Shown here: positions 1-64,000 of the stretch, one piece after another
How positions within the stretch are numbered: the stretch's first letter is position 1
Layout: each line of letters opens with the position of its first letter
NCBI GenBank assembly: GCA_015232315.1
Contig: JADFZZ010000021.1
Span: forward strand, 2,006-66,005
Length of the DNA stretch: 64,000 bases
Direction: 5' to 3'
Source: SAR324 cluster bacterium
Lineage (GTDB): Bacteria > SAR324 > NAC60-12
Program-made: the position numbers and the translations under genes
The notes under the pieces: model-generated
Seen by the model: the letters and a program-made list of their open reading frames with translations, nothing else
Told to the model about the DNA's origin: nothing
The model's database searches: none

Positions 1-1990
1 GTAAACCCGTCAAATTCAGGAAAATAACCTGAGAAATTCCAAAACCCATTAAAAAGACACCACATAAGCCAAGAAGCGCGGGAGTGAGCATAATCGCGAA
101 CGTTGTGTTCATATTGGAATGAAATTCATCGGCAATCTTGAATACGAGTTCCAGATGATGTAACCCGCTATCCAATAAAATAATCTGCGCTGTGTCTGTG
201 GCAATGGTAGAGGCGCCGCGCATGGAGATCGAAACTTGTGCTTTTTTCAGTGCGATTGAATCATTAATGCCGTCTCCGATATAACAGATAAAATGACCTT
301 CCTTTTGCAGTTGTTCAATAAGATCCGCTTTCTTTTCCGGCAGGCACTGCGCAAAATAGTGATCAATTCCCAGTTCCCGCGCTAATTTTTTCGTGGGAAT
401 TTCATGATCACCCGAGATAATATACATGGATTTGATATTCTTGCGTCGTTTGAGTTGACGGATCACTTTTCTTGCTTCCTCACGTATTGTTGTCAGCAGT
501 TCAATTCCCCCTATGACCTGGTGATCCACAGCGACCATGACCAGGGAATCGCCTTCTTCATGACTGATTTGCTGTTGTTTCGCCAAAATTCCGGGAATGG
601 TCATACCGGACATTTCCATAAACCGTTGACTGCCCACATGCACCGTTTTTCCATCCACAACCACAAGGACTCCATAACCAGCCTTGAACTGACTTTCATC
701 GAAGGACGGTATGCTTAACTGGCGTTTTTTAACCTCTTTCAGAATGGCTTTAGCCAGGGGATGGGTTTGTTTGGATTCAGCGGCACCGGCATAAACCAGC
801 ACCTCCTCTTCGCTGAAATGCGAGCAACAATGAATCTGGCCGATATGCGGCTGTTCCTCAGTCAAGGTGCCTGTTTTATCAAACACGATCGTATCCACCT
901 GTTGCAGTAACTCAAAAGTGCGTCCATCCTTAATCAGAATTCCCTGCTGGGATGCAATGTTGGTATAATTCAGGATGGTTGTAGGGGCAATGACCATCAT
1001 TTTATTTTTGGGGTGCGTATAAATGACAGCGAGCGCGCCACTGAAGCCAACGATCGGTAAGGCAACCCCTCCGGCGATTAAGGCGGGTTTCACCAAATTA
1101 TCCGAAAGGGTTTGCGCTCGTAATTGCTGTGTTGATTTATAGTCAATGGTATTGTTCAGAATATTGGTGATTTTTGCCACGGTACAATCCTGACCGGCTT
1201 TTTCCACTTTAATATAGATTTTCCCTGATAAAATAACTGTTGCCGCAAAAACTCCATCTCCCTGTTCTTTTTCAATGGGCCGTGCCTCGCCTGTCAGAAT
1301 ATGTTCATCAATGCTCGCGATGCCCTCAACAATAATCCCATCCGCGGGAATCACTTCACCTGCCTGAACCACGACAATATCATCCACACCAAGATCGTTG
1401 AACGGTATTTCAGTTTCAACCTGATTCACCACAATCCAGACTTTTTCGGGCTGTTGATAAACAACATCGAACAATGCCTGTTTGGATGTTTGAACCACTT
1501 TTTCCATAAGCCTCATTGCGGCCCTGATGACAACAAGAATCAGGCTTGCCGCAAAAAATTTTCCTGTGATGACACATCCCGCGATGGTAATACTCATGAG
1601 TGTGCTGACATGGACTTTTTTCTGTTTGATCAGTTCATAGCTTTTTTTGAAGGTCTCCTGACTGGCGTACATAATGAAAGGAAGACTGAGCACGGCAACA
1701 CCAGGGTAGACAAACCCGGCAAGGCAAAGTCCAAAGGCGGACCAGATCGCCAGAAAGTCATACATTTTTTTCTTTTCAGCATTTTTATGGATCAGCTCAT
1801 ACTTTGTCTCTGATTTTTGAATTTGTTGAGAATCCTCTTTAAACATTTGCGTGACTTTATCCTGAATGCCGGTTTTGATTTCAGGCGAGTCATTCGTTTT
1901 GACAGGAAGTTCACCTTCCTCCATACTTTTTATGTATTCCTGATAACCCACATATAAGATTCCGCCCAAAGCGATCGCTTCAAAAATCAT
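1..1990 (-). CDS. P-type ATPase. The catalytic core resembles P1B ATPases, but there is no N-terminal metal-binding domain and no CPC motif. The N-terminus is at 1990 and the C-terminus lies beyond the window start.
   Basis: The reverse-strand translation begins MIFEAIALGG. It contains VDTIVFDKTGTLT (phosphorylation motif), ISGDHE, LPEKK and GDGINDSIAL. AGGAG sits 7 nt upstream of the ATG. The ATG overlaps the TGA of the upstream R gene (ATGA). The N-terminal 25 aa are similar to those of the ATPase at 48800-50863. Confidence 0.8.
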   Translation of the reverse strand, partial: MIFEAIALGGILYVGYQEYIKSMEEGELPVKTNDSPEIKTGIQDKVTQMFKEDSQQIQKSETKYELIHKNAEKKKMYDFLAIWSAFGLCLAGFVYPGVAVLSLPFIMYASQETFKKSYELIKQKKVHVSTLMSITIAGCVITGKFFAASLILVVIRAAMRLMEKVVQTSKQALFDVVYQQPEKVWIVVNQVETEIPFNDLGVDDIVVVQAGEVIPADGIIVEGIASIDEHILTGEARPIEKEQGDGVFAATVILSGKIYIKVEKAGQDCTVAKITNILNNTIDYKSTQQLRAQTLSDNLVKPALIAGGVALPIVGFSGALAVIYTHPKNKMMVIAPTTILNYTNIASQQGILIKDGRTFELLQQVDTIVFDKTGTLTEEQPHIGQIHCCSHFSEEEVLVYAGAAESKQTHPLAKAILKEVKKRQLSIPSFDESQFKAGYGVLVVVDGKTVHVGSQRFMEMSGMTIPGILAKQQQISHEEGDSLVMVAVDHQVIGGIELLTTIREEARKVIRQLKRRKNIKSMYIISGDHEIPTKKLARELGIDHYFAQCLPEKKADLIEQLQKEGHFICYIGDGINDSIALKKAQVSISMRGASTIATDTAQIILLDSGLHHLELVFKIADEFHSNMNTTFAIMLTPALLGLCGVFLMGFGISQVIFLNLTGL

Positions 1991-3168
1991 AATTCTCCTT
2001 TGTGAATATACCCGCTCTTGTGAAAATATGAAAAATAGGTGGACAGCAAATTCACATCCAGGGGGGGGCAATGAATACCGGAACCCGCTAACCCTTCCTG
2101 CGTGAGGCCATCTTGAAATCGGGGTTTGTTTTCAGAAAAAAAAGCTGAGAGTCTAAGCATCAGCAATATTCGGGAATATAGCTCCTCTTTCGGCTTGGCT
2201 GAAGCACGTTTTTTTAATTGGACGGTCCAATCTTTTTCGCTGACTTCTTCCAGTGAATAACCCAGAGTCCGTACATGTTCAAAAAATACTTTCCAGGAAA
2301 TGGACTGCGCGTTCAATAAATGAAATACCTTTCCAAACGATTCCTGTTGGTTTGATAAACGACAGATGGCCTGACTGATATAGTCCACAGGCGCAACATT
2401 GACTTCGACATCCGCGATAGGAAAGGTGCCCATTTGAATACAGCTTTTCAGCAGACCACACAAGGAATCATTGAGATTCCCCATAATCCCGGTTTGAGTA
2501 TGTCCCCAGACTCTTCCGACTCGATGAAGGGTGGCAGGCAACCCTCTCTTTTGCGCGGTCAATACCAGTTGTTCCGCAACCCATTTACTTTGTCGGTAGC
2601 CACCACTCAAAGTTTTTCCATCAGGAATAGCCGTTTCAGTGATATCCGCGTTATGGTGAGCAGGACTGAAAAATACGGCAATACTGGAAATGAAATGAAC
2701 CGGTTTTGTTTGGGTCATGCCTGCTAAACGAAGCACTTCCTGTGTGCCCAGCACATTTGGCTTTTTCAAATCAGCGTAAGGACGCGCCGCGTTCACTTGC
2801 GCGCCATTATGATAAATCACCTCAATACAACGGGATAAATCACCAAACTGAGATTCTGAAAGCCCTAAGAAGGGTTGAGACAAATCCCCAACGACAGGAA
2901 TGATCCGGGAATGGTACCTCTCGTTCCACAGTTGGTAAAACTGCAACTGCCTGGTTAAACGCTGTTTTCCTTCGTCAGAATCACGACAACGAACCAGACA
3001 ATAAATATCGGCCTGTGTTTCATTGAGGAGCACCTGCAACAAATAGGCGCCAATAAAACCTGAAGCACCTGTCAAAAAAACCGAAGGGGGATTCTGCCAG
3101 TTTTTGGCTAAAGGCCCTTGAAACTGAATGTTGGTGTCTAAAACAGCTTCCGTTTCCAAATCGATCAT
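1987..3168 (-). CDS. Stand-alone thioester reductase (an SDR resembling an NRPS/PKS terminal R domain).
   Basis: 393 aa. NAD(P)-binding motif TGASGFIGAYL and catalytic YRQSK. Its order and size match the fused R domain at the end of the ORF at 43088-46102. The start overlaps the stop of the aminotransferase gene (ATGA). Confidence 0.8.
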   Translation of the reverse strand: MIDLETEAVLDTNIQFQGPLAKNWQNPPSVFLTGASGFIGAYLLQVLLNETQADIYCLVRCRDSDEGKQRLTRQLQFYQLWNERYHSRIIPVVGDLSQPFLGLSESQFGDLSRCIEVIYHNGAQVNAARPYADLKKPNVLGTQEVLRLAGMTQTKPVHFISSIAVFFSPAHHNADITETAIPDGKTLSGGYRQSKWVAEQLVLTAQKRGLPATLHRVGRVWGHTQTGIMGNLNDSLCGLLKSCIQMGTFPIADVEVNVAPVDYISQAICRLSNQQESFGKVFHLLNAQSISWKVFFEHVRTLGYSLEEVSEKDWTVQLKKRASAKPKEELYSRILLMLRLSAFFSENKPRFQDGLTQEGLAGSGIHCPPLDVNLLSTYFSYFHKSGYIHKGEL

Positions 3169-4514
3169 GCGATTCCGGTCATGGAACGTTTCACCTGAGC
3201 GATGCTGGATTCCAAAGTGGCGACCAACTCATCACATTCACTCTCTGTAATGACAAATGGGGGGGAAATCAATATGTGATCCCCATCCTTGCCTGTTCCT
3301 GTACCAAACCGACCTCTGAGAATCAGCCCGTTATCGAGAGCTTTCTGAACCACTTGTTCGGTGAGTTTCATGGAACGGGGAAACGGTTGATGCGTTGTTT
3401 GATCCTGAACAAATTCAATCCCGATCAGCAGACCCTTACCACGGACATTACCAATGAGAGGCTCTCGCCCAGCCAGTTTTTCCAGTTCTTTTTTCAGATA
3501 AAGCCCCATGGAGGCGCAACGCTCAATCAGATTATGTCGCACGATGTAGTTCTGAACAGCCAGGGCCGTGGCACAACTGACAGGATGTCCGGAGTAGGTT
3601 ACCCAGGCGGGAATGGTATCTTTATTGTTTTTAACAAATAGTTCCCATATCCGTTTATGCACAATAGTGGCTCCAATGGGTGCGTAACCACTGCTCAGGC
3701 CTTTTGCGCCTGTAATGATATCGGGGATTGCGTTCCAGTGTTCAATGCCAAAATTTTTGCCCGTTCGTCCAAATCCGGTAACCACTTCTTCGGAAATAAA
3801 CAAAACATCGTATTGATCACAGATTTCCCTGATTCTTTCATAATACCCAGGAGGCGGGACAATCCCGCTCCCTGCTCCGCCAATAATCGGTTCAGCGATA
3901 AAAGCGGCGACCGTGTCGGGGCCTTCCTTTTCGATCGTGGTTGCCAATTCATCAGCACAGGCGAGAGCACAATCCGGGTGGGTGAGTTGAAACGGACACT
4001 GATAACAATGAGGGGCGTGAATATGCGGAAAATTCAACTCGTAAGGCGCCATCACATCCCGTTGCACAAACACGCTCCCGGACATGGATAAGGCCGCGAC
4101 CGTCCGTCCGTGATAACTATGCCAACGGCCAATGATCTTCCATTTTTGGCTATTTCCCTGTTCAATATGATAGTGTCTGGCGATCAGCAGTGCGAGTTCA
4201 TTCGCGACGGAGCCACCCGTGGCAAAAGCCACCCGATCCATGCCTTCCGGAGCCATGTCAATAATGACATCCGCAAGCTGTTCCTGCGATTCGTGGGCAA
4301 ATTGCATTTTGTTCACAAACGCGATTTTACGTGATTGCTCCGCCATGGCCTCCGCGATTTCAGGAACACCATGTCCAATGGAAACCACATGGGTTCCGCC
4401 AATACCATCCAGATAACGTTTGCCATCGGTGTCATAAATATAAACGCCTTCACCGCGTTCCGCGAAAGGACGAGGTTTTTTACTGAAAAAAACATGAGAT
4501 TCCGAGTGTTTCAT
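3165..4514 (-). CDS. Class-III PLP-dependent aminotransferase (omega-transaminase-like).
   Basis: 449 aa. Motifs FISEEVVTGFGRTG and DIITGAKGLSSGY (PLP lysine). There is an AAGGA RBS and an ATG start. It lies directly downstream of the megasynthase. Confidence 0.85.
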   Translation of the reverse strand: MKHSESHVFFSKKPRPFAERGEGVYIYDTDGKRYLDGIGGTHVVSIGHGVPEIAEAMAEQSRKIAFVNKMQFAHESQEQLADVIIDMAPEGMDRVAFATGGSVANELALLIARHYHIEQGNSQKWKIIGRWHSYHGRTVAALSMSGSVFVQRDVMAPYELNFPHIHAPHCYQCPFQLTHPDCALACADELATTIEKEGPDTVAAFIAEPIIGGAGSGIVPPPGYYERIREICDQYDVLFISEEVVTGFGRTGKNFGIEHWNAIPDIITGAKGLSSGYAPIGATIVHKRIWELFVKNNKDTIPAWVTYSGHPVSCATALAVQNYIVRHNLIERCASMGLYLKKELEKLAGREPLIGNVRGKGLLIGIEFVQDQTTHQPFPRSMKLTEQVVQKALDNGLILRGRFGTGTGKDGDHILISPPFVITESECDELVATLESSIAQVKRSMTGIA

Positions 4515-4550
4515 AATGGATTTCCTTGAAACGAAAGAAATATGAATGGA

Positions 4551-7500
4551 CTACATCAACATTGGAAATGAACTCACGGATTGATCAGGGTTGAGTACCA
4601 TTTCCTCCAAAACGGATTGAAAATTTTCTATGATCCTGATCACGGTTTCCGCGTCAAAGAGATCTTTTCTGTAGCGCCACCATCCCCGGAGTGTATTTCC
4701 GGTTGGCGTCTTCTTTTCCCAAATCAGCAGTGCTAAATCCGGTCTTGTCACCAGTTCATCCAACGGCATGGAACTGATGGTCAGATCGGGTAAAAGGAAT
4801 TGTTCGGACGGTTCCATCGGGAAGAAACTGAGCAGTATTCTGAATAAAGGCGTATCAACCTTCCGCTCCGGTTGCAGGATTTTTGACATTTGCTCAAAGG
4901 GTAAATCCTGGTTGGAGATAGCCTCATTCACAACCTGTTGGGCCTGACGCAACAAGTCAGAAAAACCGGGATTTTCACTGAAATCCAGACGCAACAGCAA
5001 CGTGCTTCCAATCATCCCGATCAGATGTTCCAGTTCAGACTGGTTACGATTCGCAAAGGGAGATCCCACCACAATATCCTGACAACCACTGTAGCGATAG
5101 AGCAACGTGGTCAGTGCGGACAAGATCGACGTGAATAAAGTGGTTCCCGTCTGTTTGTTCAGGTTTTTTAGATTTTTAACCAGCTCCGAAGGCAGTTCAT
5201 AAAGCTCCGTGCCTGCCCGGAAAGCCGGAACCGGTTGACGAGGTCTATCGGCAGGAAGTTCCAACAGCGGCGGTTCTCCCCAGCCTAACCAATTCCGCCA
5301 ATAATTGAGTTTTGTTTCAAGGGCCTCTCCGCTGAAAGACTGTTGCTGCCAGACCGCGTAATCCGCATACTGTATCGGCAGACCCGGCAAGGATACAGAG
5401 GCACCGGATATGATGGCTTTATAGAAGATAGTCAGCTCTTTCAGAAAGATTTCCATGGACCAGACATCCATGACGATGTGATGGACGCAAAGCAACAGAA
5501 TATGAGATTCTTCCGCCAGCCTGATCAACGTGACACGCAACAAGGGGCCTGTGACCAGATCAAAGGCGCGGCGTTGAATGTCCTCATCCGCCAATCGTTT
5601 CACTTCTTCAGTCTGTGCCTGTTCAGACATTCCCCGCAAATCTGTGATTGTGATATTGATGGTGGAAGTTGGAGCGATGGACTGAACCGGAGAACCTTCA
5701 ACCAGAGGAAACGTAGTCCGCAATATTTCATGGCGATGTACAATTTCATTCAAACTTTGTTGTAAGATCTTAAAGTCCAGCTTTCCCGTGAGCCGAAACC
5801 AGCGGGGAAAATTATGAAAACAGCCGTCAGGGTTTGATGTCTGGTGCAGCCAATACCTCTGTTGTGAAAAAGAGAGGGGCATGTTGCCTTCACGGGATAC
5901 GGGGATCAGATCGGTATCCTGAACAGTTCGTTCCTGAATGGCCTCATCGTTGACGGAACGATCCGGGGTTTCTCCGATCCGCTGTTGTTCCTCCGGTTGA
6001 ACCTCGGGAAACTTTTTTGCGTATTCGACGTAAATGTGGTCAGACAGTTGCTGGACATTGCCATAATTATAAAGGGCCGTCGTTTTCAGTTTAATGCCAA
6101 ATATTTTATTGATTTTATTAATAATCTCAATGCTCATCAGCGAATCCACGCCATAGTCCAAAAACGATTTTTCCCGGGCTACAGAATCGTTGACCAGTCC
6201 CAGCGTACTGTTCACACACGCTGTAACTTTTTCTTCAATGGTCAGCTTCAGGGATTTTTTCCCGACATCCGTTTGCGGAGATAACGCGGGAAAGTTGTCA
6301 GACGAAGGCGAAGAAGGACTACGTTCTTTCGTTGTTATGGAAGAAGGTGTTTGCTTTTGATAGGCCACCACACCGTTGCTTTCAGCGATCACGATTTGGT
6401 GGGGTTCATGCAACTCTCCCAGTCCCGGATCTCCAAGGTTCGTGATCTTCGCATAGCCTTCTTCCTCAAGCACCCTGTTCCACAACCTGAAATTCAACAA
6501 CGGCCCCCCGCCCAGGCGGATTTCCTCATCTTCATACAACCACCAGCCTTTCAACAAACCGAAAGTTAAGGTGACAAAATCAGGCGCTTTGGACAGTTCA
6601 TTAATGATCAAGACCCCGTTCCTTTTCAAAAGTGATTTGATCTGGGTCAACGTGTTCCTGATGCGTTTGGTGGCATGAAGTACATTTGCCGCCAGGACAA
6701 TATCAAAATCGTCAGGCTTGTAGCCCTGATTTTGAAGATCCTTTTCAATATCCAAAACACTAAACGTCATAAAAGGATATTGTTCACCCAATAGTTTTTT
6801 GCCGTATTGGGTCAACGTGGGGGAAATATCCGTATAGACATAATGGATATGGGGACTGTAGGCCTTGACCGCCTCCAACACCAGGGAGGTGGTTCCACCT
6901 GTTCCAGCGCCGATTTCCAGTATTCGGATTGGTGCTTCATTTCCTTTCGTCAAAGAAAGTCTTTTTTCCACATACAGACGTAAACTTTCGGCGACCCGTG
7001 TATTAAAATAATCCGCGGTAACATTTTTTTTGTATATCCCTTCCACAAGTTCCGGCGATGAATCGGGGAACATGATATTCGTTGCGGGAGTCTCCCCCCT
7101 CAGGATCGCCGGATAATGCGCTATACATTCCCCAAGAAGCCTGAGGTGGGGTTGAATTGACGGAAACTGCCGGAGTAAATCCTCCTTGATCCGCAATTGA
7201 AATTTCCCGGTTTCTTGTGCGGTGATGATATGTTCGCCCTGTTTTTCAATAACACCTGCCCGGGTCAGAATGTCCAGATGCGCGTCAAACAAGCGGTCAT
7301 AGTCCGGTTGTATTCCGAGGTGTTGTCTCAGTTCCGTCCTTGTATAGCGTTCATCTGGGGTTTTGAACACTCCCATTCTCTGATAAGCCGCTAACAGCAA
7401 TTCACGGCTGAATGCTTCCAATTCCCCCAAGGCCACTTCAAACGTTTGGAGTTTTTTGATCTGCTCGGGCAATCCCTGGATTTGCTCAGAAAAATTTTCA

Positions 7501-10500
7501 ACCACGGAGGGGATCGCTTCAGGGTACAGATGGGACTGTTTTTTCAGTTCAATCCCCATTGCGGTTAAGGCGTTATTCTCCGCTTTCACAACAGCAAGTT
7601 GATTGAAGGGATTTTCCAGTGCCCTTTCGATGGCCTGCATCCCCTCCTGAACTTCAATGGAGTAGATCCCTTGCGCTGAAAGTTTTTCCCTGTATTTTTC
7701 ACTGGCCACAACACCCACGTTGCCCCAATATCCCCAATTGATGACCTTAACCGGATAAGACATTTTCTGTTTCAGATACTGCGCGAAGGAATCTTCAAAG
7801 GTGCTGGCCGCGGCATAATTACTTTGTCCCTGATTTCCCAGAAACGACTGGATAGATGAAAAGAACATCATAAAATCCAAAGCTTCTCCAGCCAGTGCCC
7901 TGTGCAGAAAAACACTGCCGTTGACCTTTGGCGCAAGCACTTGCGCAAGGATTTCCTCATTCATGTTCATGACAGAACTGTCTCGCAGAACAAGAGCGGA
8001 ATGAATGGCTCCGTTGATCGGGCCAAACGATGATTTGGCTTGTTCCAAGGCCTGCCTCATACTTTGCGGGTTTGTCACATCGGCCTGAATGTAGAGTACT
8101 TTACCACCCGCTTTTTCTATCCGGGCGATTTTATCTGCCAGAGCATCATCCATTTTGCTTCGGCCCACCCAAATCAGACGGGCCTGCACCGCACTGGCCA
8201 GATATTCACTCAAGGCGAGTCCGATGCCGCCTGCGCCACCCACAATCAGATACACGCCCTGCTGTTTAAAAGGAGTTTTCTGTATCTCGGACAGTGAGAT
8301 CGGCAGTAGTTTTTTGACATAACGGATTCCGTCACGGAGGGCGATTTCTTCAGCATCCTTCCGTGAGGATTCCATGACAATCAGGTCCCCGGTTTTTGAC
8401 AGGGAGTTTTGCAGATCCGCCAGACTGACATCCACACAACGGGTTTCCAGATCCGGAAATTCTCTTGCCACACTTTTTGAGAATCCTGTAACGGAGGCGA
8501 CATAAGGATTGAGGGATTTTTGTGAATAAACCTGCCAGGCATTCGTCGTGATGACAGTAATTTTTATACGGTCCCGGACAGTTTCTTTTCTGTTCAGAGC
8601 CTGAACCAGTCGGAACAGAGAAAAGACGCTTTCTTCCTGACTTTGTTTCAGCACCTCCGGATCCTTATCCAGGGGATCATAAATTCCAGCAAAAAAATAA
8701 ATCACGTCCGGCGCCTCAATTTTTTCCAGCAGATGGCCTATGGCCGAGGGATCATTCGTCTGAATTTGAGTCCGTTGAAGCACTCCCTGCCTTGAAAACG
8801 CAGGACTGCTTTCCCCCTCTTTCCCCAGGAGTATCTCATACACCGTCGCATCACGATGCGCCTCTGCCAGGTAACGGGATAAATCCCTGATTTCCTGAGC
8901 CACATCCGCAGGATAAATGAGGATAACGGTGGCGGCGGAAGGCATAGACTTAGAGTCTGGAGCCAAAGGCGAGGGAACCCATTCAGGCACACAAAAGGTC
9001 AAGGGCCTTTGCTGACGTTGCATAGCACGAGGATCGGCTTTACGTCCCTCAAAGCCCAAAAATTCTATCGCCGGATTGCCCTGCTCATCAAAGAGCCGGA
9101 TATCCCCAAGGAGGCTGTCGTTTCCTGAATCAGGCTGTAATTGACAGTGTCCCCATAAGGGCTGTTGCCTGGAATTTTGATAAAACAGAACTTTTTCTAT
9201 GCGGAACGGAACAAAAGTTTCCTCTAGCGTTCTGTCCATGGCCAATAAGGATAATTCGAAACCGCCATCGATCAACCCCGGATGCAGTTGATATTTGGCT
9301 AATCCAGACAAGGCTGCGGGTGGGATCAATCGGCAAATCGCTTCACGATTCCCCTGACGGATGGATTCGATCCATTGATACGCTGGACCCAGGTCAATCT
9401 GACGCTTACGTTGACTTTGGAAAAAGTCGTCAACCGGGATTGCCTTGGAACAGCGGTCCAATAATTTTGTCAAAAATCCGGAGCCCGGTTTTACATCGTC
9501 AAAGCGTGGTTCTGTCAGAATTTTTCCGGAAACATGAGTGAGCCAACGATCCTTATTTTTTCCGGAACTGATGAGTTTAAAAGAGGATTTATTAGGTTCC
9601 TCAGGAATGAAGGCTAACTGAACCGTACAGCCTTCGTCAGGAATGATCAGGGGTTGCTCAAAAAGGACATCCTCCAGGACACAGTTTTTAACTCCAAAAG
9701 TAATTTCCGCGGCTTCCAGTATCATGGAAATATAACAAGATCCTGAAACCACCATTTTATTATAAATCAGGTGATCCGCCAAAAAAGATAATTTATCCCG
9801 ATGAAAGAAGGTTTCAAACACCGTACTTTCCAGAAAGGGCGAGATGATCTGTTTATCCAGCAACGGATGCAGTTGAGTGTTGGCAGAGTGTGAAGGTTCC
9901 AGACGCTCTGTAGGTCTGTCGATCCAATAACGCTGACGCTGGAAAGGATAAGTTGGCAAAGCCACCCGGCGACGTTGATAGTCATGGTCAAAAGCTGTCC
10001 AGTCTATTGCCGCTCCAAGTCCATACAACTCACCTAAACTTTGCAGAAGTTGTTGCCAATCCTCAGCGCCTTTACGCAAACTGGGAAGCCACACCCCCAC
10101 GTCTTCAGGCAAACAGGAATGTCCCATACCCAATAAGACGGGTTTCGGCCCTATTTCCACAAACACCTCACAACCCTGCTTGTGCAACGTGGCCATGCTT
10201 TGGGCAAAATTGACAGGCTGAGTGATATGCTGACACCAATACTCCGGTGTGGTTATTTCCGCGGAAGCCACTTCACCGGTCAGATTAGAAATCAGGTTGA
10301 TTCCGGGTAATGATAACGTAACCTCCTCAACAACCTTGGAAAACGCCGGTACCATGGGTTCGATCAGAGGCGAGTGGAACGCATGAGAAACCGTTAAGGG
10401 GTTTGTCTTGAGCCCCTCAGTTTCCAATTTTGCGATAATGGTCGCAAGGGCCTCCCTCTGGCCTGAAATCACAATATTTTCAGGGCCATTGAGGGCAGCA

Positions 10501-28318: not shown

Positions 28319-29515
28319 TTATTCAGCTTTTATTGAAATTCCTTCCATGTTTTCAAATTGGGCTTGAAGTCCCCAGCCATTGAACAGCATTTTATCTTCA
28401 GTAACGGCTAAACACAGTTCATTATTTCCTTCCTTGAGTGGGAGATACAATTCGTAGAACAATCCCATCGTTCCTAAAAATCTATAATCTCTTGAACTCT
28501 CTTTATTGTTGCCGGAAAAGAGCAACTGGTCATTCAGATAGACCTTCACCTCATCGTTGAATCCAAACTTCAGTTTTTTGATTTGGGCGGTTTTGGCGGA
28601 AATGACTATTTTTGCGAAAACCGTATCGTTGTCTTTTACAAGCCCCTGGACTTTGGCGAGATTGATTAAACCGGAACCTTCGCTGTCGTATGTTTTCCAA
28701 CTGAGGCCTTGTTTATCCGCATTTTCAAGAGCAATTTTATTTTCCAGAAATTTTTGAGGGAAAGCCTTGGAAACCGACCAGGAGGCCACGGCTCCCTCAA
28801 GCCTGGTTTCTTCTTTGAAGGTAGTTGCTTTAAGGATGGGCATACCCTTTGTAAAACTGAAATTGGCGAAACGTACAGGTAGTCCTAGTGCCCATAACAT
28901 AACGCCACCTGGTGCGCTTTCGCGTTTTAATGTTACGGCTATGGCTGGTGTCGCCATGTCCTGGATATACATTTCAGCTTTATCATCCGCCAGGAGAATT
29001 TTGACATGCACAAATTCATTCAAGGGATATTGATTGTTTGAACCATATCCCTTTTCAGGTGAATATAATTGCCAGCTTTGCAACCCATTGAAAAAGGTCT
29101 GATATTGACTGGCATCCGGATTTCCGGATTGGTGTCCACGAAGATAAAAATGTTCGAAATTTTCTGAATCCTGGGCACGGAAGATAAGTCCCCCCATTGT
29201 TCTTCCAGTGGCTAAACTAATCGAAGGGAAGGCTAGATCGAATTCAATTGTTCCATTTGCGAGTCCCTCATTTTTTAATATAGCCAATCCATTTTGAAGA
29301 AGCAGACTTTTTCCCCCCTGAAAATCCTCCACTGTAGAAGCAAAAGGTAAAAAGGGCATCATTTCAACGATGTTCCACTTTTCAGGATCAAAAGCGGGAA
29401 TCATGGAATTTTGTGGAGTGACTGTTGGGGTTGTTGGTGTATTCGCACTACAACTTCCGATAAGTAAGATAAAAATCGAAATGAAGGTGATTATTCTAAA
29501 TTGTATTTGTTTCAT
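28319..29515 (-). CDS. Hypothetical lipoprotein.
   Basis: The likely start is M39 (MKQIQFRIITFISIFILLIGSC, signal peptide plus lipobox). There is no recognisable family. Confidence 0.45.
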   Translation of the reverse strand: MKQIQFRIITFISIFILLIGSCSANTPTTPTVTPQNSMIPAFDPEKWNIVEMMPFLPFASTVEDFQGGKSLLLQNGLAILKNEGLANGTIEFDLAFPSISLATGRTMGGLIFRAQDSENFEHFYLRGHQSGNPDASQYQTFFNGLQSWQLYSPEKGYGSNNQYPLNEFVHVKILLADDKAEMYIQDMATPAIAVTLKRESAPGGVMLWALGLPVRFANFSFTKGMPILKATTFKEETRLEGAVASWSVSKAFPQKFLENKIALENADKQGLSWKTYDSEGSGLINLAKVQGLVKDNDTVFAKIVISAKTAQIKKLKFGFNDEVKVYLNDQLLFSGNNKESSRDYRFLGTMGLFYELYLPLKEGNNELCLAVTEDKMLFNGWGLQAQFENMEGISIKAE

Positions 29516-29687
29516 ATAAATCTCCTGAATAAAGGAATGGTTGTAAACGCTACAACGGGTGAATAAAAAAATTTTGAGAATGGGGAACGTGGTTTGGAAT
29601 ATCCACAGGAAAATGCAAACGCCTGGCAATTCTTGCGGATCTTCTTGAAGAAAAACGATGCCGACATTTTAAGTGATGTCGCTGATT

Positions 29688-29891
29688 TTAATCTTGTTGT
29701 GAAATGGTAAGTTGTTGTCCTGATTTTTTGGGCTGAAACAAATAAAAGAAAAACGCCATCAAGGGGGGCGTAAGCACCAGACTCAGCAGAAAAATTCCCA
29801 AGAAGCCGATTTTGCTTTTTCTGCCGTAAAAGCCCACCAAACCGCTTAACAATATCCAACCACCTAGCAAAATTACAAATTTTAATGTCAT
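29688..29891 (-). CDS. Small (67 aa) two-TM membrane protein.
   Basis: Strong SD (AAGGAG) 6 nt upstream of the ATG. There are two hydrophobic helices. Confidence 0.4.
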   Translation of the reverse strand: MTLKFVILLGGWILLSGLVGFYGRKSKIGFLGIFLLSLVLTPPLMAFFFYLFQPKKSGQQLTISQQD

Positions 29892-29914
29892 ATATTCTCC
29901 TTTGAATCAGAAAA

Positions 29915-31087
29915 TCAGGGCTGTAAAATAGTGCGGTAAATCGTATCAGCAATCGACAGCACATCAAATGGAATTTCAAAATCGTACGTTTCTGAAACAG
30001 CACGATTCAACGCAATGATTTCATGAAAATCATATTGTTGTGAAATATTTCTCAAGGGAACTCCATCAATCGCCTGTATAATAATTTTTGCGTAAATACC
30101 GCCCAATTCTATGGGACGATATGGTTCCAGCGTCATCAATACCCCATATTTCACCAGTTCTGAACCCTGATCTGAAAAAGTAGGAATTCCCTGTTTATGG
30201 AGAATATTCACCAAACTGCCAATGTTATCAATAGCGATTCCCCGGTGTTCCGTGAAATACATGCTTTGGATTTCTTTTGAAGCGAGCTCAAGCACACAAT
30301 CATACATTTTTGTTTTAGCCAGAGTGATATGAATGGTCGCATTGGGAATATGACAGGGAACAATGCGAAACCCATACTCCAGAGAAACATCCTCAATCTC
30401 TTTCAATCCGGCTGAAATGCGGCCAGTTGGCGAGTCTTCATAAATCATCCCCATTGTTTTAAATTTATATAAATCATGAAAAAAAGTTACTTTCTTTGCA
30501 GTGAAAGCCCCCAAATCAAGTGAGAAGACATTGTCCCTTTCACTGAAATTGTTGCCTTTTACAATACCAAGATTTCTTGCATGCGGGCTTTCCAACACCA
30601 GTAATGGAATTTGTGGATCGGTATTTGTCAGCGCCAGAGCGGCCTCCGGCCCCATCACAATCAGTAAATCTGGTTTTTGAGTGCTTTGACTCAGTGCTTC
30701 AATTTTTTTGATTTCCTGTTGTTTCTGCTCTTCTTTCCATTGAGAGGAATAAAAAAAGTCTGGAGCAAAACGGATTTTCTCATTGGACAAATTTGCCGAG
30801 GCCCACTTCCATAAAGCTTGGGTATCCACGGGATTTCCCAATTTTGGAATTTTTGTACGAGTAAGCCACCCCTCTTCCATCAATCCATAAAAGATGACTT
30901 GAAGCAAGGCTTTATAGTTACTTAAAGGGCCACTTTCAAAATAGGCTATCGTATAGACTTTCGGGGGGATTGATTCTGATTGTTCTTGAGCGAACAACAG
31001 ATAATTTCCAGTAAAAACAGGAATTATCGCACAGCAAAAGGCAATTGCGATTCGGAATAATTTTTGATCAATAAATATTTTTCCCAC
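29915..31087 (-). CDS. Periplasmic substrate-binding-protein-like protein (ABC_sub_bind / PBP-like).
   Basis: N-terminal signal or TM segment. An alternating beta-alpha pattern (YTIAYFESGP, LLIVMGPEAALAL) is reminiscent of type-I periplasmic binding proteins. Family call is tentative. Confidence 0.4.
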   Translation of the reverse strand: MGKIFIDQKLFRIAIAFCCAIIPVFTGNYLLFAQEQSESIPPKVYTIAYFESGPLSNYKALLQVIFYGLMEEGWLTRTKIPKLGNPVDTQALWKWASANLSNEKIRFAPDFFYSSQWKEEQKQQEIKKIEALSQSTQKPDLLIVMGPEAALALTNTDPQIPLLVLESPHARNLGIVKGNNFSERDNVFSLDLGAFTAKKVTFFHDLYKFKTMGMIYEDSPTGRISAGLKEIEDVSLEYGFRIVPCHIPNATIHITLAKTKMYDCVLELASKEIQSMYFTEHRGIAIDNIGSLVNILHKQGIPTFSDQGSELVKYGVLMTLEPYRPIELGGIYAKIIIQAIDGVPLRNISQQYDFHEIIALNRAVSETYDFEIPFDVLSIADTIYRTILQP

Positions 31088-31090
31088 AGA

Positions 31091-31495
31091 CTACCAGTAA
31101 TAATCAATCAAACACTTTTTGACACACTCTGTTTCTACTTTCACACAAGGTTCAGAGTGAAGTTCCAGCTCGAGGTCACCTCTGCATAAAGCCAGTTCAA
31201 TCGGGCATTCCCGTAAACAAATAAGAAATTTGCCCAATTGAGGTTTTCCTTTGCCTTTCTGCGCCGTCAGCAAAATATTTCTCATATATTGCTTCCTGCA
31301 ATCCCTCAATCGGGTATTCAGATCGCCATGACTCGTAAAGCATTGTTCCCGCTCCTTGATGATCGTCCGGGTTTGCTCCAGAATCTCGCTCACAGTAATC
31401 GTTTCATTCGCATGAATCTGACTGTTTCCTGATATACCTGTCAGCCCTATCAGAATAAATGTGCTTAAACACAAAAAATCGCGCATATTTTTCAT
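31091..31495 (-). CDS. Small secreted cysteine-rich protein (134 aa, 8 Cys).
   Basis: Signal peptide MKNMRDFLCLSTFILIGLTGISG. No family recognised. Confidence 0.4.
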   Translation of the reverse strand: MKNMRDFLCLSTFILIGLTGISGNSQIHANETITVSEILEQTRTIIKEREQCFTSHGDLNTRLRDCRKQYMRNILLTAQKGKGKPQLGKFLICLRECPIELALCRGDLELELHSEPCVKVETECVKKCLIDYYW

Positions 31496-31507
31496 AGGTT
31501 ATACACG

Positions 31508-32494
31508 TTAATTCCCTGATGCGGCTTTTTTTGTATTGTCCGGTTTAGGCAACGGAACAACTTTGGCGGGAACAGTAGGGGAATCTGTGTTGTTGTCATT
31601 TTTTTTAGCATCCGGAACAGTCTTGGTCTGCGGTTGTTGGTCATTTTCGGCACTTAAAATGATAGGGAGCGATTTTCCATCATTTCCAACAATAATCACT
31701 TTGCTGTTGGTAGAACTCGCCAGTTTGAGTGTGGCCTGGATGCCTTTCCATTTGAGGTATCGGTCACTCAGTGTGCTGGTCACAATTTCCTGAAACCTGG
31801 AAATTCCGGTAGCTTCAATTTCCAGTCGCTTCAATTCCTGCCGTTCTTTTTCCAACAGAAACTGATATTGCAGAAACTGCTGTTCATACCGTAATTTGGT
31901 TTCAATGGCTGTATTGATGAGGTCGGGCAGTCGGATATTCCTGATAATGATATCAACAAACACGATCGGCATATCGCTATTTTGTTCGACGGCTTCAATG
32001 AGCATGTCATTTTGAAATTCATCAATTCGGCTTTTATACAACTCTTCAGGCCGATATTGTCCAATTATTTCTCTGACAGATGAAATGGTGACAGGATTCA
32101 CAATTTTATCCTCATATTCCGGACCAACCTTTTTATGAAGTTTGGGGAGTTGTTCGTATTCCAGATAAAATCTGACTGAAACCTCCAGAATGATGGTCAA
32201 ACCATCTGAGCTCAACACAGAGGTCGTAATGCGACGCTCCTGAACACGCGTGTCATAAACGTGCATGACGTTCAGGGGAAATATGACATGGGTGCCTTCA
32301 CCATACACCGTTGTCATGTCTGTTCCGCCGAGAAATCTACGGTATAACACCCCCCCTTCGCCGGAACCAACTGTTACAAAGACAAATTGAAACAAATAGG
32401 CCAGCAGGAACAAACAAACAGATCCAATCAGGATACCTGTAAAAAACAGGTTATCCCGATTATTTTTCAACCATAACTTTACGCCTGTGCTCAT
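31508..32494 (-). CDS. SPFH/band-7 (prohibitin/stomatin-like) membrane protein.
   Basis: N-terminal TM helix, SPFH core (GGVLYRRFLGG..., RITTSVLSSDGLTIILEVSVRF), a coiled-coil segment and a Pro/Lys-rich tail. Confidence 0.8.
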   Translation of the reverse strand: MSTGVKLWLKNNRDNLFFTGILIGSVCLFLLAYLFQFVFVTVGSGEGGVLYRRFLGGTDMTTVYGEGTHVIFPLNVMHVYDTRVQERRITTSVLSSDGLTIILEVSVRFYLEYEQLPKLHKKVGPEYEDKIVNPVTISSVREIIGQYRPEELYKSRIDEFQNDMLIEAVEQNSDMPIVFVDIIIRNIRLPDLINTAIETKLRYEQQFLQYQFLLEKERQELKRLEIEATGISRFQEIVTSTLSDRYLKWKGIQATLKLASSTNSKVIIVGNDGKSLPIILSAENDQQPQTKTVPDAKKNDNNTDSPTVPAKVVPLPKPDNTKKAASGN

Positions 32495-33120
32495 ACAGCA
32501 GACGCTTCAGGCTTGGTGGTATCTGGAGTTGCGGCCTTCTCCTCCGCGGATTCTTTTTTGTTTGGTTTTAATTTTTTCACTAAAGTTTTCCCTTTTTCCA
32601 ACATATCCTTGTAGTAGCCTTTGTATTTTTCAGGATCAAAATTCAGAAAATCTCCTCCTGATTCAAAATGTCGGACAAATACCCGACCAACCGCATAGGT
32701 GGAGGCTCCAGCAAACATTGGAAAAGAAACAATTCCCACGGCTGTTCCCCAAACTGGAAAAACTTTTAACATGCTAAAGCTGATTTTTCCCAAGGCATCG
32801 GTTCCAATTCCGCCAATAAGTGCCGCAGTCAAATTCTTTCCAGTATTTTTATTAAAAGAAACCTCATATAACGCTGAAATTTCTGACAGCATTTTTATCT
32901 GCACTGCGCTCACTGCCACAATGTCTACAAGAGGTAGAGGAATGGCCCCGCCACCCATCGACCAGAGAACATTGCGATGAATGATCAGATCGGCCTTCAT
33001 TTCTTTTTCTGAGGACACCTTTTCCTTGGTTGAGGTTTCCGTCGAATTTGTTTCTGTTTCGGAAGAAACCGGTGTTTTGGATGTGGTTCTCGATTTTTTC
33101 GCTTCATTATTATCAGCCAT
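32491..33120 (-). CDS. Hypothetical membrane-associated protein. The terminal regions are acidic and lysine-rich.
   Basis: 209 aa. Overlaps the SPFH gene by 4 nt. The central hydrophobic region is SMGGGAIPLPLVDIVAVSAVQI. The family is uncertain, possibly DUF697-like. Confidence 0.45.
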   Translation of the reverse strand: MADNNEAKKSRTTSKTPVSSETETNSTETSTKEKVSSEKEMKADLIIHRNVLWSMGGGAIPLPLVDIVAVSAVQIKMLSEISALYEVSFNKNTGKNLTAALIGGIGTDALGKISFSMLKVFPVWGTAVGIVSFPMFAGASTYAVGRVFVRHFESGGDFLNFDPEKYKGYYKDMLEKGKTLVKKLKPNKKESAEEKAATPDTTKPEASAV

Positions 33121-33488
33121 ATAACTCCTTTTCGTAGGTCATCATATTAAAAATCCTGTTTCCGTAACTGCTGAAAACAGAAAAGGGTTCAATTCAAAAC
33201 ACAGATGAGCATCCGGTTTTCTGGAAGCCGGATTAAGTGCACCATGACAAATTTTTACTCCAATTTCAACATTGATTTTATAATATTTATTTCAACTTCG
33301 GATTCGTATGGCACAGGTTAAAAAAAGTGAGTCTGCTACCCAAGATTTGTTTTGAGCATTCTAATTACCCGATCAAAAGTTTTTTAACATTAATCTGGTT
33401 CCTGACCTCTCGTGCTGAACGTGTTATTTCGAACCGAAGGCGAGAAATCTTGAAAAAAACTACGCATTTCTAACTTGGTTTGGTTTAG

Positions 33489-33947
33489 TTACAATATTTT
33501 TTTTTCAAAAGAAACTCCCGCTTCATTCTCGAGTCGTCGCAGTGTTTCGCCAAGATAGAACATCACATCCTGTAACGGTTTTTCATTGTCTTGCAGGAAA
33601 CGATAAAAATCGTCACTTTCCAGATACAGTAACGTACATTTTTCCAAGCATAAAATCGTATATTTCGCAGGTTGGGGGGTGAGCAATTCGAAGCACCCCC
33701 AATACTCACCCTTTTGCAGGATTCCATATTCATTTTCAAGGCCGATCTGACACCGACCATCAATCAACATAAACAGTTTTGTGTTCATTCGGTCTTTTTC
33801 TGTCACCATGGTTTCCGCTTCAATTATTAACAGATGCAGAAATTCACTGATTGTGACCAGATATTCCTCTGGAATCCATTGAAACAGAGGAATTTGTTTC
33901 AACCATTCAATTTTATCGATTTTCAGCAATTTCGGGGTGTCATTCAT
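33489..33947 (-). CDS. Stand-alone cyclic-nucleotide-binding (CAP effector) domain protein with no DNA-binding domain.
   Basis: 152 aa. cNMP-binding fold motifs LFMLIDGRCQIG...GEYWGCFELL. Overlaps the upstream gene by 4 nt (ATGA). Confidence 0.7.
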   Translation of the reverse strand: MNDTPKLLKIDKIEWLKQIPLFQWIPEEYLVTISEFLHLLIIEAETMVTEKDRMNTKLFMLIDGRCQIGLENEYGILQKGEYWGCFELLTPQPAKYTILCLEKCTLLYLESDDFYRFLQDNEKPLQDVMFYLGETLRRLENEAGVSFEKKIL

Positions 33948-36900
33948 TCCGGTATTTCCTGCTCATGAGAGATTTGAATTGCCAGACGAATCAGGTGCTG
34001 ACTGGAGGACTGGGCCCATTCCTTCATTTCCCGCTTATACAAATCCGGATCCAGAACAGATAGTCCCCAAATTGCTGTTTCCTGAATTAACGAATCAGAA
34101 TCTCTGGCAAGTTGTTGGATGTCAGCGATATCATCAGTCTGTTGTTCATTGACAAGGTGTTTCAACGCCAGACTGCGTGTCCAGGAACGAAAAGTGTTTT
34201 GAGTGTCAAACGCAATCTGACGAATCCATTTCTGGGAGGCTTGTCTTTTGGGAAAAGATTGTTTCATTTTTTTTATCAGTAGGTCCAATTCAAATTCCAG
34301 TAAAACGCCTTCAAGCCATTCAAACTCAGTCAAATCAGAATATTTTCGTAATACGACTGCCACGTCATTCTTATCTGTTTTTGATAATGAAATGTTCGGA
34401 AAACGATAACTCTGAAATTCCCAATCCCTCATGCGACTGTCCGGTTCCGCAATTCCCAGTAATATAAAAATTCTGGTGCGGTTATAGGTGACATCCTTTG
34501 CCAGGGATCGCCGAAGTTCCAACATCGAATCATCGATTTTGAGATCTTTATAGGCGGTAAGCACAAGTTTTAAGTCATTTATTTCAATTTTTATCCATGA
34601 CTCCAGATGTTCTCTTATAATTTCCTGGTTGAGCAGAGGTGTTCGTTGCAAGGCACGCAGTATCTCAGAACGTATTGTCCCATCCGTAACCGAAGAACCC
34701 TTTAAGAGGAGTTCACGCTGGCTACGTTTGGAAACAGAGCCTAAGGCCTGTGCGGCTTTCAGTCTTCTAGCCTTTAGCTCTGCGGCATCAAGCAGAATTT
34801 CAACAAACCAATCCACACTTGCTGAGTCATAGGCGGCCACATATTCCGGAGTTCGCAGATAATCCATGAAAGTGATTTTTTCCAGGGCATCTCTGGCCAT
34901 TCTGAAAACCAGGCCTGTCGAGTTATCCAGTAAAGGCACAACATATTCTGCCAGGGCCGTGGGCTTGCATCGTGCAAGAGCCCAGATCGCTGTTTCCTGC
35001 TGGATATCATGGTTTGCCTTCAACGCGTGTACAATATCATTGCCTAAGTGTGTCAATTGCATGTCTCCTATCATATAAAGAGCACAGGCTTTTGTCCAGG
35101 ACGCCGTATACTGATCGGACCGTTGAATGATTTCACGCAAACGTTCTTCTCTCCCCAAAGTCTCAGTAGGAAATATTGCCCGCAATTGAGTCAGCCTGGT
35201 TTCATCGTCCAGCTCCTCCAGCAGTGGAAATAACATTTTTTCCAAGGATTTCGGCAACAACACAGCCAGACTATGGATGACCTCCCTGTTGTCTTTCCCT
35301 GAAAGGTACAACTCGAAAGTCGATTTTATTTTTTGTCTGGGATAAATGAAGCTCATCAGCAGAAAAATACGTTCAACATTTTTCCTGATTTCATTCCGTA
35401 ACGCATTGACCAGCAATTTTCCAGAAAGGATATCGCCAATGTCACGGATTGCGGCCAATGTCCAGACAGCGTCCTTCACTTCATCCTTAATCCGATCCTG
35501 AATCTCAGTGATTTTCTTCCTGGGTAGAGAGTATTCCCGTTTTTGCAGGGATTCATAGATATGATGACGAACATCTTCATCGGGATAATCAAAATTTTCC
35601 ACGAGTATTCGCAAACTCTGCTCATCTTTCATTTTCCCGAACAGGAACACCAACTTGGAAAGCAGTGCTTCCGATTGATCGGGACTATAAAACCGTTCTT
35701 TAAGGAGCGGAACCACGGTTTTACCACCATTGATCAATGCTCTGGTCGCAGAATGATACAAAGCTGGAATTTCCAGCGAGTCAATGACCACAGGCCATAA
35801 TTTTTCATGGCCCATGGTTCCTGCCGCTCTAATTGCGGATTTCCGAACGTTGATATCCGGATCTTTCAATAAAATCAACAGGGTGTGATAGTAGCCTGAA
35901 ATCCCCACTTTCTCCAGAATTTTACACACAAATTTCCGGTCCGACGGATTCGCGGACACAATCAACTGGTTCAACTTTTCCCCGGCGGCTACAGCACCTG
36001 TCAGGCCGCCGCTTTTGAGTAATCCGATAAAAGCCCCTTTTCTGACGTGTACTGAAGAATCAGTCAGGGCAGACAAAACCTTATTGAAGGTCTCCATGTT
36101 GGTGGAATCACCCAGAATAGCCATTGTTTCCAAGATGACGCCCCTGACATTCGGTTCAGGTTCTGTGTCTAGCAGTGACTCCAGATCCCAGAGCAATCCT
36201 GTAACAGCGAATTGTTGGATCAGTCTGATCACTTCCAAGCGAACATCAGGATCAGAATGAGATAGATAGTGTTTTAGAAAAGATTCTAATTCAGGATCTT
36301 TAATATTTCCCAACGCACCCAGAATCAGAACAATTTGACTTGGTAATGAATCAGGCAATATTTCCTTCAGATATTGAATATTGGAGGCGTCTTTCAGCTC
36401 AGAATCAATAATCCCATGATGCTGAAATGATTCTTTCAATAATTTCTGATATTTTTTGCTCAAATCATAAATCCCGCCTAACCATAGCACCGAAATGACC
36501 AGGGCGGCTGTCAGCAGGGCATACACCATGAGAGAAAAATAGTAAGAAACCGCAATTAAAACAATTCCTGTAAGGCCAGCGGCAAACCTTATGACAATTG
36601 TTTCCGCAAGGGTTTGGGTTTGATCGCGATCTCCGGGGGATAAAAACTCAAATAATTTTTCTGAAGAAGGTTTGAATAAAGAACTATGCAGAAATCTCTC
36701 CATAAACCGGATGGTACAAATCAACACGAAAATCAGATTTTCACCCGCGGATAATAAGCCCAGGAATACTACCACTCCGGACCCGATGACCAGTGAAATG
36801 GGCAACACTGCCAATTTCACAAACAGATTCAATTGTGCGGGCCACTTTGTTGTCCACACATGATACAACAGATTGACAGCGCCAATGGAGGCCATGAAAT

Positions 36901-37693
36901 AAGCGAGGAAAACCGCGAAATCAGGAGGATATATGAATTGATTCTGAGCTCTTTTGAAGAAAGAAAGATCAATCAGATAATAGCTGATAATAGACAGACT
37001 CAATACGGCAAATACTGTTTGAATGTAAGTATCCCGGAAGAGTTCACGAACTGTTCTGCTCGGATAAGATACTTTTTTTATGATTTTGATTTGCTGAGTC
37101 TGGTGGCTGTTCAGAAGGTAAATTGAGAGGCCCCAGCCAATCATGATGCCTACAAAGGATAATAGAAACAGATACGGCGTACCCATGATTTTCAATAGCC
37201 ATGGTATGCTGAGTCCGCCCATAATGATCGCGATGATTTCGCCTGTTTCCAATATGGGACGCAGATTTTTGATTTGACGGACATTAAAAATTTTTGGAAC
37301 AAGTAATTCCCAGTAGAGTAAATATCCCATCACAAACTCTACCTCAAACCAGACCAGCGCGACAAAAACAGTCCATTTCTCAACACGGAGCGTCACCAAC
37401 CCGAAAACCAGCAATGTCATGAACGCAAACCCACCAATCCATAACATCAGCAGGGTCCGCACCGAAAAACTCCTTCTGAGGCGTAAAAAAATCCAGCCGG
37501 TGAGCGGGATGACAATCGCAAGCGAGGCATAAACCAGTGGCAGTTTATCCGCGCCATAACGGACAATAAACAGGGTTTGTGCGGCTGTGCCTGTATAGAT
37601 CCAGGGCACTCCCATGAACATAAAAGAGAACAATACGAGTAACAGTGTTGTGGATTGTTCTTCTGGATGAATCAATTTATCGAGCCATTTCAT
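33944..37693 (-). CDS. 1249-aa fusion protein: an N-terminal 12-TM transporter-like domain (MFS/TLC nucleotide-transporter-like) joined to a C-terminal HEAT/armadillo (PBS-lyase-like) repeat domain.
   Basis: About 12 hydrophobic helices in the first 430 aa. Downstream are repeated motifs of the type DPDVRLEVIRLIQQF, DPDINVRKSAIRAAGTMG and DEDVRHHIYESL, typical of HEAT repeats. ATGA overlap with the ABC transporter gene. Confidence 0.55.
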   Translation of the reverse strand: MKWLDKLIHPEEQSTTLLLVLFSFMFMGVPWIYTGTAAQTLFIVRYGADKLPLVYASLAIVIPLTGWIFLRLRRSFSVRTLLMLWIGGFAFMTLLVFGLVTLRVEKWTVFVALVWFEVEFVMGYLLYWELLVPKIFNVRQIKNLRPILETGEIIAIIMGGLSIPWLLKIMGTPYLFLLSFVGIMIGWGLSIYLLNSHQTQQIKIIKKVSYPSRTVRELFRDTYIQTVFAVLSLSIISYYLIDLSFFKRAQNQFIYPPDFAVFLAYFMASIGAVNLLYHVWTTKWPAQLNLFVKLAVLPISLVIGSGVVVFLGLLSAGENLIFVLICTIRFMERFLHSSLFKPSSEKLFEFLSPGDRDQTQTLAETIVIRFAAGLTGIVLIAVSYYFSLMVYALLTAALVISVLWLGGIYDLSKKYQKLLKESFQHHGIIDSELKDASNIQYLKEILPDSLPSQIVLILGALGNIKDPELESFLKHYLSHSDPDVRLEVIRLIQQFAVTGLLWDLESLLDTEPEPNVRGVILETMAILGDSTNMETFNKVLSALTDSSVHVRKGAFIGLLKSGGLTGAVAAGEKLNQLIVSANPSDRKFVCKILEKVGISGYYHTLLILLKDPDINVRKSAIRAAGTMGHEKLWPVVIDSLEIPALYHSATRALINGGKTVVPLLKERFYSPDQSEALLSKLVFLFGKMKDEQSLRILVENFDYPDEDVRHHIYESLQKREYSLPRKKITEIQDRIKDEVKDAVWTLAAIRDIGDILSGKLLVNALRNEIRKNVERIFLLMSFIYPRQKIKSTFELYLSGKDNREVIHSLAVLLPKSLEKMLFPLLEELDDETRLTQLRAIFPTETLGREERLREIIQRSDQYTASWTKACALYMIGDMQLTHLGNDIVHALKANHDIQQETAIWALARCKPTALAEYVVPLLDNSTGLVFRMARDALEKITFMDYLRTPEYVAAYDSASVDWFVEILLDAAELKARRLKAAQALGSVSKRSQRELLLKGSSVTDGTIRSEILRALQRTPLLNQEIIREHLESWIKIEINDLKLVLTAYKDLKIDDSMLELRRSLAKDVTYNRTRIFILLGIAEPDSRMRDWEFQSYRFPNISLSKTDKNDVAVVLRKYSDLTEFEWLEGVLLEFELDLLIKKMKQSFPKRQASQKWIRQIAFDTQNTFRSWTRSLALKHLVNEQQTDDIADIQQLARDSDSLIQETAIWGLSVLDPDLYKREMKEWAQSSSQHLIRLAIQISHEQEIPE

Positions 37694-39288
37694 GTCACCA
37701 ACTTTCCTTCTTCCATCCTGATCTGTTGATCTGCGAGATCATAATAATGATCATCATGTGAAACCACAATCACGATCTTCCCCCTGGCTTTTAACTGTGG
37801 AAGAAATTCATGATAAAACGCATCCCGAAACACGGGATCCTGATCGGCGGCCCATTCATCGAACACATAGACCGGTTTTTCTTCAATCAAGGCCAGTATC
37901 AAGGCCAGTCGACGTCGCTGGCCTGAAGATAAACTGTAATTTGAAAATTTATCTTCGTGAAATTCAGTTTTATGATCCAGGTGCATTTTAGACAACAATT
38001 CTTTCATTTGATCGGTATTTACGGGCTGGTCAGAATAAACCCTGTCAAACAGATGATAATCAGAAAATACCGCGGAAATCCATTCGCGCTGAACTCCCGC
38101 GGGTATGAGATGGGTGTTTCTGTAAACAGCGCCCTTACCTGGCGTATATAATCCCGTGAGCACTTTCACTAACGTAGATTTTCCGCTGCCATTGCCGCCA
38201 GTGATGAAATAAATATTGCCCGGTTGAAAGGTCAGGTTTATCGGCCCCAGGGTGAACAGGTGTTTCTTCTGAGCATCAAGATATTCAAACTGGATCTCTT
38301 CAAACCGGATCTCAGTCAACTCTTCCTGAACAAACGCTTCAGTGCCGGTCAAGGATTCCTGTCGTAAGTCCATAATTTCATCTTCCAACTCAAGGATCTT
38401 CCGCACAGAAAGGTTTGCAGTGGTTACCAGCGGCACAGCCTCCATCAAACGCCATAAGGGAATATATAAAACAATAGCGACCGCGGCGATCATGACCTCT
38501 TTGGTGATAACGCCGAACGTGGGCAATACATACACCACAATGATGATCAGAAAATTCCAGAACAGGAGGGTAAAGAGGTAATTCTTGTCAAATTCGGTTC
38601 CTACCTTTATTTTGACATCCCTCATTTGATCCAGTTCACGACACAATTCAAGATGATAGTAATCATCATTTTTCGCGTCATTCATGCGCAGTTCCTTAAA
38701 ACCGAAAATCTGATGCTGAATCGCGTTGAAGAGTTGGCGTTCCTGCTCTCGGCCTTTCTCAATAAAGGTTTGAATACTTGTCTGATGCAGATAATAAACA
38801 ACGATACAAACCAGCATAATAAGGGCAGTGATCAGCGCGACCTTGAACGAGATCCAGGCCAGAAAAATCAGAACCCCCAGAAAGATCACAAAATCGGTGA
38901 GCAGATAAGCTAATACATGGGAGGCATCAAGAATAACATCCATATCATAGGTTAACACATTGTTGATCTGGGATTTTTCAATTTTCTCAAAATCCCGCAA
39001 AGAGATTTTTCGTAAATGATCCAGTATTCCGTTGCGTATTTTTTCAAGAATTTCGTGAACCATTTGAAGAAGCTGGTTCTGTTGAAAACGATAGCTGACC
39101 ATCCACAATATCCAGCCTATAATGAACAGATTCGGGCGTATGGATATTTCCTGATTTTCATAATAGGCGATAGAACCAGCCAGAAAAGAAAACAGCCAAC
39201 TCATCAATCCCCCGGTGAGAATGGAGGATCCTATCAATAAACGAAATTTTTCAGGATTATGTTCCTGAAGTAAACGAAGGAGTTCCAT
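37690..39288 (-). CDS. ABC exporter half-transporter (TMD-NBD) of the SyrD/cyclic-peptide-transporter type.
   Basis: N-terminal 6-TM domain. Walker A GGNGSGKST. Signature LSSGQRRRLAL. Walker B region VYVFDEWAADQDPVFR, the family-typical DEWAADQDP motif. Confidence 0.85.
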   Translation of the reverse strand: MELLRLLQEHNPEKFRLLIGSSILTGGLMSWLFSFLAGSIAYYENQEISIRPNLFIIGWILWMVSYRFQQNQLLQMVHEILEKIRNGILDHLRKISLRDFEKIEKSQINNVLTYDMDVILDASHVLAYLLTDFVIFLGVLIFLAWISFKVALITALIMLVCIVVYYLHQTSIQTFIEKGREQERQLFNAIQHQIFGFKELRMNDAKNDDYYHLELCRELDQMRDVKIKVGTEFDKNYLFTLLFWNFLIIIVVYVLPTFGVITKEVMIAAVAIVLYIPLWRLMEAVPLVTTANLSVRKILELEDEIMDLRQESLTGTEAFVQEELTEIRFEEIQFEYLDAQKKHLFTLGPINLTFQPGNIYFITGGNGSGKSTLVKVLTGLYTPGKGAVYRNTHLIPAGVQREWISAVFSDYHLFDRVYSDQPVNTDQMKELLSKMHLDHKTEFHEDKFSNYSLSSGQRRRLALILALIEEKPVYVFDEWAADQDPVFRDAFYHEFLPQLKARGKIVIVVSHDDHYYDLADQQIRMEEGKLVT

Positions 39289-40882
39289 TGCTGATTTGCC
39301 CTTGCTCCATGGTTAATATTGTATCGGCAAGATGAAAGAAACGATCATCATGACTAATGACAAGAATCACTTTGTTTTGCTGTTTTAAGCGAGGAAGCAG
39401 TGTTTCATAAAAGTACAAACGAAATTTATGATCCTGTTCCGCGGCCCATTCATCAAAAATCACAATAGGCATATCCTCAAGCAATGCCCCAATCATCGCG
39501 AGTCTTTTTCTTTGCCCGGCGGAGAGCTTTATATTAGAAAATTTTCCATTTCCCCAATCCGTTTTGTTGTTGAGAGCCATCTCATCCAACAGCGAATAGA
39601 TCTGTTCTGCCTGAATATTTTCAATGCCGTATAACCCTTCAAACAAATGATAATCCGAAAAAATACAGGATGATAAATAGCGATAATCGCGCAAAGAGAC
39701 GATGGATTCATTCAAGAAAATCTGTCCTGCGGATGGTTCATAAAGTCCGGTGATGATTTTAACAAGCGTCGATTTTCCACTGCCATTCCCCCCAACCAGA
39801 AAGGTGATATGACCCGATCTCAATGTCATATTGACTGGTCCGATGACAAAGCCTTCCTCTTCCGGATATTGAAACTGAACATTCTCCAGACGCAGTGAAT
39901 GGATCTCAGGATTGATTTTGGGACGGATAGAGACATAGTCCGACAGTTCGGGTTTCTGATTGCGTAACATTTCATCCAGCTTATACAACCGATCCAGTGC
40001 GGCATCGCCCGTTGTGATAAAGGGCAAGGACGTATTGAACATTCTGACAGGCCCCCAGCACATGACAATCGCTGTCATGATTTCAGTTACAGTCTGTAAT
40101 GGCAGAAATATGGAAAAAATGAAAATTTCTGTAGCCAGAAACATAAAAAAGGCGCCATCCAGAAATAATTCAGTTTTACCGAATAACCGTGAAGAATTTA
40201 TTCCCTGATTTTTTAGTTGCTTGGCCAGGGGCATCAATTCATTGGAAAAAAAGAAATTACTTTTTTTTTCGCTTAATTTGAGTTCCTTAAAGCCATCCAG
40301 CAACTGCCCCATCACATGAAAGAAGCGGGATTCGGTGTCTGACATGGATTTCTGCTCACCCGCTATCAAATATCGACTTCCTGAGTAAACCCCCAGACCC
40401 ATGAGAAAAGTAATGAACACCGCGATCGCGACAGAAGAGGAAAGATGGACAACATACAGGAAACAGAATCCCACAAGCGTATAGGTCTGTAGCAGATTGA
40501 TATGATAACGCGCGGCCCGGGAAATGGACCGTGCGTCCTTGGTCATGGTCATGTAGAGATCTGAAATCTGATACCGTTCCAACTCAGACAGTTCCGACTG
40601 GCGTAACGCGTTCCCGATGCGTTGTCTCACTTGCTGCATCGTAAAATGAATTAATCGCGTATTCCTGTTCAGCGCAAACCATTTACTGCTTACATAAATG
40701 ATGGAACATACCAGATACACTCCTAGAAAATAAATATCAGATACATCCCACTGCAGGTCTCTTGTGGAATCATTAATAACAATCACCAGTCCGCCACCGG
40801 AGATCCCCGCGATCGCGGACAAACTCAACAATTTGATTTTTTCTTTCTGATTCTCTTTGCCAAACAGATTTGTCAGATTCAT
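39257..40882 (-). CDS. ABC exporter half-transporter (TMD-NBD) of the SyrD/cyclic-peptide-transporter type, partner of the ORF at 37690-39288.
   Basis: Walker A GGNGSGKST. Signature LSAGQRKRLAM. Walker B region IVIFDEWAAEQDHKFR. Overlaps the downstream paralogue by 32 nt. Confidence 0.85.
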   Translation of the reverse strand: MNLTNLFGKENQKEKIKLLSLSAIAGISGGGLVIVINDSTRDLQWDVSDIYFLGVYLVCSIIYVSSKWFALNRNTRLIHFTMQQVRQRIGNALRQSELSELERYQISDLYMTMTKDARSISRAARYHINLLQTYTLVGFCFLYVVHLSSSVAIAVFITFLMGLGVYSGSRYLIAGEQKSMSDTESRFFHVMGQLLDGFKELKLSEKKSNFFFSNELMPLAKQLKNQGINSSRLFGKTELFLDGAFFMFLATEIFIFSIFLPLQTVTEIMTAIVMCWGPVRMFNTSLPFITTGDAALDRLYKLDEMLRNQKPELSDYVSIRPKINPEIHSLRLENVQFQYPEEEGFVIGPVNMTLRSGHITFLVGGNGSGKSTLVKIITGLYEPSAGQIFLNESIVSLRDYRYLSSCIFSDYHLFEGLYGIENIQAEQIYSLLDEMALNNKTDWGNGKFSNIKLSAGQRKRLAMIGALLEDMPIVIFDEWAAEQDHKFRLYFYETLLPRLKQQNKVILVISHDDRFFHLADTILTMEQGQISNGTPSFTSGT

Positions 40883-40930
40883 ACAATCACAATATTTTTC
40901 AGGAAAACCAGGGGGTAAACGTAACGAAGA

Positions 40931-41100
40931 ATCCCCTGCTGTAAATAATTTGGTGATGAAATCCTGTGGCCCTCCACGATGTCATCCCCGTGAAAACGGG
41001 GATCCATGAGTGCGCCGATGGATTCCGTGTCAAGCACGGAATGACACCGTGCGATGGCTTGAATCGGTTGCCGTCACCAGAAAATTTACAGCAACAAAAA
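40931..41100 (+). repeat. 170-bp MITE-like structured repeat, copy 1.
   Basis: About 93% identical to 61591-61760. Imperfect ~20-bp terminal inverted repeats (TGCTGTAAATAATTTGGTGA ... TCACCAGAAAATTTACAGCA). Internal hairpins ATCCCCGT-GAAA-ACGGGGAT and TTCCGTG-TCAAG-CACGGAA. Confidence 0.6.
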
Positions 41101-41108
41101 TCCAGAGA

Positions 41109-41537
41109 TTAAAAGGTTTTCATAATTTTTCTGGAACCCTGAATGCATTCACAAAGGATAGTGATAATATTCAGTCCAACCTCCACATATTCATTGGCGA
41201 AATCCAGAAACGCGACAGCGTTTAAAGTCAGCAATTCGCTATCTTCATGCGCTATCATGGTTATTTTGCTTTCGTGAGGAGCCAGAATCGCCAATTGTCC
41301 TACGTATGCGCCACGGTCCAGCACCTCCAGACATTTTTCCTGTCCGTATATACCGATCTGTCCTGAGAGAACCAGAAACAGGTTTGTCATGGTATCACCA
41401 TTCCGGATCAACACTTCTTCCGAGTAAACCTTCAATTCTTCAAACCGGATTGCCATTTCTCCCAGCATTTCATCAGAAATTCCGGAAAAAACCTGGATGT
41501 TCTTTAAATACAGCACACGTTCAATTATTGGTCTCAT
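41109..41537 (-). CDS. Stand-alone cyclic-nucleotide-binding domain protein.
   Basis: 142 aa. cNMP-binding motifs LFLVLSGQIGIYG...GAYVGQLAIL. It sits at the head of the exporter operon. Confidence 0.7.
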   Translation of the reverse strand: MRPIIERVLYLKNIQVFSGISDEMLGEMAIRFEELKVYSEEVLIRNGDTMTNLFLVLSGQIGIYGQEKCLEVLDRGAYVGQLAILAPHESKITMIAHEDSELLTLNAVAFLDFANEYVEVGLNIITILCECIQGSRKIMKTF

Positions 41538-42036
41538 AGAATCCCTATATTTTGCTTTGATTTTCGTGAAACACTTCTGCTAAGTATCAGATCAAAAATC
41601 TTTCACCATTCTGAATTATTCCGTTTTCCTTAAAGGATCTCTCAGAGAGATGCCCTGACAAGAGCTGAATTACCATCACTGTTCTGTAACAATCCAGCGA
41701 TTTGTGTTCCTTTTTTTACGTGTGAAATGAAACCATAATTTGATCCAATTCAATTTTTAGAAGGTTTGTGGCCATTTTCATTGTCACTATCCTGTAATAC
41801 GGAAATTGACCGGCAATGAATTCGCGCCTGAAGGGATATCATGAAAGTGAATAGCCGGGAGAAAACACTGGCAATTGAGAGATAATTATGAAAGATAAGC
41901 GGACACACAAGAAGTTACGGCCTCCAATATCCGATTTGTCCCTGGCCACGTTGATGATATGGTGGAGTCGCGGAACCCATACCTTTCCAGTATCGCTTTT
42001 AAATGACAATTTGGTCATTCATTACGACGGACCACA

Positions 42037-42118
42037 ATCCGAACGGTGGATGTCGTTGATTGGATACAACCACCGGAATCCGAACGGTGGATGTCGTTGA
42101 TTGGATACAACCACCGGA
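42037..42118. repeat. Perfect 41-bp tandem duplication (2 copies).
   Basis: The unit atccgaacggtggatgtcgttgattggatacaaccaccgga is repeated head-to-tail in intergenic DNA. Confidence 0.6.
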
Positions 42119-42182
42119 TCGAGGAATCCCTGGAGACCATTCTCGATGAATGCAAACACCGCGGTATCACAAAGGAGCATTT

Positions 42183-42413
42183 ATGAATACAGCGACCATT
42201 CACATACCTGAAACATTACCCAGTGAGATAGTACAAGGATTGATTCAAGAATTTGAAAAAATGCTTGAATCAAAAGCTAATGAAGTGAATAGCCAGGAAT
42301 GGGCGAACTTAGTCGAAAGTGAGCAATCTCAAGCATGGTTGGAAGCTATGGTTGCTCAAGTGGATATTGAACACAGCGCAGAGAAAACAGAGAAGGGTGG
42401 ATGGAACAGATAA
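42183..42413 (+). CDS. Putative antitoxin of a type II TA pair (76 aa).
   Basis: AAGGAG RBS. Small and acidic. Its stop overlaps the start of the downstream RelE/ParE-like ORF. Family not recognised. Confidence 0.35.
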   Translation: MNTATIHIPETLPSEIVQGLIQEFEKMLESKANEVNSQEWANLVESEQSQAWLEAMVAQVDIEHSAEKTEKGGWNR

Positions 42414-42700
42414 AATCTTATCGCTCATCTCAATTTAAAAAATCCTTTGAAAAACTTCCTTTATCTGTGCAAGAGCAGGCTAAAAAAGCCTACGCTCTTT
42501 GGAGCGATAACCCTTTTCATAATTCCCTTGAATTCAAGGTTATCAATAAGAAATTAGATGTTTATTCCGCAAGAATTAGCCTGAATTGGAGAGTGTTAGG
42601 ACTTTTTTAAGGAGGCTTCCCCACCAGCGGTAGGGAACCACAAAATATTCGTAACGATTGGAAGAAAGGAGCAAGTATATGATTATTCGCACGTTATCCG
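42401..42700 (+). pseudogene. RelE/ParE-like toxin gene interrupted by a frameshift in a T6 run.
   Basis: The track ORF at 42401-42610 encodes ...VYSARISLNWRVLGLF and then stops. The next frame continues as ...KEASPPAVGNHKIFVTIGRKEQVYD, which resembles the conserved RelE C-terminal ...IGHRKDVY. The T run is at about 42603-42608. The reconstructed protein would be about 101 aa. Confidence 0.4.
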
Positions 42701-43065
42701 ATATTGAACAGACTGACCGTGATGTTGCCTGGGGGAATGGACAAAGCCGAAGATTTCTCATTGCCAGTGACGGAATGGGTTTCACGTTGACGGATACTGT
42801 CGTTCTGGCGGGTTCAGAATCAAGATTGCAATATCGTAATCACGTTGAAGCTTGTTATTGCATTGAAGGCGAAGGGGAAGTTGAGGTGGATGGTAAAATT
42901 TACCCGATCAAGACCGGCACAATGTATGCGCCAAATCAACACGATATTCATTATCTTCGAGCGACTAAGACAATGCGTCTGGTGTGTGTGTTTTCGCCTG
43001 CGTTACAAGGCCCTGAATCCCATCAACTGCAACACACAGACAATCCTTCCGCCTCAAGTTATTAA
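42679..43065 (+). CDS. Ectoine-synthase (EctC)-like cupin.
   Basis: 128 aa. MIIRTLSDIEQTDRDV...EACYCIEGEGEVEVDGKIYPIKTGTMYAPNQHDIHYLRATKTMRLVCVFSP aligns along its length with Halomonas EctC (MIVRNLEEA..TDR...EAVYCIEGEGEVE...DGKIWPIKPGDIY.LDQHDEH.LRA.KTM.L.CVF.P). AAAGGAG RBS. Confidence 0.85.
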   Translation: MIIRTLSDIEQTDRDVAWGNGQSRRFLIASDGMGFTLTDTVVLAGSESRLQYRNHVEACYCIEGEGEVEVDGKIYPIKTGTMYAPNQHDIHYLRATKTMRLVCVFSPALQGPESHQLQHTDNPSASSY

Positions 43066-43087
43066 CGGCATCGCTTCCGGGTTTCGC

Positions 43088-46000
43088 ATGAATTTTTCTC
43101 AGACTTCAATGACTGATTTTATAGAGCTTGTTCGTACACAGGCTTCCAAAAATCCGCACAATATTGCCGTTTATCACCGTAATCAGATACTCAACTATGA
43201 ACAGCTTGAGCGTCGTTCTAATCAACTCGCTCATTATTTACTGAGTCTGAAGATCCAACCTGAGCAGTTGATCGGTTTATGTCTGCCCCGTTCGATCCTG
43301 TTGACGGAGGCCATGCTTGGAATTCTAAAGGCCGGAGCGGCTTATGTGCCGTTAGATCCTGCTTATCCACGCAAACGTCTGGAAGACATGCTGGAAGACA
43401 GTCAACTGAATATTGTGCTCCTGAATGATGCCACCGATCATCTGATTTCATCGTTAAAAACCCTCAATTCTGAACTGCAAAAAATTCATCTGGCATTGAA
43501 CTGGGAGATCATTGCGTCATTCCCTTCAACGCCTCCCGATATCACCTTCCGTGACGACCAACTTGCCTATTGTTTATACACATCAGGTTCCACAGGAAAA
43601 CCCAAAGGGGTGCTGATGGAACACAAACCGTTGTCCAATTTAATCCACTGGCATCTTAAAAATCGTGTGACTCCCGCACGTCAATTGCAATTCGCACCTC
43701 TGAATTTTGACATTTCTTTTCAGGAGATTTTCGCGACCTGGTGTTCAGGTGGCAGTTTGTTTATCATAGACGATTCTGTCAGACGCAATCCATCCGCATT
43801 ATTGGATTTTATCTGCACCCACGCCATAGAAAAACTCTATTTGCCATTTACGGCCCTGCAACAATTGTCTATTATCGCACACGACAGTGATCACTACCCT
43901 GTGCAATTGCGTGAGGTGATTACCGCTGGAGAACAATTGCAGATTACTCCGGCAATTCGGGAACTCTTTACACGTACCGGTGCCCGGTTGCATCATCACT
44001 ATGGCGCAACGGAGTGTCAGGATGTTACCGCACTGGATCTGACAGGTGATCCGCAAGATTGGCCCTTACTCCCCTGCATTGGAAAAGCGATTGATAATAT
44101 ACAGATCCATATTCTGGATTCGCGGTTATCTCCGGTAGGCAGGGATGAAACAGGTGAACTTTATGTGGCGGGAGATGGACTGGCACGTGGTTATCTGCAT
44201 CGGCCGGAACTGAATGAGGCTCGATTTATCAACACACCAGATATCGGACGCCTTTATAAAACCTGCGACAGAGCCCGATACGGCACCGATGGACAGATAG
44301 AATTATTAGGACGATCTGATCATGCGGTGAAAATTCGTGGATTCAGCGTGGAGTTGGGGGAGATTGAAGCGATTTTACTGCAACATAAAGATATAGATCA
44401 GGCAGTGGTAGTGGCACATCAAGATGATTCCGGTCATAAACGACTGCTGGCCTATGTGGTGTTACACAAAAACAAAATACTATCCACCCAGCAATTGCAT
44501 GAACATCTGGAACAACGTTTACCTCAATACATGATTCCGGCAATGTTTATTCTCTTGGACGGCCTGCCTATGACGCCAACCGGCAAAGTCAACCGTGGTG
44601 ACTTACCACCACCTTTTATGCAGGTGCGTCCGGAAGTGGATCACAGTTTTGAATCGGCACGTACCCCCCTGGAAGAAACCTTGACTACAATCTGGCAAAA
44701 CGTGTTGAACATTGAACAGATCGGAATCCATGATGATTTTTTTTCACTGGGAGGAGATTCCTTTTTGCTGATTACATTATTCAGCACGATAAAGAATCAA
44801 CTGGGAACGGATGTCCCACTGGCTGATTTGCTACAAGAACTCAACATTGCCGATCTGGCCAACTTATTACAGCATAAGGCCCCGCATCCAAGCCATACCG
44901 CTTTGTCAGTCAATGAACTACAGGGCTATGCTATCTGTCCGCTTCAATCTCAGCTTCCGGCAGTTACAGAACTGAATAAGCCAAAAAATATTTTATTAAC
45001 AGGTGCGACGGGATTTCTGGGTTCATTCCTGTTACAGGAATTGCTGGAGAAAACCGATGCTGATATTTATTGTCTGGTGCGGGGCAAGGACCCCTCACAG
45101 GCGTTACAACGTTTGCTCGACAGTCAGAAACAGCGTGAGTTATCCCTTTCAACAGATTTCCACAAACGACTGCATGTGGTGTGTGGTGATATGGCCAAAC
45201 CCCTTTTGGGGGTAACCCGAAAACAATGGAAGCATCTGACTGAACTGATTGACAGTGTTTATCATGCCGCGGCAAATATTAACATGTTATACCCTTATCC
45301 GGTACTTCACGCCATCAATGTTCAGGGAACACAGGAGATTATTAAGTTTTCCACGCATTCACGTTGCAAAACCTTGCACTATATTTCCAGCACAGCCATT
45401 TTTGAAGCTCAGGGATTTTTTCATCGACAACAGCCGATTCCTGAAAATATTGATATTCAGGAATGTGCCCGTATTTACGGCGGTTATGCTCAAAGTAAAT
45501 GGGTTGCTGAAAAACTGTTGCATCAGGCTCGGGAAAAAGGGCTTGCTGTGAGTATCTATCGTTTGGGGATGTTGACAGGACACAGCCGTTCCGGCGTATC
45601 CAATATCAACGACATGATGTGCAAACTGCTCAAACAGTTTGTGGTACAAAAACGCATCCCTGAATTGACCACTCCACTGGATATGACTCCGGTTGATTAT
45701 GTAGCTCAGGTGATAGTCCATTTATCACAACAGACTCCGGAAAATGGCTACTGTTTTCATGTTGTGAATCCTCAACCGCCTTCTTTTTTTGAATTATACC
45801 GGTTCTTCAACCAATTGGGATATCCTCTGCAAATGATCAATTATGCTCAATGGATTGATCAACTTGAAAACCTGTCACTGGATTCAAAGGAAAACGCTTT
45901 GGGAACGATGTTGCCCATTTTTACGGAAAGCGTTGAGGGCAAAACCTACCTGGAATTTTCTTCTTTATGTCAGAACTTTAATCATGATAATACTCACCTT

Positions 46001-46102
46001 GGATTAAGCAACAGTTCTATACGTTGCTCTGCGGTAACACCGGATTTGTTGTCAACCTATTTGAATTATTTTGTACGGCAGGGCTTTTTGAGCGCTCCCT
46101 AA
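43088..46102 (+). CDS. Single-module NRPS with domains A - PCP - R (thioester reductase).
   Basis: A domain: LAYCLYTSGSTGKPKGV, FDISFQEIF, YGATE, TGKVNRGDL. PCP: FFSLGGDSFLL. R domain: LTGATGFLGSFLL and YAQSKWVAEKLL. The upstream part of the track ORF (42845-43087) overlaps ectC and was discarded. Confidence 0.9.
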   Translation: MNFSQTSMTDFIELVRTQASKNPHNIAVYHRNQILNYEQLERRSNQLAHYLLSLKIQPEQLIGLCLPRSILLTEAMLGILKAGAAYVPLDPAYPRKRLEDMLEDSQLNIVLLNDATDHLISSLKTLNSELQKIHLALNWEIIASFPSTPPDITFRDDQLAYCLYTSGSTGKPKGVLMEHKPLSNLIHWHLKNRVTPARQLQFAPLNFDISFQEIFATWCSGGSLFIIDDSVRRNPSALLDFICTHAIEKLYLPFTALQQLSIIAHDSDHYPVQLREVITAGEQLQITPAIRELFTRTGARLHHHYGATECQDVTALDLTGDPQDWPLLPCIGKAIDNIQIHILDSRLSPVGRDETGELYVAGDGLARGYLHRPELNEARFINTPDIGRLYKTCDRARYGTDGQIELLGRSDHAVKIRGFSVELGEIEAILLQHKDIDQAVVVAHQDDSGHKRLLAYVVLHKNKILSTQQLHEHLEQRLPQYMIPAMFILLDGLPMTPTGKVNRGDLPPPFMQVRPEVDHSFESARTPLEETLTTIWQNVLNIEQIGIHDDFFSLGGDSFLLITLFSTIKNQLGTDVPLADLLQELNIADLANLLQHKAPHPSHTALSVNELQGYAICPLQSQLPAVTELNKPKNILLTGATGFLGSFLLQELLEKTDADIYCLVRGKDPSQALQRLLDSQKQRELSLSTDFHKRLHVVCGDMAKPLLGVTRKQWKHLTELIDSVYHAAANINMLYPYPVLHAINVQGTQEIIKFSTHSRCKTLHYISSTAIFEAQGFFHRQQPIPENIDIQECARIYGGYAQSKWVAEKLLHQAREKGLAVSIYRLGMLTGHSRSGVSNINDMMCKLLKQFVVQKRIPELTTPLDMTPVDYVAQVIVHLSQQTPENGYCFHVVNPQPPSFFELYRFFNQLGYPLQMINYAQWIDQLENLSLDSKENALGTMLPIFTESVEGKTYLEFSSLCQNFNHDNTHLGLSNSSIRCSAVTPDLLSTYLNYFVRQGFLSAP

Positions 46103-46124
46103 CAACCTCTTCTCGTGGATCTAC

Positions 46125-47432
46125 ATGCTGAATAAATCACCAAAATCGCGTGCTTTTTTCGAACGTGCGCAAAAAGTTATTCCTTATGGTGTCAGTTCCA
46201 GTCATCGTTACTGGGGCGATTATACCCCGGTATTGCAACGTGGAAATGGAGCGTATGTGTATGATTTCGATGGCAATCGTTATATTGATTACCGTCTGGG
46301 GTTTGGGCCTGTCATTCTGGGACACGCTCATCCTTACGTCAATCAGCGAGTCATGGAAGCGATCCAGCAGGGGGTTACATTTGCGGCGACCCAACCCTAT
46401 GAAGTCAGTGTCGCGGAACGCATTATCGCTATGTGCCCGTTTGTTGACATGGTACGACTGGACAACACCGGTTCCGATGCGACACGGCATGCGTTACGCC
46501 TTGCCCGTGGTTACACCGGACGAGACCTGGTGGTAAAATTTGAAGGTGCCTATCATGGCGATTACGATTACATGTTATGGACCACTCCGGACAGCATGAA
46601 AAGTCAGGTAGGCAACCGCAACCGGCCAATTCCCCATAAAACCAGTTTGGGTGTGCCCGATCTGCTGGCGCAGTTGCTCCTGCCCGCCGTATGGAATGAT
46701 CGCGAAGGGATCACCGCCTTATTGCAGGAAAAAGGTGATGCCATTGCGGCTATTATTGTTGAACCCATCCTGGCTAATGCCGGAGGTTTAATGCCTGCGC
46801 CAGGATTTCTGGAATTTTTACGCACACAATGTGATCAATATGGCATTGTCCTCATTTTTGATGAAGTCAAAACTGGATTTCGGATTGCACCTGGTGGCGC
46901 CAGTGAATATTTTGGCGTGATTCCGGATATTGTCACCTATGCCAAAGCAATGGCCAATGGATATCCTGTCTCTGCCGTGGGCGGAAAACGCAAGATCATG
47001 ATGGCACTGGCGCCTGGCAAAGTCGTTCATGCGGGAACCTACAACGGAAACGTCGTGGTCACTTCCGCCGCTGACGCAACCCTGGAATATATGCAGACTC
47101 ATGATGTATTTGGTCATCTCAATCAGATTGGCCGGCAACTCATGGATGGACTGGGCGAAATTCTTTCCCGCCACAGTATCCCGCATCATATCCATGGAGT
47201 GCCCGCTTTATTTGGATTGACGTTGTCCACAAACAATCCCACGGATTGGCGTCAGGTGGTGGATACCAATCTGGAGTTATCAGAGAAACTCCTCATGGAA
47301 TTGGTCAATGCCGGTATCATGACTGATTCTGATCCCCAGCAAACCTGGTATGTGTGTGACGCCCATACCACCGAGGATATTGCCGAGACACTTGATAAAT
47401 TTGAAATTGCCTTACGCAATGCAAAGAATTAA
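46125..47432 (+). CDS. Class-III aminotransferase of the glutamate-1-semialdehyde aminomutase (HemL)-like subfamily.
   Basis: Motifs RLDNTGSDATRHALRLARGYTGRDLVVKFEGAYHGDYD, IFDEVKTGFR and TYAKAMANGYP (PLP lysine region). Confidence 0.85.
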   Translation: MLNKSPKSRAFFERAQKVIPYGVSSSHRYWGDYTPVLQRGNGAYVYDFDGNRYIDYRLGFGPVILGHAHPYVNQRVMEAIQQGVTFAATQPYEVSVAERIIAMCPFVDMVRLDNTGSDATRHALRLARGYTGRDLVVKFEGAYHGDYDYMLWTTPDSMKSQVGNRNRPIPHKTSLGVPDLLAQLLLPAVWNDREGITALLQEKGDAIAAIIVEPILANAGGLMPAPGFLEFLRTQCDQYGIVLIFDEVKTGFRIAPGGASEYFGVIPDIVTYAKAMANGYPVSAVGGKRKIMMALAPGKVVHAGTYNGNVVVTSAADATLEYMQTHDVFGHLNQIGRQLMDGLGEILSRHSIPHHIHGVPALFGLTLSTNNPTDWRQVVDTNLELSEKLLMELVNAGIMTDSDPQQTWYVCDAHTTEDIAETLDKFEIALRNAKN

Positions 47433-47497
47433 TTGCGTAATATTAATAAAGTGATGATCACCCTTGATTTTTTAATAATGCAAAGAGGAGTTAACAA

Positions 47498-48619
47498 ATG
47501 AGTGTTGCTGTCAACAGTTATAATGAATGGTCCCCCTTAAAGGAAGTCATTGTAGGTTCGGCCTATAACTACACATTGCCGCCGATTGATCAGTCCTTCA
47601 AATTATTTTATCATGATCTGATCAATCCCAAATTCCCTCTCGAAGGCACACGCGTACTCAAGCAACAATATGTCGAGGAATTGGAGGAGGATCTCAATAA
47701 TCTGGTCGCGGTTTTTGAACAACTGGGAGTCAAAGTACACCGTCCTGCACAATTGCCTGAAGCCTCTGTCATTCGCACGCCTTACTGGGAATCAACCGCG
47801 TTGGCCGCACTGAATATCCGTGATCAGGCGATTATCGCTGGTAATGAAATCATTGAAACCGCTCCGATGCTACGTTCCAGATATTTTGAAAATGATTTGC
47901 TCAAACCTGTTTTTTACGAGTATTTCAAGGCCGGTTCCAAATGGACACTGATGCCCAGACCGATGATGCTGGAAAAATCGTTTGATTTATCCTATGTGGC
48001 GCATCCTGAAGAGGGTATTAAGAACGCTTATGATATTAATAACCTTGCCCGTGATTACCCACAGCCGTCTTCTCCCTACGATATAGGATACGAATTGCTG
48101 TTCGATGGCGCTCAATGTATGCGTTTTGGTGAGGACTGGATCGTTGATGTTTCCAACTACAACCATGAATTGGGTTTTCAGTGGCTTCAACGACATTTTG
48201 AAGGAAAAATCAGGATGCACAAACTGGATAAAATCACTGACAATCATATTGATACCACCGTGATCCCTCTACGGCCAGGCACTCTGTTAATGCGCTACCC
48301 CCAGGATGTCAAAAAATTGCCTGCGGCCCTGCAGAAATGGGATATTCTGTATATCCCTGAGCCCGATATGAAAAACTTTCCCCAATACGATGACGATGAT
48401 TTGGTGTTATCCAGTAATCTGATTGATGCCAATGTATTTTCAGTGGATGGCGATAAAATGATTGTTAATTCCTTGTACCCTGAATTAATCAAGTTGCTTG
48501 ACAAACACAAATTTACCACCATTCCGGTACGCCATCGCCATCGCCAACTGGTGAGTGGCGGTTTTCATTGTTTTACCCTGGATACCGTTCGGGCCGGTGG
48601 CATGGAAAAATATTTTTAA
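47498..48619 (+). CDS. Amidinotransferase (glycine/inosamine amidinotransferase family: AGAT, StrB1, CyrA, SxtG-like).
   Basis: SYNEWSPLKEVIVG corresponds to AGAT SYNEWDPLEEVIVG. Also GNEIIETAPMLRSRYFE. His motif HIDTTV. Active-site Cys motif SGGFHCFTLD (AGAT GGGFHCWTCD). Confidence 0.85.
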   Translation: MSVAVNSYNEWSPLKEVIVGSAYNYTLPPIDQSFKLFYHDLINPKFPLEGTRVLKQQYVEELEEDLNNLVAVFEQLGVKVHRPAQLPEASVIRTPYWESTALAALNIRDQAIIAGNEIIETAPMLRSRYFENDLLKPVFYEYFKAGSKWTLMPRPMMLEKSFDLSYVAHPEEGIKNAYDINNLARDYPQPSSPYDIGYELLFDGAQCMRFGEDWIVDVSNYNHELGFQWLQRHFEGKIRMHKLDKITDNHIDTTVIPLRPGTLLMRYPQDVKKLPAALQKWDILYIPEPDMKNFPQYDDDDLVLSSNLIDANVFSVDGDKMIVNSLYPELIKLLDKHKFTTIPVRHRHRQLVSGGFHCFTLDTVRAGGMEKYF

Positions 48620-48681
48620 CGAGTCACCTCATATTTAAATTGCACGGGTTAAGATTCTTTTTGAAATCATGTCATCCTGAG

Positions 48682-48712
48682 TTGGTCAGTGCATGTTAGG
48701 GGTACTGACCAA
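48682..48712. terminator. Hairpin between convergent genes (9-bp stem TTGGTCAGT/ACTGACCAA, 13-nt loop).
   Basis: It lies between the amidinotransferase stop (48619) and the P-type ATPase stop (48800). There is no clear U-tract, so it is only a weak terminator candidate. Confidence 0.25.
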
Positions 48713-48799
48713 TGTTCAGAAGGATTTTCCAGCAAAGAATTTCTAAAGAGGATGACTTGTGGGTATTGGCGAAGAGGTTCCGGGTTTCAGTCCCAGGCG

Positions 48800-50863
48800 T
48801 CACGCGGAATGGGAATCTTCCTCCACCAGGAGCTCTGATGATTTCTGACGATTCTTCATGAGAGGAAGCATCGCATTGACAGATCCTGCGCCCACACTGG
48901 TTATAAACAAAATCACCGAAGCCAGAATTTTGAAGTTAAACAGGAATATTCCGGTAATTCCGATGGCACCGGGAATGATGGCGGTTAAAAAACCATGACG
49001 TGTATTGTCAGCCATTTCCGTAGCCAGTTCAAACAGAGTCGGAACATGTTTCAGCGTATGATCCATCAAAACGATACCGGCAGTATCCAGGGCCGCAGTC
49101 GATGCACCCTGAATGGAAACCGACACATTAGCCGTTTTTAAGGCGACTGTGTCATTGATGCCATCCCCTATAAAACATATTGATTTTCCCTGTAGTTGAA
49201 GTTCCTGAATAATTTTTGCTTTATCCTGGGGCAATACTTCTGAAAAATAATGCTCAATGCCTAGCTCCTGAGCCAGTTTGCGGGTAGGTGCTTCATGATC
49301 TCCGGAGATAATATAGGTGGCGAGTCCCAGTTCCTTGAGTCGCCCGATCACAGATTGTGCTTCAGGACGTAAGGAAACATGGAGTTCCAGAATGCCAATC
49401 AATTGCTGGTTGCAGGCCACATACACCAGTCCGTAACCATTGTCTTCAGCCGTTTGTCGGATTTTCTGAACCAGTGCGCCGGGAGAGAGTGAGATCGCTT
49501 CGTTCGTCATAAAACGCTCACTTCCCACATGAATCTGAGCGGTTCCCACTTTCACCTTAATGCCGTACCCGATTTCATAAAGAGCATCCTCAATCTCCGG
49601 TATCATGATCTGGCACGCCTTAGCCTGTTTGACAATGGCTTTGGCAATGGGGTGTGACTGTTTATGTTCTGCCGCCGCCGCATATTGCAGAATCACTTCT
49701 TCCGGTTCATCATTCAGGAGGTAAATCTGACCCACTTGAGGCTCCTCCAGGGTCAGGGTTCCCGTCTTGTCAAACACAACCGTATCCACGTCCTTTAATA
49801 ATTCCAGACAGCGTCCATCCTTCACCAGAATCCCCTGCTCGGACGCAAGTCTCAGATAATTCAATACTCCCAGGGGAACCGTCATTCGGGTGGTCTCCAT
49901 AAAGTTACAACTGACCATGGCTGTGGCACTGATCGGTCCCATCATCGCCCATGTCACCCCACCCATCGCAATGGTTGGACCTGCCAGCATATCCGCGAAC
50001 TGGATGGTTCTGGCTTCCACAGAGGACTTGAAATCAGCCGTATTCTGTAAAATCCTGCCGATCTTGGCCGCCGAGGTTTCACTGGCTTCATGAACCACCT
50101 TTACCTGAATTTTTCCGCTAATCACCATCGTGGCGGCAAGCACGGAATCACCGGATACTTTTTCTACCGGTTGAGACTCTCCTGTCAGAATATGTTGATC
50201 GACCGAAGCAAAGCCCTGCACCACGATCCCGTCAATCGGAATCATTTCACCAGCCTGAAGGATAATGATATCTCCCGACTTCAGGGTTTCAAACGGAATT
50301 TCGATCTCTGTCCCTTCCTTGAACAACCAGACAAATTGAGGCTGCTGACCAAAAATATTTATCATTTGTTTTTTGGACATATCCTCTGTTTTGAGCAACA
50401 GTTTGTTGCTTAAAAAAAAGGCAATGGATGCCAGTGATCCAATCCAGTAATATCCGGTAGCAAAGGTTCCTACGATGGCAATGCTGTCCACCGCACTGGC
50501 TCGAATCCGTTTTTCATGTATCAGATTATGAAAGGTGTCTTTGAATATGGGCAGGCTGACATAGATGAGCAAGGGCAGGGTAATCAGATTGATGGGCGTA
50601 TAAACCAATGCGCCCAGTGTTGCTGTTCCCAAAGTAACGCCAGCGACTTTTATATAATGATCGAGTTCCTCCTCAGTCTCCTTATGGGACAGAACCTTTG
50701 AAGATTCCGGAATGATTGGAATGTTCGGTTCTTGTTCTCCGGAATCGGATAAAGAGAGTTTTTCAGAAACCAGAATGGGCTTGGAGGTTGGGTTTTCGCC
50801 TTCTTTGTAGGCGGAATATCCGGCATAAGCCAATCCGCCTAAAATCAATATTGCTGGAAGCAT
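48800..50863 (-). CDS. P-type ATPase (687 aa), paralogue of the ATPase at 1-1990.
   Basis: Motifs VVFDKTGTLT, ISGDHEAPTRKLAQELGIEHYFSEVLPQDKAKIIQELQ and GDGINDTVAL. There is no N-terminal heavy-metal-associated domain and no CPC motif in the TM region. The N-terminus MLPAILILGGLAYAGYSAY resembles that of the other copy. Confidence 0.85.
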   Translation of the reverse strand: MLPAILILGGLAYAGYSAYKEGENPTSKPILVSEKLSLSDSGEQEPNIPIIPESSKVLSHKETEEELDHYIKVAGVTLGTATLGALVYTPINLITLPLLIYVSLPIFKDTFHNLIHEKRIRASAVDSIAIVGTFATGYYWIGSLASIAFFLSNKLLLKTEDMSKKQMINIFGQQPQFVWLFKEGTEIEIPFETLKSGDIIILQAGEMIPIDGIVVQGFASVDQHILTGESQPVEKVSGDSVLAATMVISGKIQVKVVHEASETSAAKIGRILQNTADFKSSVEARTIQFADMLAGPTIAMGGVTWAMMGPISATAMVSCNFMETTRMTVPLGVLNYLRLASEQGILVKDGRCLELLKDVDTVVFDKTGTLTLEEPQVGQIYLLNDEPEEVILQYAAAAEHKQSHPIAKAIVKQAKACQIMIPEIEDALYEIGYGIKVKVGTAQIHVGSERFMTNEAISLSPGALVQKIRQTAEDNGYGLVYVACNQQLIGILELHVSLRPEAQSVIGRLKELGLATYIISGDHEAPTRKLAQELGIEHYFSEVLPQDKAKIIQELQLQGKSICFIGDGINDTVALKTANVSVSIQGASTAALDTAGIVLMDHTLKHVPTLFELATEMADNTRHGFLTAIIPGAIGITGIFLFNFKILASVILFITSVGAGSVNAMLPLMKNRQKSSELLVEEDSHSA

Positions 50864-51027
50864 AGCAGGTTCTCCCTAAAGTAAAGGTACATCAGATGCT
50901 TTTAACGCTTGATACGGGATATGTATTTCTTCCAAATCCTCAATTCCCAATTCAATGTCAAGTTGATGATAGGCCTGGTATAAGATTTGTGGTCCCAAAT
51001 AGGATCAACCCCGTTTTTTAAGGGTTT

Positions 51028-51624
51028 CTACACATGTTTATACACGGGTGTCATATCGAGCGAAAGTTTGATGAGTTTGTTTTTCAACTGGTTGAGTTTG
51101 ATGAATTCCTGTCCCCATTTGATCAATTCTGTAGAAAAGATTGGATCAAAGCCCAGCCGACTGCCCACATATCTGAAATAGTCCACTTCTTCGCGTGTCA
51201 AGCGGTCATCCGTGATCACCACTGAAGCCAGATACATGATCAGTTGAGAGGCTTTGGTTCGGCTGGTTTTAAGAATTTCCAGTTTGGGTTTTTCCTTTCT
51301 CTGGATGAACGACATGATGCGGTTCAGCATGGCTTTGTCTTCAATGAAGGCGAGCAGATATTTCAAATAAGTGATTTCATTCGGCGTGATCTTGCCATCA
51401 GCACAGACGACTCCTACAATCGCATGAGCAAACCACTCTTTTTCATGGTCATCCAGAAGCTTGATAAATTTTTGAAATACGATTTTGTTGACATCCACTT
51501 CGTCATTTGTCTTTTCATGCATGTTCCCGTAAATCATTTCCATGCCTTCAATGATTTTCTGCAGGGTCTTGTTATCATTTTCAACGTTTTTAATGTGCTG
51601 TAATTCTTCAGGGGTCAGGCTCAT
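51028..51624 (-). CDS. TerB-like (tellurite-resistance TerB-family domain) protein.
   Basis: The likely start is M25 (MSLTPEEL). There are two TerB-like repeats with DGKITPNEITYL and DDRLTREEVDYF motifs. Family call is tentative. Confidence 0.4.
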   Translation of the reverse strand: MSLTPEELQHIKNVENDNKTLQKIIEGMEMIYGNMHEKTNDEVDVNKIVFQKFIKLLDDHEKEWFAHAIVGVVCADGKITPNEITYLKYLLAFIEDKAMLNRIMSFIQRKEKPKLEILKTSRTKASQLIMYLASVVITDDRLTREEVDYFRYVGSRLGFDPIFSTELIKWGQEFIKLNQLKNKLIKLSLDMTPVYKHV

Positions 51625-51649
51625 AGAATTCTCTCTGCGCAATAGCGGT

Positions 51650-52486
51650 TTACTGTGAATTTTTGTGTTGAAGACGCTCAAAATCGCTCGGATCATGCGA
51701 ACAAAACAGATCCACTTCTCCGGGATGTTCCTGTTTTAATTGTCTCAACCGTTCCACATTGGCCCTTCGTGTGTCACGGTCCATCACGTTGAATTGCTGG
51801 AGTATCGTCAGAACCGGTGTGCAGTGGGGATGCGTTACGGAAACCTCCGCATGATAAAAATAAGCATCGCCGCAATGGAACAACCAACCATTGTCTGTCT
51901 TGACCGCAATTCCTGAATGTCCCGGAGTGTGACCGGCAAGGGGAACGATCAGGATTTCGGGCAACTTATCCTGAAGGGCCTGAACCGCTTCCAGTCCGAA
52001 CCACTGTTCCCCATGCAACGAACGGGGGTCCCACACAGGATGATGATTCCACTGAAGGCGCCGATAACGCAATAACTGCATGAGTCCCGGTGAGACAACG
52101 CCCGTCTCATATTCTGTTTTGAAAATGTGAATCTGCGCCTGGGGGAAATCCGCAATACCACCGATGTGATCGAGATCCAGATGGGTCACAATGATATGCC
52201 TGACATCACTGGCCTTAAAACCGAGAGTCTCCACCTGTTTCAAGGCGGATTCTTCAGGTTTCAGCGCGGGTAGCAGCATTTTGAGATTCAATCGGCCAAT
52301 TCGTTTTTCGGGCTTCAGAATATCCTGCATTCCGATGCCGGTATCCACCAGAATCAATCCTTCGTCACTTTCAATGAGCAGACAATGACAAACCAGGTGG
52401 GCTTTGGCGAACAAGCCGCCTGAATCATTGACCAGAAAACGTCCACGCACACACATGGTACCGCAATTCAAATGATGTATTCTCAT
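51650..52486 (-). CDS. MBL-fold metallo-hydrolase.
   Basis: Motifs HIIVTHLDLDHIGG (HxHxDH), AGHTPGHSG and CGDAYF. Confidence 0.8.
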   Translation of the reverse strand: MRIHHLNCGTMCVRGRFLVNDSGGLFAKAHLVCHCLLIESDEGLILVDTGIGMQDILKPEKRIGRLNLKMLLPALKPEESALKQVETLGFKASDVRHIIVTHLDLDHIGGIADFPQAQIHIFKTEYETGVVSPGLMQLLRYRRLQWNHHPVWDPRSLHGEQWFGLEAVQALQDKLPEILIVPLAGHTPGHSGIAVKTDNGWLFHCGDAYFYHAEVSVTHPHCTPVLTILQQFNVMDRDTRRANVERLRQLKQEHPGEVDLFCSHDPSDFERLQHKNSQ

Positions 52487-52598
52487 GTGAAACTCTCTGC
52501 GAATGTTATGGAAAAGAGGCTCTTTTCAAGGGAGCACGGTTTTTAATGCTGAAGGGTCAATTTGGCTGTTGATCCGGAGTTCAACATGTTCGTTCATC

Positions 52599-53204
52599 CT
52601 ATCGCTGAATCCAGGGACGAACATCCACCACATGCATCCCCGCGGAACGGGCCGCTTGCAGTCCGGCCTCCGCATCTTCAAACGCCACGCATTTTTCAGG
52701 GGCAATCCCAAGCTGTTTTGCCGCTATCAGAAACACGTCCGGTGCGGGTTTGGGAGGACACGTGCCCCGTGAACTGATCACCGCGTCAAAGAAGGCCAGA
52801 ATTCCGATTGCCCGCAAGGAAGCTTCTGCGGATTCTTTGGTGCTGCCTGTCGCAACGGCCATGGGGCGTTTTCCATAAAAACAGCGCACAATGTCAACCA
52901 CAAATGTTACCGGGCGCAATTCACTGGCAGGCAGACTGTGGAAACAGGCATCCCGTTCCGCGGCAAGAGCACCGATATCCACGGTTTTTCCCTGTTCAAC
53001 AGCCAGACGCCGAATGATCTCATCTACGGGAACACCGGCCCATTGATAAAATCGGGTTTCAGTGAATTCCAACTGGTGACGAGTCATAACAGTATTCCAC
53101 GCCTGGTAATGCAAGGGCATTGAGTCAACCAGGGTGCCATCGCAATCAAATATCAAACCTTGATATCCTCGGGGTAATTGCCATTCAGACATAGCATTCC
53201 TCAT
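52599..53204 (-). CDS. HAD-superfamily hydrolase (phosphatase or beta-phosphoglucomutase-like).
   Basis: Motif I is LIFDCDGTLVDS. Motif IV is FEDAEAGLQAARSAGM. 201 aa. Confidence 0.75.
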   Translation of the reverse strand: MRNAMSEWQLPRGYQGLIFDCDGTLVDSMPLHYQAWNTVMTRHQLEFTETRFYQWAGVPVDEIIRRLAVEQGKTVDIGALAAERDACFHSLPASELRPVTFVVDIVRCFYGKRPMAVATGSTKESAEASLRAIGILAFFDAVISSRGTCPPKPAPDVFLIAAKQLGIAPEKCVAFEDAEAGLQAARSAGMHVVDVRPWIQR

Positions 53205-53207
53205 CTC

Positions 53208-53265
53208 GACAGTGGTAAGTTCTCAGCGTTCAGTTTTCAGTTTTTTTGTAAGCGTTCAGCTTTCA
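53208..53265. repeat. Short dispersed repeat, copy B.
   Basis: Same 25-nt core, followed by GTTCAGTTTTCAGTTTTTTTG. It sits between the HAD gene start and the left end of the IS5 element. Confidence 0.45.
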
Positions 53266-54172
53266 GAAACCTTTTTGTAAAAATTAGATATATTTTCTGA
53301 CAGTAAGCCGAATCATGGCAATTCGTACCATGTTTTCAGCAGTTTCAATAAGAATTTCAAAGTCTTTAGCAAGTCGTCGGAATCCTCCAAACCAGGCGAG
53401 AGTTCGTTCAACAATCCAACGTTTGGGTAAAATGGTCATTTTCCCATCGTTGGAGTTTTTGGGTTGATCCTTGACGGTTTTGGAAATATCAAGGCGTTTT
53501 CCCAGTTGTTCCCGGACAAAGTCCACGGAGGTTCCCTGGTAGCCGCCATCGGCGGAAAAAGCGTCAAGCGAAGGATAACGTTCCAGCGCTTCCTGGAAGA
53601 CACGGCATCCCTCCACCGTGTCGGATTTATTGGCGGCATGTACGATGATATGGAGCAGGTTTCCCAGAATGTTGACACAGATATGGCGTTTGCGGCCTTT
53701 CACTTTTTTCCCGCCGTCAATGCCACGATCGTCGCTATCATATGGGGTTTTCACACTTTGGGAATCGACGATTCCATAGGAAGGTGTGGCGGAACGCCCT
53801 TGTTTTTGACGGGCAAGGGAGTTGAGAGCATCCAGGATTTTTTGCCATGTTCCATTCCGACACCACTTGCGATAGTGGTCATAGACCGTTTGCCAAGGCG
53901 GAAAATCATGAGGAAGATACTCCCATTGACAACCCGTTTTGTTGATATAAAAGATGGCATTGATAATCGTTCGTCGGCTGTGAATATGGGAAGACCCCCG
54001 ACCATCCTTGGGACGGAGAAAGGGTTCGATCACGGACCATTCGGCATCGGTAACGTCGCTGGGATACATAGTACCTCGTAGGGAGTAGGTTGGAAATACC
54101 CCCTTTATACCATCTTTATGACAATTGATGAAGAATCTAAAAAATAACTTTTTTTTTACCAAAAGGCTTCTT
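53266..54172 (-). mobile_element. IS5-family insertion sequence (about 0.9 kb) with imperfect ~19-bp terminal inverted repeats.
   Basis: Left end AGAAACCTTTTTGTAAAAA. The reverse complement of the right end is about AGAAGCCTTTTGGTAAAAA. It contains a single DDE transposase gene. Confidence 0.65.
53284..54069 (-). CDS. IS5-family DDE transposase (IS1031/IS427-like, with the N-terminal DUF4096-type region).
   Basis: MYPSDVTDAEWSVIEPFLRP...INKTGCQWEYLP...WQTVYDHYRKW is typical of IS5 transposases. The C-terminal DDE region is ...RWIVERTLAWF.... The track ORF extends 31 codons upstream into the inverted repeat. The ATG at 54069 is preferred. Confidence 0.8.
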   Translation of the reverse strand: MYPSDVTDAEWSVIEPFLRPKDGRGSSHIHSRRTIINAIFYINKTGCQWEYLPHDFPPWQTVYDHYRKWCRNGTWQKILDALNSLARQKQGRSATPSYGIVDSQSVKTPYDSDDRGIDGGKKVKGRKRHICVNILGNLLHIIVHAANKSDTVEGCRVFQEALERYPSLDAFSADGGYQGTSVDFVREQLGKRLDISKTVKDQPKNSNDGKMTILPKRWIVERTLAWFGGFRRLAKDFEILIETAENMVRIAMIRLTVRKYI

Positions 54173-54405
54173 ATAGAAAAGTGTCAGCTCATATCATTCA
54201 AGGAAAAGAATCCTTTTTCATTCATACATTGACTAACTTGATTGGAACACAAACAGATTTATTGGTAATATCCCCTGAGCACGACGGAATCTGTGCTATG
54301 GGAGATTTTTCAAGGTTGAATATTCAGGATTTTGTCAGGCAAACAAAAGATATTACGGGGGTAAGATATTTAAAAATGGTTGAGAAACCTTTTGTATGAG
54401 ATGAT

Positions 54406-54678
54406 TCAACTTTTTTTATAAACTTCTCTCCTATGTCCTACCGCAATGACTAATACAATGAGTTTTTCATCAAAAATTTCACAAAGAACCCGATAATCAC
54501 CAATCCTATAACGCCAATATCCGCTTTTGTCACCTTTTAACGGTTCTCCAAAGTGGCGTGGATTTTTGCAATCTTCTATTCGTTCACTGAGAAAATCCAA
54601 AATCCGTTTTTGGGTGGAACGATCCATTTTTCTGATTTGCTTTTCGGCAACGGTTCCGATTTTAATTTTCCAACCCAA
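54406..54678 (-). CDS. RelE/ParE-family type II toxin.
   Basis: 90 aa. YRYRIGDYRVLCEIFDEKLIVLVIAVGHRREVY is the canonical RelE C-terminus. Confidence 0.85.
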   Translation of the reverse strand: MGWKIKIGTVAEKQIRKMDRSTQKRILDFLSERIEDCKNPRHFGEPLKGDKSGYWRYRIGDYRVLCEIFDEKLIVLVIAVGHRREVYKKS

Positions 54679-54874
54679 GTTCTTTCCTTAATTCCGCTAA
54701 TGATTTTGTGGTTTTTTGTTGAGATGTTGCTTTTTCCACTAAGGCTAAATCTTCTTCATCTTCCAGCATTCTTAGAATAGCATCTCGAACGATGGAGCTT
54801 TTCGTTTTACCTTTGGCTACCGCCAAAGCGGATATTTGTGCTTCGATGGTTGAATCAAGACGCAAGGCAATCAT
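54662..54874 (-). CDS. Ribbon-helix-helix (CopG/RelB-like) antitoxin.
   Basis: 70 aa. The N-terminal RHH region is MIALRLDSTIEAQISALAVAKGKTKSSIVRDAI. Overlaps the toxin gene by 17 nt. Confidence 0.7.
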   Translation of the reverse strand: MIALRLDSTIEAQISALAVAKGKTKSSIVRDAILRMLEDEEDLALVEKATSQQKTTKSLAELRKELGLEN

Positions 54875-55220
54875 AAATAATCCTTTAACAAAAGTTATAC
54901 AGTGTTATACAAATAGTAGATTCTTTGATTTTGGTAATCAAGATGTTTTTGTGAATCTTTCCTTTTGCTGAAAAGAAACGTGACAAATGAAAACATAAAA
55001 ATTACCTTGTTTTATGTAACAAAGTAGTAAACATTATAGGAACAGTTTTAAACTAAATTTTGGATAAATTGAACGAAATCAATGGTTTTGTGGAAGATAT
55101 TTTTTGTTTTGTCAAATCCAGTCGCTCCGACCATTTTTTCCTTCCTTGTTCACGTTCCTTCCCAAACTACCAAGTTCCTTTAACATAGTTCTTGATTCAC
55201 GTTTTATCAGGAAAATCCAC

Positions 55221-56258
55221 ATGAGACCAACAAGTGATTTGCACGTTACAGGCACAGAACCCATCATCACGCCAACACATTTAAAAGCTTCAGTTCTGAT
55301 GAGTGAGACCGCTAATTCCACGGTCATAACCTCGCGAGAAATCGTTGAAAATATCCTTGATGGTAAAGACCGACGTTTGCTGGCGGTCATCGGCCCCTGT
55401 TCCATCCATGACGTGGATGCCGCGATGGATTATGCCAAACGTTTGAAAAAACTGGCTGATCACATTCAGGACCGAATTTTTGTAGTGATGCGGGTATATT
55501 TTGAAAAACCAAGAACCACGGTAGGCTGGAAAGGCCTGATCAATGACCCTGATCTGAATGAAACCTACAACATTGACAAAGGTTTGCGCCTTGCCAGAAA
55601 ACTGCTCATCGACCTCAATGAAATGTGCTTGCCGACGGGCACTGAAATGCTGGATCCCATCACCCCCCAGTACATTGCGGATCTCATTTCGTGGAGTGCC
55701 ATCGGAGCCCGCACCACAGAATCACAGAAACATCGTGAAATGGCCAGTGGTCTATCCATGCCTGTGGGATTCAAGAATGGAACAGACGGAGGACTTGCTG
55801 TAGCCGTTAACGCCATGAAATCAGCAAGAGAACCGCATCATTTTCTGGGAATTGATGAACAAAGCCGGGTAGCGATCATTAAAACATCAGGCAATCCCTA
55901 CGGGCACATCGTATTGAGAGGTGGTTCACAAGGTGACAATTATCACCGGGACGCCATCAAAATTACAGAATCAGAATTGAGCAAAGCCGGACTCCGCACA
56001 ACAATAATGGTAGATTGCAGTCATGCAAACTCCAATAAAGATCCCTTTAAGCAAGAAACAGTACTCAAAGATATCACGTCCCAGATTGTGGCAGGAAACC
56101 AGTCTATAATCGGATTCATGATAGAAAGTAATCTATATGCGGGCAATCAGGAAATTTCACCTGCTATGAAATATGGCGTGTCGGTAACGGATAAATGTCT
56201 GGACTGGGAAAATACAGAAAGAATTCTCATTGAAACATGGAAACAAATCCAACGATAA
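55221..56258 (+). CDS. 3-Deoxy-D-arabino-heptulosonate-7-phosphate (DAHP) synthase, class I (AroF/G/H type).
   Basis: LLAVIGPCSIHD, KPRTTVGWKGL and GARTTESQKHRE are matched to the E. coli AroG pattern. The start is the ATG at 55221. The track ORF has a 39-aa upstream extension. Confidence 0.85.
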   Translation: MRPTSDLHVTGTEPIITPTHLKASVLMSETANSTVITSREIVENILDGKDRRLLAVIGPCSIHDVDAAMDYAKRLKKLADHIQDRIFVVMRVYFEKPRTTVGWKGLINDPDLNETYNIDKGLRLARKLLIDLNEMCLPTGTEMLDPITPQYIADLISWSAIGARTTESQKHREMASGLSMPVGFKNGTDGGLAVAVNAMKSAREPHHFLGIDEQSRVAIIKTSGNPYGHIVLRGGSQGDNYHRDAIKITESELSKAGLRTTIMVDCSHANSNKDPFKQETVLKDITSQIVAGNQSIIGFMIESNLYAGNQEISPAMKYGVSVTDKCLDWENTERILIETWKQIQR

Positions 56259-56449
56259 TCAGGTTTAGTTACAAACCTTGTTTTGGCATTGATGCTCTGT
56301 CTGCACATGAATATCTACGGGTAAATTGCAGTAATCTATCTCATAAAAAAAAACTTGTGTTTCAAATGGTCTCATTGCATTTTCTCCGTCTTGTCAGTTG
56401 CGACTGCTCACATAATTATGCAGGATAATTCTTTATATCAGGAGGTTTC

Positions 56450-56758
56450 ATGGCTTATATTGTTACCGCATATTGTGAAAACTGCCGTTACACAGACTGC
56501 GTGGAAGTGTGTCCGGTGGAAGCATTCCATGAAGGCCCCACCATGCTTTATATCAATCCGGAAACATGCATTGACTGTAATGCCTGTGTGGAAGAGTGCC
56601 CCGTGGAAGCGATTTATGCCGATGTGGATTTACCAGCACAATGGGAGAGTTACACCCAGTTGAATGCTGATAAATCACAGGAATACCCGGTGATCACAGA
56701 GAAAAAAGATCCATTGCCTACCGCAAAGACACTGGAACAACTGAAGGCCCAGGGGTAA
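56450..56758 (+). CDS. 7Fe ([3Fe-4S][4Fe-4S]) ferredoxin, Azotobacter FdI-type.
   Basis: [29 protein letters not shown]...[17 protein letters not shown], close to the FdxA consensus [29 protein letters not shown]. Confidence 0.85.
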   Translation: [102 protein letters not shown]

Positions 56759-56767
56759 TATACCCTT

Positions 56768-64000: not shown

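Follow-up and report, generated by a model that had tools for sequence, protein, structure and literature searches.

One split cluster or two biosynthetic units? A megasynthase operon and a rare amidinotransferase cassette on a SAR324 contig

Contig JADFZZ010000021.1 of a SAR324 cluster bacterium (assembly GCA_015232315.1) carries a megasynthase operon and, further to the right, an amidinotransferase cassette. Do these two arms belong to one pathway? An earlier note, made from the sequence alone, had taken them as one split cluster. We analyzed the whole stretch of 64,000 nucleotides (the window) and compared its genes with other genomes. With confidence a little better than even, a figure that covers the whole explanation and its proposed chemistry, we favor two independently inherited biosynthetic units in the 50-kb stretch. 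The left unit looks like a widespread "sulfated aryl-amine" cassette to which a PKS has been added. The right unit is a rare four-gene cassette, and its product is probably a small cyclic amidine or guanidine. Both units look undescribed.

Gene content and layout of the window

The genes named in the earlier note were recovered by Pfam, NCBIfam and PDB matches at or near the places it gave, almost line by line (Table 1). The anaerobic sulfatase maturase (anSME), the sulfatase, about 11 kb of LRR, HEAT, Band7, DUF697 and cNMP-binding genes, and the ParE-like pair were absent from it. The left operon is tightly packed. About 15 kb of unrelated genes separates the two units. GC content forms three blocks along the window and is 0.40–0.42 in the intervening genes (26743..37693) versus 0.46–0.50 in the left operon. 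None of these intervening genes lay beside either cassette in the fetched loci, save one weak DUF697 match (L039). The right unit is flanked by the ParE-like pair and an IS element. The pair lies directly upstream of ectC, and a twofold direct repeat at 42038–42110 was read in the sequence 5' of it. On its right side, the right-hand island may end at the IS4/5-family transposase. For both units, the identities of the genes, their motifs, synteny and recurrence are direct observations.

The two bracketing P-type ATPases are both real and are paralogous, as claimed before (41% identical over 667 aa by tblastn). The left one contains DKTGT and lacks the CPx motif, and its start overlaps the stop of the reductase gene. 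The right one is convergent with its cassette and lacks both the HMA domain and the CPx motif; its homologs adjoin amidinotransferases in eight other loci. Each unit has a CPx-less P-type ATPase of its own, which presumably transports a charged product.

Table 1. Positions of the units and genes in the window, with the matches that identify them
Feature	Position	Strand	Basis and remarks
Left unit (unit L)	2-26,593		Minus-strand operon + divergent unknown/anSME/sulfatase set
Unit L operon		-	ST1-ACP-HemN-like rSAM-ST2-chorismate lyase-ligase-megasynthase-aminotransferase-reductase-P-type ATPase
P-type ATPase, left paralog	2..1990	-	Partial, C-terminus off window; last gene of left operon
Stand-alone thioester reductase (R)	1987..3168	-	NAD_binding_4 1e-63; TIGR01746 317 bits vs cut-off 213
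Class-III (omega-type) aminotransferase AT1	3165..4514	-	Aminotran_3 3e-94
Megasynthase, 4085 aa	4551..16808	-	A (McyG/StsA-type)-KR0-PCP-KS-AT (malonyl)-DH-KR-C-MT-ACP-C; order from Pfam
Free adenylate-forming ligase	16862..18301	-	AMP-binding domains (Pfam)
Rv2949c/UbiC-like chorismate pyruvate-lyase	18352..18918	-	PF01947 5e-18
Sulfotransfer_2 sulfotransferase	19072-19785	-	Pfam
HemN-like radical SAM	19760-21103	-	Pfam
ACP	21090-21353	-	Pfam
Sulfotransfer_1 sulfotransferase	21368-22267	-	Pfam
Conserved unknown protein	22682-23209	+	Divergent from left operon
anSME	23215-24363	+	TIGR03942 404 bits vs cut-off 349
Sulfatase	24716-26593	+	Sulfatase Pfam match 3e-44
LRR protein, three unknowns, Band7, DUF697, cNMP-binding protein, 1249-aa HEAT-repeat protein	26743..37693		Pfam
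SyrD-type "cyclic peptide export" ABC permease/ATPase pair	37690..40882	-	TIGR01194 320 and 294 bits vs cut-off 286
Right unit (unit R)	about 42,150-50,863		EctC-type cupin, A-PCP-R, GntE-type transaminase, amidinotransferase + convergent P-type ATPase
Two small overlapping ORFs, candidate ParE-like toxin/antitoxin pair	42150..42610	+	ParE_like 6e-5, just under Pfam cut-off
EctC-type cupin, 128 aa, W18/T38 subtype	42679..43065	+	NF009806 156 bits vs cut-off 128
NRPS-like A-PCP-R, about 1004 aa	43088..46102	+	Pfam; TIGR01733 and TIGR01746 both above cut-offs; start codon read from sequence
GntE-type class-III transaminase	46125..47432	+	NF041362 (GntE equivalog) 1e-211, 703 bits vs cut-off 525
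Amidinotransferase, AGAT/SxtG/StrB1 family	47498..48619	+	2e-51 to SxtG 6u1r, 2e-50 to StrB1, 6e-48 to AGAT
P-type ATPase, right paralog	48800..50863	-	E1-E2_ATPase and Hydrolase domains; TIGR01525 378 bits vs cut-off 346
IS4/5-family transposase	53284..54162	-	DUF4096 + DDE_Tnp_1

The left operon and its cassette in other genomes

The loading A domain of the megasynthase matched McyG (4r0m) at 5e-187 and StsA (6ulw) at 1e-162. It had been labeled a FAAL; a loading adenylation domain is present, but its closest similarity is to the McyG/StsA type, and a classical FAAL was rejected. In the first KR, compared with StsA, the catalytic Tyr is replaced by Phe and the Asn by Ser. Judged by these residues the domain is dead, in agreement with the earlier KR0 label. 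The TACSTS, HGTGT, GHSVG, HAFH and HHIVMDV motifs are intact. The MT domain matched C-methyltransferases only, so the methoxy group proposed before is unsupported. The terminal C domain is LCL-like. For the C-terminal 886 aa, no close ortholog was found among the matches listed, the best being 51% identical over 61% of the query. A 97%-identical copy of the megasynthase is present on contig 53 of MAG GCA_015231535.1. Over the right cassette, the contigs of this MAG match the window at 99.98% identity, and over the left arm at 97.16%. The difference agrees with separate inheritance of the units, but mixed strains in one bin could also account for it.

All left operon genes but the megasynthase recurred as a cassette, with 61–87% identity, in bacteria without this PKS. 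In Deltaproteobacteria TL4 (L167), anSME (81%), the unknown protein (67%), ST1, ACP, HemN, ST2, lyase and ligase were present at 67–87% and no PKS was found; the first two are paired with the cassette, and the four-gene order ST1/ACP/HemN/ST2 is kept at 69–87%. Locus L170 contains ACP, HemN, ST2, lyase, ligase, P-type ATPase (61%), R (69%), AT1 (70%) and ST1 (62%, at a different position), within a range of 61–77%. A ThDP enzyme was present and a PKS absent in the stretch read there. R and AT1 accompany the lyase/ligase/ACP cassette in L170, not the PKS. ACP, HemN and ST2 also stand together in Kentrum (L169), as in L170, with the order kept and 70–77% identity; the Kentrum cassette is accompanied by two P-type ATPases. 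The free ligase has 344 relatives and is found beside the ACP, rSAM and ST2 genes throughout L167–L170. The lyase gene adjoins the same genes in L167, L170 and Scytonema (L168), with a partial match in L169, at 55–74% identity. The Scytonema cassette adjoins an NRPS whose terminal C domain shares 40% identity with the C domain of the megasynthase. The HemN-like protein also barely passed the HemW cut-off (207.6 vs 205.4 bits).

From the sequence, we infer the substrates, step order and products of both units. In the left unit, the lyase would turn chorismate into 4-hydroxybenzoate. The free ligase is its predicted activator and would load it onto the free ACP, where the HemN-like radical SAM enzyme would modify the ring. 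The stand-alone reductase would release an aldehyde, the aminotransferase would convert it to a benzylamine, and the sulfotransferases would O-sulfate it. The 4085-aa megasynthase would have been inserted into this widespread cassette in the present genome. Its A domain with the dead KR may load a non-amino acid, followed by one malonate extension and C-methylation, reduction and dehydration of the chain. The terminal C domain would then form the amide bond between the chain and the amine made by the cassette. In the expected product, an α-methyl-enoyl chain is joined through an amide to a sulfated benzylamine that originates from 4-hydroxybenzoate. This scheme is favored by the association of R and AT1 with the cassette, by the Scytonema NRPS with its related C domain and by the intact megasynthase motifs.

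The right cassette and its possible product

The right cassette also occurs on its own, in one metagenome lineage and in Ectothiorhodospiraceae BW-2 (L002). In the complete BW-2 genome (CP032507.1) it is a compact operon, with identities of 72% for EctC, 59% for A-PCP-R, 83% for the transaminase and 87% for the amidinotransferase. Housekeeping, signaling and IS genes occupy the flanks read, which reach 5.2 kb upstream of ectC and 10 kb downstream of the amidinotransferase. Locus L004 has the same four genes and a P-type ATPase. Among 5.8 billion proteins, only three protein clusters reached 74% identity or more to the amidinotransferase. The four-gene combination is very rare, and literature searches found no characterized pathway with this set, as the earlier note had stated.

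The EctC-type protein is 52% identical to P. lautus EctC (5onn, 3e-36). It retains the iron ligands E57, Y84 and H92, carries Thr in place of N38, and has Trp at position 18 instead of 21. The A-PCP-R protein has the specificity code DIQYIAHVTK, identical in BW-2, and retains D235 and K517. This code agrees at 7 of 10 positions with the proline code, DVQLIAHVVK. Its top NCBIfam match was MxcG, and the cassette resembles the MxcG type in that reductive release would be followed by transamination. The aminotransferase had been called HemL-like; it is an aminotransferase, and the label is refined to GntE by the equivalog cut-off. In the guanitoxin pathway, the aldehyde used by GntE is a cyclic-guanidine carbaldehyde. 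The substrate aldehyde of GntE arises in the retro-aldol step of GntG (PMC10367076). A Pfam search gave no match for the amidinotransferase, and its H250, D252 and C358 are invariant in nine aligned relatives.

These features suggest a route from a cyclic imino acid through an aldehyde and an aminomethyl group to a guanidine. A-PCP-R, with its proline-like code, would reduce the carboxylate to the aldehyde, the GntE-type transaminase would make the aminomethyl group, and the amidinotransferase would convert it to the guanidine. The EctC-type enzyme would provide or finish the cyclic amidine or imino ring, and may act at the first or the last step. A candidate ring is 5-amino-3,4-dihydro-2H-pyrrole-2-carboxylate from glutamine. 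Athv28, an EctC homolog in a BGC, converts glutamine to a proline-like cyclic amidine (PMC8627960).

Two more specific schemes were weighed. If EctC acted last, reduction and transamination of proline or a similar imino acid would give 2-(aminomethyl)pyrrolidine, which would be amidinated; the ring nitrogen would then attack the guanidino carbon, and EctC would close a bicyclic guanidine. The proline-like code agrees with this, a carboxylate-free substrate would fit the absence of the carboxylate-binding Asn38, and GntE-type transaminases act on N-heterocycle carbaldehydes (family from the NCBIfam match, substrate from the guanitoxin pathway). However, ammonia displacement from guanidine is known for no EctC-type enzyme, ectC is the first operon gene both here and in BW-2, and the direct precedent is of EctC-type enzymes making the cyclic imino acid precursor (PMC8627960). 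We consider this scheme quite unlikely. Very unlikely, in our judgment, is an ectoine-pathway variant leading to a "guanidino-ectoine" compatible solute. Here A-PCP-R would stand in for Ask/Asd (Asp to aspartate semialdehyde), the transaminase for EctB (to diaminobutyrate) and the amidinotransferase for EctA, and EctC would close a 2-amino-tetrahydropyrimidine-4-carboxylate ring. It parallels the EctABC pathway (PMC5924519) step for step, the EctC-type protein exceeds the NCBIfam ectoine synthase cut-off with its iron ligands retained, and the adjacent ion-pump genes would suit a role in osmotic stress. Yet D235/K517 and the proline-like code suggest that an imino acid is activated at its α-carboxyl, rather than Asp at its side chain, and the transaminase is GntE/HemL-like, not EctB-like. 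In addition, N38, the carboxylate-binding residue of EctC (PMC6344544), is Thr in all three cassette copies, and no precedent was found for an EctC reaction in which a guanidino group loses ammonia.

One pathway or two

In a single split pathway, the megasynthase C domain would acylate an amino acid bound to the PCP of A-PCP-R, R would free an N-acyl amino aldehyde, the right transaminase and amidinotransferase would build a guanidine terminus, EctC would cyclize it and the sulfotransferases would decorate it. Both arms lie within 50 kb between the paralogous ATPases, and the SyrD-type exporter pair sits between them; no such pair adjoins the right cassette in BW-2. An LCL-like C domain normally requires an aminoacyl-PCP acceptor. 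The megasynthase ends in such a domain without a cognate A-PCP in the left arm, and the only amino-acid-type A-PCP of the window, which holds its sole A domain retaining D235 and K517, is in the right arm. Against this, A-PCP-R begins at its A domain, with no space for docking or a C domain, and the left arm's own reductase and aminotransferase would be redundant. The ~15 kb of unrelated genes, the GC shift and the ParE-like pair also separate the arms. In BW-2 the right four genes are a complete operon, and the flanks read contained no C domain or PKS. Provided that all BW-2 proteins are in the protein database, BW-2 has no ortholog of the ligase among its 120 best relatives, each at least 52% identical, and none of the megasynthase C-terminus among the relatives listed. 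Conversely, L167, L169 and L170 carry the left accessory cassette without EctC, A-PCP-R, GntE-type transaminase or amidinotransferase, in loci read with flanks of up to 10 kb, the arms here being 16–24 kb apart. The two cassettes recur apart from each other, and thus a single split cluster was not supported; recurrence was the refuting test that the earlier note itself had named, and it goes against co-inheritance of the arms. We regard the split pathway as unlikely.

With two independently inherited units as the preferred reading, the product guessed before is divided: O-sulfation is plausible for the left unit, and the right unit could plausibly make a small molecule of its own that ends in a guanidine or cyclic amidine. 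The two arms may still interact functionally. Counting towards such a link are the LCL-like C domain together with the lone amino-acid-type A-PCP, the paralogy of the P-type ATPases, and an amidinotransferase-like gene (34% identity) inside the aryl-sulfate cassette of Scytonema. The known Microcystis aeruginoguanidines, in which sulfated aromatic units occur together with guanidines (PMC12371840), are a further point in its favor.

Separate recurrence of the two units

The earlier note had read the two arms as one split NRPS–PKS cluster. Its gene inventory was borne out by the ORF listing and family searches (see table). Recurrence, the test that it had named for a single pathway, showed that the two units recur separately.

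The four genes of the right cassette formed a compact operon in Ectothiorhodospiraceae bacterium BW-2, which we take to be a cultured strain. Identities to the window proteins were 72% (EctC), 59% (A-PCP-R), 83% (transaminase), and 87% (amidinotransferase), the last being the closest relative of the window enzyme. The BW-2 flanks (5.2 kb upstream of ectC and 10 kb downstream of the amidinotransferase gene) contained RNase HII, GGDEF/EAL, DUF423, IS66, and chemotaxis genes; flanks of other genomes were examined to 10 kb, and the units of the window are 16–24 kb apart. None of the best 120 ligase relatives, each at least 52% identical, was from BW-2, and none of the listed relatives of the megasynthase C-terminus (query, the C-terminal 886 aa) was either. 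A metagenome lineage (L003/L004) also carried the four cassette genes, with an adjoining P-type ATPase gene. The hosts of the four-gene cassette were the SAR324-labelled MAG and the gammaproteobacterium BW-2.

Among left-type loci, EctC, A-PCP-R, and the GntE-type transaminase were absent from Deltaproteobacteria TL4 (L167), Scytonema (L168), Kentrum (L169), and locus L170. In a GTDB scan with the amidinotransferase alignment, EctC adjoined the amidinotransferase at 0 of 80 loci. A metagenome scan with the EctC alignment, using search patterns biased to the W18 subtype, gave 80 EctC-type loci as the nearest relatives. Neither an amidinotransferase nor a GntE-type transaminase was near any of them, so these loci held no further cassette copies.

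The single-pathway interpretation is thus not supported by recurrence. GC content ran in three blocks, 0.46–0.50 in the left operon, 0.40–0.42 at 18–42 kb, and 0.44–0.49 in the right unit. Genes at 26.7–37.7 kb encode LRR, HEAT, Band7, DUF697, and cNMP-binding proteins, which accompany neither cassette elsewhere. The ParE-like pair and repeat near ectC and the IS4/5 transposase gene at 53.3 kb, described below, also speak for two units. Alignment with the SAR324-labelled MAG (GCA_015231535.1) gave 1 differing base in 4493 for the right cassette (window 44389–48881; 99.98% identity) and 336 mismatches in 12.2 kb for the left arm (window 6859–19074; 97.16% identity). The two units may have had separate histories, or the bin may mix strains; either could account for the unequal identities. 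A functional link between the arms is nevertheless conceivable, mainly because the left arm offers no cognate aminoacyl-PCP to the terminal C domain of the megasynthase.

Features of the left and right units (window coordinates)
Feature	Coordinates	Strand	Basis or remark
Left P-type ATPase	1990..2	-	start overlaps reductase stop codon; gene exits window edge
Stand-alone thioester reductase	1987-3168	-	family search
Class-III aminotransferase (AT1)	3165-4514	-	family search
4085-aa megasynthase	4551-16808	-	family search
Adenylate-forming ligase	16862-18301	-	family search
Rv2949c/UbiC-like chorismate lyase	18352-18918	-	family search
Sulfotransfer_2 (ST2)	19072-19785	-	family search
HemN-like radical SAM enzyme	19760-21103	-	family search
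ACP	21090-21353	-	family search
Sulfotransfer_1 (ST1)	21368-22267	-	family search
Conserved unknown protein	22682-23209	+	divergent from left operon, with anSME and sulfatase
EctC-type cupin	42679-43065	+	NF009806, 156 bits vs cut-off 128
A-PCP-R	about 43088-46102	+	Pfam; start read in sequence
Class-III (GntE-type) aminotransferase	46125-47432	+	NF041362, 1e-211, 703 bits vs cut-off 525
Amidinotransferase	right arm, after aminotransferase	+	no Pfam hit; matches solved amidinotransferases
Right P-type ATPase	48800-50863	-	TIGR01525, 378 bits vs cut-off 346

Enzymes and proposed route of the right cassette

The EctC-like assignment of the earlier note held, as the cupin passed the NF009806 cut-off and has the iron ligands. 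Glu57, Tyr84, and His92 stand at the ligand positions of P. lautus EctC, and most substrate-contact residues are kept. The cupins of the window, BW-2, and L004 have Trp at 18, Gly at 21, and Thr at 38, whereas bona fide EctC has Trp21 and Asn38. Asn38 of EctC binds the carboxylate (PMC6344544). From these features, the cupin was assigned to the "solitary" EctC proteins, a type described as functionally unresolved (PMC5924519). Its surroundings also differ from those of ectoine EctABC: ectA and ectB were absent, as the cassette has no acetyltransferase and its transaminase matches GntE and then HemL. One EctC homolog with another reaction is Athv28, which converts glutamine to the proline-like cyclic amidine ADPC within the anthelvencin BGC (PMC8627960). 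The window cupin likewise sits in a biosynthetic locus, with A-PCP-R, GntE-type transaminase, and amidinotransferase as partners rather than ATP-grasp or a pyrrolamide assembly line.

In the metagenome scan, W18/T38-type EctC-like genes with an A-domain gene directly upstream were observed at L110, L125, L126, L133, L143, L146–L148, L155–L157, and L164. Their A domains share the code DL[LF]QIT[VI]DSK. Such pairs seem to be a further EctC-type arrangement, also undescribed and different from the window cassette. As the code differs from that of the window, these A domains do not back a proline-like reading.

Pfam placed A, PCP, and thioester reductase domains of A-PCP-R in that order, and TIGR01733 and TIGR01746 exceeded their cut-offs. 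The code of its A domain is DIQYIAHVTK, with D235 and K517 kept, and BW-2 has the same code. It equals what we take to be the proline code (DVQLIAHVVK) at 7 of 10 positions. On this code, the substrate is suggested to be a cyclic imino acid activated at the α-carboxylate. The best NCBIfam match was MxcG (622 bits), far below the equivalog cut-off of 2300. As in the myxochelin pair MxcG/MxcL, a terminal thioester reductase is followed by a class-III aminotransferase that yields an amine. Unlike MxcG, presumably specific for lysine, the window protein has no C domain and has a proline-like code.

The transaminase had been called HemL-like. It is a class-III enzyme, and GntE was the best match, with its equivalog cut-off passed and HemL second. 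We assume that the GntE substrate is a cyclic-guanidine carbaldehyde. The window enzyme would likewise be expected to convert an aldehyde next to an N-heterocycle to an aminomethyl group. In guanitoxin biosynthesis, GntE acts after a retro-aldol step (PMC10367076). That aldehyde comes from cleavage of hydroxy-enduracididine, whereas here it is proposed to come from an NRPS-like reductase, in a non-cyanobacterial host. The other gnt genes (hydroxylases, PLP cyclase/aldolase, N-/O-methyltransferase, kinase) were absent among 20 NCBIfam-scanned window proteins, and the Pfam domains encoded around the cassette did not fit the remaining gnt genes. A tblastn search of plasmids with the transaminase gave no match above 40% identity.

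The amidinotransferase belongs to the AGAT family, as the earlier note had proposed. Full-length similarity was found to SxtG (6u1r, 2e-51), StrB1 (1bwd, 2e-50), and AGAT (2jdx, 6e-48). Fold and conserved His/Asp/Cys are common to SxtG, CyrA, StrB1, HsvA, and the window enzyme, with E-values of 1e-43 to 2e-51. SxtG and HsvA amidinate primary amines. H250, D252, and C358 were invariant in the alignment of relatives, and C358 aligns with the SxtG cysteine named catalytic in PMC12371840. Close relatives were rare: only 3 protein clusters among 5.8 billion proteins were at least 74% identical, the next ones were at most 58% identical, and identity to the nearest general relatives was only about 55%. 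At two loci with 74% relatives (L005 and L006), KS, XisH/XisI-like, and ATPase genes precede the amidinotransferase gene. In L005 a pyruvoyl-type histidine decarboxylase gene and a P-type ATPase gene come next, and in L006 the contig stops just beyond the amidinotransferase gene. EctC, A-PCP-R, and the transaminase were absent from both loci. These contexts differ from the cassette, indicating that this amidinotransferase clade is used in at least two gene contexts.

In the proposed route, the EctC-type enzyme would form a cyclic amidine imino acid. A-PCP-R would reduce it to the aldehyde by MxcG-type reductive release, the GntE-type transaminase would convert the aldehyde to an aminomethyl compound, and the amidinotransferase would add the guanidine. 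Two variants are possible. EctC may act last, on a path from proline to a bicyclic guanidine, or the cassette may make a "guanidino-ectoine". Both agree less well than the EctC-first route with the A-domain code, the transaminase type, or known EctC chemistry. Rfam and tRNA scans gave zero matches, so a guanidine riboswitch upstream of the cassette is absent.

We tentatively propose, as a reading that is doubtful at present, that the cassette may make a small dicationic alkaloid of the cyclic amidine/guanidine kind by a route not yet described, with a guanitoxin-like aminomethyl-N-heterocycle core, outside cyanobacteria, and that the CPx-less ATPases may be a new pump class for charged organic metabolites, not metals. 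If the cassette works as proposed, it would give one subgroup of the "solitary" EctC-type proteins a role. Ectoine-synthase chemistry would then have been recruited to alkaloid-like metabolism, alongside a guanitoxin-type transaminase. The earlier view that no known pathway has the right-arm gene set stood, as no description was found in the literature on EctC plus amidinotransferase. The literature on the left cassette's gene set also gave none. Neither unit was found described in the accessible literature, and each combines well-known enzyme logic in a new way.

Left operon and the aryl-sulfate cassette

From ST1 to the reductase, the left operon genes lie on the minus strand in transcription order, and neighbours either overlap or are separated by no more than 153 nt. 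Genes for an anaerobic sulfatase maturase (anSME; TIGR03942, 404 bits against 349) and a sulfatase are divergent from the operon.

The domain analysis of the megasynthase changed the earlier reading in part. Its loading A domain had been called a FAAL. The best matches were McyG (4r0m, 5e-187, 626 bits) and the keto-acid A domain of StsA (6ulx/6ulw, ~1e-162, 546 bits), and named FAALs gave at most 185 bits; the FAAL reading was therefore dropped. Position 235 of this domain is Ala, so its substrate is something other than an amino acid. Alignment of the first KR with that of StsA (4e-64) showed Phe and Ser in place of Tyr and Asn of the StsA ...YCAAN motif. Taking these two residues as catalytic, we consider the KR inactive, in agreement with the "KR0" of the earlier note. 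The A-KR region is thus McyG/StsA-like, the difference being the loss of the catalytic Tyr and Asn from its KR. The MT domain matched C-methyltransferases only (DisA 6cca, 2e-79, then AprA MT2, CurJ, PsoF, CitS, and LovB). No O-MT was among its matches, and the "methoxy" polyketide suggested previously is not predicted.

The KS, AT, and carrier motifs were intact. The KS has TACSTS, HGTGT, and NVGH, with its Cys-His-His intact, and the malonyl-type AT has GHSVG and HAFH. Both carrier domains keep their serines (GGHSL and GVDSL). The C domain has HHIVMDV, with Val where Gly is usual. Two A10-like stretches without the lysine were seen, ...LPLTDDGQLD... and ...MPLTEDGAIDR..., at residues 1–110 (before the loading A domain) and about 1270–1300 (after KR0). 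As judged from the sequence, they are consistent with a remnant "pseudo-A-sub" layout of keto-acid modules.

The accessory genes of the operon, here called the aryl-sulfate cassette, were widespread. The ligase had 344 relatives. In TL4, the anSME–unknown–ST1–ACP–HemN–ST2–lyase–ligase block is kept at 67–87% identity, without a PKS. The order in L170 is ACP–HemN–ST2–lyase–ligase–ST–P-type ATPase–ST–reductase–ThDP enzyme–aminotransferase–ST1. Its genes are 61–77% identical to those of the window (reductase 69%, AT1 70%, left ATPase 61%), and no PKS was found within the 17.6 kb examined. Kentrum has the cassette and two P-type ATPases. In Scytonema the cassette adjoins an NRPS that also has a terminal C domain, 40% identical to that of the megasynthase. 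The ligase locus of Halobeggiatoa is at a contig end. The cassette hosts were sulfur bacteria, the SAR324-labelled MAG, and cyanobacteria. In relatives, a ThDP enzyme or an NRPS occupies the position of the megasynthase. Across the compared loci, the reductase and AT1 genes co-travel with the lyase, ligase, and ACP genes, not with a PKS. The most economical reading is therefore an aryl-amine route.

In this aryl-amine route, the lyase would convert chorismate to 4-hydroxybenzoate, and the ligase would load it onto the free ACP. The HemN-like enzyme (class C radical SAM methyltransferase-like) may modify the ACP-bound aryl unit. The stand-alone reductase would release the free aldehyde, and AT1 would convert it to a benzylamine, which the two sulfotransferases would sulfate. 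The sulfatase and anSME may serve in sulfate removal or recycling. The megasynthase would extend a non-amino acid starter to an α-methyl-α,β-unsaturated acyl chain, and its terminal C domain would form an amide bond between this chain and the cassette amine. This linkage is backed by the Scytonema NRPS, which likewise ends in a C domain beside the cassette. In relatives with a ThDP enzyme, if the aldehyde underwent carboligation first and transamination second, the product would be an aryl-hydroxy-propylamine, presumably resembling the Hphpa unit of aeruginoguanidines.

Two known systems were compared. The mycobacterial p-hydroxybenzoate route to phenolic glycolipids (Rv2949c, FadD22, Pks15/1) also has an Rv2949c-family lyase, an adenylating enzyme, a carrier, and an adjoining type I PKS. 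In contrast to it, the aryl thioester in the window would be on a discrete ACP, with a reductase, a transaminase, and sulfotransferases, and the PKS carries a McyG-type loader of its own and a terminal C domain. The Microcystis agd clusters (aeruginoguanidine/microguanidine), known by the gene roles in PMC12371840, share sulfotransferases and a sulfatase. Aeruginoguanidines combine a sulfated aromatic amine unit with guanidine chemistry (PMC12371840). Scytonema resembles them in coupling the same cassette to an NRPS. An arginine-activating A domain and a prenyltransferase, both agd features, were absent among scanned ORFs of 1–50,863. The cassette is common, yet as far as the literature was found, no product has been assigned outside Microcystis-type compounds. 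In its behaviour it is a portable building block, a "sulfated aryl-amine" module to which varied assembly lines connect (PKS here, NRPS in Scytonema).

In Scytonema sp. NUACC26, a 381-aa amidinotransferase-like protein (L168, 15008–16153) is encoded inside the aryl-sulfate cassette, near the C-domain-ended NRPS. Its identity to the window enzyme is 34%, and its ADI-superfamily Pfam matches are weak. This was the sole place where an amidinotransferase was truly interleaved among the cassette genes.

P-type ATPases and neighbouring genes

The two P-type ATPases had been described as paralogs bracketing one cluster. The paralogy is real (41% identity over 667 aa). Both copies passed the heavy-metal P1B model, and DKTGT is present. 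The CPx position, which varies among homologs, reads CNF in the right ATPase and THP in the left, and Pfam gave no HMA match in either. Homologs adjoin amidinotransferases in Thiomargarita, Thioploca, Thiotrichaceae, Chloroflexota, and other loci, which also hold FAD, FMO, and P450 oxidoreductases, methyltransferases, and sulfotransferases. They also occur inside the aryl-sulfate cassette (ligase/ACP/rSAM/sulfotransferase) in L169 and L170. As homologs were found in both settings, it is more apt to assign one paralog to each unit than to see the pair as bracketing one cluster. CPx-less, HMA-less P1B-like ATPases were seen in the window pair and in L004, L005, L009, L015, L020, L025, L039, L055, L169, and L170. 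Adjoining both cassette families, the CPx-less P-type ATPases offer a lead for transporter biology. ORFs 404–718(+) and 1301–1813(+), antisense to the left ATPase gene, were regarded as spurious.

The SyrD-type exporter pair of the earlier note was recovered, as both ABC proteins (37690–40882) were above the TIGR01194 "cyclic peptide export" cut-off. A perfect twofold direct repeat, CCGAACGGTGGATGTCGTTGATTGGATACAACCACCGGA, lies at 42038–42110. Two small overlapping ORFs (42150–42610) follow it immediately upstream of ectC, and the second is weakly ParE-like. Downstream of the right unit are an IS4/5 transposase gene (53284–54162(-)) and a short phage-integrase-family ORF (60392–60961(-)). A DAHP synthase gene (55104–56258(+)), for entry to the shikimate pathway, is 36 kb from the chorismate lyase gene and adjoins housekeeping yceD and plsX. 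It may supply precursor specifically, or it may be no more than a core gene. A 556-aa protein (61808–63478(-)) combines CsgG/LpoB-like and FGE-sulfatase domains.

Follow-up and report, generated by a model that had tools for sequence, protein, structure and literature searches.

The ATPase locus

We analyzed a 64,000-nucleotide stretch (the window) of contig JADFZZ010000021.1 from a SAR324 cluster bacterium. It carries two P-type ATPase genes, here called ATPase-A and ATPase-B, in the company of the following genes, which are given with their homologues at other loci (L numbers) of the same ATPase family.

1..1990, minus strand: ATPase-A, an A-type Cys-less P1B-like P-type ATPase, 663 of 694 aa inside the window
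1987..3168, minus strand: stand-alone thioester reductase (NAD_binding_4); orthologues adjoin family ATPases in L005 (46%), L086 (43%), and L211 (54%)
3165..4514, minus strand: class-III aminotransferase
4551..16808, minus strand: 4085-aa hybrid megasynthase A-KR-ACP-KS-AT-DH-KR-MT-ACP-C; PKS part 38% identical to the L086 PKS
16862..18301, minus strand: stand-alone adenylating enzyme (AMP-binding, 479 aa); 41-48% homologues by family ATPases in L001, L005, L086, and L096
18352..18918, minus strand: chorismate pyruvate-lyase-like protein (Rv2949c family)
19072..19785, minus strand: sulfotransferase (Sulfotransfer_2); 52-59% orthologues in L005, L086, and L211 and a 29% homologue in L087, all adjoining family ATPases
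19760..21103, minus strand: HemN-like radical SAM enzyme; 66% in L001 and 50% in L086, adjoining family ATPases
21093..21353, minus strand: stand-alone ACP (PP-binding); homologues in L001, L005, L086, and L096
21368..22267, minus strand: second sulfotransferase (Sulfotransfer_1)
23215..24363, plus strand: radical SAM-SPASM enzyme; L085 and L161 have members of this family next to the ATPase
24716..26593, plus strand: exported sulfatase (lipoprotein-type signal sequence); L086, L087, and L096 have homologues
28319..29629, minus strand: 436-aa protein; homologue fused to a sulfatase in L086
31508..33120, minus strand: Band_7/SPFH and DUF697 gene pair; the pair adjoins the ATPase in Beggiatoa (L001), Band_7 in L012, DUF697 in L114
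37690-40882: heterodimeric ABC exporter
42658..43065, plus strand: EctC-like ectoine synthase (cupin), head of the right-hand operon
42845..46102, plus strand: A-PCP-R carboxylic-acid-reductase-type NRPS; 11 family loci but no controls have homologues
46125..47432, plus strand: class-III aminotransferase
47498..48619, plus strand: amidinotransferase (SxtG/StrB1/AGAT family, E 2e-51); L086, L152, and L157 have homologues that share an operon with a B-like ATPase
48800..50863, minus strand: ATPase-B, a B-type Cys-less P1B-like P-type ATPase, complete at 687 aa

The reductase and the aminotransferase at 3165..4514 would form a pair leading from an acid through an aldehyde to an amine, the chorismate pyruvate-lyase-like protein is the likely source of an aryl starter, and the sequence of the radical SAM-SPASM enzyme suggests a sulfatase-maturase-like partner for the sulfatase at 24716..26593. 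Because the listed TTG start of the A-PCP-R gene overlaps the EctC-like gene, its true start probably lies later; the EctC-like gene is absent from the other family loci and is not a conserved partner. To the right of ATPase-B lie a TerB-like gene, MBL, HAD, and transposase genes, and then housekeeping genes. The TerB-like and MBL genes, upstream on the ATPase-B strand, have no homologue beside ATPases in the other loci. The HAD gene has one homologue beside a family ATPase, in L204.

Both ATPase genes are intact. On the reverse strand of 1..1990, the ATPase-A frame stays open for 663 codons up to the edge of the window; a 694-aa protein from a SAR324 MAG (P0121) is 100% identical to it across all 663 residues, so that 31 C-terminal residues of ATPase-A fall outside the window. 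The first-pass annotation had described two ATPases in direct orientation, with similar N-termini and DKTGTLT / ISGDHE / LPxxK / GDGINDxxAL cores, and the sequences bear this out: both genes are on the minus strand, the N-termini it quoted are present in the translations, and FDKTGTLT, IISGDHE.PT, LP..K, and GDGIND..AL are common to the two proteins. The proposed ATGA coupling of ATPase-A to the reductase gene is also seen at the junction (1987-1990), which reads ...GGAGAATTATGATTTTTGAA, where TGA is the stop of the ORF at 1987..3168 and ATG the ATPase-A start; an AAAGGAG Shine-Dalgarno-like site lies upstream of this start. ATPase-B, as had likewise been noted, is convergent with the amidinotransferase gene, the gap being 180 nt. 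It is not co-transcribed with the convergent operon and may be monocistronic; terminator and promoter scans around it gave signals at or below chance level.

A Cys-less clade of P1B-like ATPases

We compared both proteins with family models, structures, and the motifs that define P-type ATPases. The superfamily motifs TGE, DKTGT, SGD, and GDGIND do not vary between the two copies or elsewhere in the family, nor does the H-P (H404-P405) of the (S)EHP(L) motif in the P1B nucleotide-binding domain. Both copies pass the generic P1B model of NCBIfam (TIGR01525; cut-off 346.25 bits) with 392.6 and 377.8 bits, whereas they fail the Cu/Zn/Cd/Co-specific models TIGR01511 (268-270 vs. 397), TIGR01512 (274-302 vs. 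313.5), NF033775 (231-233 vs. 1240), and NF007952 (238-240 vs. 1316). They also fail the KdpB equivalog model (144-149 bits vs. 527.9), the P5B model TIGR01657 (94-102 vs. 618), and the P4 model TIGR01652 (23-32 vs. 431). PDB sequence matches to P1B pumps reach E values of 1e-50 to 1e-58, and the best Foldseek structural matches are CopA (7r0g, TM 0.72-0.77), ZntA, and ATP7B, with KdpB next. In AF2 models of the two ATPases (pLDDT 77 and 72) there are 1+8 helices, namely, the eight-helix P1B core of MA/MB followed by M1-M6 (60-86, 89-116, 122-135, 139-171, 264-308, 310-342, 607-642, and 646-686) and an extra helix at 2-22. The N-terminus consists of a hydrophobic helix and a disordered linker. 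Pfam finds E1-E2_ATPase and Hydrolase domains only and no HMA or other domain, in agreement with the earlier observation that metal-binding domains and the CPC motif are lacking; a cytoplasmic metal-binding domain (HMA, His-rich, or hemerythrin) is frequent in P1B pumps without being required.

The site in M4 has changed most visibly. In gapless register to the phospho-Asp, the CPC positions (D-44 to D-42) are occupied by F-M-E in ATPase-B and by P-K-N in ATPase-A. The M4 segment of ATPase-B reads S-C-N-F-M-E, with a Glu at D-42, where hard-cation P2 pumps (Ca2+, Na+/K+) have their ion-binding Glu, while that of ATPase-A reads T-H-P-K-N-K, with Lys-Asn at the universal ion-binding position. 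A Cys-containing TM4 tripeptide (CPC, CPH, SPC, PCP, SCA, or CSC) defines subtypes 1B-1 to 1B-7 (PMC13460109), and neither copy has one. The HMMER alignment treats the "cpc" of CopA as an insertion relative to the copies, and in the AF2 models M4 is unwound at C319-N320-F321 (ATPase-B) and T325-H326-P327 (ATPase-A). ATPase-B has a semi-conserved Cys319 three residues before F-M-E ("SCNF"), which has no counterpart in the A clade; His326 and Lys328 are invariant over 23 A-type sequences. The M5/M6 ligands (YN...MxxSS, K...DxG, HEGT) are missing from both copies: "ALIYN" of CopA aligns with "AIIPG," and M6 reads G..NAMLP. Across the family, the CPC-equivalent stretch is hypervariable between subclades (F-M-E, P-K-N, F-G-T) and conserved within them, some members lack the otherwise invariant M4 proline, and at D-45 a soil subclade conserves an acidic residue (Asp/Glu). 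This subclade-by-subclade variation fits substrates that differ between clusters.

The family is small, with hundreds of 50%-identity clusters, and the N-terminal 175 aa match just 462 of 1.84 billion representative proteins. Its HMM gives at least 640 bits for full-length members compared to at most 463 for ordinary P1B pumps, and an NJ tree recovers the clade as monophyletic. By their motifs, ATPase-A and ATPase-B are both catalytically intact, and they belong to a distinct and uncharacterised P1B-like clade in which the P1B fold has gained one N-terminal helix, the metal-binding domain has been lost, and the soft-metal ligands have all been replaced. Compared to CopA, ZntA, CadA/CoaT, and ATP7A/B, with which it shares MA/MB, M1-M6, and the HP motif and to which it is closest in sequence and structure, the clade also lacks the M5 "YN," carries SGDHE in place of TGD, and has biosynthetic rather than metal-homeostasis neighbors. 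KdpB (P1A) resembles it in having no Cys ligands, and the "APTT" of ATPase-A recalls the KdpB "IPTT"; however, "APTT" is not conserved in the A clade, the clade has MA/MB helices, and kdpA/kdpC-like genes were found neither in the window nor in any annotated family neighborhood. Type-I FUPA families without CPx exist in TCDB, so the clade may already have a number there, without a function.

Linkage of the clade to biosynthetic genes

To compare gene neighborhoods, we counted NRPS, PKS, adenylation, and reductase genes around family ATPases and ordinary P1B pumps. A contig scan with generic P-type motifs contributed 80 loci, of which 13 were family members among the matches listed, the rest serving as the control set; ORFs in the compared loci were called with a crude script. 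Such neighbors occurred at 16 of 64 family loci but at only 2 of 89 ordinary P1B loci (Fisher p 1.8e-5), and at 14 of 40 family loci vs. 2 of 74 controls when at least 4 kb of flank was available, the controls not being taxonomically matched and at least 10 metagenome loci coming from one sample. Homologues of the window's own genes followed the same pattern, being found at family loci and at neither soil-clade nor control loci (0 and 0 in each case): 3 family loci for the reductase, 6 for the adenylating enzyme, 4 for the ACP, 4 for the sulfotransferase, 3 for the sulfatase, 4 for the amidinotransferase, and 11 for A-PCP-R. Ordinary P1B pumps instead neighbor FeoB, thioredoxin/DsbA, YHS, and MarR genes.

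Individual loci show how close the association can be. In L108, L196, L099, and L198, the ATPase gene begins within or directly beside a synthetase gene. In L086, ten window homologues and one ATPase form a single one-strand operon; L211 combines the reductase (54%), TauE, the sulfotransferase (59%), and an A-type ATPase (57%); L152 has an amidinotransferase, an Orn/Arg decarboxylase, and the ATPase in series; and in L210 a 7-deazapurine cluster lies beside a family ATPase. The linked loci span 38-67% GC, with Gammaproteobacteria, SAR324/TL4, and an Acidimicrobiia MAG among their hosts. Together, these neighborhoods demonstrate that genes of specialised metabolism accompany the clade and that the ATPase is often coupled to them in translation. 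In many unrelated bacteria, the branch is built into clusters for sulfated, amine-, or guanidine-bearing metabolites. In the literature we searched, nothing linked such ATPases to biosynthetic clusters, and no P-type ATPase appeared as a dedicated cluster exporter.

The earlier view of these proteins as atypical ATPases stands: they are not housekeeping metal pumps, and the strong link of their clade to biosynthetic genes contradicts the condition that would have refuted it, namely, membership in a housekeeping metal-ATPase clade with no such association. Its picture of two copies bracketing the cluster holds in part. Genes at 1,987-33,120 and 42,845-48,619 have homologues beside family ATPases elsewhere, but the ~20 kb middle (LRR, HEAT, cNMP, and ABC genes) has no link to the family, the window's ABC transporters are not enriched near family ATPases, and in relatives a lone ATPase lies inside the operon (L086) rather than one at each end. 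A sister "soil clade" (45 loci) has no biosynthetic linkage. A few of its loci contain NRAMP-, TerC-, or CaCA-looking genes, named by sequence only.

Candidate functions of the ATPases

For the window's pair, we tentatively favor, at somewhat below an even chance, a role as dedicated pumps for the charged organic products of their clusters. Each pump would run the ordinary E1/E2 phospho-enzyme cycle to carry a charged organic compound, made by the adjacent pathway as product or intermediate, through the inner membrane. For ATPase-A, which is coupled to the reductase/aminotransferase/sulfotransferase operon, this would be an O-sulfated aryl-polyketide amine, exported into the periplasm and there accessible to the exported sulfatase. 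ATPase-B, facing the EctC-like/A-PCP-R/aminotransferase/amidinotransferase operon, would handle a small guanidinium or amidinium compound, for which Glu323 in M4 and an Asp in M1 could provide the counter-charges. The need for an exporter is suggested by the cytoplasmic sulfotransferases together with the signal peptides on all four cluster sulfatases (4/4), and by L086 and L087, where the ATPase is the sole recognisable transporter. Against organic cargo stand the lack of biosynthetic linkage in the soil clade, the ABC exporter at 37690-40882, which could do the export instead, and the position of ATPase-B, convergent with its operon rather than co-transcribed; moreover, we know of no P1-type ATPase that carries an organic substrate, and the Glu at D-42 of ATPase-B would suit plain inorganic-cation pumping as well.

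Dedicated transporters within such pathways are familiar from other superfamilies. The sxt/cyr clusters have MATE proteins (SxtF/SxtM and CyrK) embedded in, and co-inherited with, a guanidine/sulfate-ester pathway, and exporters of toxin and antibiotic clusters (MATE, ABC, MFS) resemble the ATPases in this placement while differing in protein superfamily. A P-type cycle that moves organic cations or amphiphiles is known from the P5B polyamine ATPases (ATP13A2) and the P4 lipid flippases, and several family loci carry polyamine- or guanidine-type genes. This likeness is a functional analogy only, however: homology is limited to the general P-type core, the clade has 8+1 helices against 10 or more, and PPALP and PISL are absent. 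Matching the charge of the pump type to neighboring enzymes (A-type with sulfotransferase, B-type with amidinotransferase or decarboxylase) is speculation; the A-type prediction held in one of three cases (L211; not L209 or L210), and sulfotransferases flank non-A clades too (L129, L125, L201, L086).

Ion coupling, self-resistance, and flippase-type export had all been proposed at first pass. Export is the best-supported of these, and a role in moving inorganic cations stays a serious rival, if a rather unlikely one. On this account, the ATPases would be hard-cation or proton pumps (Ca2+, Mg2+, Mn2+, K+, Na+, or H+) recruited to biosynthetic clusters for cofactor supply, for charge or pH compensation in secretion, or for self-protection from a gradient-disturbing product. 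Guanidine toxins such as saxitoxin target ion channels, which makes an ion-homeostasis resistance gene conceivable. The Glu of ATPase-B falls where Ca2+ and Na+/K+ pumps have their ion-binding Glu, the soil subclade keeps its acidic residue at D-45, the NRAMP-, TerC-, and CaCA-looking genes of a few soil-clade loci (by sequence only) point the same way, and there are two CorA matches among the neighbors of the non-soil clade. Furthermore, characterised P1-type pumps all move inorganic cations (PMC13460109). However, a binding stretch that changes from F-M-E to P-K-N to F-G-T with the subclade, at times with the M4 proline missing, is unexpected for one shared ion; the invariant Lys, His, and second Lys of the A-type site disfavor cation binding; and the metal-homeostasis genes typical of P1B loci are absent around the non-soil clade.

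It is improbable that the ATPases act in a flippase-like manner, moving an amphipathic lipid-like product (an alkyl chain with a guanidino or sulfated head) from one leaflet to the other like the P4 ATPases, or serve as a membrane scaffold or regulator with the Band_7/DUF697 proteins. A membrane core poor in charged ligands, the likelihood of PKS-derived alkyl products, and the recurrence of Band_7 and DUF697 genes beside ATPases (the pair in L001, single genes in L012 and L114) would suit these roles, but many linked clusters lead to small polar molecules, as seen from the amidinotransferase and decarboxylase of L152, the 7-deazapurine genes of L210, and the polyamine-type genes, and the fully intact catalytic motifs speak against a role that is structural only. 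Ordinary heavy-metal efflux pumps (Cu/Zn/Cd/Co housekeeping) standing near the cluster by accident are very improbable: relatives are publicly annotated as "heavy metal translocating," "Cu2+-exporting," or "cadmium-transporting" and TIGR01525 is passed, yet the Cys-containing TM4 tripeptide of all seven P1B subtypes (PMC13460109) and the HMA domain are missing, the M5 ligands are replaced, the metal-specific models fail, and the neighborhoods are unlike those of real P1B pumps. These database labels ("heavy metal," "Cu2+," or "Cd" ATPase) are probably wrong.

Relation of the two copies

The two ATPases are paralogues, as originally proposed, with 41% identity over 667 aa (BLASTP, E 1e-174). 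Each copy has its own orthologues in other bacteria, at 50-70% identity and thus closer than its partner in the window, which makes ATPase-A and ATPase-B ancient paralogues; by this comparison, the duplication behind them is old and they represent two old sister lineages. The first-pass annotation had further regarded them as ~2-kb direct repeats open to recombination. At the DNA level, blastn aligns three patches only (232, 208, and 102 nt at 69, 67, and 72% identity), and the longest exact word in common is 16 nt. RecA-type recombination needs roughly 20-30 nt of perfect identity, so the recombination-substrate idea is not supported. Excision or duplication of a 47-kb island between the copies is hence scarcely credible despite their same orientation and ~47 kb spacing, given this divergence, their ancient separate orthologues, and the nearest genome with data (TL4), whose three family genes lie on three different contigs.

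Implications for the family

Returning to organic cargo, the broader form of this idea, that a P1B branch has been converted to ATP-driven transport of guanidinium and ammonium compounds and sulfate esters, and possibly of polyamines and nucleoside antibiotics, with the M4 site re-tooled clade by clade to fit the product (Glu in the B-type, Lys-Asn-Lys in the A-type), is possible but more doubtful than the role suggested for the window's own pair. The linked clusters are themselves uncharacterised; in them, aryl-primed PKS/NRPS enzymes are joined by reductive release, transamination, amidination, O-sulfation, and an exported sulfatase. Their hosts are lineages that are hard to culture, such as SAR324, the large sulfur bacteria, and Entotheonellaceae. 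Since the family is small and has cultivable carriers, Beggiatoa leptomitoformis (P0013) and Thiothrix nivea (P0090), its function is directly testable. If the cargo is organic, the substrate range of P1-type ATPases would extend beyond inorganic ions, and natural-product mining would gain a new marker gene for export or self-resistance. If such a conversion of a P1B branch is real, P-type ATPases would have evolved transport of organic substrates three times independently (in P4, in P5, and here), and this would be the first bacterial case.

Two Cys-less P-type ATPases in a biosynthetic island

As the first-pass annotation had proposed, the window carries two genes for P-type ATPases. Both are on the minus strand, in an island with the following features.

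1..1990, minus strand: ATPase-A, an ORF of 663 codons open to the window edge
48800..50863, minus strand: ATPase-B, a complete ORF of 687 aa
22267 to 1, minus strand: left operon, encoding two sulfotransferases, ACP, HemN-like rSAM, chorismate-lyase-like enzyme, adenylating enzyme, megasynthase, class-III aminotransferase, reductase, and ATPase-A
Between the operons: rSAM-SPASM/sulfatase pair, Band_7/DUF697, and unlinked LRR, HEAT, cNMP, and ABC genes
23215-26593, plus strand: radical SAM-SPASM gene beside a lipoprotein sulfatase
31508-37693, minus strand: operon of Band_7/SPFH, DUF697, cNMP-binding protein, and a 1249-aa HEAT-repeat protein
41109-41537, minus strand: second cNMP-binding gene, near that operon
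42150-42610, plus strand: cassette of two small genes (87 aa and 69 aa), with the ABC genes on one side and the right operon on the other
Right operon, plus strand: EctC-like ectoine synthase, A-PCP-R (carboxylic-acid-reductase-type NRPS), class-III aminotransferase, and amidinotransferase, facing ATPase-B
42658-43065, plus strand: the EctC-like gene (PF06339, E 3e-44), heading the right operon
Beyond ATPase-B: TerB-like gene, MBL, HAD, IS4/5 transposase, then housekeeping genes
53284-54162 and 60392-60961, minus strand: IS4/5-family transposase and short phage-integrase-family gene, on the right flank
61808-63478, minus strand: FGE-sulfatase domain fused to a CsgG/LpoB-like domain, a separate protein

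P0121, a 694-aa protein encoded in a MAG of a SAR324 cluster bacterium, matches ATPase-A at 100% identity, so that the window lacks just the final 31 codons of this gene; the closest match to ATPase-B is a SAR324 fragment, 99% identical. Both proteins contain DKTGTLT, TGE, IISGDHE.PT, LP..K, and GDGIND, and their hydrophobic N-termini are alike, so the shared core and similar N-termini described at first pass were recovered. Pfam matched E1-E2_ATPase and Hydrolase only, with no HMA domain found in either, consistent with the reported lack of a metal-binding domain. The start codon of ATPase-A, preceded by an AAAGGAG site, shares an ATGA overlap with the stop codon of the thioester-reductase gene upstream, as expected from the proposed coupling to the R gene. 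ATPase-B is indeed convergent with the amidinotransferase gene, which matches SxtG, StrB1, and AGAT (E about 1e-50). The view that the ATPases bracket the cluster holds at the right edge, where ATPase-B is followed by the TerB-like gene and eventually housekeeping genes; on the left, the window ends within ATPase-A.

The megasynthase comprises 4085 aa (A-KR-ACP-KS-AT-DH-KR-MT-ACP-C). The listed TTG start of A-PCP-R, overlapped by the EctC-like gene, is probably incorrect. Together, the EctC-like protein, A-PCP-R, aminotransferase, and amidinotransferase suggest an unusual cyclic amidine or guanidine (ectoine-like) product. The SPASM and sulfatase neighbors read as an anaerobic sulfatase-maturase pair, and the system appears to include extracytoplasmic removal of sulfate esters. 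The second gene of the two-gene cassette has a weak match to a ParE-like toxin.

ATPase-A and ATPase-B are divergent paralogues

Pairwise alignment gave 41% protein identity, upholding paralogy. The further proposal that the genes form ~2-kb direct repeats that could recombine was contradicted: their DNA could be aligned in no more than three patches (102-232 nt, 67-72% identity), and the longest exact word in common is 16 nt, too little for homologous recombination, which needs roughly 20-30 nt of perfect identity. A neighbor-joining tree placed the two in different clades, both well populated and separated by others. Each protein is much closer to proteins of other genomes than to its partner. 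Relatives of ATPase-A at 70-50% occur in Beggiatoa sp. PS, "Deltaproteobacteria bacterium TL4," Kentron symbionts, Thiomargarita, Methylococcales, and Entotheonellaceae, and those of ATPase-B at 60-50% in TL4, Thioflexithrix, Beggiatoa leptomitoformis, and Thioploca; TL4 carries three family genes, one A-type and two B-type, each on its own contig. The two are thus best read as ancient paralogues, not repeats. Four other family loci (L142, L199, L155, and L179) likewise hold two family ATPases of different subclades, in tandem or convergent, so that a paralogue pair in one island is recurrent.

The ATPases resemble P1B pumps but lack their metal ligands

Seven P1B subtypes are recognized, each defined by a Cys-containing TM4 tripeptide (PMC13460109). 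Such a tripeptide is absent from both proteins, in agreement with the missing CPC motif noted at first pass. In the family of Cys-less P1B-like ATPases to which both belong, the invariant M4 proline lies as far from the phosphorylated Asp as does the second CPCALGLATP proline of ordinary P1B pumps. Counting back from this Asp, the resulting gapless register sets CPC (D-44..D-42) opposite F-M-E in ATPase-B and P-K-N in ATPase-A; a third subclade has F-G-T. HMMER instead aligned "cpc" as a three-residue insertion directly after Glu323, and the M5 "YN" of CopA is aligned to "PG." Under either alignment, gapless or HMMER, the soft-metal site is lost. The CPC-equivalent stretch is conserved inside subclades but hypervariable among them.

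D-42 is the universal M4 ligand position (Glu309 of SERCA, Glu327 of the Na,K-pump, second Cys of CPC). ATPase-B has Glu323 here, and its clade keeps an Asp in M1 and a KTED motif after M2. The A clade has Asn329, adjoined by invariant Lys328 and accompanied by an invariant His326 and by Lys330, with Arg/Lys in M1 and no KTED; Lys328 occupies the site of the M4 proline found in all other known P-type pumps.

Both proteins passed the generic P1B model TIGR01525 and failed the Cu, Cd/Zn, ZntA, CopA, and KdpB models; among proteins of solved structure, their best matches are CopA, ZntA, HMA4, and a Cd/Co pump. AlphaFold models built with alignments (pLDDT 77 and pTM 0.65 for ATPase-B; 72 and 0.53 for ATPase-A) predicted an extra N-terminal helix (2-22), a disordered linker, and then the P1B set MA, MB, and M1 to M6, with M4 unwound at C319-N320-F321 in ATPase-B and T325-H326-P327 in ATPase-A. 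Foldseek ranked CopA in E1 best (7r0g, TM 0.72-0.77), with ZntA, LpCopA, and ATP7B, and KdpB after these. The family invariably carries the N-domain His-Pro pair, a typical P1B feature. A profile of 20 members separated full-length members (640 bits or more) from ordinary P1B pumps (463 bits or less), and the membrane N-terminal 175 residues of ATPase-B had 462 matches (E <= 1e-3) among 1.84 billion representative proteins; by these sequence measures, the family is distinct and small. ATPase-A and ATPase-B share the P-type cycle and structure of the P1B group but lack its defining ligand features, and therefore fit no P1B-1 to 1B-7 subtype, nor KdpB, nor P4/P5. The family may correspond to a "functionally uncharacterised" type-I family of TCDB.

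Family ATPases recur beside specialized-metabolism genes

We assembled 110 family loci, window included, from a genome scan (13), protein look-up, and metagenomes, using most of the 120 metagenome loci found by the family-specific DNA pattern ISGDHE-N123-GDGIND. ORFs were called by a simple script and clustered by BLASTP. An NRPS/PKS/adenylation/reductase cluster was present at 16 of 64 non-soil loci (window apart), compared to 2 of 89 control loci of ordinary P1B pumps (Fisher p = 1.8e-5, odds ratio 14.5), the controls being taxonomically unmatched and some metagenome loci coming from one sample. With flanks of at least 4 kb, the counts were 14/40 and 2/74. The ATPase start overlaps or abuts a synthetase gene end in L108, L196, L099, and L198, as in the window. 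The 241 Pfam-searched neighbors of 56 non-soil loci included Condensation (6), AMP-binding (5), PP-binding (4), and saccharopine-dehydrogenase-like (5) domains, several sulfotransferase families, methyltransferases, radical SAM, and class-III aminotransferase. In a sample of 150 ordinary P1B neighbors, FeoB, thioredoxin/DsbA, YHS, and MarR were found, with no sulfotransferase or NRPS domain in the 25 most frequent families.

Loci with homologues of window proteins (tblastn, E < 1e-10) among 67 non-soil, 45 soil, and 89 control loci; L209-L211, added later, are counted only here
Reductase: 3, 0, 0
479-aa adenylating enzyme: 6, 0, 0
ACP: 4, 0, 0
Sulfotransferase_2: 4, 0, 0
Sulfatase: 3, 0, 0
Amidinotransferase: 4, 0, 0
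A-PCP-R: 11, 0, 0
Megasynthase: 11, 0, 1
Band_7: 2, 0, 0
DUF697: 2, 0, 0
ABC transporters: 1-2, 0, 3-5

The window ABC transporters are thus not enriched near family ATPases. All on one strand, L086 encodes a PPTase, PKS, methyltransferases, amidinotransferase (34%), PRMT5-like methyltransferase, ATPase (48% to ATPase-B), adenylating enzyme (41%), ACP (51%), HemN-like rSAM (50%), sulfotransferase (56%), reductase (43%), aromatic ammonia-lyase, and a sulfatase fused to a homologue of window ORF 28319-29629 (38%). L211 holds an A-type ATPase (57%), sulfotransferase (59%), TauE, and reductase (54%); L005 (Acidimicrobiia MAG, 67% GC) an ATPase, ACP, reductase (46%), adenylating enzyme (48%), sulfotransferase (52%), and A-PCP-R; and L001 (Beggiatoa leptomitoformis) HemN-like (66%), ACP, adenylating enzyme, Band_7, DUF697, and ATPase. 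Elsewhere the ATPase follows an amidinotransferase and Orn/Arg decarboxylase (L152) or an amidinotransferase (L157), lies with SET, NNMT-type methyltransferase, and decarboxylase genes (L084), or is abutted by saccharopine-dehydrogenase-like genes (L153, L154, and L191). In an Entotheonellaceae MAG (L210:410-12337), an A-like ATPase lies within a toyocamycin-like 7-deazapurine cluster. With recurrent biosynthetic neighbors in loci spanning 38-67% GC, the ATPase is evidently co-inherited with specialized-metabolism genes across phyla. We found no description of such ATPases as biosynthetic-cluster components in the literature searched.

Several other arrangements were observed. The L210 cluster comprises QueD/QueE/QueC-type, GTP cyclohydrolase I, PRTase, IMPDH-like, adenylosuccinate lyase and synthetase, kinase, and HAD genes. 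The Band_7/DUF697 pair of the window recurs beside the ATPase in L001, and Band_7 occurs in L012 and DUF697 in L114. A TauE/TSUP-family anion permease adjoins A-type ATPases and sulfotransferases at two unrelated loci (L088:12220-13215 and L211:3960-4913). In Thiohalocapsa sp. (L209:5591-6746), transposases and an amidinotransferase split into two ORFs surround an A-type ATPase, an arrangement resembling a cluster of this kind in decay.

No biosynthetic genes were found in the neighborhoods of the soil subclade (45 loci), whose partners are its own unknown genes. Its M4 motif is NSDxGTGIRMAAPLAMLS (45 metagenome/genome loci, e.g., L008:1540-7540, L172, and L208), and two conserved, uncharacterized small proteins (~137 aa and ~192 aa) usually adjoin its ATPase, singly or together. 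A further P-type-ATPase-like protein, degenerate, without DKTGT and with a weak HMA_2 match, often comes after the ATPase.

A possible role in export of charged products

Both ATPases retain intact catalytic motifs and have lost soft-metal ligands, and the linked pathways are predicted to make amines (reductase and aminotransferase), guanidines (amidinotransferase), and sulfate esters. PAPS-dependent sulfation is cytoplasmic, and all cluster sulfatases of the window, L086, L087, and L096 carry signal peptides, so the sulfated compound must pass through the inner membrane. In L086 and L087, no recognizable transporter other than the ATPase is encoded. We infer that the ATPases export charged products of the adjoining pathways: ATPase-A would handle a sulfated aryl-polyketide amine, and ATPase-B a small guanidinium or amidinium compound, which Glu323 and the M1 Asp would bind. 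However, the window also encodes an ABC exporter, ATPase-B is not co-transcribed with its operon, and we know of no experimental precedent for organic-product export in P1 pumps. The prediction that an A-type ATPase lies beside a sulfotransferase held in one of three new loci (L209-L211). An inorganic hard-cation function is a serious alternative, particularly for ATPase-B, with its Glu at the canonical M4 position. If export of cluster products is true, organic compounds would constitute a new substrate class for P1-type pumps.

Follow-up and report, generated by a model that had tools for sequence, protein, structure and literature searches.

We found that a giant hybrid megasynthase gene in a 64,000-nucleotide stretch of a contig labelled as a SAR324 MAG (this whole stretch is called the window below) ends in a condensation (C) domain with no A-PCP behind it. 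Judging from the domain architecture, motifs and synteny that we observed, and from the sister relationship of the C domain, this domain probably releases the polyketide bound to the last carrier domain (ACP2) onto a free small-molecule amine, most likely one made by the gene cassette around it; we infer all of this chemistry, including the identity of the acceptor. The enzyme logic is known and the setting is new: a chain-ending C domain combined with an amine cassette on a giant PKS.

The domain order of the megasynthase, as assigned by Pfam, is AMP-binding (residues 195-720)-KR (758-1200)-ACP (1318-1382)-KS-AT-DH-KR-MT-ACP (3518-3599)-Condensation (3640-4082). The front part is an A-KR-ACP loading module of the keto-acid type, matching the A-KR module in PDB 6ULW with 799 bits and the A-PCP of McyG (4R0M) with 626 bits, and the AT has a HAFH motif for malonyl. 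Pfam detected neither a TE nor an R domain in the megasynthase, and the cluster also lacks a TE. The stop codon follows only three residues after the C-domain match, which bears out the preliminary description of this DNA in that the protein ends in a C domain without a following A-PCP; the position given there, 4554-5888, likewise agrees with that of the domain. On the other hand, the stop was said to come about 150 aa after the C-domain core, and the actual distance from the HHxxxD motif is 303 aa, so that both lobes of the domain are present. The PF00668 match spans profile positions 2-445 of 456. We also searched the whole window by tblastn with A-domain, PCP and C-domain sequences; this revealed neither a hidden or frameshifted A-PCP beside the C domain nor another C domain. 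The overlooked A-PCP gene that the preliminary description had considered is thus absent next to the C domain, although a stand-alone PCP elsewhere in the cluster had been missed.

Table 1. Features of the megasynthase, the amine cassette and the second arm in the window.
Feature	Coordinates	Strand	Basis and remarks
Free-standing thioester reductase	1987..3168	minus	TIGR01746, 317 bits; start overlaps aminotransferase stop by 4 nt
Class-III (omega-type) aminotransferase	3165..4514	minus	Pfam, 316 bits; begins 36 nt past megasynthase stop
Hybrid megasynthase	4551..16808	minus	4085 aa; Pfam architecture
Terminal condensation domain, full length	4563..5891	minus	Residues 3640-4082; PF00668, 314 bits
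Degenerate C5 motif IGMIGSTLLLR (canonical IGFFVNTLVLR)	4989..5021	minus	Ser for Asn
C3 motif HHIVMDV	5463..5483	minus	Residues 3776-3782; both His and Asp kept, Val for the usual Gly
ACP2 (GVDSL)	6012..6257	minus	PF00550 / ACP_SdgA_C
Stand-alone aryl-acid adenylating ligase	16862..18301	minus	479 aa; Pfam AMP-binding
Rv2949c-like chorismate pyruvate-lyase	18352..18918	minus	PF01947, 66 bits; presumed 4-hydroxybenzoate supply
Sulfotransferase (Sulfotransfer_2)	19072..19785	minus	Pfam; 58-70% identity to cassette-locus homologues
HemN-like radical SAM enzyme, possible C-methylase	19760..21103	minus	Domain profiles
Stand-alone PCP, GLDS motif	21090..21353	minus	87 aa; tblastn, 55% identity to ligase-adjoining PCP in L007
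Sulfotransferase (Sulfotransfer_1)	21368..22267	minus	Pfam; 48-62% identity to cassette-locus homologues
Radical SAM/SPASM protein (anaerobic-sulfatase-maturase-like) and sulfatase	23215..26593	plus	Divergent from cluster
A-PCP-R protein	43088..46102	opposite to C domain	Pfam; 38.5 kb from C domain

The other motifs of the terminal C domain are also recognizable (C1, LSFSQQRYWL; C2, RHEILRTTF; C4, YADYAVW; C6, NQDLPFE). An alignment with 116 homologous C domains confirmed that both catalytic His residues of C3 are retained, and also the Val that had been noted in place of the expected Gly. However, a non-Gly residue after the C3 Asp is not rare: it is found in 26 of the 116 homologues (G in 90, A in 12, V in 3), and also in C domains followed by an A domain. 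We therefore dropped the Gly-to-Val change as a diagnostic mark, as 22% of ordinary homologues lack this Gly too. The C5 Asn, replaced by Ser here, is kept in 110 of the 116. A non-Gly at C3 combined with a non-Asn at C5 was seen in five of 25 protein-ending C domains vs none of the 91 others (Fisher p = 3e-4, uncorrected for phylogeny); the double loss may mark acceptor-free C domains. The domain is complete and, as it is full length and keeps HHxxxD, apparently active.

We excluded the C domain being a product of truncation or misassembly. An independent assembly (L001) of a strain 97.8% identical has unchanged gene order around the C-terminal C domain, its C domain is 98% identical at the protein level, and the downstream genes are tightly coupled. 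The C-terminal end also matches that of the sister and stand-alone relatives described below.

The two genes behind the megasynthase are, as the preliminary description stated, an aminotransferase and a free reductase, not an A-PCP module; what escaped it is that they belong to a conserved cassette, which most likely makes the amine acceptor. The cassette comprises a chorismate-lyase-like enzyme, an aryl-acid ligase, a PCP, a HemN-like enzyme, a reductase, a ThDP carboligase, an aminotransferase and three sulfotransferases. In L001, the ThDP enzyme and a hydroxylase-sulfotransferase fusion are located just past what is the edge of the window. The free reductase matches the R domain of MxaA in PDB with 307 bits and shows 47-56% identity to the reductases of cassette loci; the corresponding identities are 53-62% for the ligase and 50-56% for the lyase. 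Among solved structures, the best stand-alone match of the ligase is 4-chlorobenzoate-CoA ligase (70 bits), a score slightly exceeded by the A-domain chains of the LgrA NRPS (77 bits). The 87-aa PCP shares an operon with this ligase and presumably carries the aryl acid that the reductase would release as an aldehyde. In the Dolichospermum-type loci L007 and L011, the ligase and PCP likewise adjoin the HemN-like enzyme inside the cassette, and a homologue of the latter is also found in L027. The divergent radical SAM/SPASM and sulfatase pair is possibly associated with the cluster; sulfatase genes are likewise found at the flanks of the cassette in Microcystis L005, Trichodesmium L027, L013 and L017.

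We found this cassette in Microcystis, Dolichospermum, Trichodesmium, Spirulina, Candidatus Kentrum, sulfur bacteria and SAR324. All of its genes are present in the window taken together with L001, with 46-71% identity to the Kentrum, Dolichospermum-type, Trichodesmium and Spirulina counterparts. The 11 aminotransferase homologues with at least about 61-62% identity are always accompanied by cassette genes where the contig reaches beyond the gene, their neighbours being homologues of the ThDP enzyme, the reductase, the lyase and the three sulfotransferases. In contrast, the L019 aminotransferase (58%) and 38 homologues at ≤51% identity are never beside cassette genes. On these comparisons, the aminotransferase is a marker of the cassette. 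In Spirulina (L012), L016 and L018, the cassette has a minimal form that lacks a C domain, a ligase and a PCP, so a C domain is not indispensable for it to work. Dolichospermum and Trichodesmium have a TR-C-PCP fusion of different arrangement, with a C domain that falls in another clade. In three of the lineages, an assembly line ends in a C domain at the cassette: PKS-ACP-C in the window and NRPS A-MT-PCP-C in Microcystis, both directly followed by the aminotransferase gene, and A-PCP-C in Ca. Kentrum, which also has a PCP-C with the aminotransferase gene directly behind.

Several observations favour release by a free amine. The C domain is not truncated, a TE is missing from the cluster, and no A-PCP is present in cis; differing assembly lines, PKS and NRPS, end in a C domain in the cassette loci; and the nearest relatives after Kentrum are chain-ending C proteins. 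ACP2 would be the donor carrier, and a free amine would take the place of the carrier-bound amino acid as acceptor, so that an amide (possibly an ester) would form and the product would leave the megasynthase. The amine itself may be built as follows. The chorismate-lyase-like enzyme would provide 4-hydroxybenzoate, which the stand-alone ligase would put on the 87-aa PCP, where the HemN-like enzyme may methylate it. The free thioester reductase would then release the aldehyde, the ThDP carboligase encoded just past the left edge of the window would add a pyruvate-derived C2 unit, and the adjoining aminotransferase would yield a 2-amino-1-arylpropan-1-ol. Three sulfotransferases, including the off-window one fused to a hydroxylase domain, would sulfate this compound. 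The cassette product would presumably be similar to the Hphpa trisulfate unit found in the Microcystis aeruginoguanidines. There is a precedent for such an off-loading step: Kj12C, a stand-alone terminal C domain, moves its chain onto free phenylethylamine (PMC6195595). The acceptor of VibH is also a small-molecule amine (PMC10510592). The preliminary description had proposed a VibH-like condensation with a free amine as one of two options, and this fits best as a mechanism; the resemblance to VibH is one of mechanism, not of family, with the use of a soluble amine suggested by gene context only.

We then investigated the relatives of the C domain. In the PDB, it matches the C domains of Txo1/Txo2 best (2e-78), followed by 5U89 and TycC, and VibH (1L5A) is not among the 55 PDB sequences that match at E ≤ 1e-10. 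Thus, the domain is LCL-like in sequence, but it has neither an A-PCP in cis nor the GFFVNT motif at C5. With the terminal C domain of a Kentrum A-PCP-C protein it shares 60% identity and forms a sister pair (bootstrap 100/100), whereas all of the 120 database matches listed are at ≤53%; most of those at 42-53% are from cyanobacteria and have an A domain behind them. This sister relationship indicates that the C domain tracks the cassette, not the type of the upstream module. The next relatives (P0001, P0003 and P0007) are stand-alone proteins consisting of a TubC_N docking domain and a C domain. In their lines they come after the last carrier, of a PKS or an NRPS, and only 0-6 residues follow their C domain; convergent genes lie behind P0003 and P0007, and the contig of P0001 stops 170 nt after the gene. 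The C domain of the window has the layout of a Kj12C-type Cterm, being last in its line and fused to ACP2 with nothing behind. A phylogeny had been suggested in the preliminary description for assigning the domain to a clade; in our tree, the Kentrum domain is the sister, and the wider "terminal C" clade obtained a bootstrap support of just 41-55%. The Microcystis terminal C domain, only 39% identical to that of the window, has HMMLAN instead of HHxxxD, and P0002/P0003 have YRYIVED at the C3 position. A part of the terminal-C clade therefore lacks the canonical catalytic residues, implying either that His is dispensable for free-amine acceptors or that these proteins have another function.

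One fold is common to all C-domain types. It is possible, and we suggest it tentatively, that the C domain of the window and its relatives form a class of their own: portable "amine-capping" C domains that off-load chains, plugged onto PKSs or NRPSs across phyla. Such a class would be recognized by HHxxxD with a residue other than Gly behind it, a degenerate C5, no A domain behind and, in some members, loss of the catalytic His. Its carriers would be SAR324, Ca. Kentrum, cyanobacteria and giant sulfur bacteria, and it would travel with the sulfated aryl-propanolamine cassette. A profile search with the terminal-C clade over 1.84 billion representatives ranked giant multi-C NRPSs at the top by summed scores and did not delimit the clade.

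Release without any external amine, in the manner of fungal C_T or hydrolytic C domains, is unlikely. The A-KR-ACP module predicts an alpha-hydroxy starter, whose hydroxyl would be gamma to the thioester after one extension and could attack intramolecularly to give a lactone; hydrolysis would be another outcome. Cyclising terminal C domains are known, the fungal C_T domains that macrocyclise having an SHxxxDx motif (PMC10510592). However, the window has HHIVMDV at this position, the Kentrum sister C domain ends a single A-PCP module of different chemistry, and what the relatives have in common is the amine cassette and not the upstream chain.

It is also unlikely that the C domain is vestigial or structural, with the free reductase releasing the chain and the aminotransferase aminating it. 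Reduce-then-transaminate release is known from polyketide-alkaloid clusters, and the order PKS, aminotransferase, reductase mimics this logic; HHxxxD is moreover lost in several clade members. In the window, however, the domain is full length with HH...D, and the cluster has a PCP presumably dedicated to the reductase. Furthermore, orthologous aminotransferase and reductase genes occur in the minimal cassettes free of PKS and NRPS genes, where genes for the ThDP enzyme and the lyase always accompany them.

The cluster does contain both an adenylating enzyme and a PCP, so the C domain could in principle catalyse an ordinary elongation in trans on the 87-aa PCP, loaded by the 479-aa ligase as a split A and PCP. 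We consider this very unlikely, as the ligase is of the aryl-acid type and adjoins the chorismate lyase, so its substrate should have no amine, and the arrangement beside the HemN-like enzyme in L007 and L011 is consistent with a CAR-like aldehyde route.

The remaining alternatives involve the second arm of the window. Its A-PCP-R protein is encoded in a tight operon with an EctC-like cupin, a GntE-like transaminase and an SxtG-like amidinotransferase. The transaminase is 81% identical to genuine GntE. The A domain is of the amino-acid type because Asp235 is kept. About 16 residues precede the A-domain core, with no docking-domain match in Pfam, and a longer ORF starting at TTG overlaps the EctC-like gene in another frame. 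A guanitoxin cluster, suggested by the NCBIfam match to GntE, was rejected, since the other gnt genes of the genuine clusters (L100-L102) are missing from the window. Similar pairs of an A-Ox-PCP-R and a GntE-like gene are found in L103 and L104, with no PKS in the 17.6 kb and 7.4 kb, respectively, that cover these loci. A metagenome scan with A-PCP-R returned just generic NRPS A domains with ≤46% identity, none with EctC-like or GntE-like neighbours. Homologues of the four arm-2 genes are absent from the 10-kb flanks of all 15 cassette loci, the locus of the Kentrum sister C domain included, so co-inheritance of the two arms is not supported at these loci; evidence that the arms are never co-inherited was named in the preliminary description as a refuting outcome.

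Arm 2 is predicted to give a primary amine, a guanidino-diamine made by A-PCP-R, the GntE-like transaminase and the amidinotransferase, and the Microcystis relatives of the pathway are guanidine compounds. That this amine is the acceptor is nevertheless highly improbable: arm 2 was not found in the other cassette loci with a terminal C domain, and the cassette amine is favoured by adjacency as well as by the sister relationship.

The least probable reading is the in-trans split module of the preliminary description, by which the C domain would condense the ACP2 chain with an amino acid on A-PCP-R, the R domain would give an aldehyde and the transaminase would aminate it as in MxcG/MxcL: A-PCP-R does match the corresponding part of MxcG with 622 bits, begins with an amino-acid-type A domain without a C domain of its own and has a transaminase gene behind it, but neither protein end has a docking or COM element (three residues behind the C domain, about 16 before the A core), the two are on opposite strands with 38.5 kb between them (the 26 kb given earlier holds only from the start of the megasynthase gene), the four-gene operon is chemically self-sufficient, a comparable A-Ox-PCP-R and GntE-like pair occurs elsewhere without a PKS, and all 15 cassette loci lack A-PCP-R within 10 kb. 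The tempting long-range "split module" is thus corrected as unsupported.

C domains at the end of a line without an A-PCP are routinely mistaken for truncated modules in annotation, which makes product predictions fail. Release onto the cassette amine provides a rule instead: a terminal C domain inside a lyase/ligase/PCP/reductase/ThDP/aminotransferase/sulfotransferase cassette probably indicates release as an amide, with a sulfated aromatic amine as partner. The aeruginoguanidine-like sub-pathway, earlier tied to Microcystis, is found in uncultured lineages of marine origin as well, and on a polyketide scaffold. If the amine-capping class proves true, the SAR324 cluster would make an unseen class of compounds, polyketide amides of trisulfated phenylpropanolamine, and the motif signature could predict amine-capped products from sequence.

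Among known systems, myxochelin biosynthesis by MxcG (C-A-PCP-R) and MxcL also brings a C domain, an R domain and an aminotransferase together, and the free reductase of the window matches the MxcG R domain with 278 bits. In MxcG, however, one protein holds all the domains and the C domain acts on PCP-bound lysine, whereas the window has the C domain apart from any A-PCP and the reductase and aminotransferase in another sub-pathway. In zeamine and fabclavine biosynthesis, a free thioester reductase and an aminotransferase make an amine, and a stand-alone C domain joins this amine to a carrier-bound chain. Compared by description only, these systems share with the window a reductase, an aminotransferase and an acceptor-free C domain, and the nucleophile is a free amine, as we propose for the window; their amine is a long polyamine made by PKS/FAS and not an aryl-propanolamine from a ThDP carboligase. 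VibH of vibriobactin biosynthesis (PDB 1L5A) combines a carrier-bound acyl donor with a small-molecule amine acceptor, as we propose here, but it is free-standing and distant in sequence, while the C domain of the window scores up to 2e-78 with LCL-type C domains. Kj12C of the rhabdopeptide/xenortide NRPSs is similar in organization: no A-PCP follows its C domain, the chain goes to a free aryl-alkyl amine, and its layout of a docking domain and a C domain is common to P0001, P0003 and P0007. The likeness is one of layout, and it is incomplete: Kj12C is docked to an NRPS T domain and the C domain of the window is fused to a PKS ACP; the amine proposed here would also be a sulfated aryl-propanolamine with its own cassette.

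A further related system is that of the aeruginoguanidines. Reviews of the agd/mgd cluster describe an Arg-type NRPS, sulfatase/sulfotransferases, a prenyltransferase and amide products ("microguanidine amide") (PMC12371840; PMC10304443). The Microcystis L005 locus matches this description; in its 21 kb of the reported 34 kb, only the lyase, aminotransferase, reductase, sulfatase and NRPS-C are visible. In the agd system, the acyl part is N-methyl-arginine from an NRPS, in contrast to a polyketide from a keto-acid starter in the window, the prenyltransferase and O-methyltransferase genes have no counterpart in the window cluster, and the host is a cyanobacterium and not SAR324. We take the aeruginoguanidines to be amides of a sulfated aromatic amine. 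L005 has in common with the window a lyase (50% identity), an aminotransferase (65%), a free reductase (48%) and a sulfatase, and there too a C domain closes the assembly line, directly before the aminotransferase gene.

The hybrid polyketide synthase (PKS) megasynthase ends in a condensation (C) domain, with the stop codon three residues past the end of the Pfam match. The preliminary description placed this domain at 4554-5888, which coincides with our match, and rightly reported that no A-PCP partner follows. It put the ORF end about 150 aa after the VHHIVMDV core; the actual distance is 303 residues from HHIVMDV (residues 3776-3782), both lobes are present and the catalytic His is kept. 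The core motifs C1 (LSFSQQRYWL), C2 (RHEILRTTF), C4 (YADYAVW) and C6 (NQDLPFE) are recognizable, while C5 is degenerate (IGMIGSTLLLR instead of the usual IGFFVNTLVLR). When A-domain, PCP and C-domain sequences were run by tblastn against the whole window, neither a concealed A-PCP close to the C domain nor another C domain turned up, and L001, a second assembly from a strain 97.8% identical, has the same arrangement. Thus, the architecture is real and an assembly artefact is ruled out. The terminal C domain almost certainly has no cis partner. An unnoticed A-PCP ORF, named earlier as a possible objection, is not found near it, but one stand-alone PCP of 87 aa, below the usual ORF cut-offs, had been overlooked.

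Features of the megasynthase, the cassette and the distant operon (window coordinates; megasynthase residues)
Feature	Nucleotides	Strand	Residues	Remarks
P-type (E1-E2) ATPase	1-1986	-		L001:12525-14609
Free thioester reductase	1987..3168	-		4-nt overlap with aminotransferase
Class-III aminotransferase	3165..4514	-		begins 36 nt past megasynthase
Megasynthase	4551..16808	-		4085 aa
Orphan A-subdomain-like segment	16419-16808	-	1-130	...PLTDDGQLD...
AMP-binding			195-720	Pfam
KR (first)			758-1200	Pfam
ACP (first)			1318-1382	Pfam
KS, AT, DH, KR, MT				Pfam; in this order between first ACP and ACP2
ACP2			3518-3599	Pfam
Condensation	4563-5891	-	3640-4082	Pfam 314 bits, profile positions 2-445 of 456
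Ligase	16862-18301	-		split A + PCP pair with 87-aa PCP
Stand-alone PCP	21090..21353	-		87 aa, GLDS; between sulfotransferase and HemN-like gene
Sulfatase with anaerobic-sulfatase-maturase-like radical SAM/SPASM gene	23215-26593	+
EctC-like cupin	42679..43065	+		Ectoine_synth 151 bits
Four-gene operon	42679-48619	+		EctC-like cupin, A-PCP-R, GntE-like transaminase, amidinotransferase
Second P-type ATPase	48800-50863

The A-KR-ACP loading module matches PDB 6ULW (799 bits) and its A domain is McyG-like (626 bits), suggesting that the acyl chain should begin with an alpha-keto acid, which would be reduced to the hydroxy acid. This starter would be elongated once with malonate (the AT motif is HAFH) and then undergo KR/DH/MT processing. 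The orphan segment ahead of the loading module has Gln in place of the catalytic Lys and no counterpart in related loci.

As the preliminary description stated, the next genes encode an aminotransferase and a free R domain. The exact aminotransferase protein is recorded from a MAG labelled SAR324 cluster bacterium, and the nearest solved structure to the reductase is the myxalamid MxaA thioester reductase (307 bits). The nearest solved stand-alone ligase to the cassette ligase is 4-chlorobenzoate-CoA ligase, with LgrA NRPS A-domain chains scoring slightly higher. The 87-aa PCP is 55% identical to the PCP adjoining the ligase in a Dolichospermum-type locus. The ThDP enzyme, closest among solved structures to BbmA/CsmA and then to acetolactate synthases, and a hydroxylase-sulfotransferase fusion lie just past the left window edge, as seen in L001. 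The P-type ATPase gene between the reductase and the ThDP enzyme occurs in this lineage only. A sulfatase adjoining the sulfotransferase-rich cassette recurs in four other loci (L005, L013, L017 and L027), and a sulfation/desulfation cycle, for example for pro-form activation or self-protection, may be involved.

We found that aminotransferase homologues divide sharply by identity in their gene neighbourhoods. Eleven of the 12 loci with an aminotransferase at least 58% identical (these 11 at least 62%) adjoin homologues of the reductase, the lyase, two sulfotransferases, the HemN-like enzyme and the ligase, counted where the contig is long enough, and also the ThDP enzyme and the hydroxylase-sulfotransferase fusion. 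The cassette genes are absent at the 58% locus (L019) and at 38 loci at 51% identity or less. Cassette hosts include Microcystis, Dolichospermum, Trichodesmium, Spirulina, other cyanobacterial MAGs, Ca. Kentrum, Thioploca/Thiomargarita and another SAR324 MAG. Three minimal cassettes (L012 from Spirulina, L016 and L018) comprise seven genes, for the fusion, a sulfotransferase, the reductase, the lyase, the aminotransferase, the ThDP enzyme and another sulfotransferase, with an additional halogenase-like gene in L012 and an O-methyltransferase gene in L018. They lack the C domain, ligase, PCP and HemN-like enzyme; thus the cassette amine may also be an end product in its own right, and the reductase substrate there is unexplained. 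The Dolichospermum-type and Trichodesmium loci carry within the cassette a single TR-C-PCP fusion protein of 972-976 aa (left end of L007 and L027:16242-19160, respectively), whose C domain falls in another clade and is nearest to P0006 from Moorea. In a gammaproteobacterial MAG (L017:2552-3383), the aminotransferase is immediately preceded by two short ORFs that match different parts of the C domain, which reflects decay of a terminal C domain or else frameshift errors in sequencing.

Within cassette loci, a C domain closes assembly lines of three kinds, each with the aminotransferase directly next: the PKS described here (ACP-C), a Microcystis NRPS (A-MT-PCP-C) and, in Ca. Kentrum, a PCP-C protein accompanied by an A-PCP-C protein. 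The terminal C domain of the Kentrum A-PCP-C protein is 60% identical to the window C domain, and all 100 bootstrap trees place them as a pair; the best 120 matches listed from a search of 5.8 billion proteins reach at most 53%. The C domain therefore goes with the cassette and not with the kind of module upstream. The next relatives (P0001, P0002, P0003, P0004, P0007 and P0009) all stop 0-6 residues past the C domain. The three viewed in their gene context are separate proteins made of a TubC_N docking domain and a C domain: P0001 is placed after the last PKS carrier, 170 nt from the contig end, and for both P0003 and P0007 the last carrier before them is of NRPS type and the genes after them are convergent. 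This group lacks the Gly of HHxxxDG and, in most members, the C5 Asn. This double loss occurs only in proteins ending at the C domain (5/25 vs 0/91, p = 3e-4, kinship ignored); bootstrap support for the wider clade of terminal C domains is only 41-55%. In some terminal C domains HHxxxD itself is replaced, by HMMLAN in Microcystis (L005:8652-10001) and by YRYIVED in P0002/P0003. These domains, devoid of the canonical catalytic residues, close A-MT-PCP modules: the Microcystis one is part of the module protein, and P0003 (L060) is a docking-domain C protein of its own that comes after the module. Such domains may not need the His when the acceptor is a free amine; otherwise, they must serve some other function.

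No thioesterase is encoded in the cluster, which makes the C domain the natural candidate for catalysing release. In the best-supported reading of our analysis, the polyketide carried by ACP2 is released by condensation with the free amine from the cassette. The acceptor is probably a soluble nucleophile, and we lean towards the cassette amine as that nucleophile.

Alternatively, the PCP of the distant A-PCP-R protein had been proposed as an in-trans acceptor, but this split module is unsupported because the A-PCP-R operon is self-contained and its genes are found in none of the 15 cassette loci (10-kb flanks; longer-range linkage in SAR324 is beyond this reach), so that co-inheritance of the two arms is not borne out either. 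A-PCP-R starts at the ATG at 43088, 22 nt past the EctC-like cupin gene; a longer TTG ORF was rejected, as it overlaps the EctC-like gene in another frame. The stretch ahead of the A core is only about 16 residues long, and the suggested docking/COM comparison finds no docking domain there. The following transaminase is 81% identical to GntE of genuine guanitoxin clusters (L100-L102) and 80% identical to one adjoining A-Ox-PCP-R and a guanidinoacetate-methyltransferase-like gene (L103 and L104, with no PKS seen within the sequence examined). It is followed by an SxtG/AGAT-like amidinotransferase (178 bits). The four genes form a self-sufficient unit that would make a small compound, either a guanidino compound or a diamine, by a route that looks like amino acid to aldehyde to diamine to (cyclic) guanidino compound. 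In L013 (SAR324 NORP136), the aminotransferase, ThDP enzyme and sulfotransferase genes adjoin homologues of genes from window 22682-40882 (sulfatase, 175-aa ORF, DUF697 protein, Band_7 protein and ABC half-transporters). Thus, the genes that separate the two arms may in part be a conserved neighbourhood of the lineage or belong to the cluster.

For release by the cassette amine, the cassette holds the gene set that a route from chorismate to a sulfated 2-amino-1-arylpropan-1-ol would need, every chemical step being inferred. The lyase would give 4-hydroxybenzoate, which the ligase, PCP and reductase would convert to the aldehyde; the ThDP carboligase with pyruvate would form an alpha-hydroxyketone, and the aminotransferase the amine. 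The HemN-like enzyme and the hydroxylase domain could supply a hydroxymethyl group, and the three sulfotransferases would add sulfate. Such a product would correspond to the Hphpa trisulfate unit known from aeruginoguanidines. In Microcystis, locus L005 carries genes for a sulfatase, the lyase, a prenyltransferase, O-methyltransferases, the A-MT-PCP-C NRPS, the aminotransferase and a free reductase. Its NRPS A-domain code, read as DVEDFGAVEK against a PheA fragment, is acidic, in keeping with a basic amino-acid substrate. This gene content fits the description of the agd/mgd cluster, which has an arginine-recognising NRPS, sulfatase/sulfotransferases, the prenyltransferase AgdJ and 'microguanidine amide' products (PMC12371840; PMC10304443).

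Kj12C, a terminal C domain that stands alone, is known to condense a chain with free phenylethylamine (PMC6195595), and VibH likewise uses a free amine (PMC10510592). The mechanism proposed here is the same as that of Kj12C, a carrier-bound chain and a free amine. The VibH-like action suggested in the preliminary description is thus supported as a mechanism but not as kinship: the window C domain is not a VibH homologue, and is classed by its sequence family as an LCL-like domain turned chain-terminating. What is new compared with these systems is that, in a MAG labelled SAR324, a putative amine-capping release domain is fused to a PKS and paired with an amine cassette resembling that of the aeruginoguanidines.

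Follow-up and report, generated by a model that had tools for sequence, protein, structure and literature searches.

A probable operon of SAR324 bacteria pairing a SyrD-type ABC exporter with a putatively disassembled NTT-HEAT-cNBD protein

Related systems and layout of the locus

Half-transporters of the TIGR01194 type, the family of SyrD, PvdE and YojI, export peptides and siderophores, and pumps of this type such as SyrD and PvdE are typical exporters inside biosynthetic gene clusters. To our knowledge, the characterised members are homodimers encoded by single genes. Proteins that join an NTT domain to HEAT repeats (NTT-HEAT), in some cases fused further to a cNMP-binding domain (cNBD), were described by Major et al. 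(2017, Genome Biol Evol 9:480; PMC5381601) and are spread over Cyanobacteria, Chlamydiae, Deltaproteobacteria, Bacteroidetes and oomycetes. The published forms include fused NTT-HEAT-cNBD and tandem NTT-HEAT-cNBD-cNBD proteins as well as cNBD genes lying directly downstream of NTT-HEAT, a few nucleotides away, and the HEAT-cNBD junction has undergone repeated fusion and fission (PMC5381601). NTT-HEAT proteins are functionally uncharacterised, and cAMP control of the NTT-HEAT-cNBD proteins has been proposed (PMC5381601). A cNBD-fold domain is also part of HetC, a cyanobacterial ABC exporter (Nostoc PCC 7120), where it has been shown to bind ppGpp in vitro and to be needed in vivo (PMC10986499).

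The window analysed here is a stretch of 64,000 nucleotides from a SAR324 cluster bacterium (assembly GCA_015232315.1, contig JADFZZ010000021.1). Five minus-strand open reading frames (ORFs) within it encode, in order of transcription, cNBD-A, ABC1, ABC2, a 1249-aa protein and cNBD-B. The features of the locus are as follows.

41109..41537, minus strand: cNBD-A, 142 aa, stand-alone cNBD fold (PF00027, 55.2 bits)
40935..41098, minus strand: MITE-like dispersed repeat of ~164 nt with terminal inverted repeats and a three-hairpin core, in the gap between cNBD-A and ABC1
39257..40882, minus strand: ABC1, 541-aa half-transporter with transmembrane and nucleotide-binding domains (TIGR01194, PF00005)
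37690..39288, minus strand: ABC2, 532-aa half-transporter of the TIGR01194 type (TIGR01194, PF00005, PF00664)
33944-37693, minus strand: whole gene of the 1249-aa protein
36404..37693, minus strand: predicted NTT-like (TLC/ATP:ADP-translocase-type) 12-helix MFS domain, residues 1-430 of the 1249-aa protein (AlphaFold2, Foldseek, family profile)
33944..36403, minus strand: cytoplasmic HEAT-repeat solenoid, residues 431-1249 of the same protein, no fused cNBD (HEAT_2, HEAT)
33489..33947, minus strand: cNBD-B, 152 aa, stand-alone cNBD fold (PF00027, 39.6 bits)

The ORF listing agreed in every respect with the five co-directional genes, and their sizes, order and overlaps, given in the original prediction. 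The overlaps are 32 nt between ABC1 and ABC2, 4 nt between ABC2 and the 1249-aa gene, and 4 nt between the latter and cNBD-B. Both of the 4-nt overlaps are of the ATGA form, the start of cNBD-B overlapping the NTT-HEAT stop, suggesting coupled translation of ABC2, NTT-HEAT and cNBD-B. Judging from the overlaps and the shared strand, the five genes probably constitute one operon. A detail missing from the prediction is the 226-nt gap between cNBD-A and ABC1, which contains the MITE-like repeat and which, minus this insert, would measure about 60 nt. The gap had a folding energy of -77.8 kcal/mol (z = -3.6), and a search of the gap and repeat against Rfam returned no family at threshold. Because cNBD-A lies 226 nt upstream, behind this highly structured repeat, it may have its own transcript. 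A second copy of the repeat, more than 95% identical, was found at positions 61594-61757. An IS4/5 transposase is also present within the window.

An identical gene set with identical overlaps was found in an independent assembly, the SAR324 metagenome-assembled genome (MAG) GCA_015231535.1 (locus L001). Comparison with L001 gave pN/pS values of 0-0.23 across all five genes (0.23 for cNBD-B), so that each looks to be under purifying selection. Of cNBD-A, 131 residues are covered in L001, and all are identical; at the nucleotide level there is 1 synonymous difference.

The NTT-HEAT protein and the two cNBD proteins

The 1249-aa protein had been predicted to be a transporter-HEAT fusion. Its HEAT domain was confirmed (HEAT_2, 109.8 bits; HEAT, 41.9 bits), but the N-terminal 428 aa alone produced no Pfam match even at E<=10, including PF03219 and MFS_1. 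The AlphaFold2 model of the N-terminus (pLDDT 87.3, pTM 0.86) nevertheless comprised 12 long helices in a 6+6 arrangement and was closest to NTT translocators. In a Foldseek search of the PDB, AtNTT1 (9j3m, 9j3l) and Chlamydia pneumoniae NTT1 (9j3n) occupied the top ranks with TM scores of 0.75-0.78 and E values of 1.7e-11 to 4.9e-10, compared with 2.4e-6 for the best other MFS protein. The family profile also matched NTT structures (9j3n, E=5.7e-34; second NTT match, 1.6e-29), and PF03219 is carried by homologues of the 1249-aa protein at 28-30% identity. The N-terminus is therefore assigned an NTT/TLC-type MFS fold, in line with the earlier PF03219 guess. Although the canonical NTT ATP/ADP translocators (AtNTT1 and C. 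pneumoniae NTT1; PDB 9j3j-9j3o) are the best structural match to residues 1-430, identity over the structural alignment is just 13-17%, and the canonical proteins are single-domain, whereas HEAT and cNBD partners are found here.

Homologues of the 1249-aa protein are about 1100 aa long and consist of TLC/MFS, HEAT and a C-terminal cNMP_binding domain. Residues 28-960 were colinear with the fused relative P0002 up to the start of its fused cNBD. A HEAT module of ~250 aa is duplicated (about 685-933 versus about 984-1238; self-alignment E=4e-11), and residues 981-1216 accordingly aligned a second time, to P0002 residues 691-922. The same long form is also present at locus L009 (1303 aa). By profile and predicted fold, the 1249-aa protein belongs to the NTT-HEAT family that Major et al. 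(2017) described, although its sequence is divergent. It shares with that family (PMC5381601) the N-terminal 12-TM NTT/TLC domain, the HEAT region that follows and a cNBD encoded immediately downstream, but its NTT domain is too divergent for a direct PF03219/MFS_1 match, and its extra duplicated HEAT module brings it to 1249 aa versus about 1100. A further difference is that both cNBDs are separate genes here, one of them upstream of the intervening ABC pair.

In each of the two small proteins PF00027 was the sole domain, scoring above the gathering score of 27.5, which bears out the prediction of a cNBD fold lacking an output domain. Several known classes were considered for them and rejected. 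Membership in the CRP/FNR transcription factors was discounted, as the helix-turn-helix is absent and the CRP, FtrB and YeiL models covered the N-terminal sensor only, far below their cut-offs. TIGR03896 (cyc_nuc_ocin) proteins, annotated by NCBIfam as bacteriocin-type transport-associated, likewise have a cNBD and no DNA-binding domain; however, cNBD-A scored 21.5 bits against a cut-off of 161, covering one cNBD of the 317-position model only, and cNBD-B had no match. PADLOC matches to Pycsar/anti-phage defence were at the domain level alone (the cNBD part of PycTIR and a generic ABC-type ATPase P-loop), without effector or cyclase.

Both small proteins instead aligned to the fused cNBD of NTT-HEAT relatives. 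cNBD-B aligned to P0002 residues 957-1088, and by this alignment it is the counterpart of the C-terminal cNBD in fused family members; its best PDB match was CNB domain 3 of the four in Plasmodium PKG. For cNBD-A, an exhaustive HMMER search returned NTT/HEAT relatives as 15 of the top 25 and 31 of the top 50 matches. Its nearest relatives were the cNBD tails of NTT-HEAT-cNBD(-cNBD) proteins and a stand-alone protein (P0139, 39% identity), and three of its matches, each ~1200 aa (P0141, P0142 and P0144), had the NTT-HEAT-cNBD-cNBD architecture by Pfam. cNBD-A is assigned to this module by its similarity to NTT-HEAT cNBDs, at only 25-39% identity, and comparison with the first and second cNBDs of the tandem proteins gave no clear orthology to either. 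Since their nearest relatives are NTT-HEAT cNBD tails, the small proteins are more plausibly NTT-HEAT subunits that became detached than regulators placed on either side of an exporter. Nor, contrary to the original prediction, are stand-alone cNBDs unusual in this setting: separate and fused forms are both published (PMC5381601), and both were recovered in related loci, where the cNBD was fused to NTT-HEAT in nine and separate in one. The separate form occurs in a Myxococcota MAG (L012).

The phosphate-binding cassettes were aligned with those of the PfPKG CNB domains, E. coli CRP, MloK1 and 131 family cNBDs. The family cassette, GE[LM]ALL..PR[ST]A, retains Glu in 125/131 and Arg in 119/131 of the family cNBDs. 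In contrast, both residues are replaced in cNBD-A (GQLAIL...ESKIT; Glu to Gln and Arg to Ser) and in cNBD-B (GCFELL...PAKYT; Glu to Cys and Arg to Ala), and each protein has a Lys one position past the lost Arg. Absence of the cassette residues from the small proteins is one of the observations that the original prediction had itself named as refuting it. With the cassette Glu and Arg absent from both proteins, canonical cyclic-nucleotide gating is unlikely, and the cyclic-nucleotide-gated control put forward in the original prediction is not supported by the sequences, although the substitutions may leave some nucleotide binding possible.

The ABC pair and its linkage to NTT-HEAT

ABC1 and ABC2 matched TIGR01194 over nearly the full model length, with whole-protein scores of 293.8 and 320.4 bits, respectively, against a curated NCBIfam cut-off of 286.2, in agreement with their earlier description as SyrD-type half-transporters (TIGR01194 being the SyrD/PvdE/YojI-type model). 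PF00005 scored 88.1 bits in ABC1, and ABC2 matched both PF00005 and PF00664. The ATPase motifs read from the translations were intact in ABC1 (Walker A GGNGSGKST, signature LSAGQ, Walker B IVIFDEW) and in ABC2 (Walker A GGNGSGKST, signature LSSGQ, Walker B VYVFDEW). The two are tandem paralogues with 30% identity, which implies a heterodimer, and ABC2 is thus the likely partner of ABC1. SyrD, PvdE and YojI have the same half-transporter architecture, and here too NRPS-like and PKS/NRPS genes are nearby: NRPS-like A-PCP-R and aminotransferase genes and PKS/NRPS genes flank the region within the window, with about 17 kb of unrelated genes between the operon and the PKS/NRPS gene. The locus differs from those exporters in having two tandem paralogues in a common operon with an NTT-HEAT module.

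The closest non-self relative of ABC2 was P0019 (45% identity), which also belongs to a two-gene ABC pair (L007). That pair stands alone, with neither a cNBD nor an NTT-HEAT gene beside it. Conversely, no SyrD-type ABC gene was found within 10 kb of NTT-HEAT in the 40 other NTT-HEAT loci, and the 4-nt overlap of NTT-HEAT with a TIGR01194 ABC gene was likewise seen in 0/40. Among the loci compared, the adjacency was confined to this locus and L001, and since this sole second instance is 98% identical, conservation of the junction says little. No evidence was found for the predicted action of the cNBDs on the pump, and the ABC/NTT-HEAT linkage is not conserved outside the lineage.

HetC offers a further comparison, as an ABC exporter whose associated cNBD-fold domain recognises a ligand other than a cyclic nucleotide (PMC10986499). 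Here an ABC pair and cNBD-fold proteins are encoded together, but HetC belongs to the peptidase-containing (PCAT) exporters and carries the cNBD as a fusion at its own N-terminus (PMC10986499), whereas the cNBDs at this locus are free-standing and NTT-HEAT-related and both ABC proteins lack a peptidase domain.

Interpretation of the locus

We consider it likely that the locus is a lineage-specific operon combining an ABC exporter pair with a disassembled copy of an NTT-HEAT-cNBD(-cNBD) protein, the two being separate membrane modules. One module would be a TIGR01194-type heterodimeric ABC exporter, ABC1 plus ABC2, whose substrate would be a metabolite of peptide-like or NRP/PK-like type, perhaps made by the NRPS-like or PKS/NRPS genes nearby. 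The other would comprise the NTT-HEAT protein, the translationally coupled cNBD-B downstream of it and cNBD-A from the head of the operon, and we conjecture that the two cNBDs serve as regulatory subunits docked on the HEAT scaffold. Because canonical cAMP/cGMP binding appears to have been lost, they would act either ligand-free or with a different ligand. Co-transcription would ensure that the ABC pair is co-expressed with the NTT-HEAT module, without implying physical or regulatory coupling.

The juxtaposition could instead be without functional meaning, if an ABC exporter for nearby secondary-metabolite genes landed amid the genes of an unrelated NTT-HEAT/cNBD module, or that module hitch-hiked, with shared transcription as the sole result. 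Such an origin is consistent with the confinement of the linkage to one lineage, the mobile MITE-like repeat inside the operon and the IS4/5 transposase in the window, the flanking NRPS-like and PKS/NRPS genes, and the usual place of TIGR01194 pumps in biosynthetic gene clusters. We nevertheless regard it as rather unlikely: ABC2 and NTT-HEAT overlap by 4 nt (ATGA), the hallmark of an evolved, translationally coupled junction, all five genes appear to be under purifying selection, and the PKS/NRPS gene is separated from the operon by unrelated genes (~17 kb). Much less probable is the gating of the SyrD-type exporter or the HEAT protein by two effector-only proteins sensing cAMP or cGMP. Both proteins exceed the Pfam threshold for a cNBD and flank the operon, the cassette is intact in fused relatives, the gene directly after that of the fused relative P0002 (locus L005) encodes an adenylate/guanylate cyclase domain, and cAMP control was proposed by Major et al. 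(PMC5381601). However, both cNBDs have lost the Glu and Arg through which the ribose and cyclic phosphate are contacted, no cyclase domain was found among the scanned ORFs of the window, the homology of the cNBDs points to the NTT-HEAT module and not to the ABC family, and no cNBD lies next to the closest ABC pair from another locus.

A further reading is a regulated export complex in which the cNBDs sense a non-cyclic ligand and couple the signal through the HEAT scaffold to the ABC exporter. In its favour, both cNBDs are under apparent purifying selection despite their degenerate cassettes and share the Lys next to the lost Arg. Such a ligand could be ppGpp, which HetC binds, or a metabolite, as is the case for NtcA and CprK. 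The ppGpp binding of HetC (PMC10986499) provides a precedent, and the 4-nt overlaps point to translational coupling among ABC2, NTT-HEAT and cNBD-B; but the ABC/NTT-HEAT linkage recurred in 0/40 related loci, and cNBD-A fell far short of TIGR03896 (21.5 versus 161 bits), one curated family of bacteriocin-type transport-associated cNBDs, leaving this reading improbable as well. In its most elaborate form, which we hold to be very doubtful, the ABC heterodimer, NTT-HEAT and the two cassette-degenerate cNBDs would form a single complex, with HEAT scaffolding the cNBDs against the ABC nucleotide-binding domains, the cNBDs sensing a non-cyclic ligand, and the NTT-like domain moving nucleotides or reporting nucleotide status. 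Candidate ligands for such a complex are ppGpp or an adenine nucleotide, as in HetC.

Returning to the two-module operon, its components are otherwise ordinary; the split NTT-HEAT-cNBD kind is already described, and the ABC linkage is limited to one lineage. The locus amounts to a natural dissection, in which a protein of three or four domains has been divided into individual polypeptides; these could be easier to express and to test for interaction. That the cNBDs have lost the cassette and yet stay under selection, where the NTT-HEAT family otherwise conserves both Glu and Arg, argues against assuming cAMP control for every family member. As the only case found of tight operon linkage between NTT-HEAT and an ABC exporter, the locus may also hold a functional clue, if a weak one. 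Should the single-complex reading prove true, it would offer a first way into the function of the widespread NTT-HEAT family, whose role would be to regulate ATP-driven export or to act as its partner.

Gene set and probable operon structure

The ORF list bore out the predicted set of five co-directional genes with overlaps of 32, 4 and 4 nt. All lie on the minus strand, and in order of transcription they are the following:

41109-41537, minus strand, cNBD-A, small stand-alone protein of the cNBD fold, 142 aa
39257-40882, minus strand, ABC1, ABC half-transporter, 541 aa
37690-39288, minus strand, ABC2, ABC half-transporter, 532 aa
33944-37693, minus strand, protein with an N-terminal 12-helix domain and a HEAT solenoid, 1249 aa
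33489-33947, minus strand, cNBD-B, small stand-alone protein of the cNBD fold, 152 aa

In Pfam scans, PF00027 exceeded the gathering score in both small proteins and was their sole domain, the two mid-sized proteins matched ABC_tran, and the 1249-aa protein matched HEAT_2/HEAT. The SyrD-type identity proposed for the ABC proteins also stood, as both exceeded the curated NCBIfam cut-off for TIGR01194 (cyclic peptide export ABC, SyrD/PvdE/YojI), with scores of 320.4 and 293.8 bits against 286.2. No solved structure was close to the ABC proteins at E<=1e-20. The five-gene set was also found with identical spacing in an independent assembly, the SAR324 cluster MAG GCA_015231535.1 (locus L001), with 96-100% protein identity. 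The pN/pS between the two loci was 0-0.23 for all five genes, on small counts; the genes appear to be under purifying selection and are not decaying. The ATGA overlap between ABC2 and the gene for the 1249-aa protein argues for co-transcription and translational coupling at this locus. Promoter and terminator scans gave counts near the shuffled expectation.

A detail absent from the original prediction is that ABC1 starts after a gap of 226 nt downstream of cNBD-A. A MITE-like element inside the operon (40935-41098, minus strand) fills about 164 nt of this gap, which would have been about 60 nt before the insertion. The repeat (~164 nt) combines a three-hairpin core with terminal inverted repeats (GCTGTAAAT.../...ATTTACAGC), and its second copy in the window, at 61594-61757 on the minus strand, is >95% identical. 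The structured element in the gap was rejected as a riboswitch or leader: it is a dispersed repeat that recurs at 61.6 kb, and an Rfam search of it returned no family at threshold. An IS4/IS5-family DDE transposase (DUF4096 + DDE_Tnp_1) was present at 53284-54162 (minus strand) and, together with the MITE copies, shows mobile-element activity in the region.

The 1249-aa protein and the origin of the small cNBD proteins

The N-terminal 428 aa of the 1249-aa protein gave zero Pfam matches, even at E<=10, and this domain was assigned through homologues, a profile of the family and a modelled structure. Apart from the SAR324 MAG copy, which is 98% identical, the relatives were ~1100 aa long with 21-30% identity. 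Those scanned with Pfam exhibited TLC (PF03219) and/or MFS_1 together with HEAT repeats, and nearly all had a C-terminal cNMP_binding domain. A metagenome scan with the single protein as query gave zero matches. The family profile matched the solved NTT1 of Chlamydia pneumoniae (9j3n, E=5.7e-34) and NTT1 of Arabidopsis (9j3j, E=1.6e-29). The AlphaFold2 model of residues 1-430 was confident (pLDDT 87.3, pTM 0.86) and contained 12 long helices arranged 6+6. When it was searched against the PDB with Foldseek, NTT ATP/ADP translocators ranked at the top (TM 0.75-0.78, E 1.7e-11 to 4.9e-10), with the best non-NTT MFS transporter at 2.4e-6 or worse. The profile, model and Foldseek matches identify the fusion as an NTT-HEAT protein, and the transporter fold originally proposed for its N terminus was upheld. 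It is longer than its 1100-aa relatives because a HEAT module of ~250 aa is duplicated within it (~685-933 versus ~984-1238; E=4e-11 by self-alignment). A 1303-aa NTT-HEAT protein from a Desulfobacterales MAG (L009) aligned to residues 8-1221, nearly the entire length of the query.

NTT-HEAT fusions have been described as monophyletic, widespread across bacteria and functionally uncharacterised, and both three-domain NTT-HEAT-cNBD fusions and versions with a duplicated cNBD exist (Major et al. 2017, PMC5381601). A full-text literature search for "NTT-HEAT" found no functional work. The architecture formed by the 1249-aa protein plus a cNBD is therefore the one already described in that study. 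Residues 28-960 of the 1249-aa protein were colinear with residues 32-971 of a fused NTT-HEAT-cNBD relative, P0002, up to the start of the P0002 cNBD. Where a cNBD could be detected in the related loci, it was fused in nine cases and separate in one; in a Myxococcota locus (L012) the cNBD gene is separate from the NTT-HEAT gene and overlaps it. Since the related loci reproduce both the fused and the separate forms, the window NTT-HEAT protein and cNBD-B represent a known split form.

A word-indexed homology search with cNBD-A found nothing beyond the copy in the MAG, and an exhaustive HMMER search of 1.84 billion representatives produced 4099 matches at E<=1e-3. Proteins related to the window NTT or HEAT regions made up 15 of the top 25 and 31 of the top 50 matches. 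Many of the top matches were ~1200-1280-aa proteins with two matched stretches near the C terminus, and Pfam confirmed an NTT-HEAT-cNBD-cNBD architecture in all three that were scanned (P0141, P0142 and P0144). The fused cNBD of P0002 aligned with both small proteins from their first residues, better with cNBD-A (29% identity, E=2e-15) than with cNBD-B (24% identity, E=5e-9). The simplest reading of these sequence similarities is that the NTT-HEAT protein, cNBD-B and cNBD-A are a disassembled NTT-HEAT-cNBD-cNBD protein. The two small proteins had been predicted to be regulators bracketing the exporter; their homology to the cNBD tails of NTT-HEAT proteins instead favours detached subunits of the NTT-HEAT module. 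When the two small proteins were compared for orthology with the two cNBDs (first and second) of the tandem proteins, no consistent pattern emerged (A, 26 versus 23; B, 29 versus 19), in a set that was chosen with cNBD-A and is biased for that reason.

Degenerate phosphate-binding cassettes

The phosphate-binding cassette was compared in a MAFFT alignment of cNBD-A and cNBD-B with reference sequences of E. coli CRP and MloK1, ten stand-alone relatives and 131 cNBDs of NTT-HEAT relatives, and also in alignments to the CNB domains of Plasmodium PKG. Both comparisons exhibited replacement of the cassette Glu (G-E-x-A-L) and Arg (P-R-[ST]-A) in both window proteins, which read GQLAIL...ESKIT in cNBD-A and GCFELL...PAKYT in cNBD-B, with the two sharing a Lys at the position that follows the lost Arg. 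The family cNBDs kept the Glu in 125/131 cases and the Arg in 119/131. The best PDB match of cNBD-B was the third CNB domain of PfPKG, the degenerate one, which is not known to bind cGMP. The original prediction named a lack of the cassette residues as grounds for its refutation, and with these residues missing from both small proteins, the proposed control by cyclic nucleotides was not supported. A different ligand would be compatible with the cassette loss; in HetC, a Nostoc ABC exporter, a cNBD-fold domain binds ppGpp (PMC10986499). No cyclase domain was found in the scanned window ORFs. P0002, which is fused and has an intact cassette, is followed directly on its metagenome contig (L005) by a gene (3548-5746, plus strand) encoding an adenylate/guanylate cyclase domain and an AAA ATPase, an adjacency which hints that, unlike at the window locus, canonical family members are under cNMP control. 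A PADLOC search for defence-system membership of the window genes gave only generic domain matches, and this assignment was rejected.

Linkage to the ABC exporter and genomic neighbourhood

Flanks of up to 10 kb were inspected at 40 loci of NTT-HEAT relatives (22 from GTDB species genomes, 13 from metagenomes and 5 from exact-protein look-ups), and a SyrD-type transmembrane-plus-NBD ABC gene was found near none of them (0/40). The closest non-self relative of ABC2, P0019 (45% identity, L007), belongs to an ABC pair whose two genes overlap by 4 nt, with no NTT-HEAT or cNBD gene nearby in that locus. When the stand-alone protein most closely related to cNBD-A, P0139 (39% identity, L031), was examined for ABC linkage, it was found to precede a TPR-like protein instead. 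From these contexts, the ABC heterodimer and the NTT-HEAT/cNBD set are therefore separate conserved units, and their union is specific to the window lineage. The next-best ABC2 relatives, P0020-P0023, are 790-930 aa long with 32-34% identity in the ABC part, and two are named Candidatus Electrothrix; their precomputed Pfam lists include extra P-loop or KAP-type NTPase families, which is unusual for this ABC family.

Genes for secondary metabolism were found on both sides of the operon:

42845-46102, plus strand, NRPS-like A-PCP-reductase, 1085-aa ORF, divergently upstream of the operon
46125-47432, plus strand, class-III aminotransferase, after the A-PCP-reductase
4551-16808, minus strand, hybrid PKS/NRPS of 4085 aa, farther downstream of the operon

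The A domain of the 1085-aa ORF begins at residue 97, and the listed TTG start is therefore probably too far upstream. The ~1.3 kb between this gene and the divergent cNBD-A gene (41538-42844) contained no convincing ORF, and an 87-aa ORF at 42150-42413 had no Pfam match. The PKS/NRPS has AMP-binding, ACP, KS, AT, DH, methyltransferase, KR, ACP and condensation domains. Its neighbours (16862-22267 and 1987-4514) include a second AMP-binding enzyme, a chorismate-lyase-like protein, two sulfotransferases and a HemN-like radical-SAM enzyme; a terminal reductase paired with a class-III aminotransferase at 1987-4514 recurs as a pairing at 42845-47432. A sulfatase gene is also near, and the region resembles a cluster for the biosynthesis of a sulfated lipopeptide or polyketide. 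A SyrD-type exporter fits this neighbourhood, with ~17 kb of unrelated genes between it and the megasynthase. In L006, a fragment of an NRPS condensation-domain gene (3547-4176, minus strand) adjoins the NTT-HEAT-cNBD homologue P0003 (30% identity), a second, anecdotal case of NTT-HEAT beside secondary-metabolite genes.

Downstream of the operon, after 368 nt, the genes at 29915-33120 code for proteins of the DUF697 and SPFH/Band7 types and for two without a Pfam match. They all lie on the minus strand, keep their order in L001 and are probably a separate membrane-associated operon. A 497-aa leucine-rich-repeat protein with 12 matched LRR stretches (26743-28236, plus strand) is adjoined by a sulfatase (24716-26593, plus strand) and a radical-SAM/SPASM enzyme (23215-24363, plus strand), which may be its maturase.

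By analogy with canonical 12-TM NTTs, the NTT domain of the 1249-aa protein would end in the cytoplasm, so that the HEAT solenoid would be cytoplasmic and could scaffold both small cNBD subunits, which would have lost their response to cAMP or cGMP. The substrate exported by the ABC pair would be a peptide-like metabolite, and co-expression of the ABC and NTT-HEAT modules may be incidental or stem from a membrane process that they share. The components of the locus are ordinary and their linkage is confined to one lineage: it is the published NTT-HEAT/cNBD module, fully split, with cassette-degenerate cNBDs and joined at the operon level to a TIGR01194 ABC pair. As such, the locus is an already-split, convenient entry point to the widespread, uncharacterised NTT-HEAT family.

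Follow-up and report, generated by a model that had tools for sequence, protein, structure and literature searches.

A composite two-copy repeat in a SAR324 cluster bacterium with a hairpin core related to the Neisseria Transformation Sequence

Among described hairpin repeats, CGTCATTCCCGCGMAVGCGGGAATCYRG, the Neisseria Transformation Sequence (NTS) with the classical dRS3 repeat inside it, stands closest to the one analyzed here (Chenal et al., Nat Commun 2025, PMC11893778). It is recognized by SsnA, a small single-domain GIY-YIG nuclease that binds and cuts just one strand of the NTS, and this strand only when it is single-stranded DNA (ssDNA); RNA is not a substrate. For cleavage the enzyme requires the three bases that precede the palindrome, and for binding the C that follows it (PMC11893778). 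Copies of the motif typically border ssn genes on both sides, and a degenerate form, the Ssn-related motif (SRM), is enriched in many bacteria, with SAR324 going unmentioned in the main text of that study (PMC11893778). The partner enzyme is disputed even in Neisseria, because the same sequence has been assigned to a RAYT: Bertels and Rainey (bioRxiv 10.1101/2021.07.10.451892) regard Neisseria ATTCCCGCGCAGGCGGGAATC as a REPIN belonging to a Group 2 RAYT. FtrB, a small RNA (sRNA) of Francisella tularensis, is 115 nt long and was detected by Northern blot and RACE; its deletion was without phenotype, and its published probe contains GTCATTCCCGCGTAGGCGGGAATC (PMC3091763).

The SAR324 element shares several features with the NTS and the SRM. 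It is intergenic and repeated, its first hairpin fits the SRM pattern and keeps the GTC before and the C after the palindrome, related cores in other phyla carry the canonical NTS, and an NTS-ssn-NTS arrangement is present at locus L016. It differs in that its hairpin departs from the strict NTS at 5 to 6 positions, 4 of which are compensated, and in that a second, unlike hairpin on the opposite strand invariably accompanies the core hairpin. Further differences are that a 163-nt shell, bounded by terminal inverted repeats of its own, surrounds the core in the window (the whole 64-kb stretch of SAR324 DNA that was analyzed), that no ssn gene lies in the window, and that the host is SAR324. The palindrome is of the type known from dRS3 and the neisserial intergenic mosaic elements (NIME), ATTCCC-N8-GGGAAT there and ATCCCC-N8-GGGGAT here, the window hairpin departing from the strict dRS3 pattern because of a compensated T>C / A>G pair. 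Mosaics with other repeat modules, as in NIME, are found in the metagenome-assembled genome (MAG) JACRHJ01 and at loci L016 and L114, whereas the window sites show no array or mosaic.

The composite repeat and its genomic setting

A repeat search of the window returned one direct-repeat family (D4), whose two copies measure 163 nt, run in the same direction, and are 96% identical. Copy A occupies 40935..41097 and copy B 61594..61756, each recognized by repeat search, alignment, and fold as a unit without assigned strand, in which an outer inverted-repeat shell encloses a 71-nt core. In pairwise alignment the similarity of the copies drops off right outside the 163-nt limits, and the flanks are unrelated. 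As both copies share these 163 nt and nothing else, shell and core must have reached their two unrelated intergenic sites as one copied unit. The composite copies known are the two in the 64-kb window plus the site of copy A in a near-identical MAG (L121); a metagenome scan found no further composite copies, and a translated-element search for them returned no candidates.

The shell ends of the unit read TGCTGTAAAT..GGTGA. A pattern search of the window with the 20-nt terminal inverted repeat TGCTGTAAATNNTTNGGTGA found four sites, one per end of each copy, against an average of 0.28 matches in shuffles for 20-nt ends with 1 mismatch to the pattern. In copy A the left repeat, TGCTGTAAATAATTTGGTGA, lies at 40937..40956 (+, 0 mismatches) and the right one at 41074..41093, reading TGCTGTAAATTTTCTGGTGA on the minus strand; in copy B they lie at 61596..61615 (+) and 61733..61752 (-). 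The unit also folds much better than its shuffles, with z = -7.3 and -6.3 for the two strands as RNA and -6.3 as DNA. Most of what had been read from the letters holds up well against these data. The original prediction of two copies in the same orientation is borne out by search and alignment, the terminal inverted repeats of about 20 bp are present at all four ends, and the two internal hairpins it named, ATCCCCGT-GAAA-ACGGGGAT and TTCCGTG-TCAAG-CACGGAA, are both there. Its near-identical repeat stands as well, with the quoted 170 bp and 93% being slightly off the measured 163 nt and 96%. The 163-nt unit is a genuine non-coding hairpin-forming repeat.

Both copies are tightly intergenic, each between co-directional minus-strand genes. 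The stop of a cNMP-binding gene (41109-41537, -) lies 11 nt before copy A, and the ATG of a 'cyclic peptide export' ABC transporter (39257-40882, -) lies 52 nt beyond it, in agreement with the earlier placing of one copy by an exporter. Copy B follows the stop of an FGE-sulfatase/CsgG-domain gene (61808-63478, -) by 51 nt, and 33 nt past it begins a minus-strand ORF of 196 aa with its ATG at 61560. This ORF intervenes between copy B and the recombinase fragment at 60392-60961, so that the fragment is near the repeat, as had been noted, but not directly beside it. The ORF called at 60970-61692 had been suspected of an artificial N-terminal extension. Because its TTG start at 61692 falls within the copy B element, and because the product from ATG 61560 starts with a hydrophobic, signal-peptide-like stretch, the 44 extra codons are best read as an artifact, most likely of the ORF caller. 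Homologues of the flanking genes outside the source species are at most 37% identical.

The presence of a Phage_integrase-domain ORF (60392-60961) 633 nt inside copy B, together with the spacing of 20,659 nt between repeats of the same orientation, recalls an island of 20.5 kb integrated by a tyrosine recombinase, with the copies as its attL and attR, and dRS3 serves as a phage integration target in Neisseria (PMC11893778). The interval, however, holds housekeeping genes (DAHP synthase, YceD, and PlsX) and no compositional break, what there is of the recombinase is a C-terminal piece of 189 aa, and the junction at copy A recurs in the near-identical MAG. The genes in the interval, its composition, and the truncated integrase lead us to set this explanation aside as extremely improbable. 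An integron attC site was ruled out from the sequence as well, as the R''/R' boxes do not fit and there is no cassette geometry.

The core, its family, and its hairpins

The core lies on the plus strand at 40978..41048 in copy A and 61637..61707 in copy B. Two hairpins form an inverted doublet around a variable middle hairpin, and GTC/GAC closes the whole. To place it among other genomes, one genome per species was scanned with the pattern CCCGNGNANNCGGG-N15-35-CGTGTCAAGCACG, made up of the bases common to the window and FtrB, and at least 120 loci across species were found, a sample biased to near-canonical cores because of the way the pattern was derived. Among the matches listed, the lineages represented, at least ten of them at the phylum level, include Nitrospirota, Patescibacteria, Chloroflexota, Desulfobacterota, Campylobacterota, Bacteroidota, Planctomycetota, Alpha- and Gammaproteobacteria, Fibrobacterota, Latescibacterota, and others, and the groundwater Nitrospirota MAG JACRHJ01 holds 16 core copies. 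The consensus is (Y)GTCATT CCCGCGAAAGCGGG AATCCAG-variable-CTGGATT CCGTGTCAAGCACGG AATGAC(R), with edges sharp at GTC and GAC. Conservation reaches well past the imposed bases: on the left, GTCATT is present in 116 of 117 cores, its GTC before hairpin 1 being conserved (116/117) though not imposed by the pattern, and on the right GAATGACA is kept.

A covariance model (R1) was built from 106 cores of other genomes, with the window copies left out. Its full-length matches in the window fall solely at the two cores, with E-values near 1e-20 (copy A, 74.2 bits, E 2.6e-20; copy B, 73.4 bits, E 4.6e-20), values that are rough for a home-made model whose training pattern owed 23 bases to the window and FtrB. 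Of the independent sites elsewhere in the window, the best reaches E 0.3; the intermediate matches, at E 0.00047 and 0.029, are minus-strand matches at the same two cores. We regard it as very likely that the core belongs to a pan-bacterial family of hairpin repeats. The part that is conserved across bacteria is this interior, not the terminal repeats. In a plasmid collection the NTS half matches alone, in Neisseria, Azospirillum, and a few others, and no annotation lies under the matches. A search for protein families enriched near the 120 listed loci yielded only spurious ORFs that translate the repeat itself.

Across the family, the left half of the core reads as the canonical NTS. The published SRM pattern, HGTCWYN(0-2)YYVSBRHN(0-5)WNVSBRGN(0-2)RNCYNB, has just two matches in the window, at 40980-41007 and 61639-61666 on the plus strand, with 0.1 expected from first-order Markov resampling, and these are hairpin 1 of copy A, TGTCATCCCCGTGAAAACGGGGATCCAT, and of copy B, TGTCATCCCCGTGAAAACGGGGATCCAG. 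Neither copy matches the strict NTS within one mismatch, copy A having 6 mismatches and copy B 5; 4 of these form two compensatory stem pairs, T7C/A22G and C12T/G17A. Hairpin 1 thus fits the SRM and is, by its base changes, a compensated variant of the Neisseria NTS/dRS3 repeat. The variable middle hairpin, recognized by family-wide covariation, spans 41002..41023 (+) in copy A as ATCCAT-GAGTGCGCCG-ATGGAT.

The second hairpin lies on the minus strand. In copy A it is TGTCATTCCGTGCTTGACACGGAATCCAT (41018..41046), with the TCAAG loop on the plus strand, as read from the sequence, and in copy B it is TGTCATACCGTGCTTGACACGGAATCCAT (61677..61705), with one stem mismatch, as seen in sequence, alignment, and ssDNA fold. 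Read on the opposite strand, the right half of the core is TGTCATTCC-GTGCTTGACAC-GGAATCCAG, which has the GTC-ATTCC...GGAAT-C frame of the NTS around another stem-loop. Hairpins 1 and 2 therefore have a common frame, GTCATTCC..GGAATC, in inverted orientation, while their stems and loops differ, and the second hairpin fails the published SRM pattern. It is kept in 106/106 family cores, its central 13 nt having been imposed by the search pattern. Both hairpins of the window copies retain the SsnA determinants, GTC before the palindrome and C after it. Since hairpin 1 is on the plus strand and hairpin 2 on the minus strand, in the same frame, each strand would present one site when single-stranded. 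The doublet sequence, an NTS hairpin with its partner hairpin, was not found in the searchable literature.

Covariation over the 106 cores supports the presence of three hairpins. Double changes occur in 12 of the 23 pairs, 96.8% of cells are paired, and none of 500 shuffles was as good. In hairpin 1, ATT/AAT changes to ATA/TAT or ATC/GAT; in the middle hairpin, where all 4 pairs show double changes, ATCCAG/CTGGAT becomes ATCTAT/ATAGAT; and in hairpin 2, TT/AA becomes CC/GG within the ATT/AAT pairs in 22 to 28 sequences. The wobble pairs show no strand asymmetry, with 28 G.T against 44 A.C, and across 63 loci the orientation to neighboring genes shows no bias (25 same/same against 19 opposite/opposite). 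As ssDNA the core of copy A folds equally well into a 4-way junction on either strand, at -18.7 and -18.4 kcal/mol. Compensatory change maintains the hairpins. The strands behave alike and the cores have no preferred orientation, so the structure matters in DNA. This lack of strand asymmetry and of orientation bias, together with the restriction of SsnA to ssDNA, argues for an element that acts at the level of DNA rather than RNA.

A case for RNA can be built on FtrB. Although no Rfam family reaches its gathering threshold anywhere in the window, a permissive search gives a single match with E < 1, to FtrB (RF02748), with 28.5 bits and E 0.011 at 40956-41067 on the plus strand; six other permissive matches have E >= 4.6. 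FtrB and the SAR324 core have both hairpins in common, including CGUGUCAAGCACG, and FtrB seems to be an expressed instance of the same doublet. The two differ in that FtrB has no shell and in that the window copies are known from sequence alone. A structured sRNA or cis-regulatory RNA like FtrB, transcribed from one strand and acting on its neighbors or in trans, would also accord with the very stable fold and with the like orientation of both window copies relative to their flanking genes. The score, however, is far under the 66 bits of the FtrB gathering threshold, the 63 loci lack an orientation bias, and G.U pairs are not in excess over A.C. Moreover, no promoter or terminator signal belonging to the window copies was found, the family is multi-copy, mosaic, and at times tandem, FtrB has no deletion phenotype, and SsnA is inactive on RNA. 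We therefore consider an RNA function very unlikely; FtrB resembles a copy of the DNA repeat that happens to be transcribed, and effects on flanking transcripts are possible as by-products.

The shell and its ends

The shell is lineage-specific. A metagenome scan for its ends gave 12 unrelated chance matches, mostly within coding sequence, and one true relative, L131. There, at 4682-4815, the same ends (20/20, to the right repeat of copy A, and 18/20) enclose an unrelated hairpin interior and no core. The ends are absent from the 120 listed genome loci, and among other loci they are found only at L131 and L121. Complementary flanks accompany about 20% of cores in other genomes and are lineage-specific where found, a proportion that rules out an outer stem as a universal feature. 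In the window the shell stem extends right up to the core, and another shell family (L114) hosts differing TGTCAT...ATGACA interiors. A shell without the core at L131, and another shell with differing interiors, indicate that shell and core are separable modules. From the comparison with L131 we suggest that the core may have inserted at the tip of a hairpin repeat that was already there.

The repeat had been described as MITE-like, and part of that description stands: it is short, non-coding, and palindromic, occurs in more than one copy with unrelated flanks, and has ends that define a small family through L131. What does not carry over is the rest, as conservation lies in the interior, no clear target-site duplication was found at the two copies, and the one transposase in the window has unrelated ends. 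Since the interior is an NTS/SRM hairpin with an inverted partner, we place the element with ssDNA hairpin repeats of the REP/REPIN/NIME type, not with MITEs defined by transposase ends. Like bacterial MITEs such as the Correia/NEMIS elements, the window repeat is about 160 bp long and intergenic, has terminal inverted repeats, and shares its ends with an element of other interior (L131), but it differs from them in having neither a clear target-site duplication nor a parent IS and in being conserved in its interior hairpins.

A classical MITE would be a deletion derivative of an IS, moved as double-stranded DNA by a DDE transposase through the 20-bp ends, with the NTS-type core as a passenger. 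Such an origin would account for terminal repeats well above chance and for ends shared with a different interior at L131, and a 5-bp duplication is possible: AATCC flanks copy A at 40930-40934 and 41099-41103, with a 1-nt offset at the right end, and TCATT and TCTTT (4/5) flank copy B with the same offset, in the two copies available for comparison. The duplication, however, needs that offset and is imperfect in copy B, and the ends are known from just three instances. The strongest conservation is in the interior, and the shell stem reaches the core, as in a hairpin element rather than in protein-binding ends. No transposase with matching ends was found; the sole transposase in the window, an IS5-like gene at 53284-54162, has ends unrelated to the repeat and was ruled out as its parent. 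Taken together, these features make transposition as a MITE quite unlikely, and an ssDNA hairpin repeat remains our preferred interpretation.

Candidate partners, proposed mechanism, and implications

We favor, with a probability of about 0.6 for the explanation as a whole, a two-layer non-autonomous DNA repeat in which an NTS-type core sits in an inverted-repeat shell and is acted on by an Ssn-type mechanism. The inner layer is the 71-nt core, arranged as GTC-[hairpin 1]-[variable hairpin]-[hairpin 2]-GAC, and the outer layer a lineage-specific inverted-repeat shell that lengthens the structure into a long hairpin with the core at its tip. By analogy with the literature, the hairpins would be extruded when the DNA becomes single-stranded in replication, transformation, or repair. 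They may then be bound, and cut just 5' of GTC, by a small GIY-YIG Ssn nuclease encoded elsewhere in the genome, as with Neisseria SsnA. The consequences, again as suggested by published work, could be a limited recombination of incoming ssDNA and possibly a spread of the repeat. An alternative partner would be a Y1 transposase of the RAYT type.

The 64-kb window contains no GIY-YIG gene and no Y1-transposase gene. At L016, in another genome, a GIY-YIG gene of 96 aa, whose product has UPF0213 BH0048 as its nearest solved relative, lies between two NTS copies on the same strand as the gene, the NTS-ssn-NTS layout known from the literature. Of the 120 listed core loci, each taken as 8 kb of sequence, 2 carry a GIY-YIG gene, which is not clearly above chance. 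In our estimate the odds that an Ssn protein is the acting partner in the source organism fall a little short of even. A second GIY-YIG gene lies near a core at L028, without a clear link to it. An IS200-like TnpA near the core at L059 is likewise without a clear link and is not flanked by repeats.

A REPIN consists of two inverted REP sequences within about 130 bp that form a hairpin. The core, as an inverted doublet of related hairpins that forms a larger hairpin, recalls that arrangement, with stems and loops that differ between its two units, and in REP, REPIN, and BIME repeats, too, the elements are extragenic, non-autonomous, conserved over the long term, and found elsewhere in tandem or mosaic clusters, as here in the L129 array. 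These points would suit the same element with a RAYT as its partner, a REP-associated Y1/HUH enzyme of the IS200/IS605 superfamily, the core being a REPIN mobilized as ssDNA. The assignment of the Neisseria sequence to a Group 2 RAYT by Bertels and Rainey favors such a partner, as do BIME-like mosaic and tandem arrangements in the JACRHJ01 flanks and the L129 array. Differences from REP-type repeats are that the core halves are not copies of one REP, as the two hairpins differ in sequence, unlike those of typical REPINs, that there is no GTAG-type REP head, and that no RAYT was found nearby. With no Y1 transposase in the window, with the one IS200-like TnpA found near a core (L059) not flanked by the repeats, and with SsnA as the subject of the sole biochemistry on the exact motif (PMC11893778), a RAYT partner is unlikely, and the Ssn-type mechanism is the one we carry forward.

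A bolder proposal is that the unit selected across bacteria is the two-strand doublet itself, comprising an Ssn-type site on each strand, a near-invariant partner hairpin with a TCAAG loop, and the closing GTC/GAC, and that it moves via ssDNA and a GIY-YIG nuclease rather than a transposase, with a preference for the tips of existing hairpin repeats. We think this improbable in its entirety, although its consequences can be stated. If it were true, DNA would be marked for cleavage whichever strand becomes single-stranded, the preference for tips would generate nested composites like the 163-nt SAR324 element, and FtrB would be a transcribed copy.

We conclude that the element is best classed, as a representative from SAR324, among the NTS/dRS3/Ssn-related hairpin repeats, in a composite form with a MITE-like shell; membership in the family is well supported, and the Ssn mechanism may apply by analogy with Neisseria. 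For the annotation of the region, this removes a MITE/RNA-gene false lead and an artifactual ORF extension. Reading frames across the element, with peptides such as SFPRKRESS and IPCQARND, probably introduce false proteins into the annotation of MAGs, and the view of the Rfam 'sRNA' FtrB as a transcribed DNA repeat bears on how such sRNAs are interpreted.

SAR324 is a major uncultured lineage of the deep ocean, and our analysis extends to it the hairpin repeats targeted by Ssn that were published in 2025. Nearly the same 70-nt core of paired hairpins is found from Patescibacteria to Nitrospirota, and the constant pairing of its NTS hairpin with a second hairpin on the opposite strand, a feature absent from the searchable literature, suggests that either strand may be open to cleavage.

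Tandem arrays and modular shuffling of hairpin units

The core of the repeat is a doublet of two inverted hairpins with a variable middle hairpin, and its first hairpin is of the Neisseria Transformation Sequence (NTS) type. On one contig from a marine metagenome (L129:590-1500), a variant of the doublet that keeps this frame, TGTCATTCCGACGATAGGAGGAATC ... CAGAATGACA, is repeated 8.3 times in tandem with a period of 109 nt. The superfamily to which the repeat belongs can therefore form tandem arrays resembling BIMEs, the mosaic or tandem clusters of REP-type hairpin repeats. A further instance is at L123:5443-5962.

Exchange of parts is apparent at two other loci, L114 (4340-4520) and L026 (minus-strand offset 249), which share the outer-arm family TTACTAAGGAGTTCATAAGTAAG.... 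Within these arms the TGTCAT...ATGACA interiors differ, and one has an additional hairpin inserted. As a single arm family holds unlike interiors, one of them with an extra hairpin, these loci show that hairpin units are shuffled as modules. At a further core-bearing locus (L016:5580-6037), canonical NTS copies at 5580-5607 and 6010-6037 lie on either side of a UPF0213-like GIY-YIG gene of 96 aa (5710-6000), all three on the minus strand, and more modules, with longer interiors in the frame GTCATTCC...GGAATCCAG, adjoin the NTS copies.

Copy A in a related genome and other repeats in the window

Copy A (40935-41097) is also present in a related SAR324 MAG (GCA_015231535.1), on a contig (JADGBI010000102.1) that ends inside the cNMP-binding gene, about 400 bp right of the copy. 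A few SNPs separate this contig from the window, and one of them makes its middle hairpin match that of copy B (61594-61756), not that of copy A.

The window holds other repeats as well. A 41-nt unit is duplicated in perfect tandem register (42031-42112, 95% identical) in a 1.3-kb noncoding gap upstream of a carboxylic-acid-reductase-like gene (42845-46102). A 140-nt direct repeat (833-972 and 49724-49863, 72% identity) is probably paralogous coding sequence, as its second copy lies within a P-type ATPase gene (48800-50863). The repeat search also returned a gene with 66-nt periodic, leucine-rich-repeat-like repeats of 22 aa (26743-28236). Directly beside an IS4/IS5-family transposase gene (DUF4096 and DDE_Tnp_1; 53284-54162, minus strand), which adjoins a ParE toxin gene (54406-54678, also minus strand), is a 46-nt sequence (53203-53248) that recurs at 24365-24410 with 91% identity. 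A giant minus-strand ORF of 4,085 aa occupies 4551-16808.

FtrB and repeat-derived peptides

Both hairpins of the repeat (40956-41067) are shared with Rfam family RF02748, FtrB ("Francisella sRNA B"). FtrB thus has the look of an NTS-type doublet that happens to be transcribed, and less that of an sRNA gene specific to its lineage. ORFs overlapping the cores of 120 loci from other genomes (L001-L120) encode recurring peptides, such as SFPRKRESS...IPCQARND and VIPAKAGIQ / IPAFAGMT, and these repeat-derived peptides cluster across unrelated genomes. When MAGs are annotated, ORFs over the repeat are likely to give rise to false "hypothetical proteins".

Follow-up and report, generated by a model that had tools for sequence, protein, structure and literature searches.

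We analyzed a 64,000-nucleotide stretch of a SAR324 cluster bacterium genome (contig JADFZZ010000021.1; hereafter, the window), in which positions 42679-48619 appear to form a self-contained four-gene cassette making a small, doubly cationic molecule. [quoted passage not shown] The cassette is rare, and this predicted product, a doubly charged cyclic amidine and guanidine, is a compound not yet described.

Gene organization of the cassette

The four genes are all present, co-directional on the forward strand and tightly spaced. They encode an EctC-like cupin (42679..43065; 128 aa), a single-module A-PCP-R NRPS (43088..46102; 1004 aa), a class-III (HemL-like) aminotransferase of the GntE clade (46125..47432; 435 aa) and an L-arginine-dependent amidinotransferase of the AGAT/StrB1/SxtG family (47498..48619; 373 aa). 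The intergenic gaps are 22, 22 and 65 nt, and ribosome-binding sites precede the ATG codons of the ectC-like gene (AAGGAG) and the amidinotransferase gene (AGAGGAG). The original prediction of four consecutive genes with short gaps is borne out, and its four enzyme assignments hold by the profile and structure matches given below. Its coordinates need two corrections. The operon was said to start at 42183, but that position begins a small ORF unrelated to the cassette (42183-42413), after which comes a short ORF for a ParE-like toxin (42401-42610), so that a toxin-antitoxin remnant had been included; the true start is 42679. In addition, the ectC-like gene does not start 23 nt upstream of the NRPS; what separates the end of the former from the start of the latter is 22 nt.

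Conservation in other genomes

The gene set is found again at four other loci, with two arrangements of the genes and 42-87% identity. Ectothiorhodospiraceae bacterium BW-2 (L001) has the same order, with identities of 72, 61, 83 and 87% from cupin to amidinotransferase; Ca. Albibeggiatoa psychrophila (L058) also keeps the order up to the aminotransferase gene, inside which the contig ends; and a JGI metagenome locus (L002/L003) has the complete set of four, rearranged. Locus L108 carries an ATPase, EctC, A-PCP-R and aminotransferase, with no amidinotransferase adjacent. We also considered that the four genes are chance neighbours and not one pathway, since no promoter or terminator signals above shuffled controls and no riboswitch were found. 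However, the repeated association of the same genes in four further loci, including a rearranged order, indicates more than chance, and together with the 22-65 nt gaps in the window it makes this reading scarcely credible.

Downstream of the cassette, on the reverse strand, lies a P-type ATPase gene (48800..50863; 687 aa), a candidate accessory gene. Its product scored 377.8 bits against TIGR01525 (cut-off 346) and contains DKTGT and GDGIND, and it belongs to a P1B-like subfamily without the CPx metal motif, having SCNF in place of CPC. Homologues with 39-47% identity adjoin EctC-like or amidinotransferase genes in L003, L004/L093, L013, L106 and L108. From this context, we speculate that the CPx-less ATPase may export the cassette product or give self-protection.

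The EctC-like cupin

The EctC-like protein matched Pfam Ectoine_synth (PF06339; 2.6e-44), passed the cut-off of the NCBIfam ectoine synthase model (NF009806; 155.9 bits, cut-off 128) and was matched by the EctC structure of P. lautus (5onn) with an E-value of 2.4e-36 and about 50% identity. In the alignment, the iron ligands Glu57, Tyr83 and His91, whose loss would have spoken against the original prediction, are all present, and Arg25, Thr40, Tyr52 and Phe106 are likewise kept. These features would suit a true ectoine synthase, in which case ectoine, with its six-membered ring, would be converted through an aldehyde and an amine to a guanidinomethyl-tetrahydropyrimidine. The cassette in BW-2 is consistent with this idea, as the Ectothiorhodospiraceae include ectoine producers. 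Moreover, ectoine synthesis in an ectC mutant was restored by a solitary EctC of P. syringae (PMC5924519), so that EctCs of orphan groups can still make ectoine. However, Trp21 and Asn38, which are among the residues strictly conserved across 437 EctCs encoded in ect clusters (PMC6344544), are replaced by Gly and Thr, respectively, in every copy of the cassette and in almost all of 80 relatives from genomes, and the protein thus falls in a subfamily with the signature 'W18-G-N-G21 / Thr38'. The inspected loci of this subfamily contain no ectA- or ectB-type genes, and many of the hosts are cyanobacteria. Given the subfamily-wide replacements and the lack of ectA/ectB neighbours, N-gamma-acetyl-DABA is probably not the substrate. 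Neighbouring genes in the inspected loci otherwise encode EamA exporters, ATP-grasp ligases or adenylating enzymes; where ectA and ectB are lacking, this suggests that the substrate comes from primary metabolism. We therefore regard an ectoine-derived product as unlikely, and the adenylation domain and the aminotransferase described below weigh against it as well.

Specificity of the adenylation domain

The NRPS is composed of an A domain (about 43133-44587), a PCP (about 44678-44869) and a thioester reductase domain (R; about 44987-46090), all on the forward strand. It matched Pfam AMP-binding (9e-71), AMP-binding_C, PP-binding and NAD_binding_4 (1.8e-63), scored above the cut-offs of TIGR01733 (361 bits against 317) and of the thioester reductase model TIGR01746 (308.8 bits against 213), and contains the motifs YTSGSTGKPKG, GGDS (serine at 44759-44761), TGATGFLG and YAQSK. 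The original prediction had named the A-domain specificity code as a check, and when extracted this code was DIQYIAH(D)VTK, a proline-like code with an additional Asp, in which positions 330/331 hinge on where the gap is placed (DIQYIAHVTK if one Asp is taken as an insertion, DIQYIAHDVK if the alignment is ungapped). The closest reference codes are presumably the proline codes DVQ[LFY]IAHVVK, and we know of no code for the standard basic or acidic amino acids that it fits.

Two signature A-domain motifs, FD[IV][SA][FI][HQ]E[IL]F and YG[AS][ST]ExQDV[TA], adjoin the EctC-like gene in every cassette copy (the A5 motif of L108 is YGSTECQDVT) and in 9 of the 80 genome loci, and the code shared across these loci is D-I/V-H/Q-Y-I/M/T-A-H/N-(D)V-T-K. 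The signature A domain occurs within assembly lines of Nostoc (C-A-PCP-KS-AT), Iningainema (C-A-PCP-C-A-PCP-C) and Mesorhizobium (A-PCP-KS-AT-DH-KR-ACP-TE), and in a stand-alone A-PCP in a Thiotrichaceae genome. When the cassette copy L058 was set aside, seven genome loci with an EctC-like gene and a signature A domain showed no aminotransferase or amidinotransferase matches at E 1e-15. Because the subfamily pairs with one A-domain code even where these enzymes are missing, the EctC-like cupin is most likely the source of the amino acid loaded by the NRPS, and would act before it. This pairing does not support the role that had been predicted, in which EctC would cyclise an N-acyl or guanidino diamine at a late stage.

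In actinobacterial loci, the EctC-like gene adjoins a dehydrogenase gene and one for an amino-acid adenylating enzyme; the dehydrogenase best matches PigA and RedW, the L-prolyl-PCP dehydrogenases, at 348 and 341 bits and below cut-off. Together with the proline-like code, this suggests that the product of the EctC-like enzyme is probably a five-membered, proline-like ring, and not the six-membered ring of ectoine. By analogy with characterized EctC homologues, this amino acid is probably ADPC formed from glutamine. The homologue Athv28 turns glutamine into ADPC in vitro for anthelvencin, and the residues with which it contacts the substrate are described as well conserved between it and EctC (PMC8627960), by which it may be a canonical-type EctC. 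The H. elongata EctC catalyzes the same conversion as a reversible side reaction, the equilibrium of which favours glutamine (PMC5924519).

Aminotransferase and amidinotransferase

The aminotransferase matched Pfam Aminotran_3 (1.2e-72) and the NCBIfam GntE equivalog (703 bits, cut-off 525), although this model also picks up proteins that are about 55-60% identical and occur in unrelated contexts, so that the name alone is weak and the argument rests on an 81% identity to GntE inside complete guanitoxin clusters (L005-L008). Comparable identity was found to a cassette copy (80.6%; L009), and the cassette and guanitoxin aminotransferases form one clade, apart from Chloroflexi proteins of roughly 60% identity. 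Guanitoxin is a cyanobacterial nerve toxin, and the substrate of GntE is a five-membered cyclic guanidine carbaldehyde, isosteric with the aldehyde of ADPC, which again weighs against an ectoine-derived six-membered ring. In the guanitoxin literature, GntE performs the transamination step after retro-aldol cleavage by GntG.

A Pfam search gave no match for the amidinotransferase. Full-length structure matches were obtained to SxtG (6u1r; 2e-51), StrB1 (1bwd; 2e-50), AGAT (1jdw; 4e-47) and HsvA (5wpi). The catalytic triad on which the original prediction depended is intact, with Asp203, His250 and Cys358 aligned to Asp179, His227 and Cys332 of StrB1, and Asp109 and Asp252 are also kept. A relative of the same clade with 74% identity occurs with a pyruvoyl-type decarboxylase in place of the other three genes, which agrees with an acceptor that is a primary amine, made by a decarboxylase or otherwise free. 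From its context, the cassette enzyme more likely acts on a heterocyclic methylamine than on glycine, inosamine phosphate or the saxitoxin precursor. Amidination may be optional, as L108 has no adjacent amidinotransferase.

With the triad intact, amidination could also come first: 2,3-diaminopropionate or 2,4-diaminobutyrate would become a guanidino amino acid, the EctC-like enzyme would close it to a cyclic guanidine acid, and A-PCP-R with the GntE-like aminotransferase would yield a guanitoxin-type aminomethyl cyclic guanidine, so reaching the guanitoxin core by another path. A small cationic ring would agree with the A-domain code, and the identity to genuine GntE means that the substrate could be the very same aldehyde. 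However, the seven loci without an amidinotransferase match indicate that the A-domain substrate needs no amidination, and L108 points the same way. Furthermore, the cassette contains no gene for the supply of either diamino acid, and closure of a guanidine ring would release ammonia instead of water, a reaction not known for EctC (mechanism in PMC6344544). This order of steps thus seems improbable.

Proposed pathway and the PKS arm

In the pathway that we prefer, the EctC-like cupin would cyclise an amino acid of primary metabolism, most likely L-glutamine, with loss of water to give ADPC. The A domain would adenylate this imino acid and load it onto the PCP, with the extra Asp of the code serving the amidinium group and ATP-driven adenylation pulling the unfavourable equilibrium of glutamine cyclisation forward. 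The R domain would then free the thioester as an alpha-amidino aldehyde, the aminotransferase would turn the aldehyde into an aminomethyl group, and the amidinotransferase would transfer an amidino group from arginine to this new primary amine, giving the guanidine. The acid-to-aldehyde-to-amine-to-guanidine logic of the original prediction is therein supported and plausible.

That prediction, however, had a standard amino acid reduced, transaminated and amidinated before cyclisation by EctC, with the product feeding a PKS arm (1987-18918, reverse strand). The gene set permits such a sequence, and the last domain of the PKS/NRPS megasynthase is a C domain, not followed by A-PCP, that could accept a free amine. 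In L002, PKS-related genes (a trans-AT-like gene and FkbH/I/J/K-type genes) lie directly upstream of the cassette genes, EctC-like genes lie inside PKS/NRPS loci in L013 and L106, and a 41% identical paralogue of the ATPase closes the PKS arm. Nevertheless, 24 kb of unrelated genes separate the arm from the cassette in the window, there is no PKS within 10 kb of the cassette in the complete BW-2 genome, and the arm has its own aminotransferase and reductase, which share only 29% and 35% identity with the cassette enzymes. Amidination would also leave no primary amine for the C domain, the EctC/A-domain pairing puts EctC upstream, and the A-domain code fits none of the codes known to us for standard basic or acidic amino acids. 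There is therefore no support for use of the product by the PKS arm, although some link is conceivable, and the order as a whole is quite doubtful.

Comparison with known systems

The closest precedent for the proposed first step is Athv28 (= Ant) of the Streptomyces anthelvencin cluster, likewise a cupin of the EctC family that specialised metabolism has co-opted as the source of a cyclic amidine amino acid. There, ADPC is carboxyl-activated and built into the product (PMC8627960), being joined as an amide in a pyrrolamide, whereas in the cassette it would be reduced, transaminated and amidinated. The actinobacterial relatives of the EctC-like protein (L091 type) sit in a cluster other than that of anthelvencin. 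Canonical EctC of ectABC clusters has the cupin fold and iron ligands in common with the cassette protein, but the latter has no ectA/ectB neighbours, lacks Trp21 and Asn38, and has NRPS adenylation domains as its partners.

In the cyanobacterial guanitoxin pathway, GntE acts, as is proposed for the cassette enzyme, on an aldehyde on the ring carbon beside an amidine or guanidine nitrogen to give an aminomethyl group. The other gnt genes of L005-L008 are missing from the cassette, namely GntB, C and D (ring formation), the aldolase GntG, the methyltransferase GntF, the N-hydroxylase GntA, the kinase GntI and GntJ. The aldehyde would come from the NRPS reductase instead of retro-aldol cleavage, and the amine would be amidinated instead of dimethylated. 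Release of an aldehyde by a thioester reductase and its conversion to an amine by a class-III aminotransferase is also seen in MxcG/MxcL of myxochelin B and other A-PCP-R/aminotransferase pairs. MxcG is the best NCBIfam match of the NRPS (622.6 bits, far below the MxcG cut-off), but the cassette has no C domain or acyl partner, and its proposed substrate is a free imino acid and not lysine. Finally, the amidinotransferase, which is about 55% identical to many annotated glycine amidinotransferases, including that of Moorena producens JHB, shares its fold family and Asp-His-Cys triad with AGAT, StrB1, SxtG, CyrA and HsvA.

Gene organization and recurrence of the cassette

Four consecutive genes were found on the + strand, encoding an EctC-like cupin (42679-43065, 128 aa), a single-module NRPS composed of A, PCP and thioester reductase (R) domains (43088-46102, 1004 aa), a class-III aminotransferase (46125-47432, 435 aa) and an amidinotransferase (47498-48619, 373 aa), the last of which gave no Pfam match and matched known structures over its full length. 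The intergenic gaps are 22, 22 and 65 nt, so that the consecutive arrangement with short gaps described in the original prediction is borne out, and the sites AAGGAG and AGAGGAG precede the first and the last gene, respectively. The operon had also been proposed to start at 42183; this position is instead the ATG of an unrelated 76-aa ORF, and the proper start is 42679. The 76-aa ORF is followed by a short ParE-like toxin ORF (42401-42610; Pfam ParE_like 23.4 bits, just below the cut-off). Just ahead of this toxin-antitoxin remnant, a 41-bp sequence is perfectly duplicated in tandem (42036-42118; 2.0 copies, 100% match). No riboswitch or other RNA was detected in the whole window at gathering thresholds, or in 41400-43200 at E up to 1, and a promoter and terminator scan gave counts no higher than in shuffled sequence.

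The nearest relatives of the cassette genes come from gammaproteobacterial sulfur bacteria, and the gene set was found in four other loci. The complete genome of Ectothiorhodospiraceae bacterium BW-2 carries the four genes in the same order (72, 61, 83 and 87% identity), and in Ca. Albibeggiatoa psychrophila the EctC, NRPS and aminotransferase genes likewise follow one another, the contig breaking off within the last of them. A JGI metagenome locus (L002/L003) contains all four genes, arranged as aminotransferase, amidinotransferase, NRPS and then EctC on the opposite strand. At locus L108, an ATPase gene is followed by the EctC, A-PCP-R and aminotransferase genes, with no amidinotransferase gene adjacent. 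Given that the genes are still together after rearrangement, the cassette very likely represents one pathway. A scan of metagenomes for the amidinotransferase clade returned only two close matches, both from loci that combine amidinotransferase, decarboxylase and ATPase genes, and no further cassette copies.

Traces of mobile elements surround the cassette. In the window, the remnant of the ParE-like toxin gene lies upstream and an IS4/5 transposase gene (53284-54162, - strand) downstream. Around the BW-2 cassette lie signalling genes, a gene for a DUF423 protein, transposases and a toxin-antitoxin pair of HigB type; the mobile traces there (11718-15509 of the locus) comprise IS66 and DDE transposases and a HigB/HTH pair, followed by a fragment copy of the amidinotransferase C-terminus (15816-16190, 83% identical). 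These traces fit horizontal mobility of the cassette.

The EctC-like protein and its pairing with one A-domain code

The EctC-like protein scored above the ectoine synthase cut-offs of both Pfam PF06339 (151 bits, cut-off 27) and NCBIfam NF009806 (155.9 bits, cut-off 128), and matched the structure of P. lautus EctC (5onn) with an E-value of 2.4e-36. Because its identity to this crystal structure is approximately 50%, residues can be mapped reliably. The iron ligands of P. lautus EctC, Glu57, Tyr84 and His92 (PMC6344544), align with Glu57, Tyr83 and His91, so that the metal-binding residues, set beforehand as a test, are present. It has been reported that six residues contacting N-gamma-ADABA (Trp21, Arg25, Asn38, Thr40, Tyr52 and Glu57) are strictly conserved among 437 EctC proteins from ect clusters (PMC6344544). 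Here, four of the six are kept, whereas Asn38 is replaced by Thr and Trp21 by Gly; a Trp stands three residues before this Gly. The resulting W18-G-N-G21/Thr38 pattern occurs in all cassette copies, is invariant in 32 aligned relatives and is found in nearly all of 80 genome loci, the hosts being cyanobacteria, proteobacteria and actinobacteria.

The operon contains no GNAT gene, no EctB model appears in the top 25 NCBIfam matches of its GntE/HemL-like aminotransferase, and no ectA- or ectB-type genes were found beside the EctC-like gene in the related loci inspected, where other neighbours include EamA exporters, ATP-grasp ligases and adenylating enzymes. Therefore, the substrate should come from primary metabolism. 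[quoted passage not shown] EctC of H. elongata performs this reaction reversibly, with an equilibrium that favours glutamine (PMC5924519), and the EctC homologue Athv28 makes ADPC from glutamine in vitro for anthelvencin (PMC8627960). A 2018 review called the function of solitary EctC-type proteins unresolved (PMC5924519).

The NRPS scored above the cut-offs of both TIGR01733 and TIGR01746. It contains the A-domain core motifs (including YTSGSTGKPKG), the PCP serine (GGDS, residues 555-558), the R-domain NAD(P)H motif (TGATGFLG, at residue 638) and the catalytic Tyr and Lys (YAQSK, at residue 800), as in an A-PCP-R protein. The specificity code, which the original prediction had named as a check, was read by alignment to GrsA; the GrsA reference gave its correct code, DAWTIAAICK, at the standard positions, which validates it. 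The cassette A domain gives DIQYIAHVTK if a single inserted Asp is placed before position 330, or, ungapped, DIQYIAHDVK; position 278 is Tyr. Proline codes follow DVQ[LFY]IAHVVK, and the cassette A domain is of this type with an added acidic residue.

We found the signature FD[IV][SA][FI][HQ]E[IL]F plus YG[AS][ST]ExQDV[TA] in the A domain beside the EctC-like gene at nine of the 80 genome loci. It is present in every cassette copy, with L108 showing the A5 part (YGSTECQDVT), and generic GPTE-type A5 motifs number only six across all 80 loci. The signature A domains are embedded in varied assembly lines, namely C-A-PCP-KS-AT (Nostoc), C-A-PCP-C-A-PCP-C (Iningainema), A-PCP-KS-AT-DH-KR-ACP-TE (Mesorhizobium) and a stand-alone A-PCP (a Thiotrichaceae genome). 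No aminotransferase or amidinotransferase match at E 1e-15 was found in these loci, except in that of Ca. Albibeggiatoa, the cassette copy on a truncated contig. The A domain and the EctC-like gene thus keep company where the later enzymes find no match, and the simplest interpretation is that the EctC-like enzyme makes the amino acid of the A domain, before the NRPS acts. We regard this supply role as quite probable. A role as a late cyclase acting after amidination is not borne out by the same pairing. The proline-like code with its extra Asp would fit ADPC as the amino acid supplied.

Other contexts of the EctC-like gene were also analyzed. The Streptomyces loci L065, L067 and L091 are alike in ORF layout, and L091, the one scanned, is a cluster distinct from that of anthelvencin. 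In its stretch 2677-13086, the EctC-like gene belongs to a conserved cluster that also encodes an AONS-like protein, a KS, an enzyme that adenylates amino acids, a prolyl-PCP dehydrogenase of PigA/RedW type and TrpA-, TrpC- and TrpD-like proteins, and the ORF layouts of L064, L065 and L067 are similar. The best matches of the actinobacterial dehydrogenase are PigA and RedW (348 and 341 bits, below cut-off), which are L-prolyl-PCP dehydrogenases. Together with the adjacent adenylating enzyme, this dehydrogenase points to a five-membered ring, and clusters of the L091 type may be a route to an aminopyrrole-type product. In cyanobacterial loci without an adjacent NRPS (L016, L018, L030, L022 and L044, at approximately position 10001), the EctC-like gene lies beside EamA exporters, ATP-grasp ligases or a Rieske oxygenase, which suggests that in such cyanobacteria the product of the enzyme also undergoes export, or ligation by another route. 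In the Thiotrichaceae locus L013 (215-20045), we observed a KS-AT-KR-ACP-sulfotransferase-C-A-PCP-TE line, two Rieske oxygenases, an EctC-like gene, a carbamoyltransferase, an ATPase, a DUF697 protein and the stand-alone A-PCP with the signature code; its tailoring set is reminiscent of saxitoxin-type enzymes.

The aminotransferase and the amidinotransferase

The aminotransferase scored 703 bits against the PLP-dependent transaminase equivalog GntE (NCBIfam NF041362, cut-off 525), and is 81% identical to its counterpart in the complete guanitoxin (gnt) clusters L005-L008, which contain YqcI/YcgG, desaturase-type, TauD, methyltransferase, aldolase-type, kinase and MatE genes. The aminotransferases of the cassette, of the guanitoxin clusters and of L009 group together in a single clade, outside of which fall Chloroflexi proteins of approximately 60% identity from unrelated contexts. 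The substrate of GntE is a five-membered cyclic guanidine carbaldehyde, isosteric with the ADPC aldehyde, and the clade as a whole seems to be specialised for aldehydes that adjoin an amidine or guanidine nitrogen. In the guanitoxin literature, GntE performs the transamination that follows retro-aldol cleavage by GntG. The other gnt genes (GntA, B, C, D, F, G, I and J), sought through the Pfam families YqcI_YcgG, FA_desaturase, TauD, NNMT_PNMT_TEMT, APH and Beta_elim_lyase, are not beside the cassette. NF041362 thus labels the cassette gene as guanitoxin biosynthesis though that pathway is absent, a risk of over-annotation for gene-based toxin surveys; a GntE-clade enzyme of 81% identity outside the cyanobacteria is relevant both to the detection of guanitoxin genes in the environment and to automatic annotation. 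The model also names Chloroflexi proteins of approximately 55-60% identity in unrelated contexts (for example, L012). Another GntE-clade aminotransferase (80.6% identical) belongs to a compact cassette in L009 (1720-8490) and L010, together with a guanidinoacetate-N-methyltransferase-like gene (PF27704), an NRPS of the type A-nitroreductase-PCP-R with no Asp235 in its A domain, and a formyltransferase-like gene.

The amidinotransferase aligns over its full length (residues 4-373) with the structures of SxtG, StrB1, AGAT and HsvA (E 2e-51 to 1e-42). Asp203, His250 and Cys358 align with Asp179, His227 and Cys332 of StrB1, in the numbering of the StrB1 structure paper, and two further active-site aspartates are kept. 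The Cys-His-Asp triad, the loss of which would have counted against the original prediction, is therefore intact. The nearest relatives occur in two contexts only, namely the cassette (77-87% identical) and a trio with a decarboxylase-like gene and a P-type ATPase gene (74%). The trio loci (L004, 5526-9757; L093, 2136-6357) encode a pyruvoyl-type histidine-decarboxylase-like protein (TIGR00541, 168 bits, below cut-off) and a CPx-less ATPase, and may represent a second small guanidine pathway of decarboxylation followed by amidination. Judged from gene content, both contexts would fit a free primary amine as the acceptor, which makes amidination plausible as the last step. The originally proposed order of aldehyde, amine and guanidine is retained, and it is probably correct.

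Proposed pathway

In the pathway that we propose, the EctC-like enzyme would cyclise glutamine to ADPC, the A domain would load ADPC on the PCP and the R domain would release the aldehyde. The aminotransferase would then form 5-(aminomethyl)-2-amino-1-pyrroline, and the amidinotransferase, with arginine as donor, would yield 2-amino-5-(guanidinomethyl)-1-pyrroline (C6H13N5, [M+H]+ 156.1244). ATP-driven loading followed by irreversible reduction would pull the unfavourable cyclisation of glutamine forward, and this could explain the tight pairing of the EctC-like gene with the A domain. The identity of the A-domain amino acid as ADPC is itself inferred, and we give even odds to ADPC as the intermediate. 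The four genes (5.9 kb) would draw on no more than glutamine, arginine, ATP, NADPH and an amino donor, so that expressing the pathway and screening for the predicted new metabolite by mass spectrometry should be simple.

Relationship to the PKS arm

The original prediction held that the cassette product is used by the PKS arm. This PKS/NRPS arm, at 1987-18918 on the - strand, consists of a chorismate-lyase-like gene, an AMP ligase, a megasynthase, a class-III aminotransferase and a stand-alone reductase, and the region extending beyond it (1987-22267, - strand) contains two sulfotransferases and radical SAM enzymes. The megasynthase (4085 aa; A-ACP-KS-AT-DH-KR-MT-ACP-C) ends in a C domain that has no obvious acceptor. 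In the metagenome locus L002, moreover, a trans-AT-like gene and FkbH/I/J/K-type methoxymalonyl-ACP genes lie just upstream of the cassette genes, and in L013 and L106 EctC-like genes are part of PKS/NRPS loci in which sulfotransferases occur as well. However, 24 kb of other genes separate the arm from the cassette in the window (sulfatase, LRR, Band 7, DUF697 and HEAT-repeat proteins, ABC transporters and cNMP-binding proteins), no PKS occurs within 10 kb of the cassette in the complete BW-2 genome, and the window contains no second signature A domain. The aminotransferase and reductase of the arm were considered as duplicates of the cassette enzymes and rejected, as they are only 29% and 35% identical. 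On this evidence, a supply of the cassette product to the PKS arm is unsupported, if still conceivable in view of the terminal C domain and of L002, L013 and L106. The arm itself may follow the logic of sulfated 4-hydroxybenzoate-primed products, such as the Hphpa unit of aeruginoguanidine. Within the intervening region, 33489-41537 (- strand) contains two tandem ABC-transporter genes (37690-40882), with cNMP-binding proteins on either side (33489-33947 and 41109-41537), and a 1249-aa HEAT-repeat protein.

A CPx-less P-type ATPase next to the cassette

A P-type ATPase gene (48800-50863, - strand) converges on the cassette. Its product matches the heavy-metal P1B model (377.8 bits, cut-off 346) and has the DKTGT and GDGIND motifs, with SCNF in place of the CPx motif; the CPx-less subfamily shows SCNF, ANFS and similar sequences at this position. 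Homologues of 39-47% identity occur beside EctC-like or amidinotransferase genes in six loci: L003 (5886-7940), L004 (7718-9757) and L093, L013 (12322-14538), L106 (17884-20019) and L108 (2-2071). A 41% identical paralogue lies from position 1 to approximately 1990 of the window (- strand), where its start adjoins the stop codon of the PKS-arm reductase, and extends past the left edge. Our guess is that the ATPase at 48800-50863 exports cationic products.

Comparison with known systems

These observations can be joined in a single tentative reading, to which we assign a probability of roughly one in three. The WGNG/Thr38 EctC and its dedicated A-domain code would form a general, unrecognised module for incorporating ADPC. 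The cassette would join this module to a GntE-type aminotransferase and an amidinotransferase, giving sulfur-oxidising gammaproteobacteria a mobile set of four genes that leads to a new amidine and guanidine dication resembling the guanitoxin core, and the CPx-less P-type ATPase would export the dication as an organic cation. If true, the ADPC module would solve the long-standing puzzle of the 'orphan EctC' genes in cyanobacteria, proteobacteria and actinobacteria. The pairing of EctC with the A domain offers a testable answer for solitary EctC, namely the supply of a proline-like cyclic amidine acid to an adenylation domain of its own, and the A-domain signature could join specificity predictors.

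No description of the enzyme combination, of the predicted product or of a conserved link between EctC and a single A-domain code was found in the literature searched, and a 2025 review of cyanobacterial guanidine natural products mentions neither ectoine nor GntE. The EctC-like protein belongs to the same family as canonical EctC and has the same iron ligands, but Trp21 and Asn38 are replaced and ectA/ectB neighbours are absent from the loci inspected. Although the other gnt genes are absent beside it, the cassette has the GntE-clade aminotransferase in common with the guanitoxin cluster. Every cassette enzyme is of a known family, and the individual steps have precedents in Athv28, MxcG/MxcL, GntE and AGAT/StrB1/SxtG.
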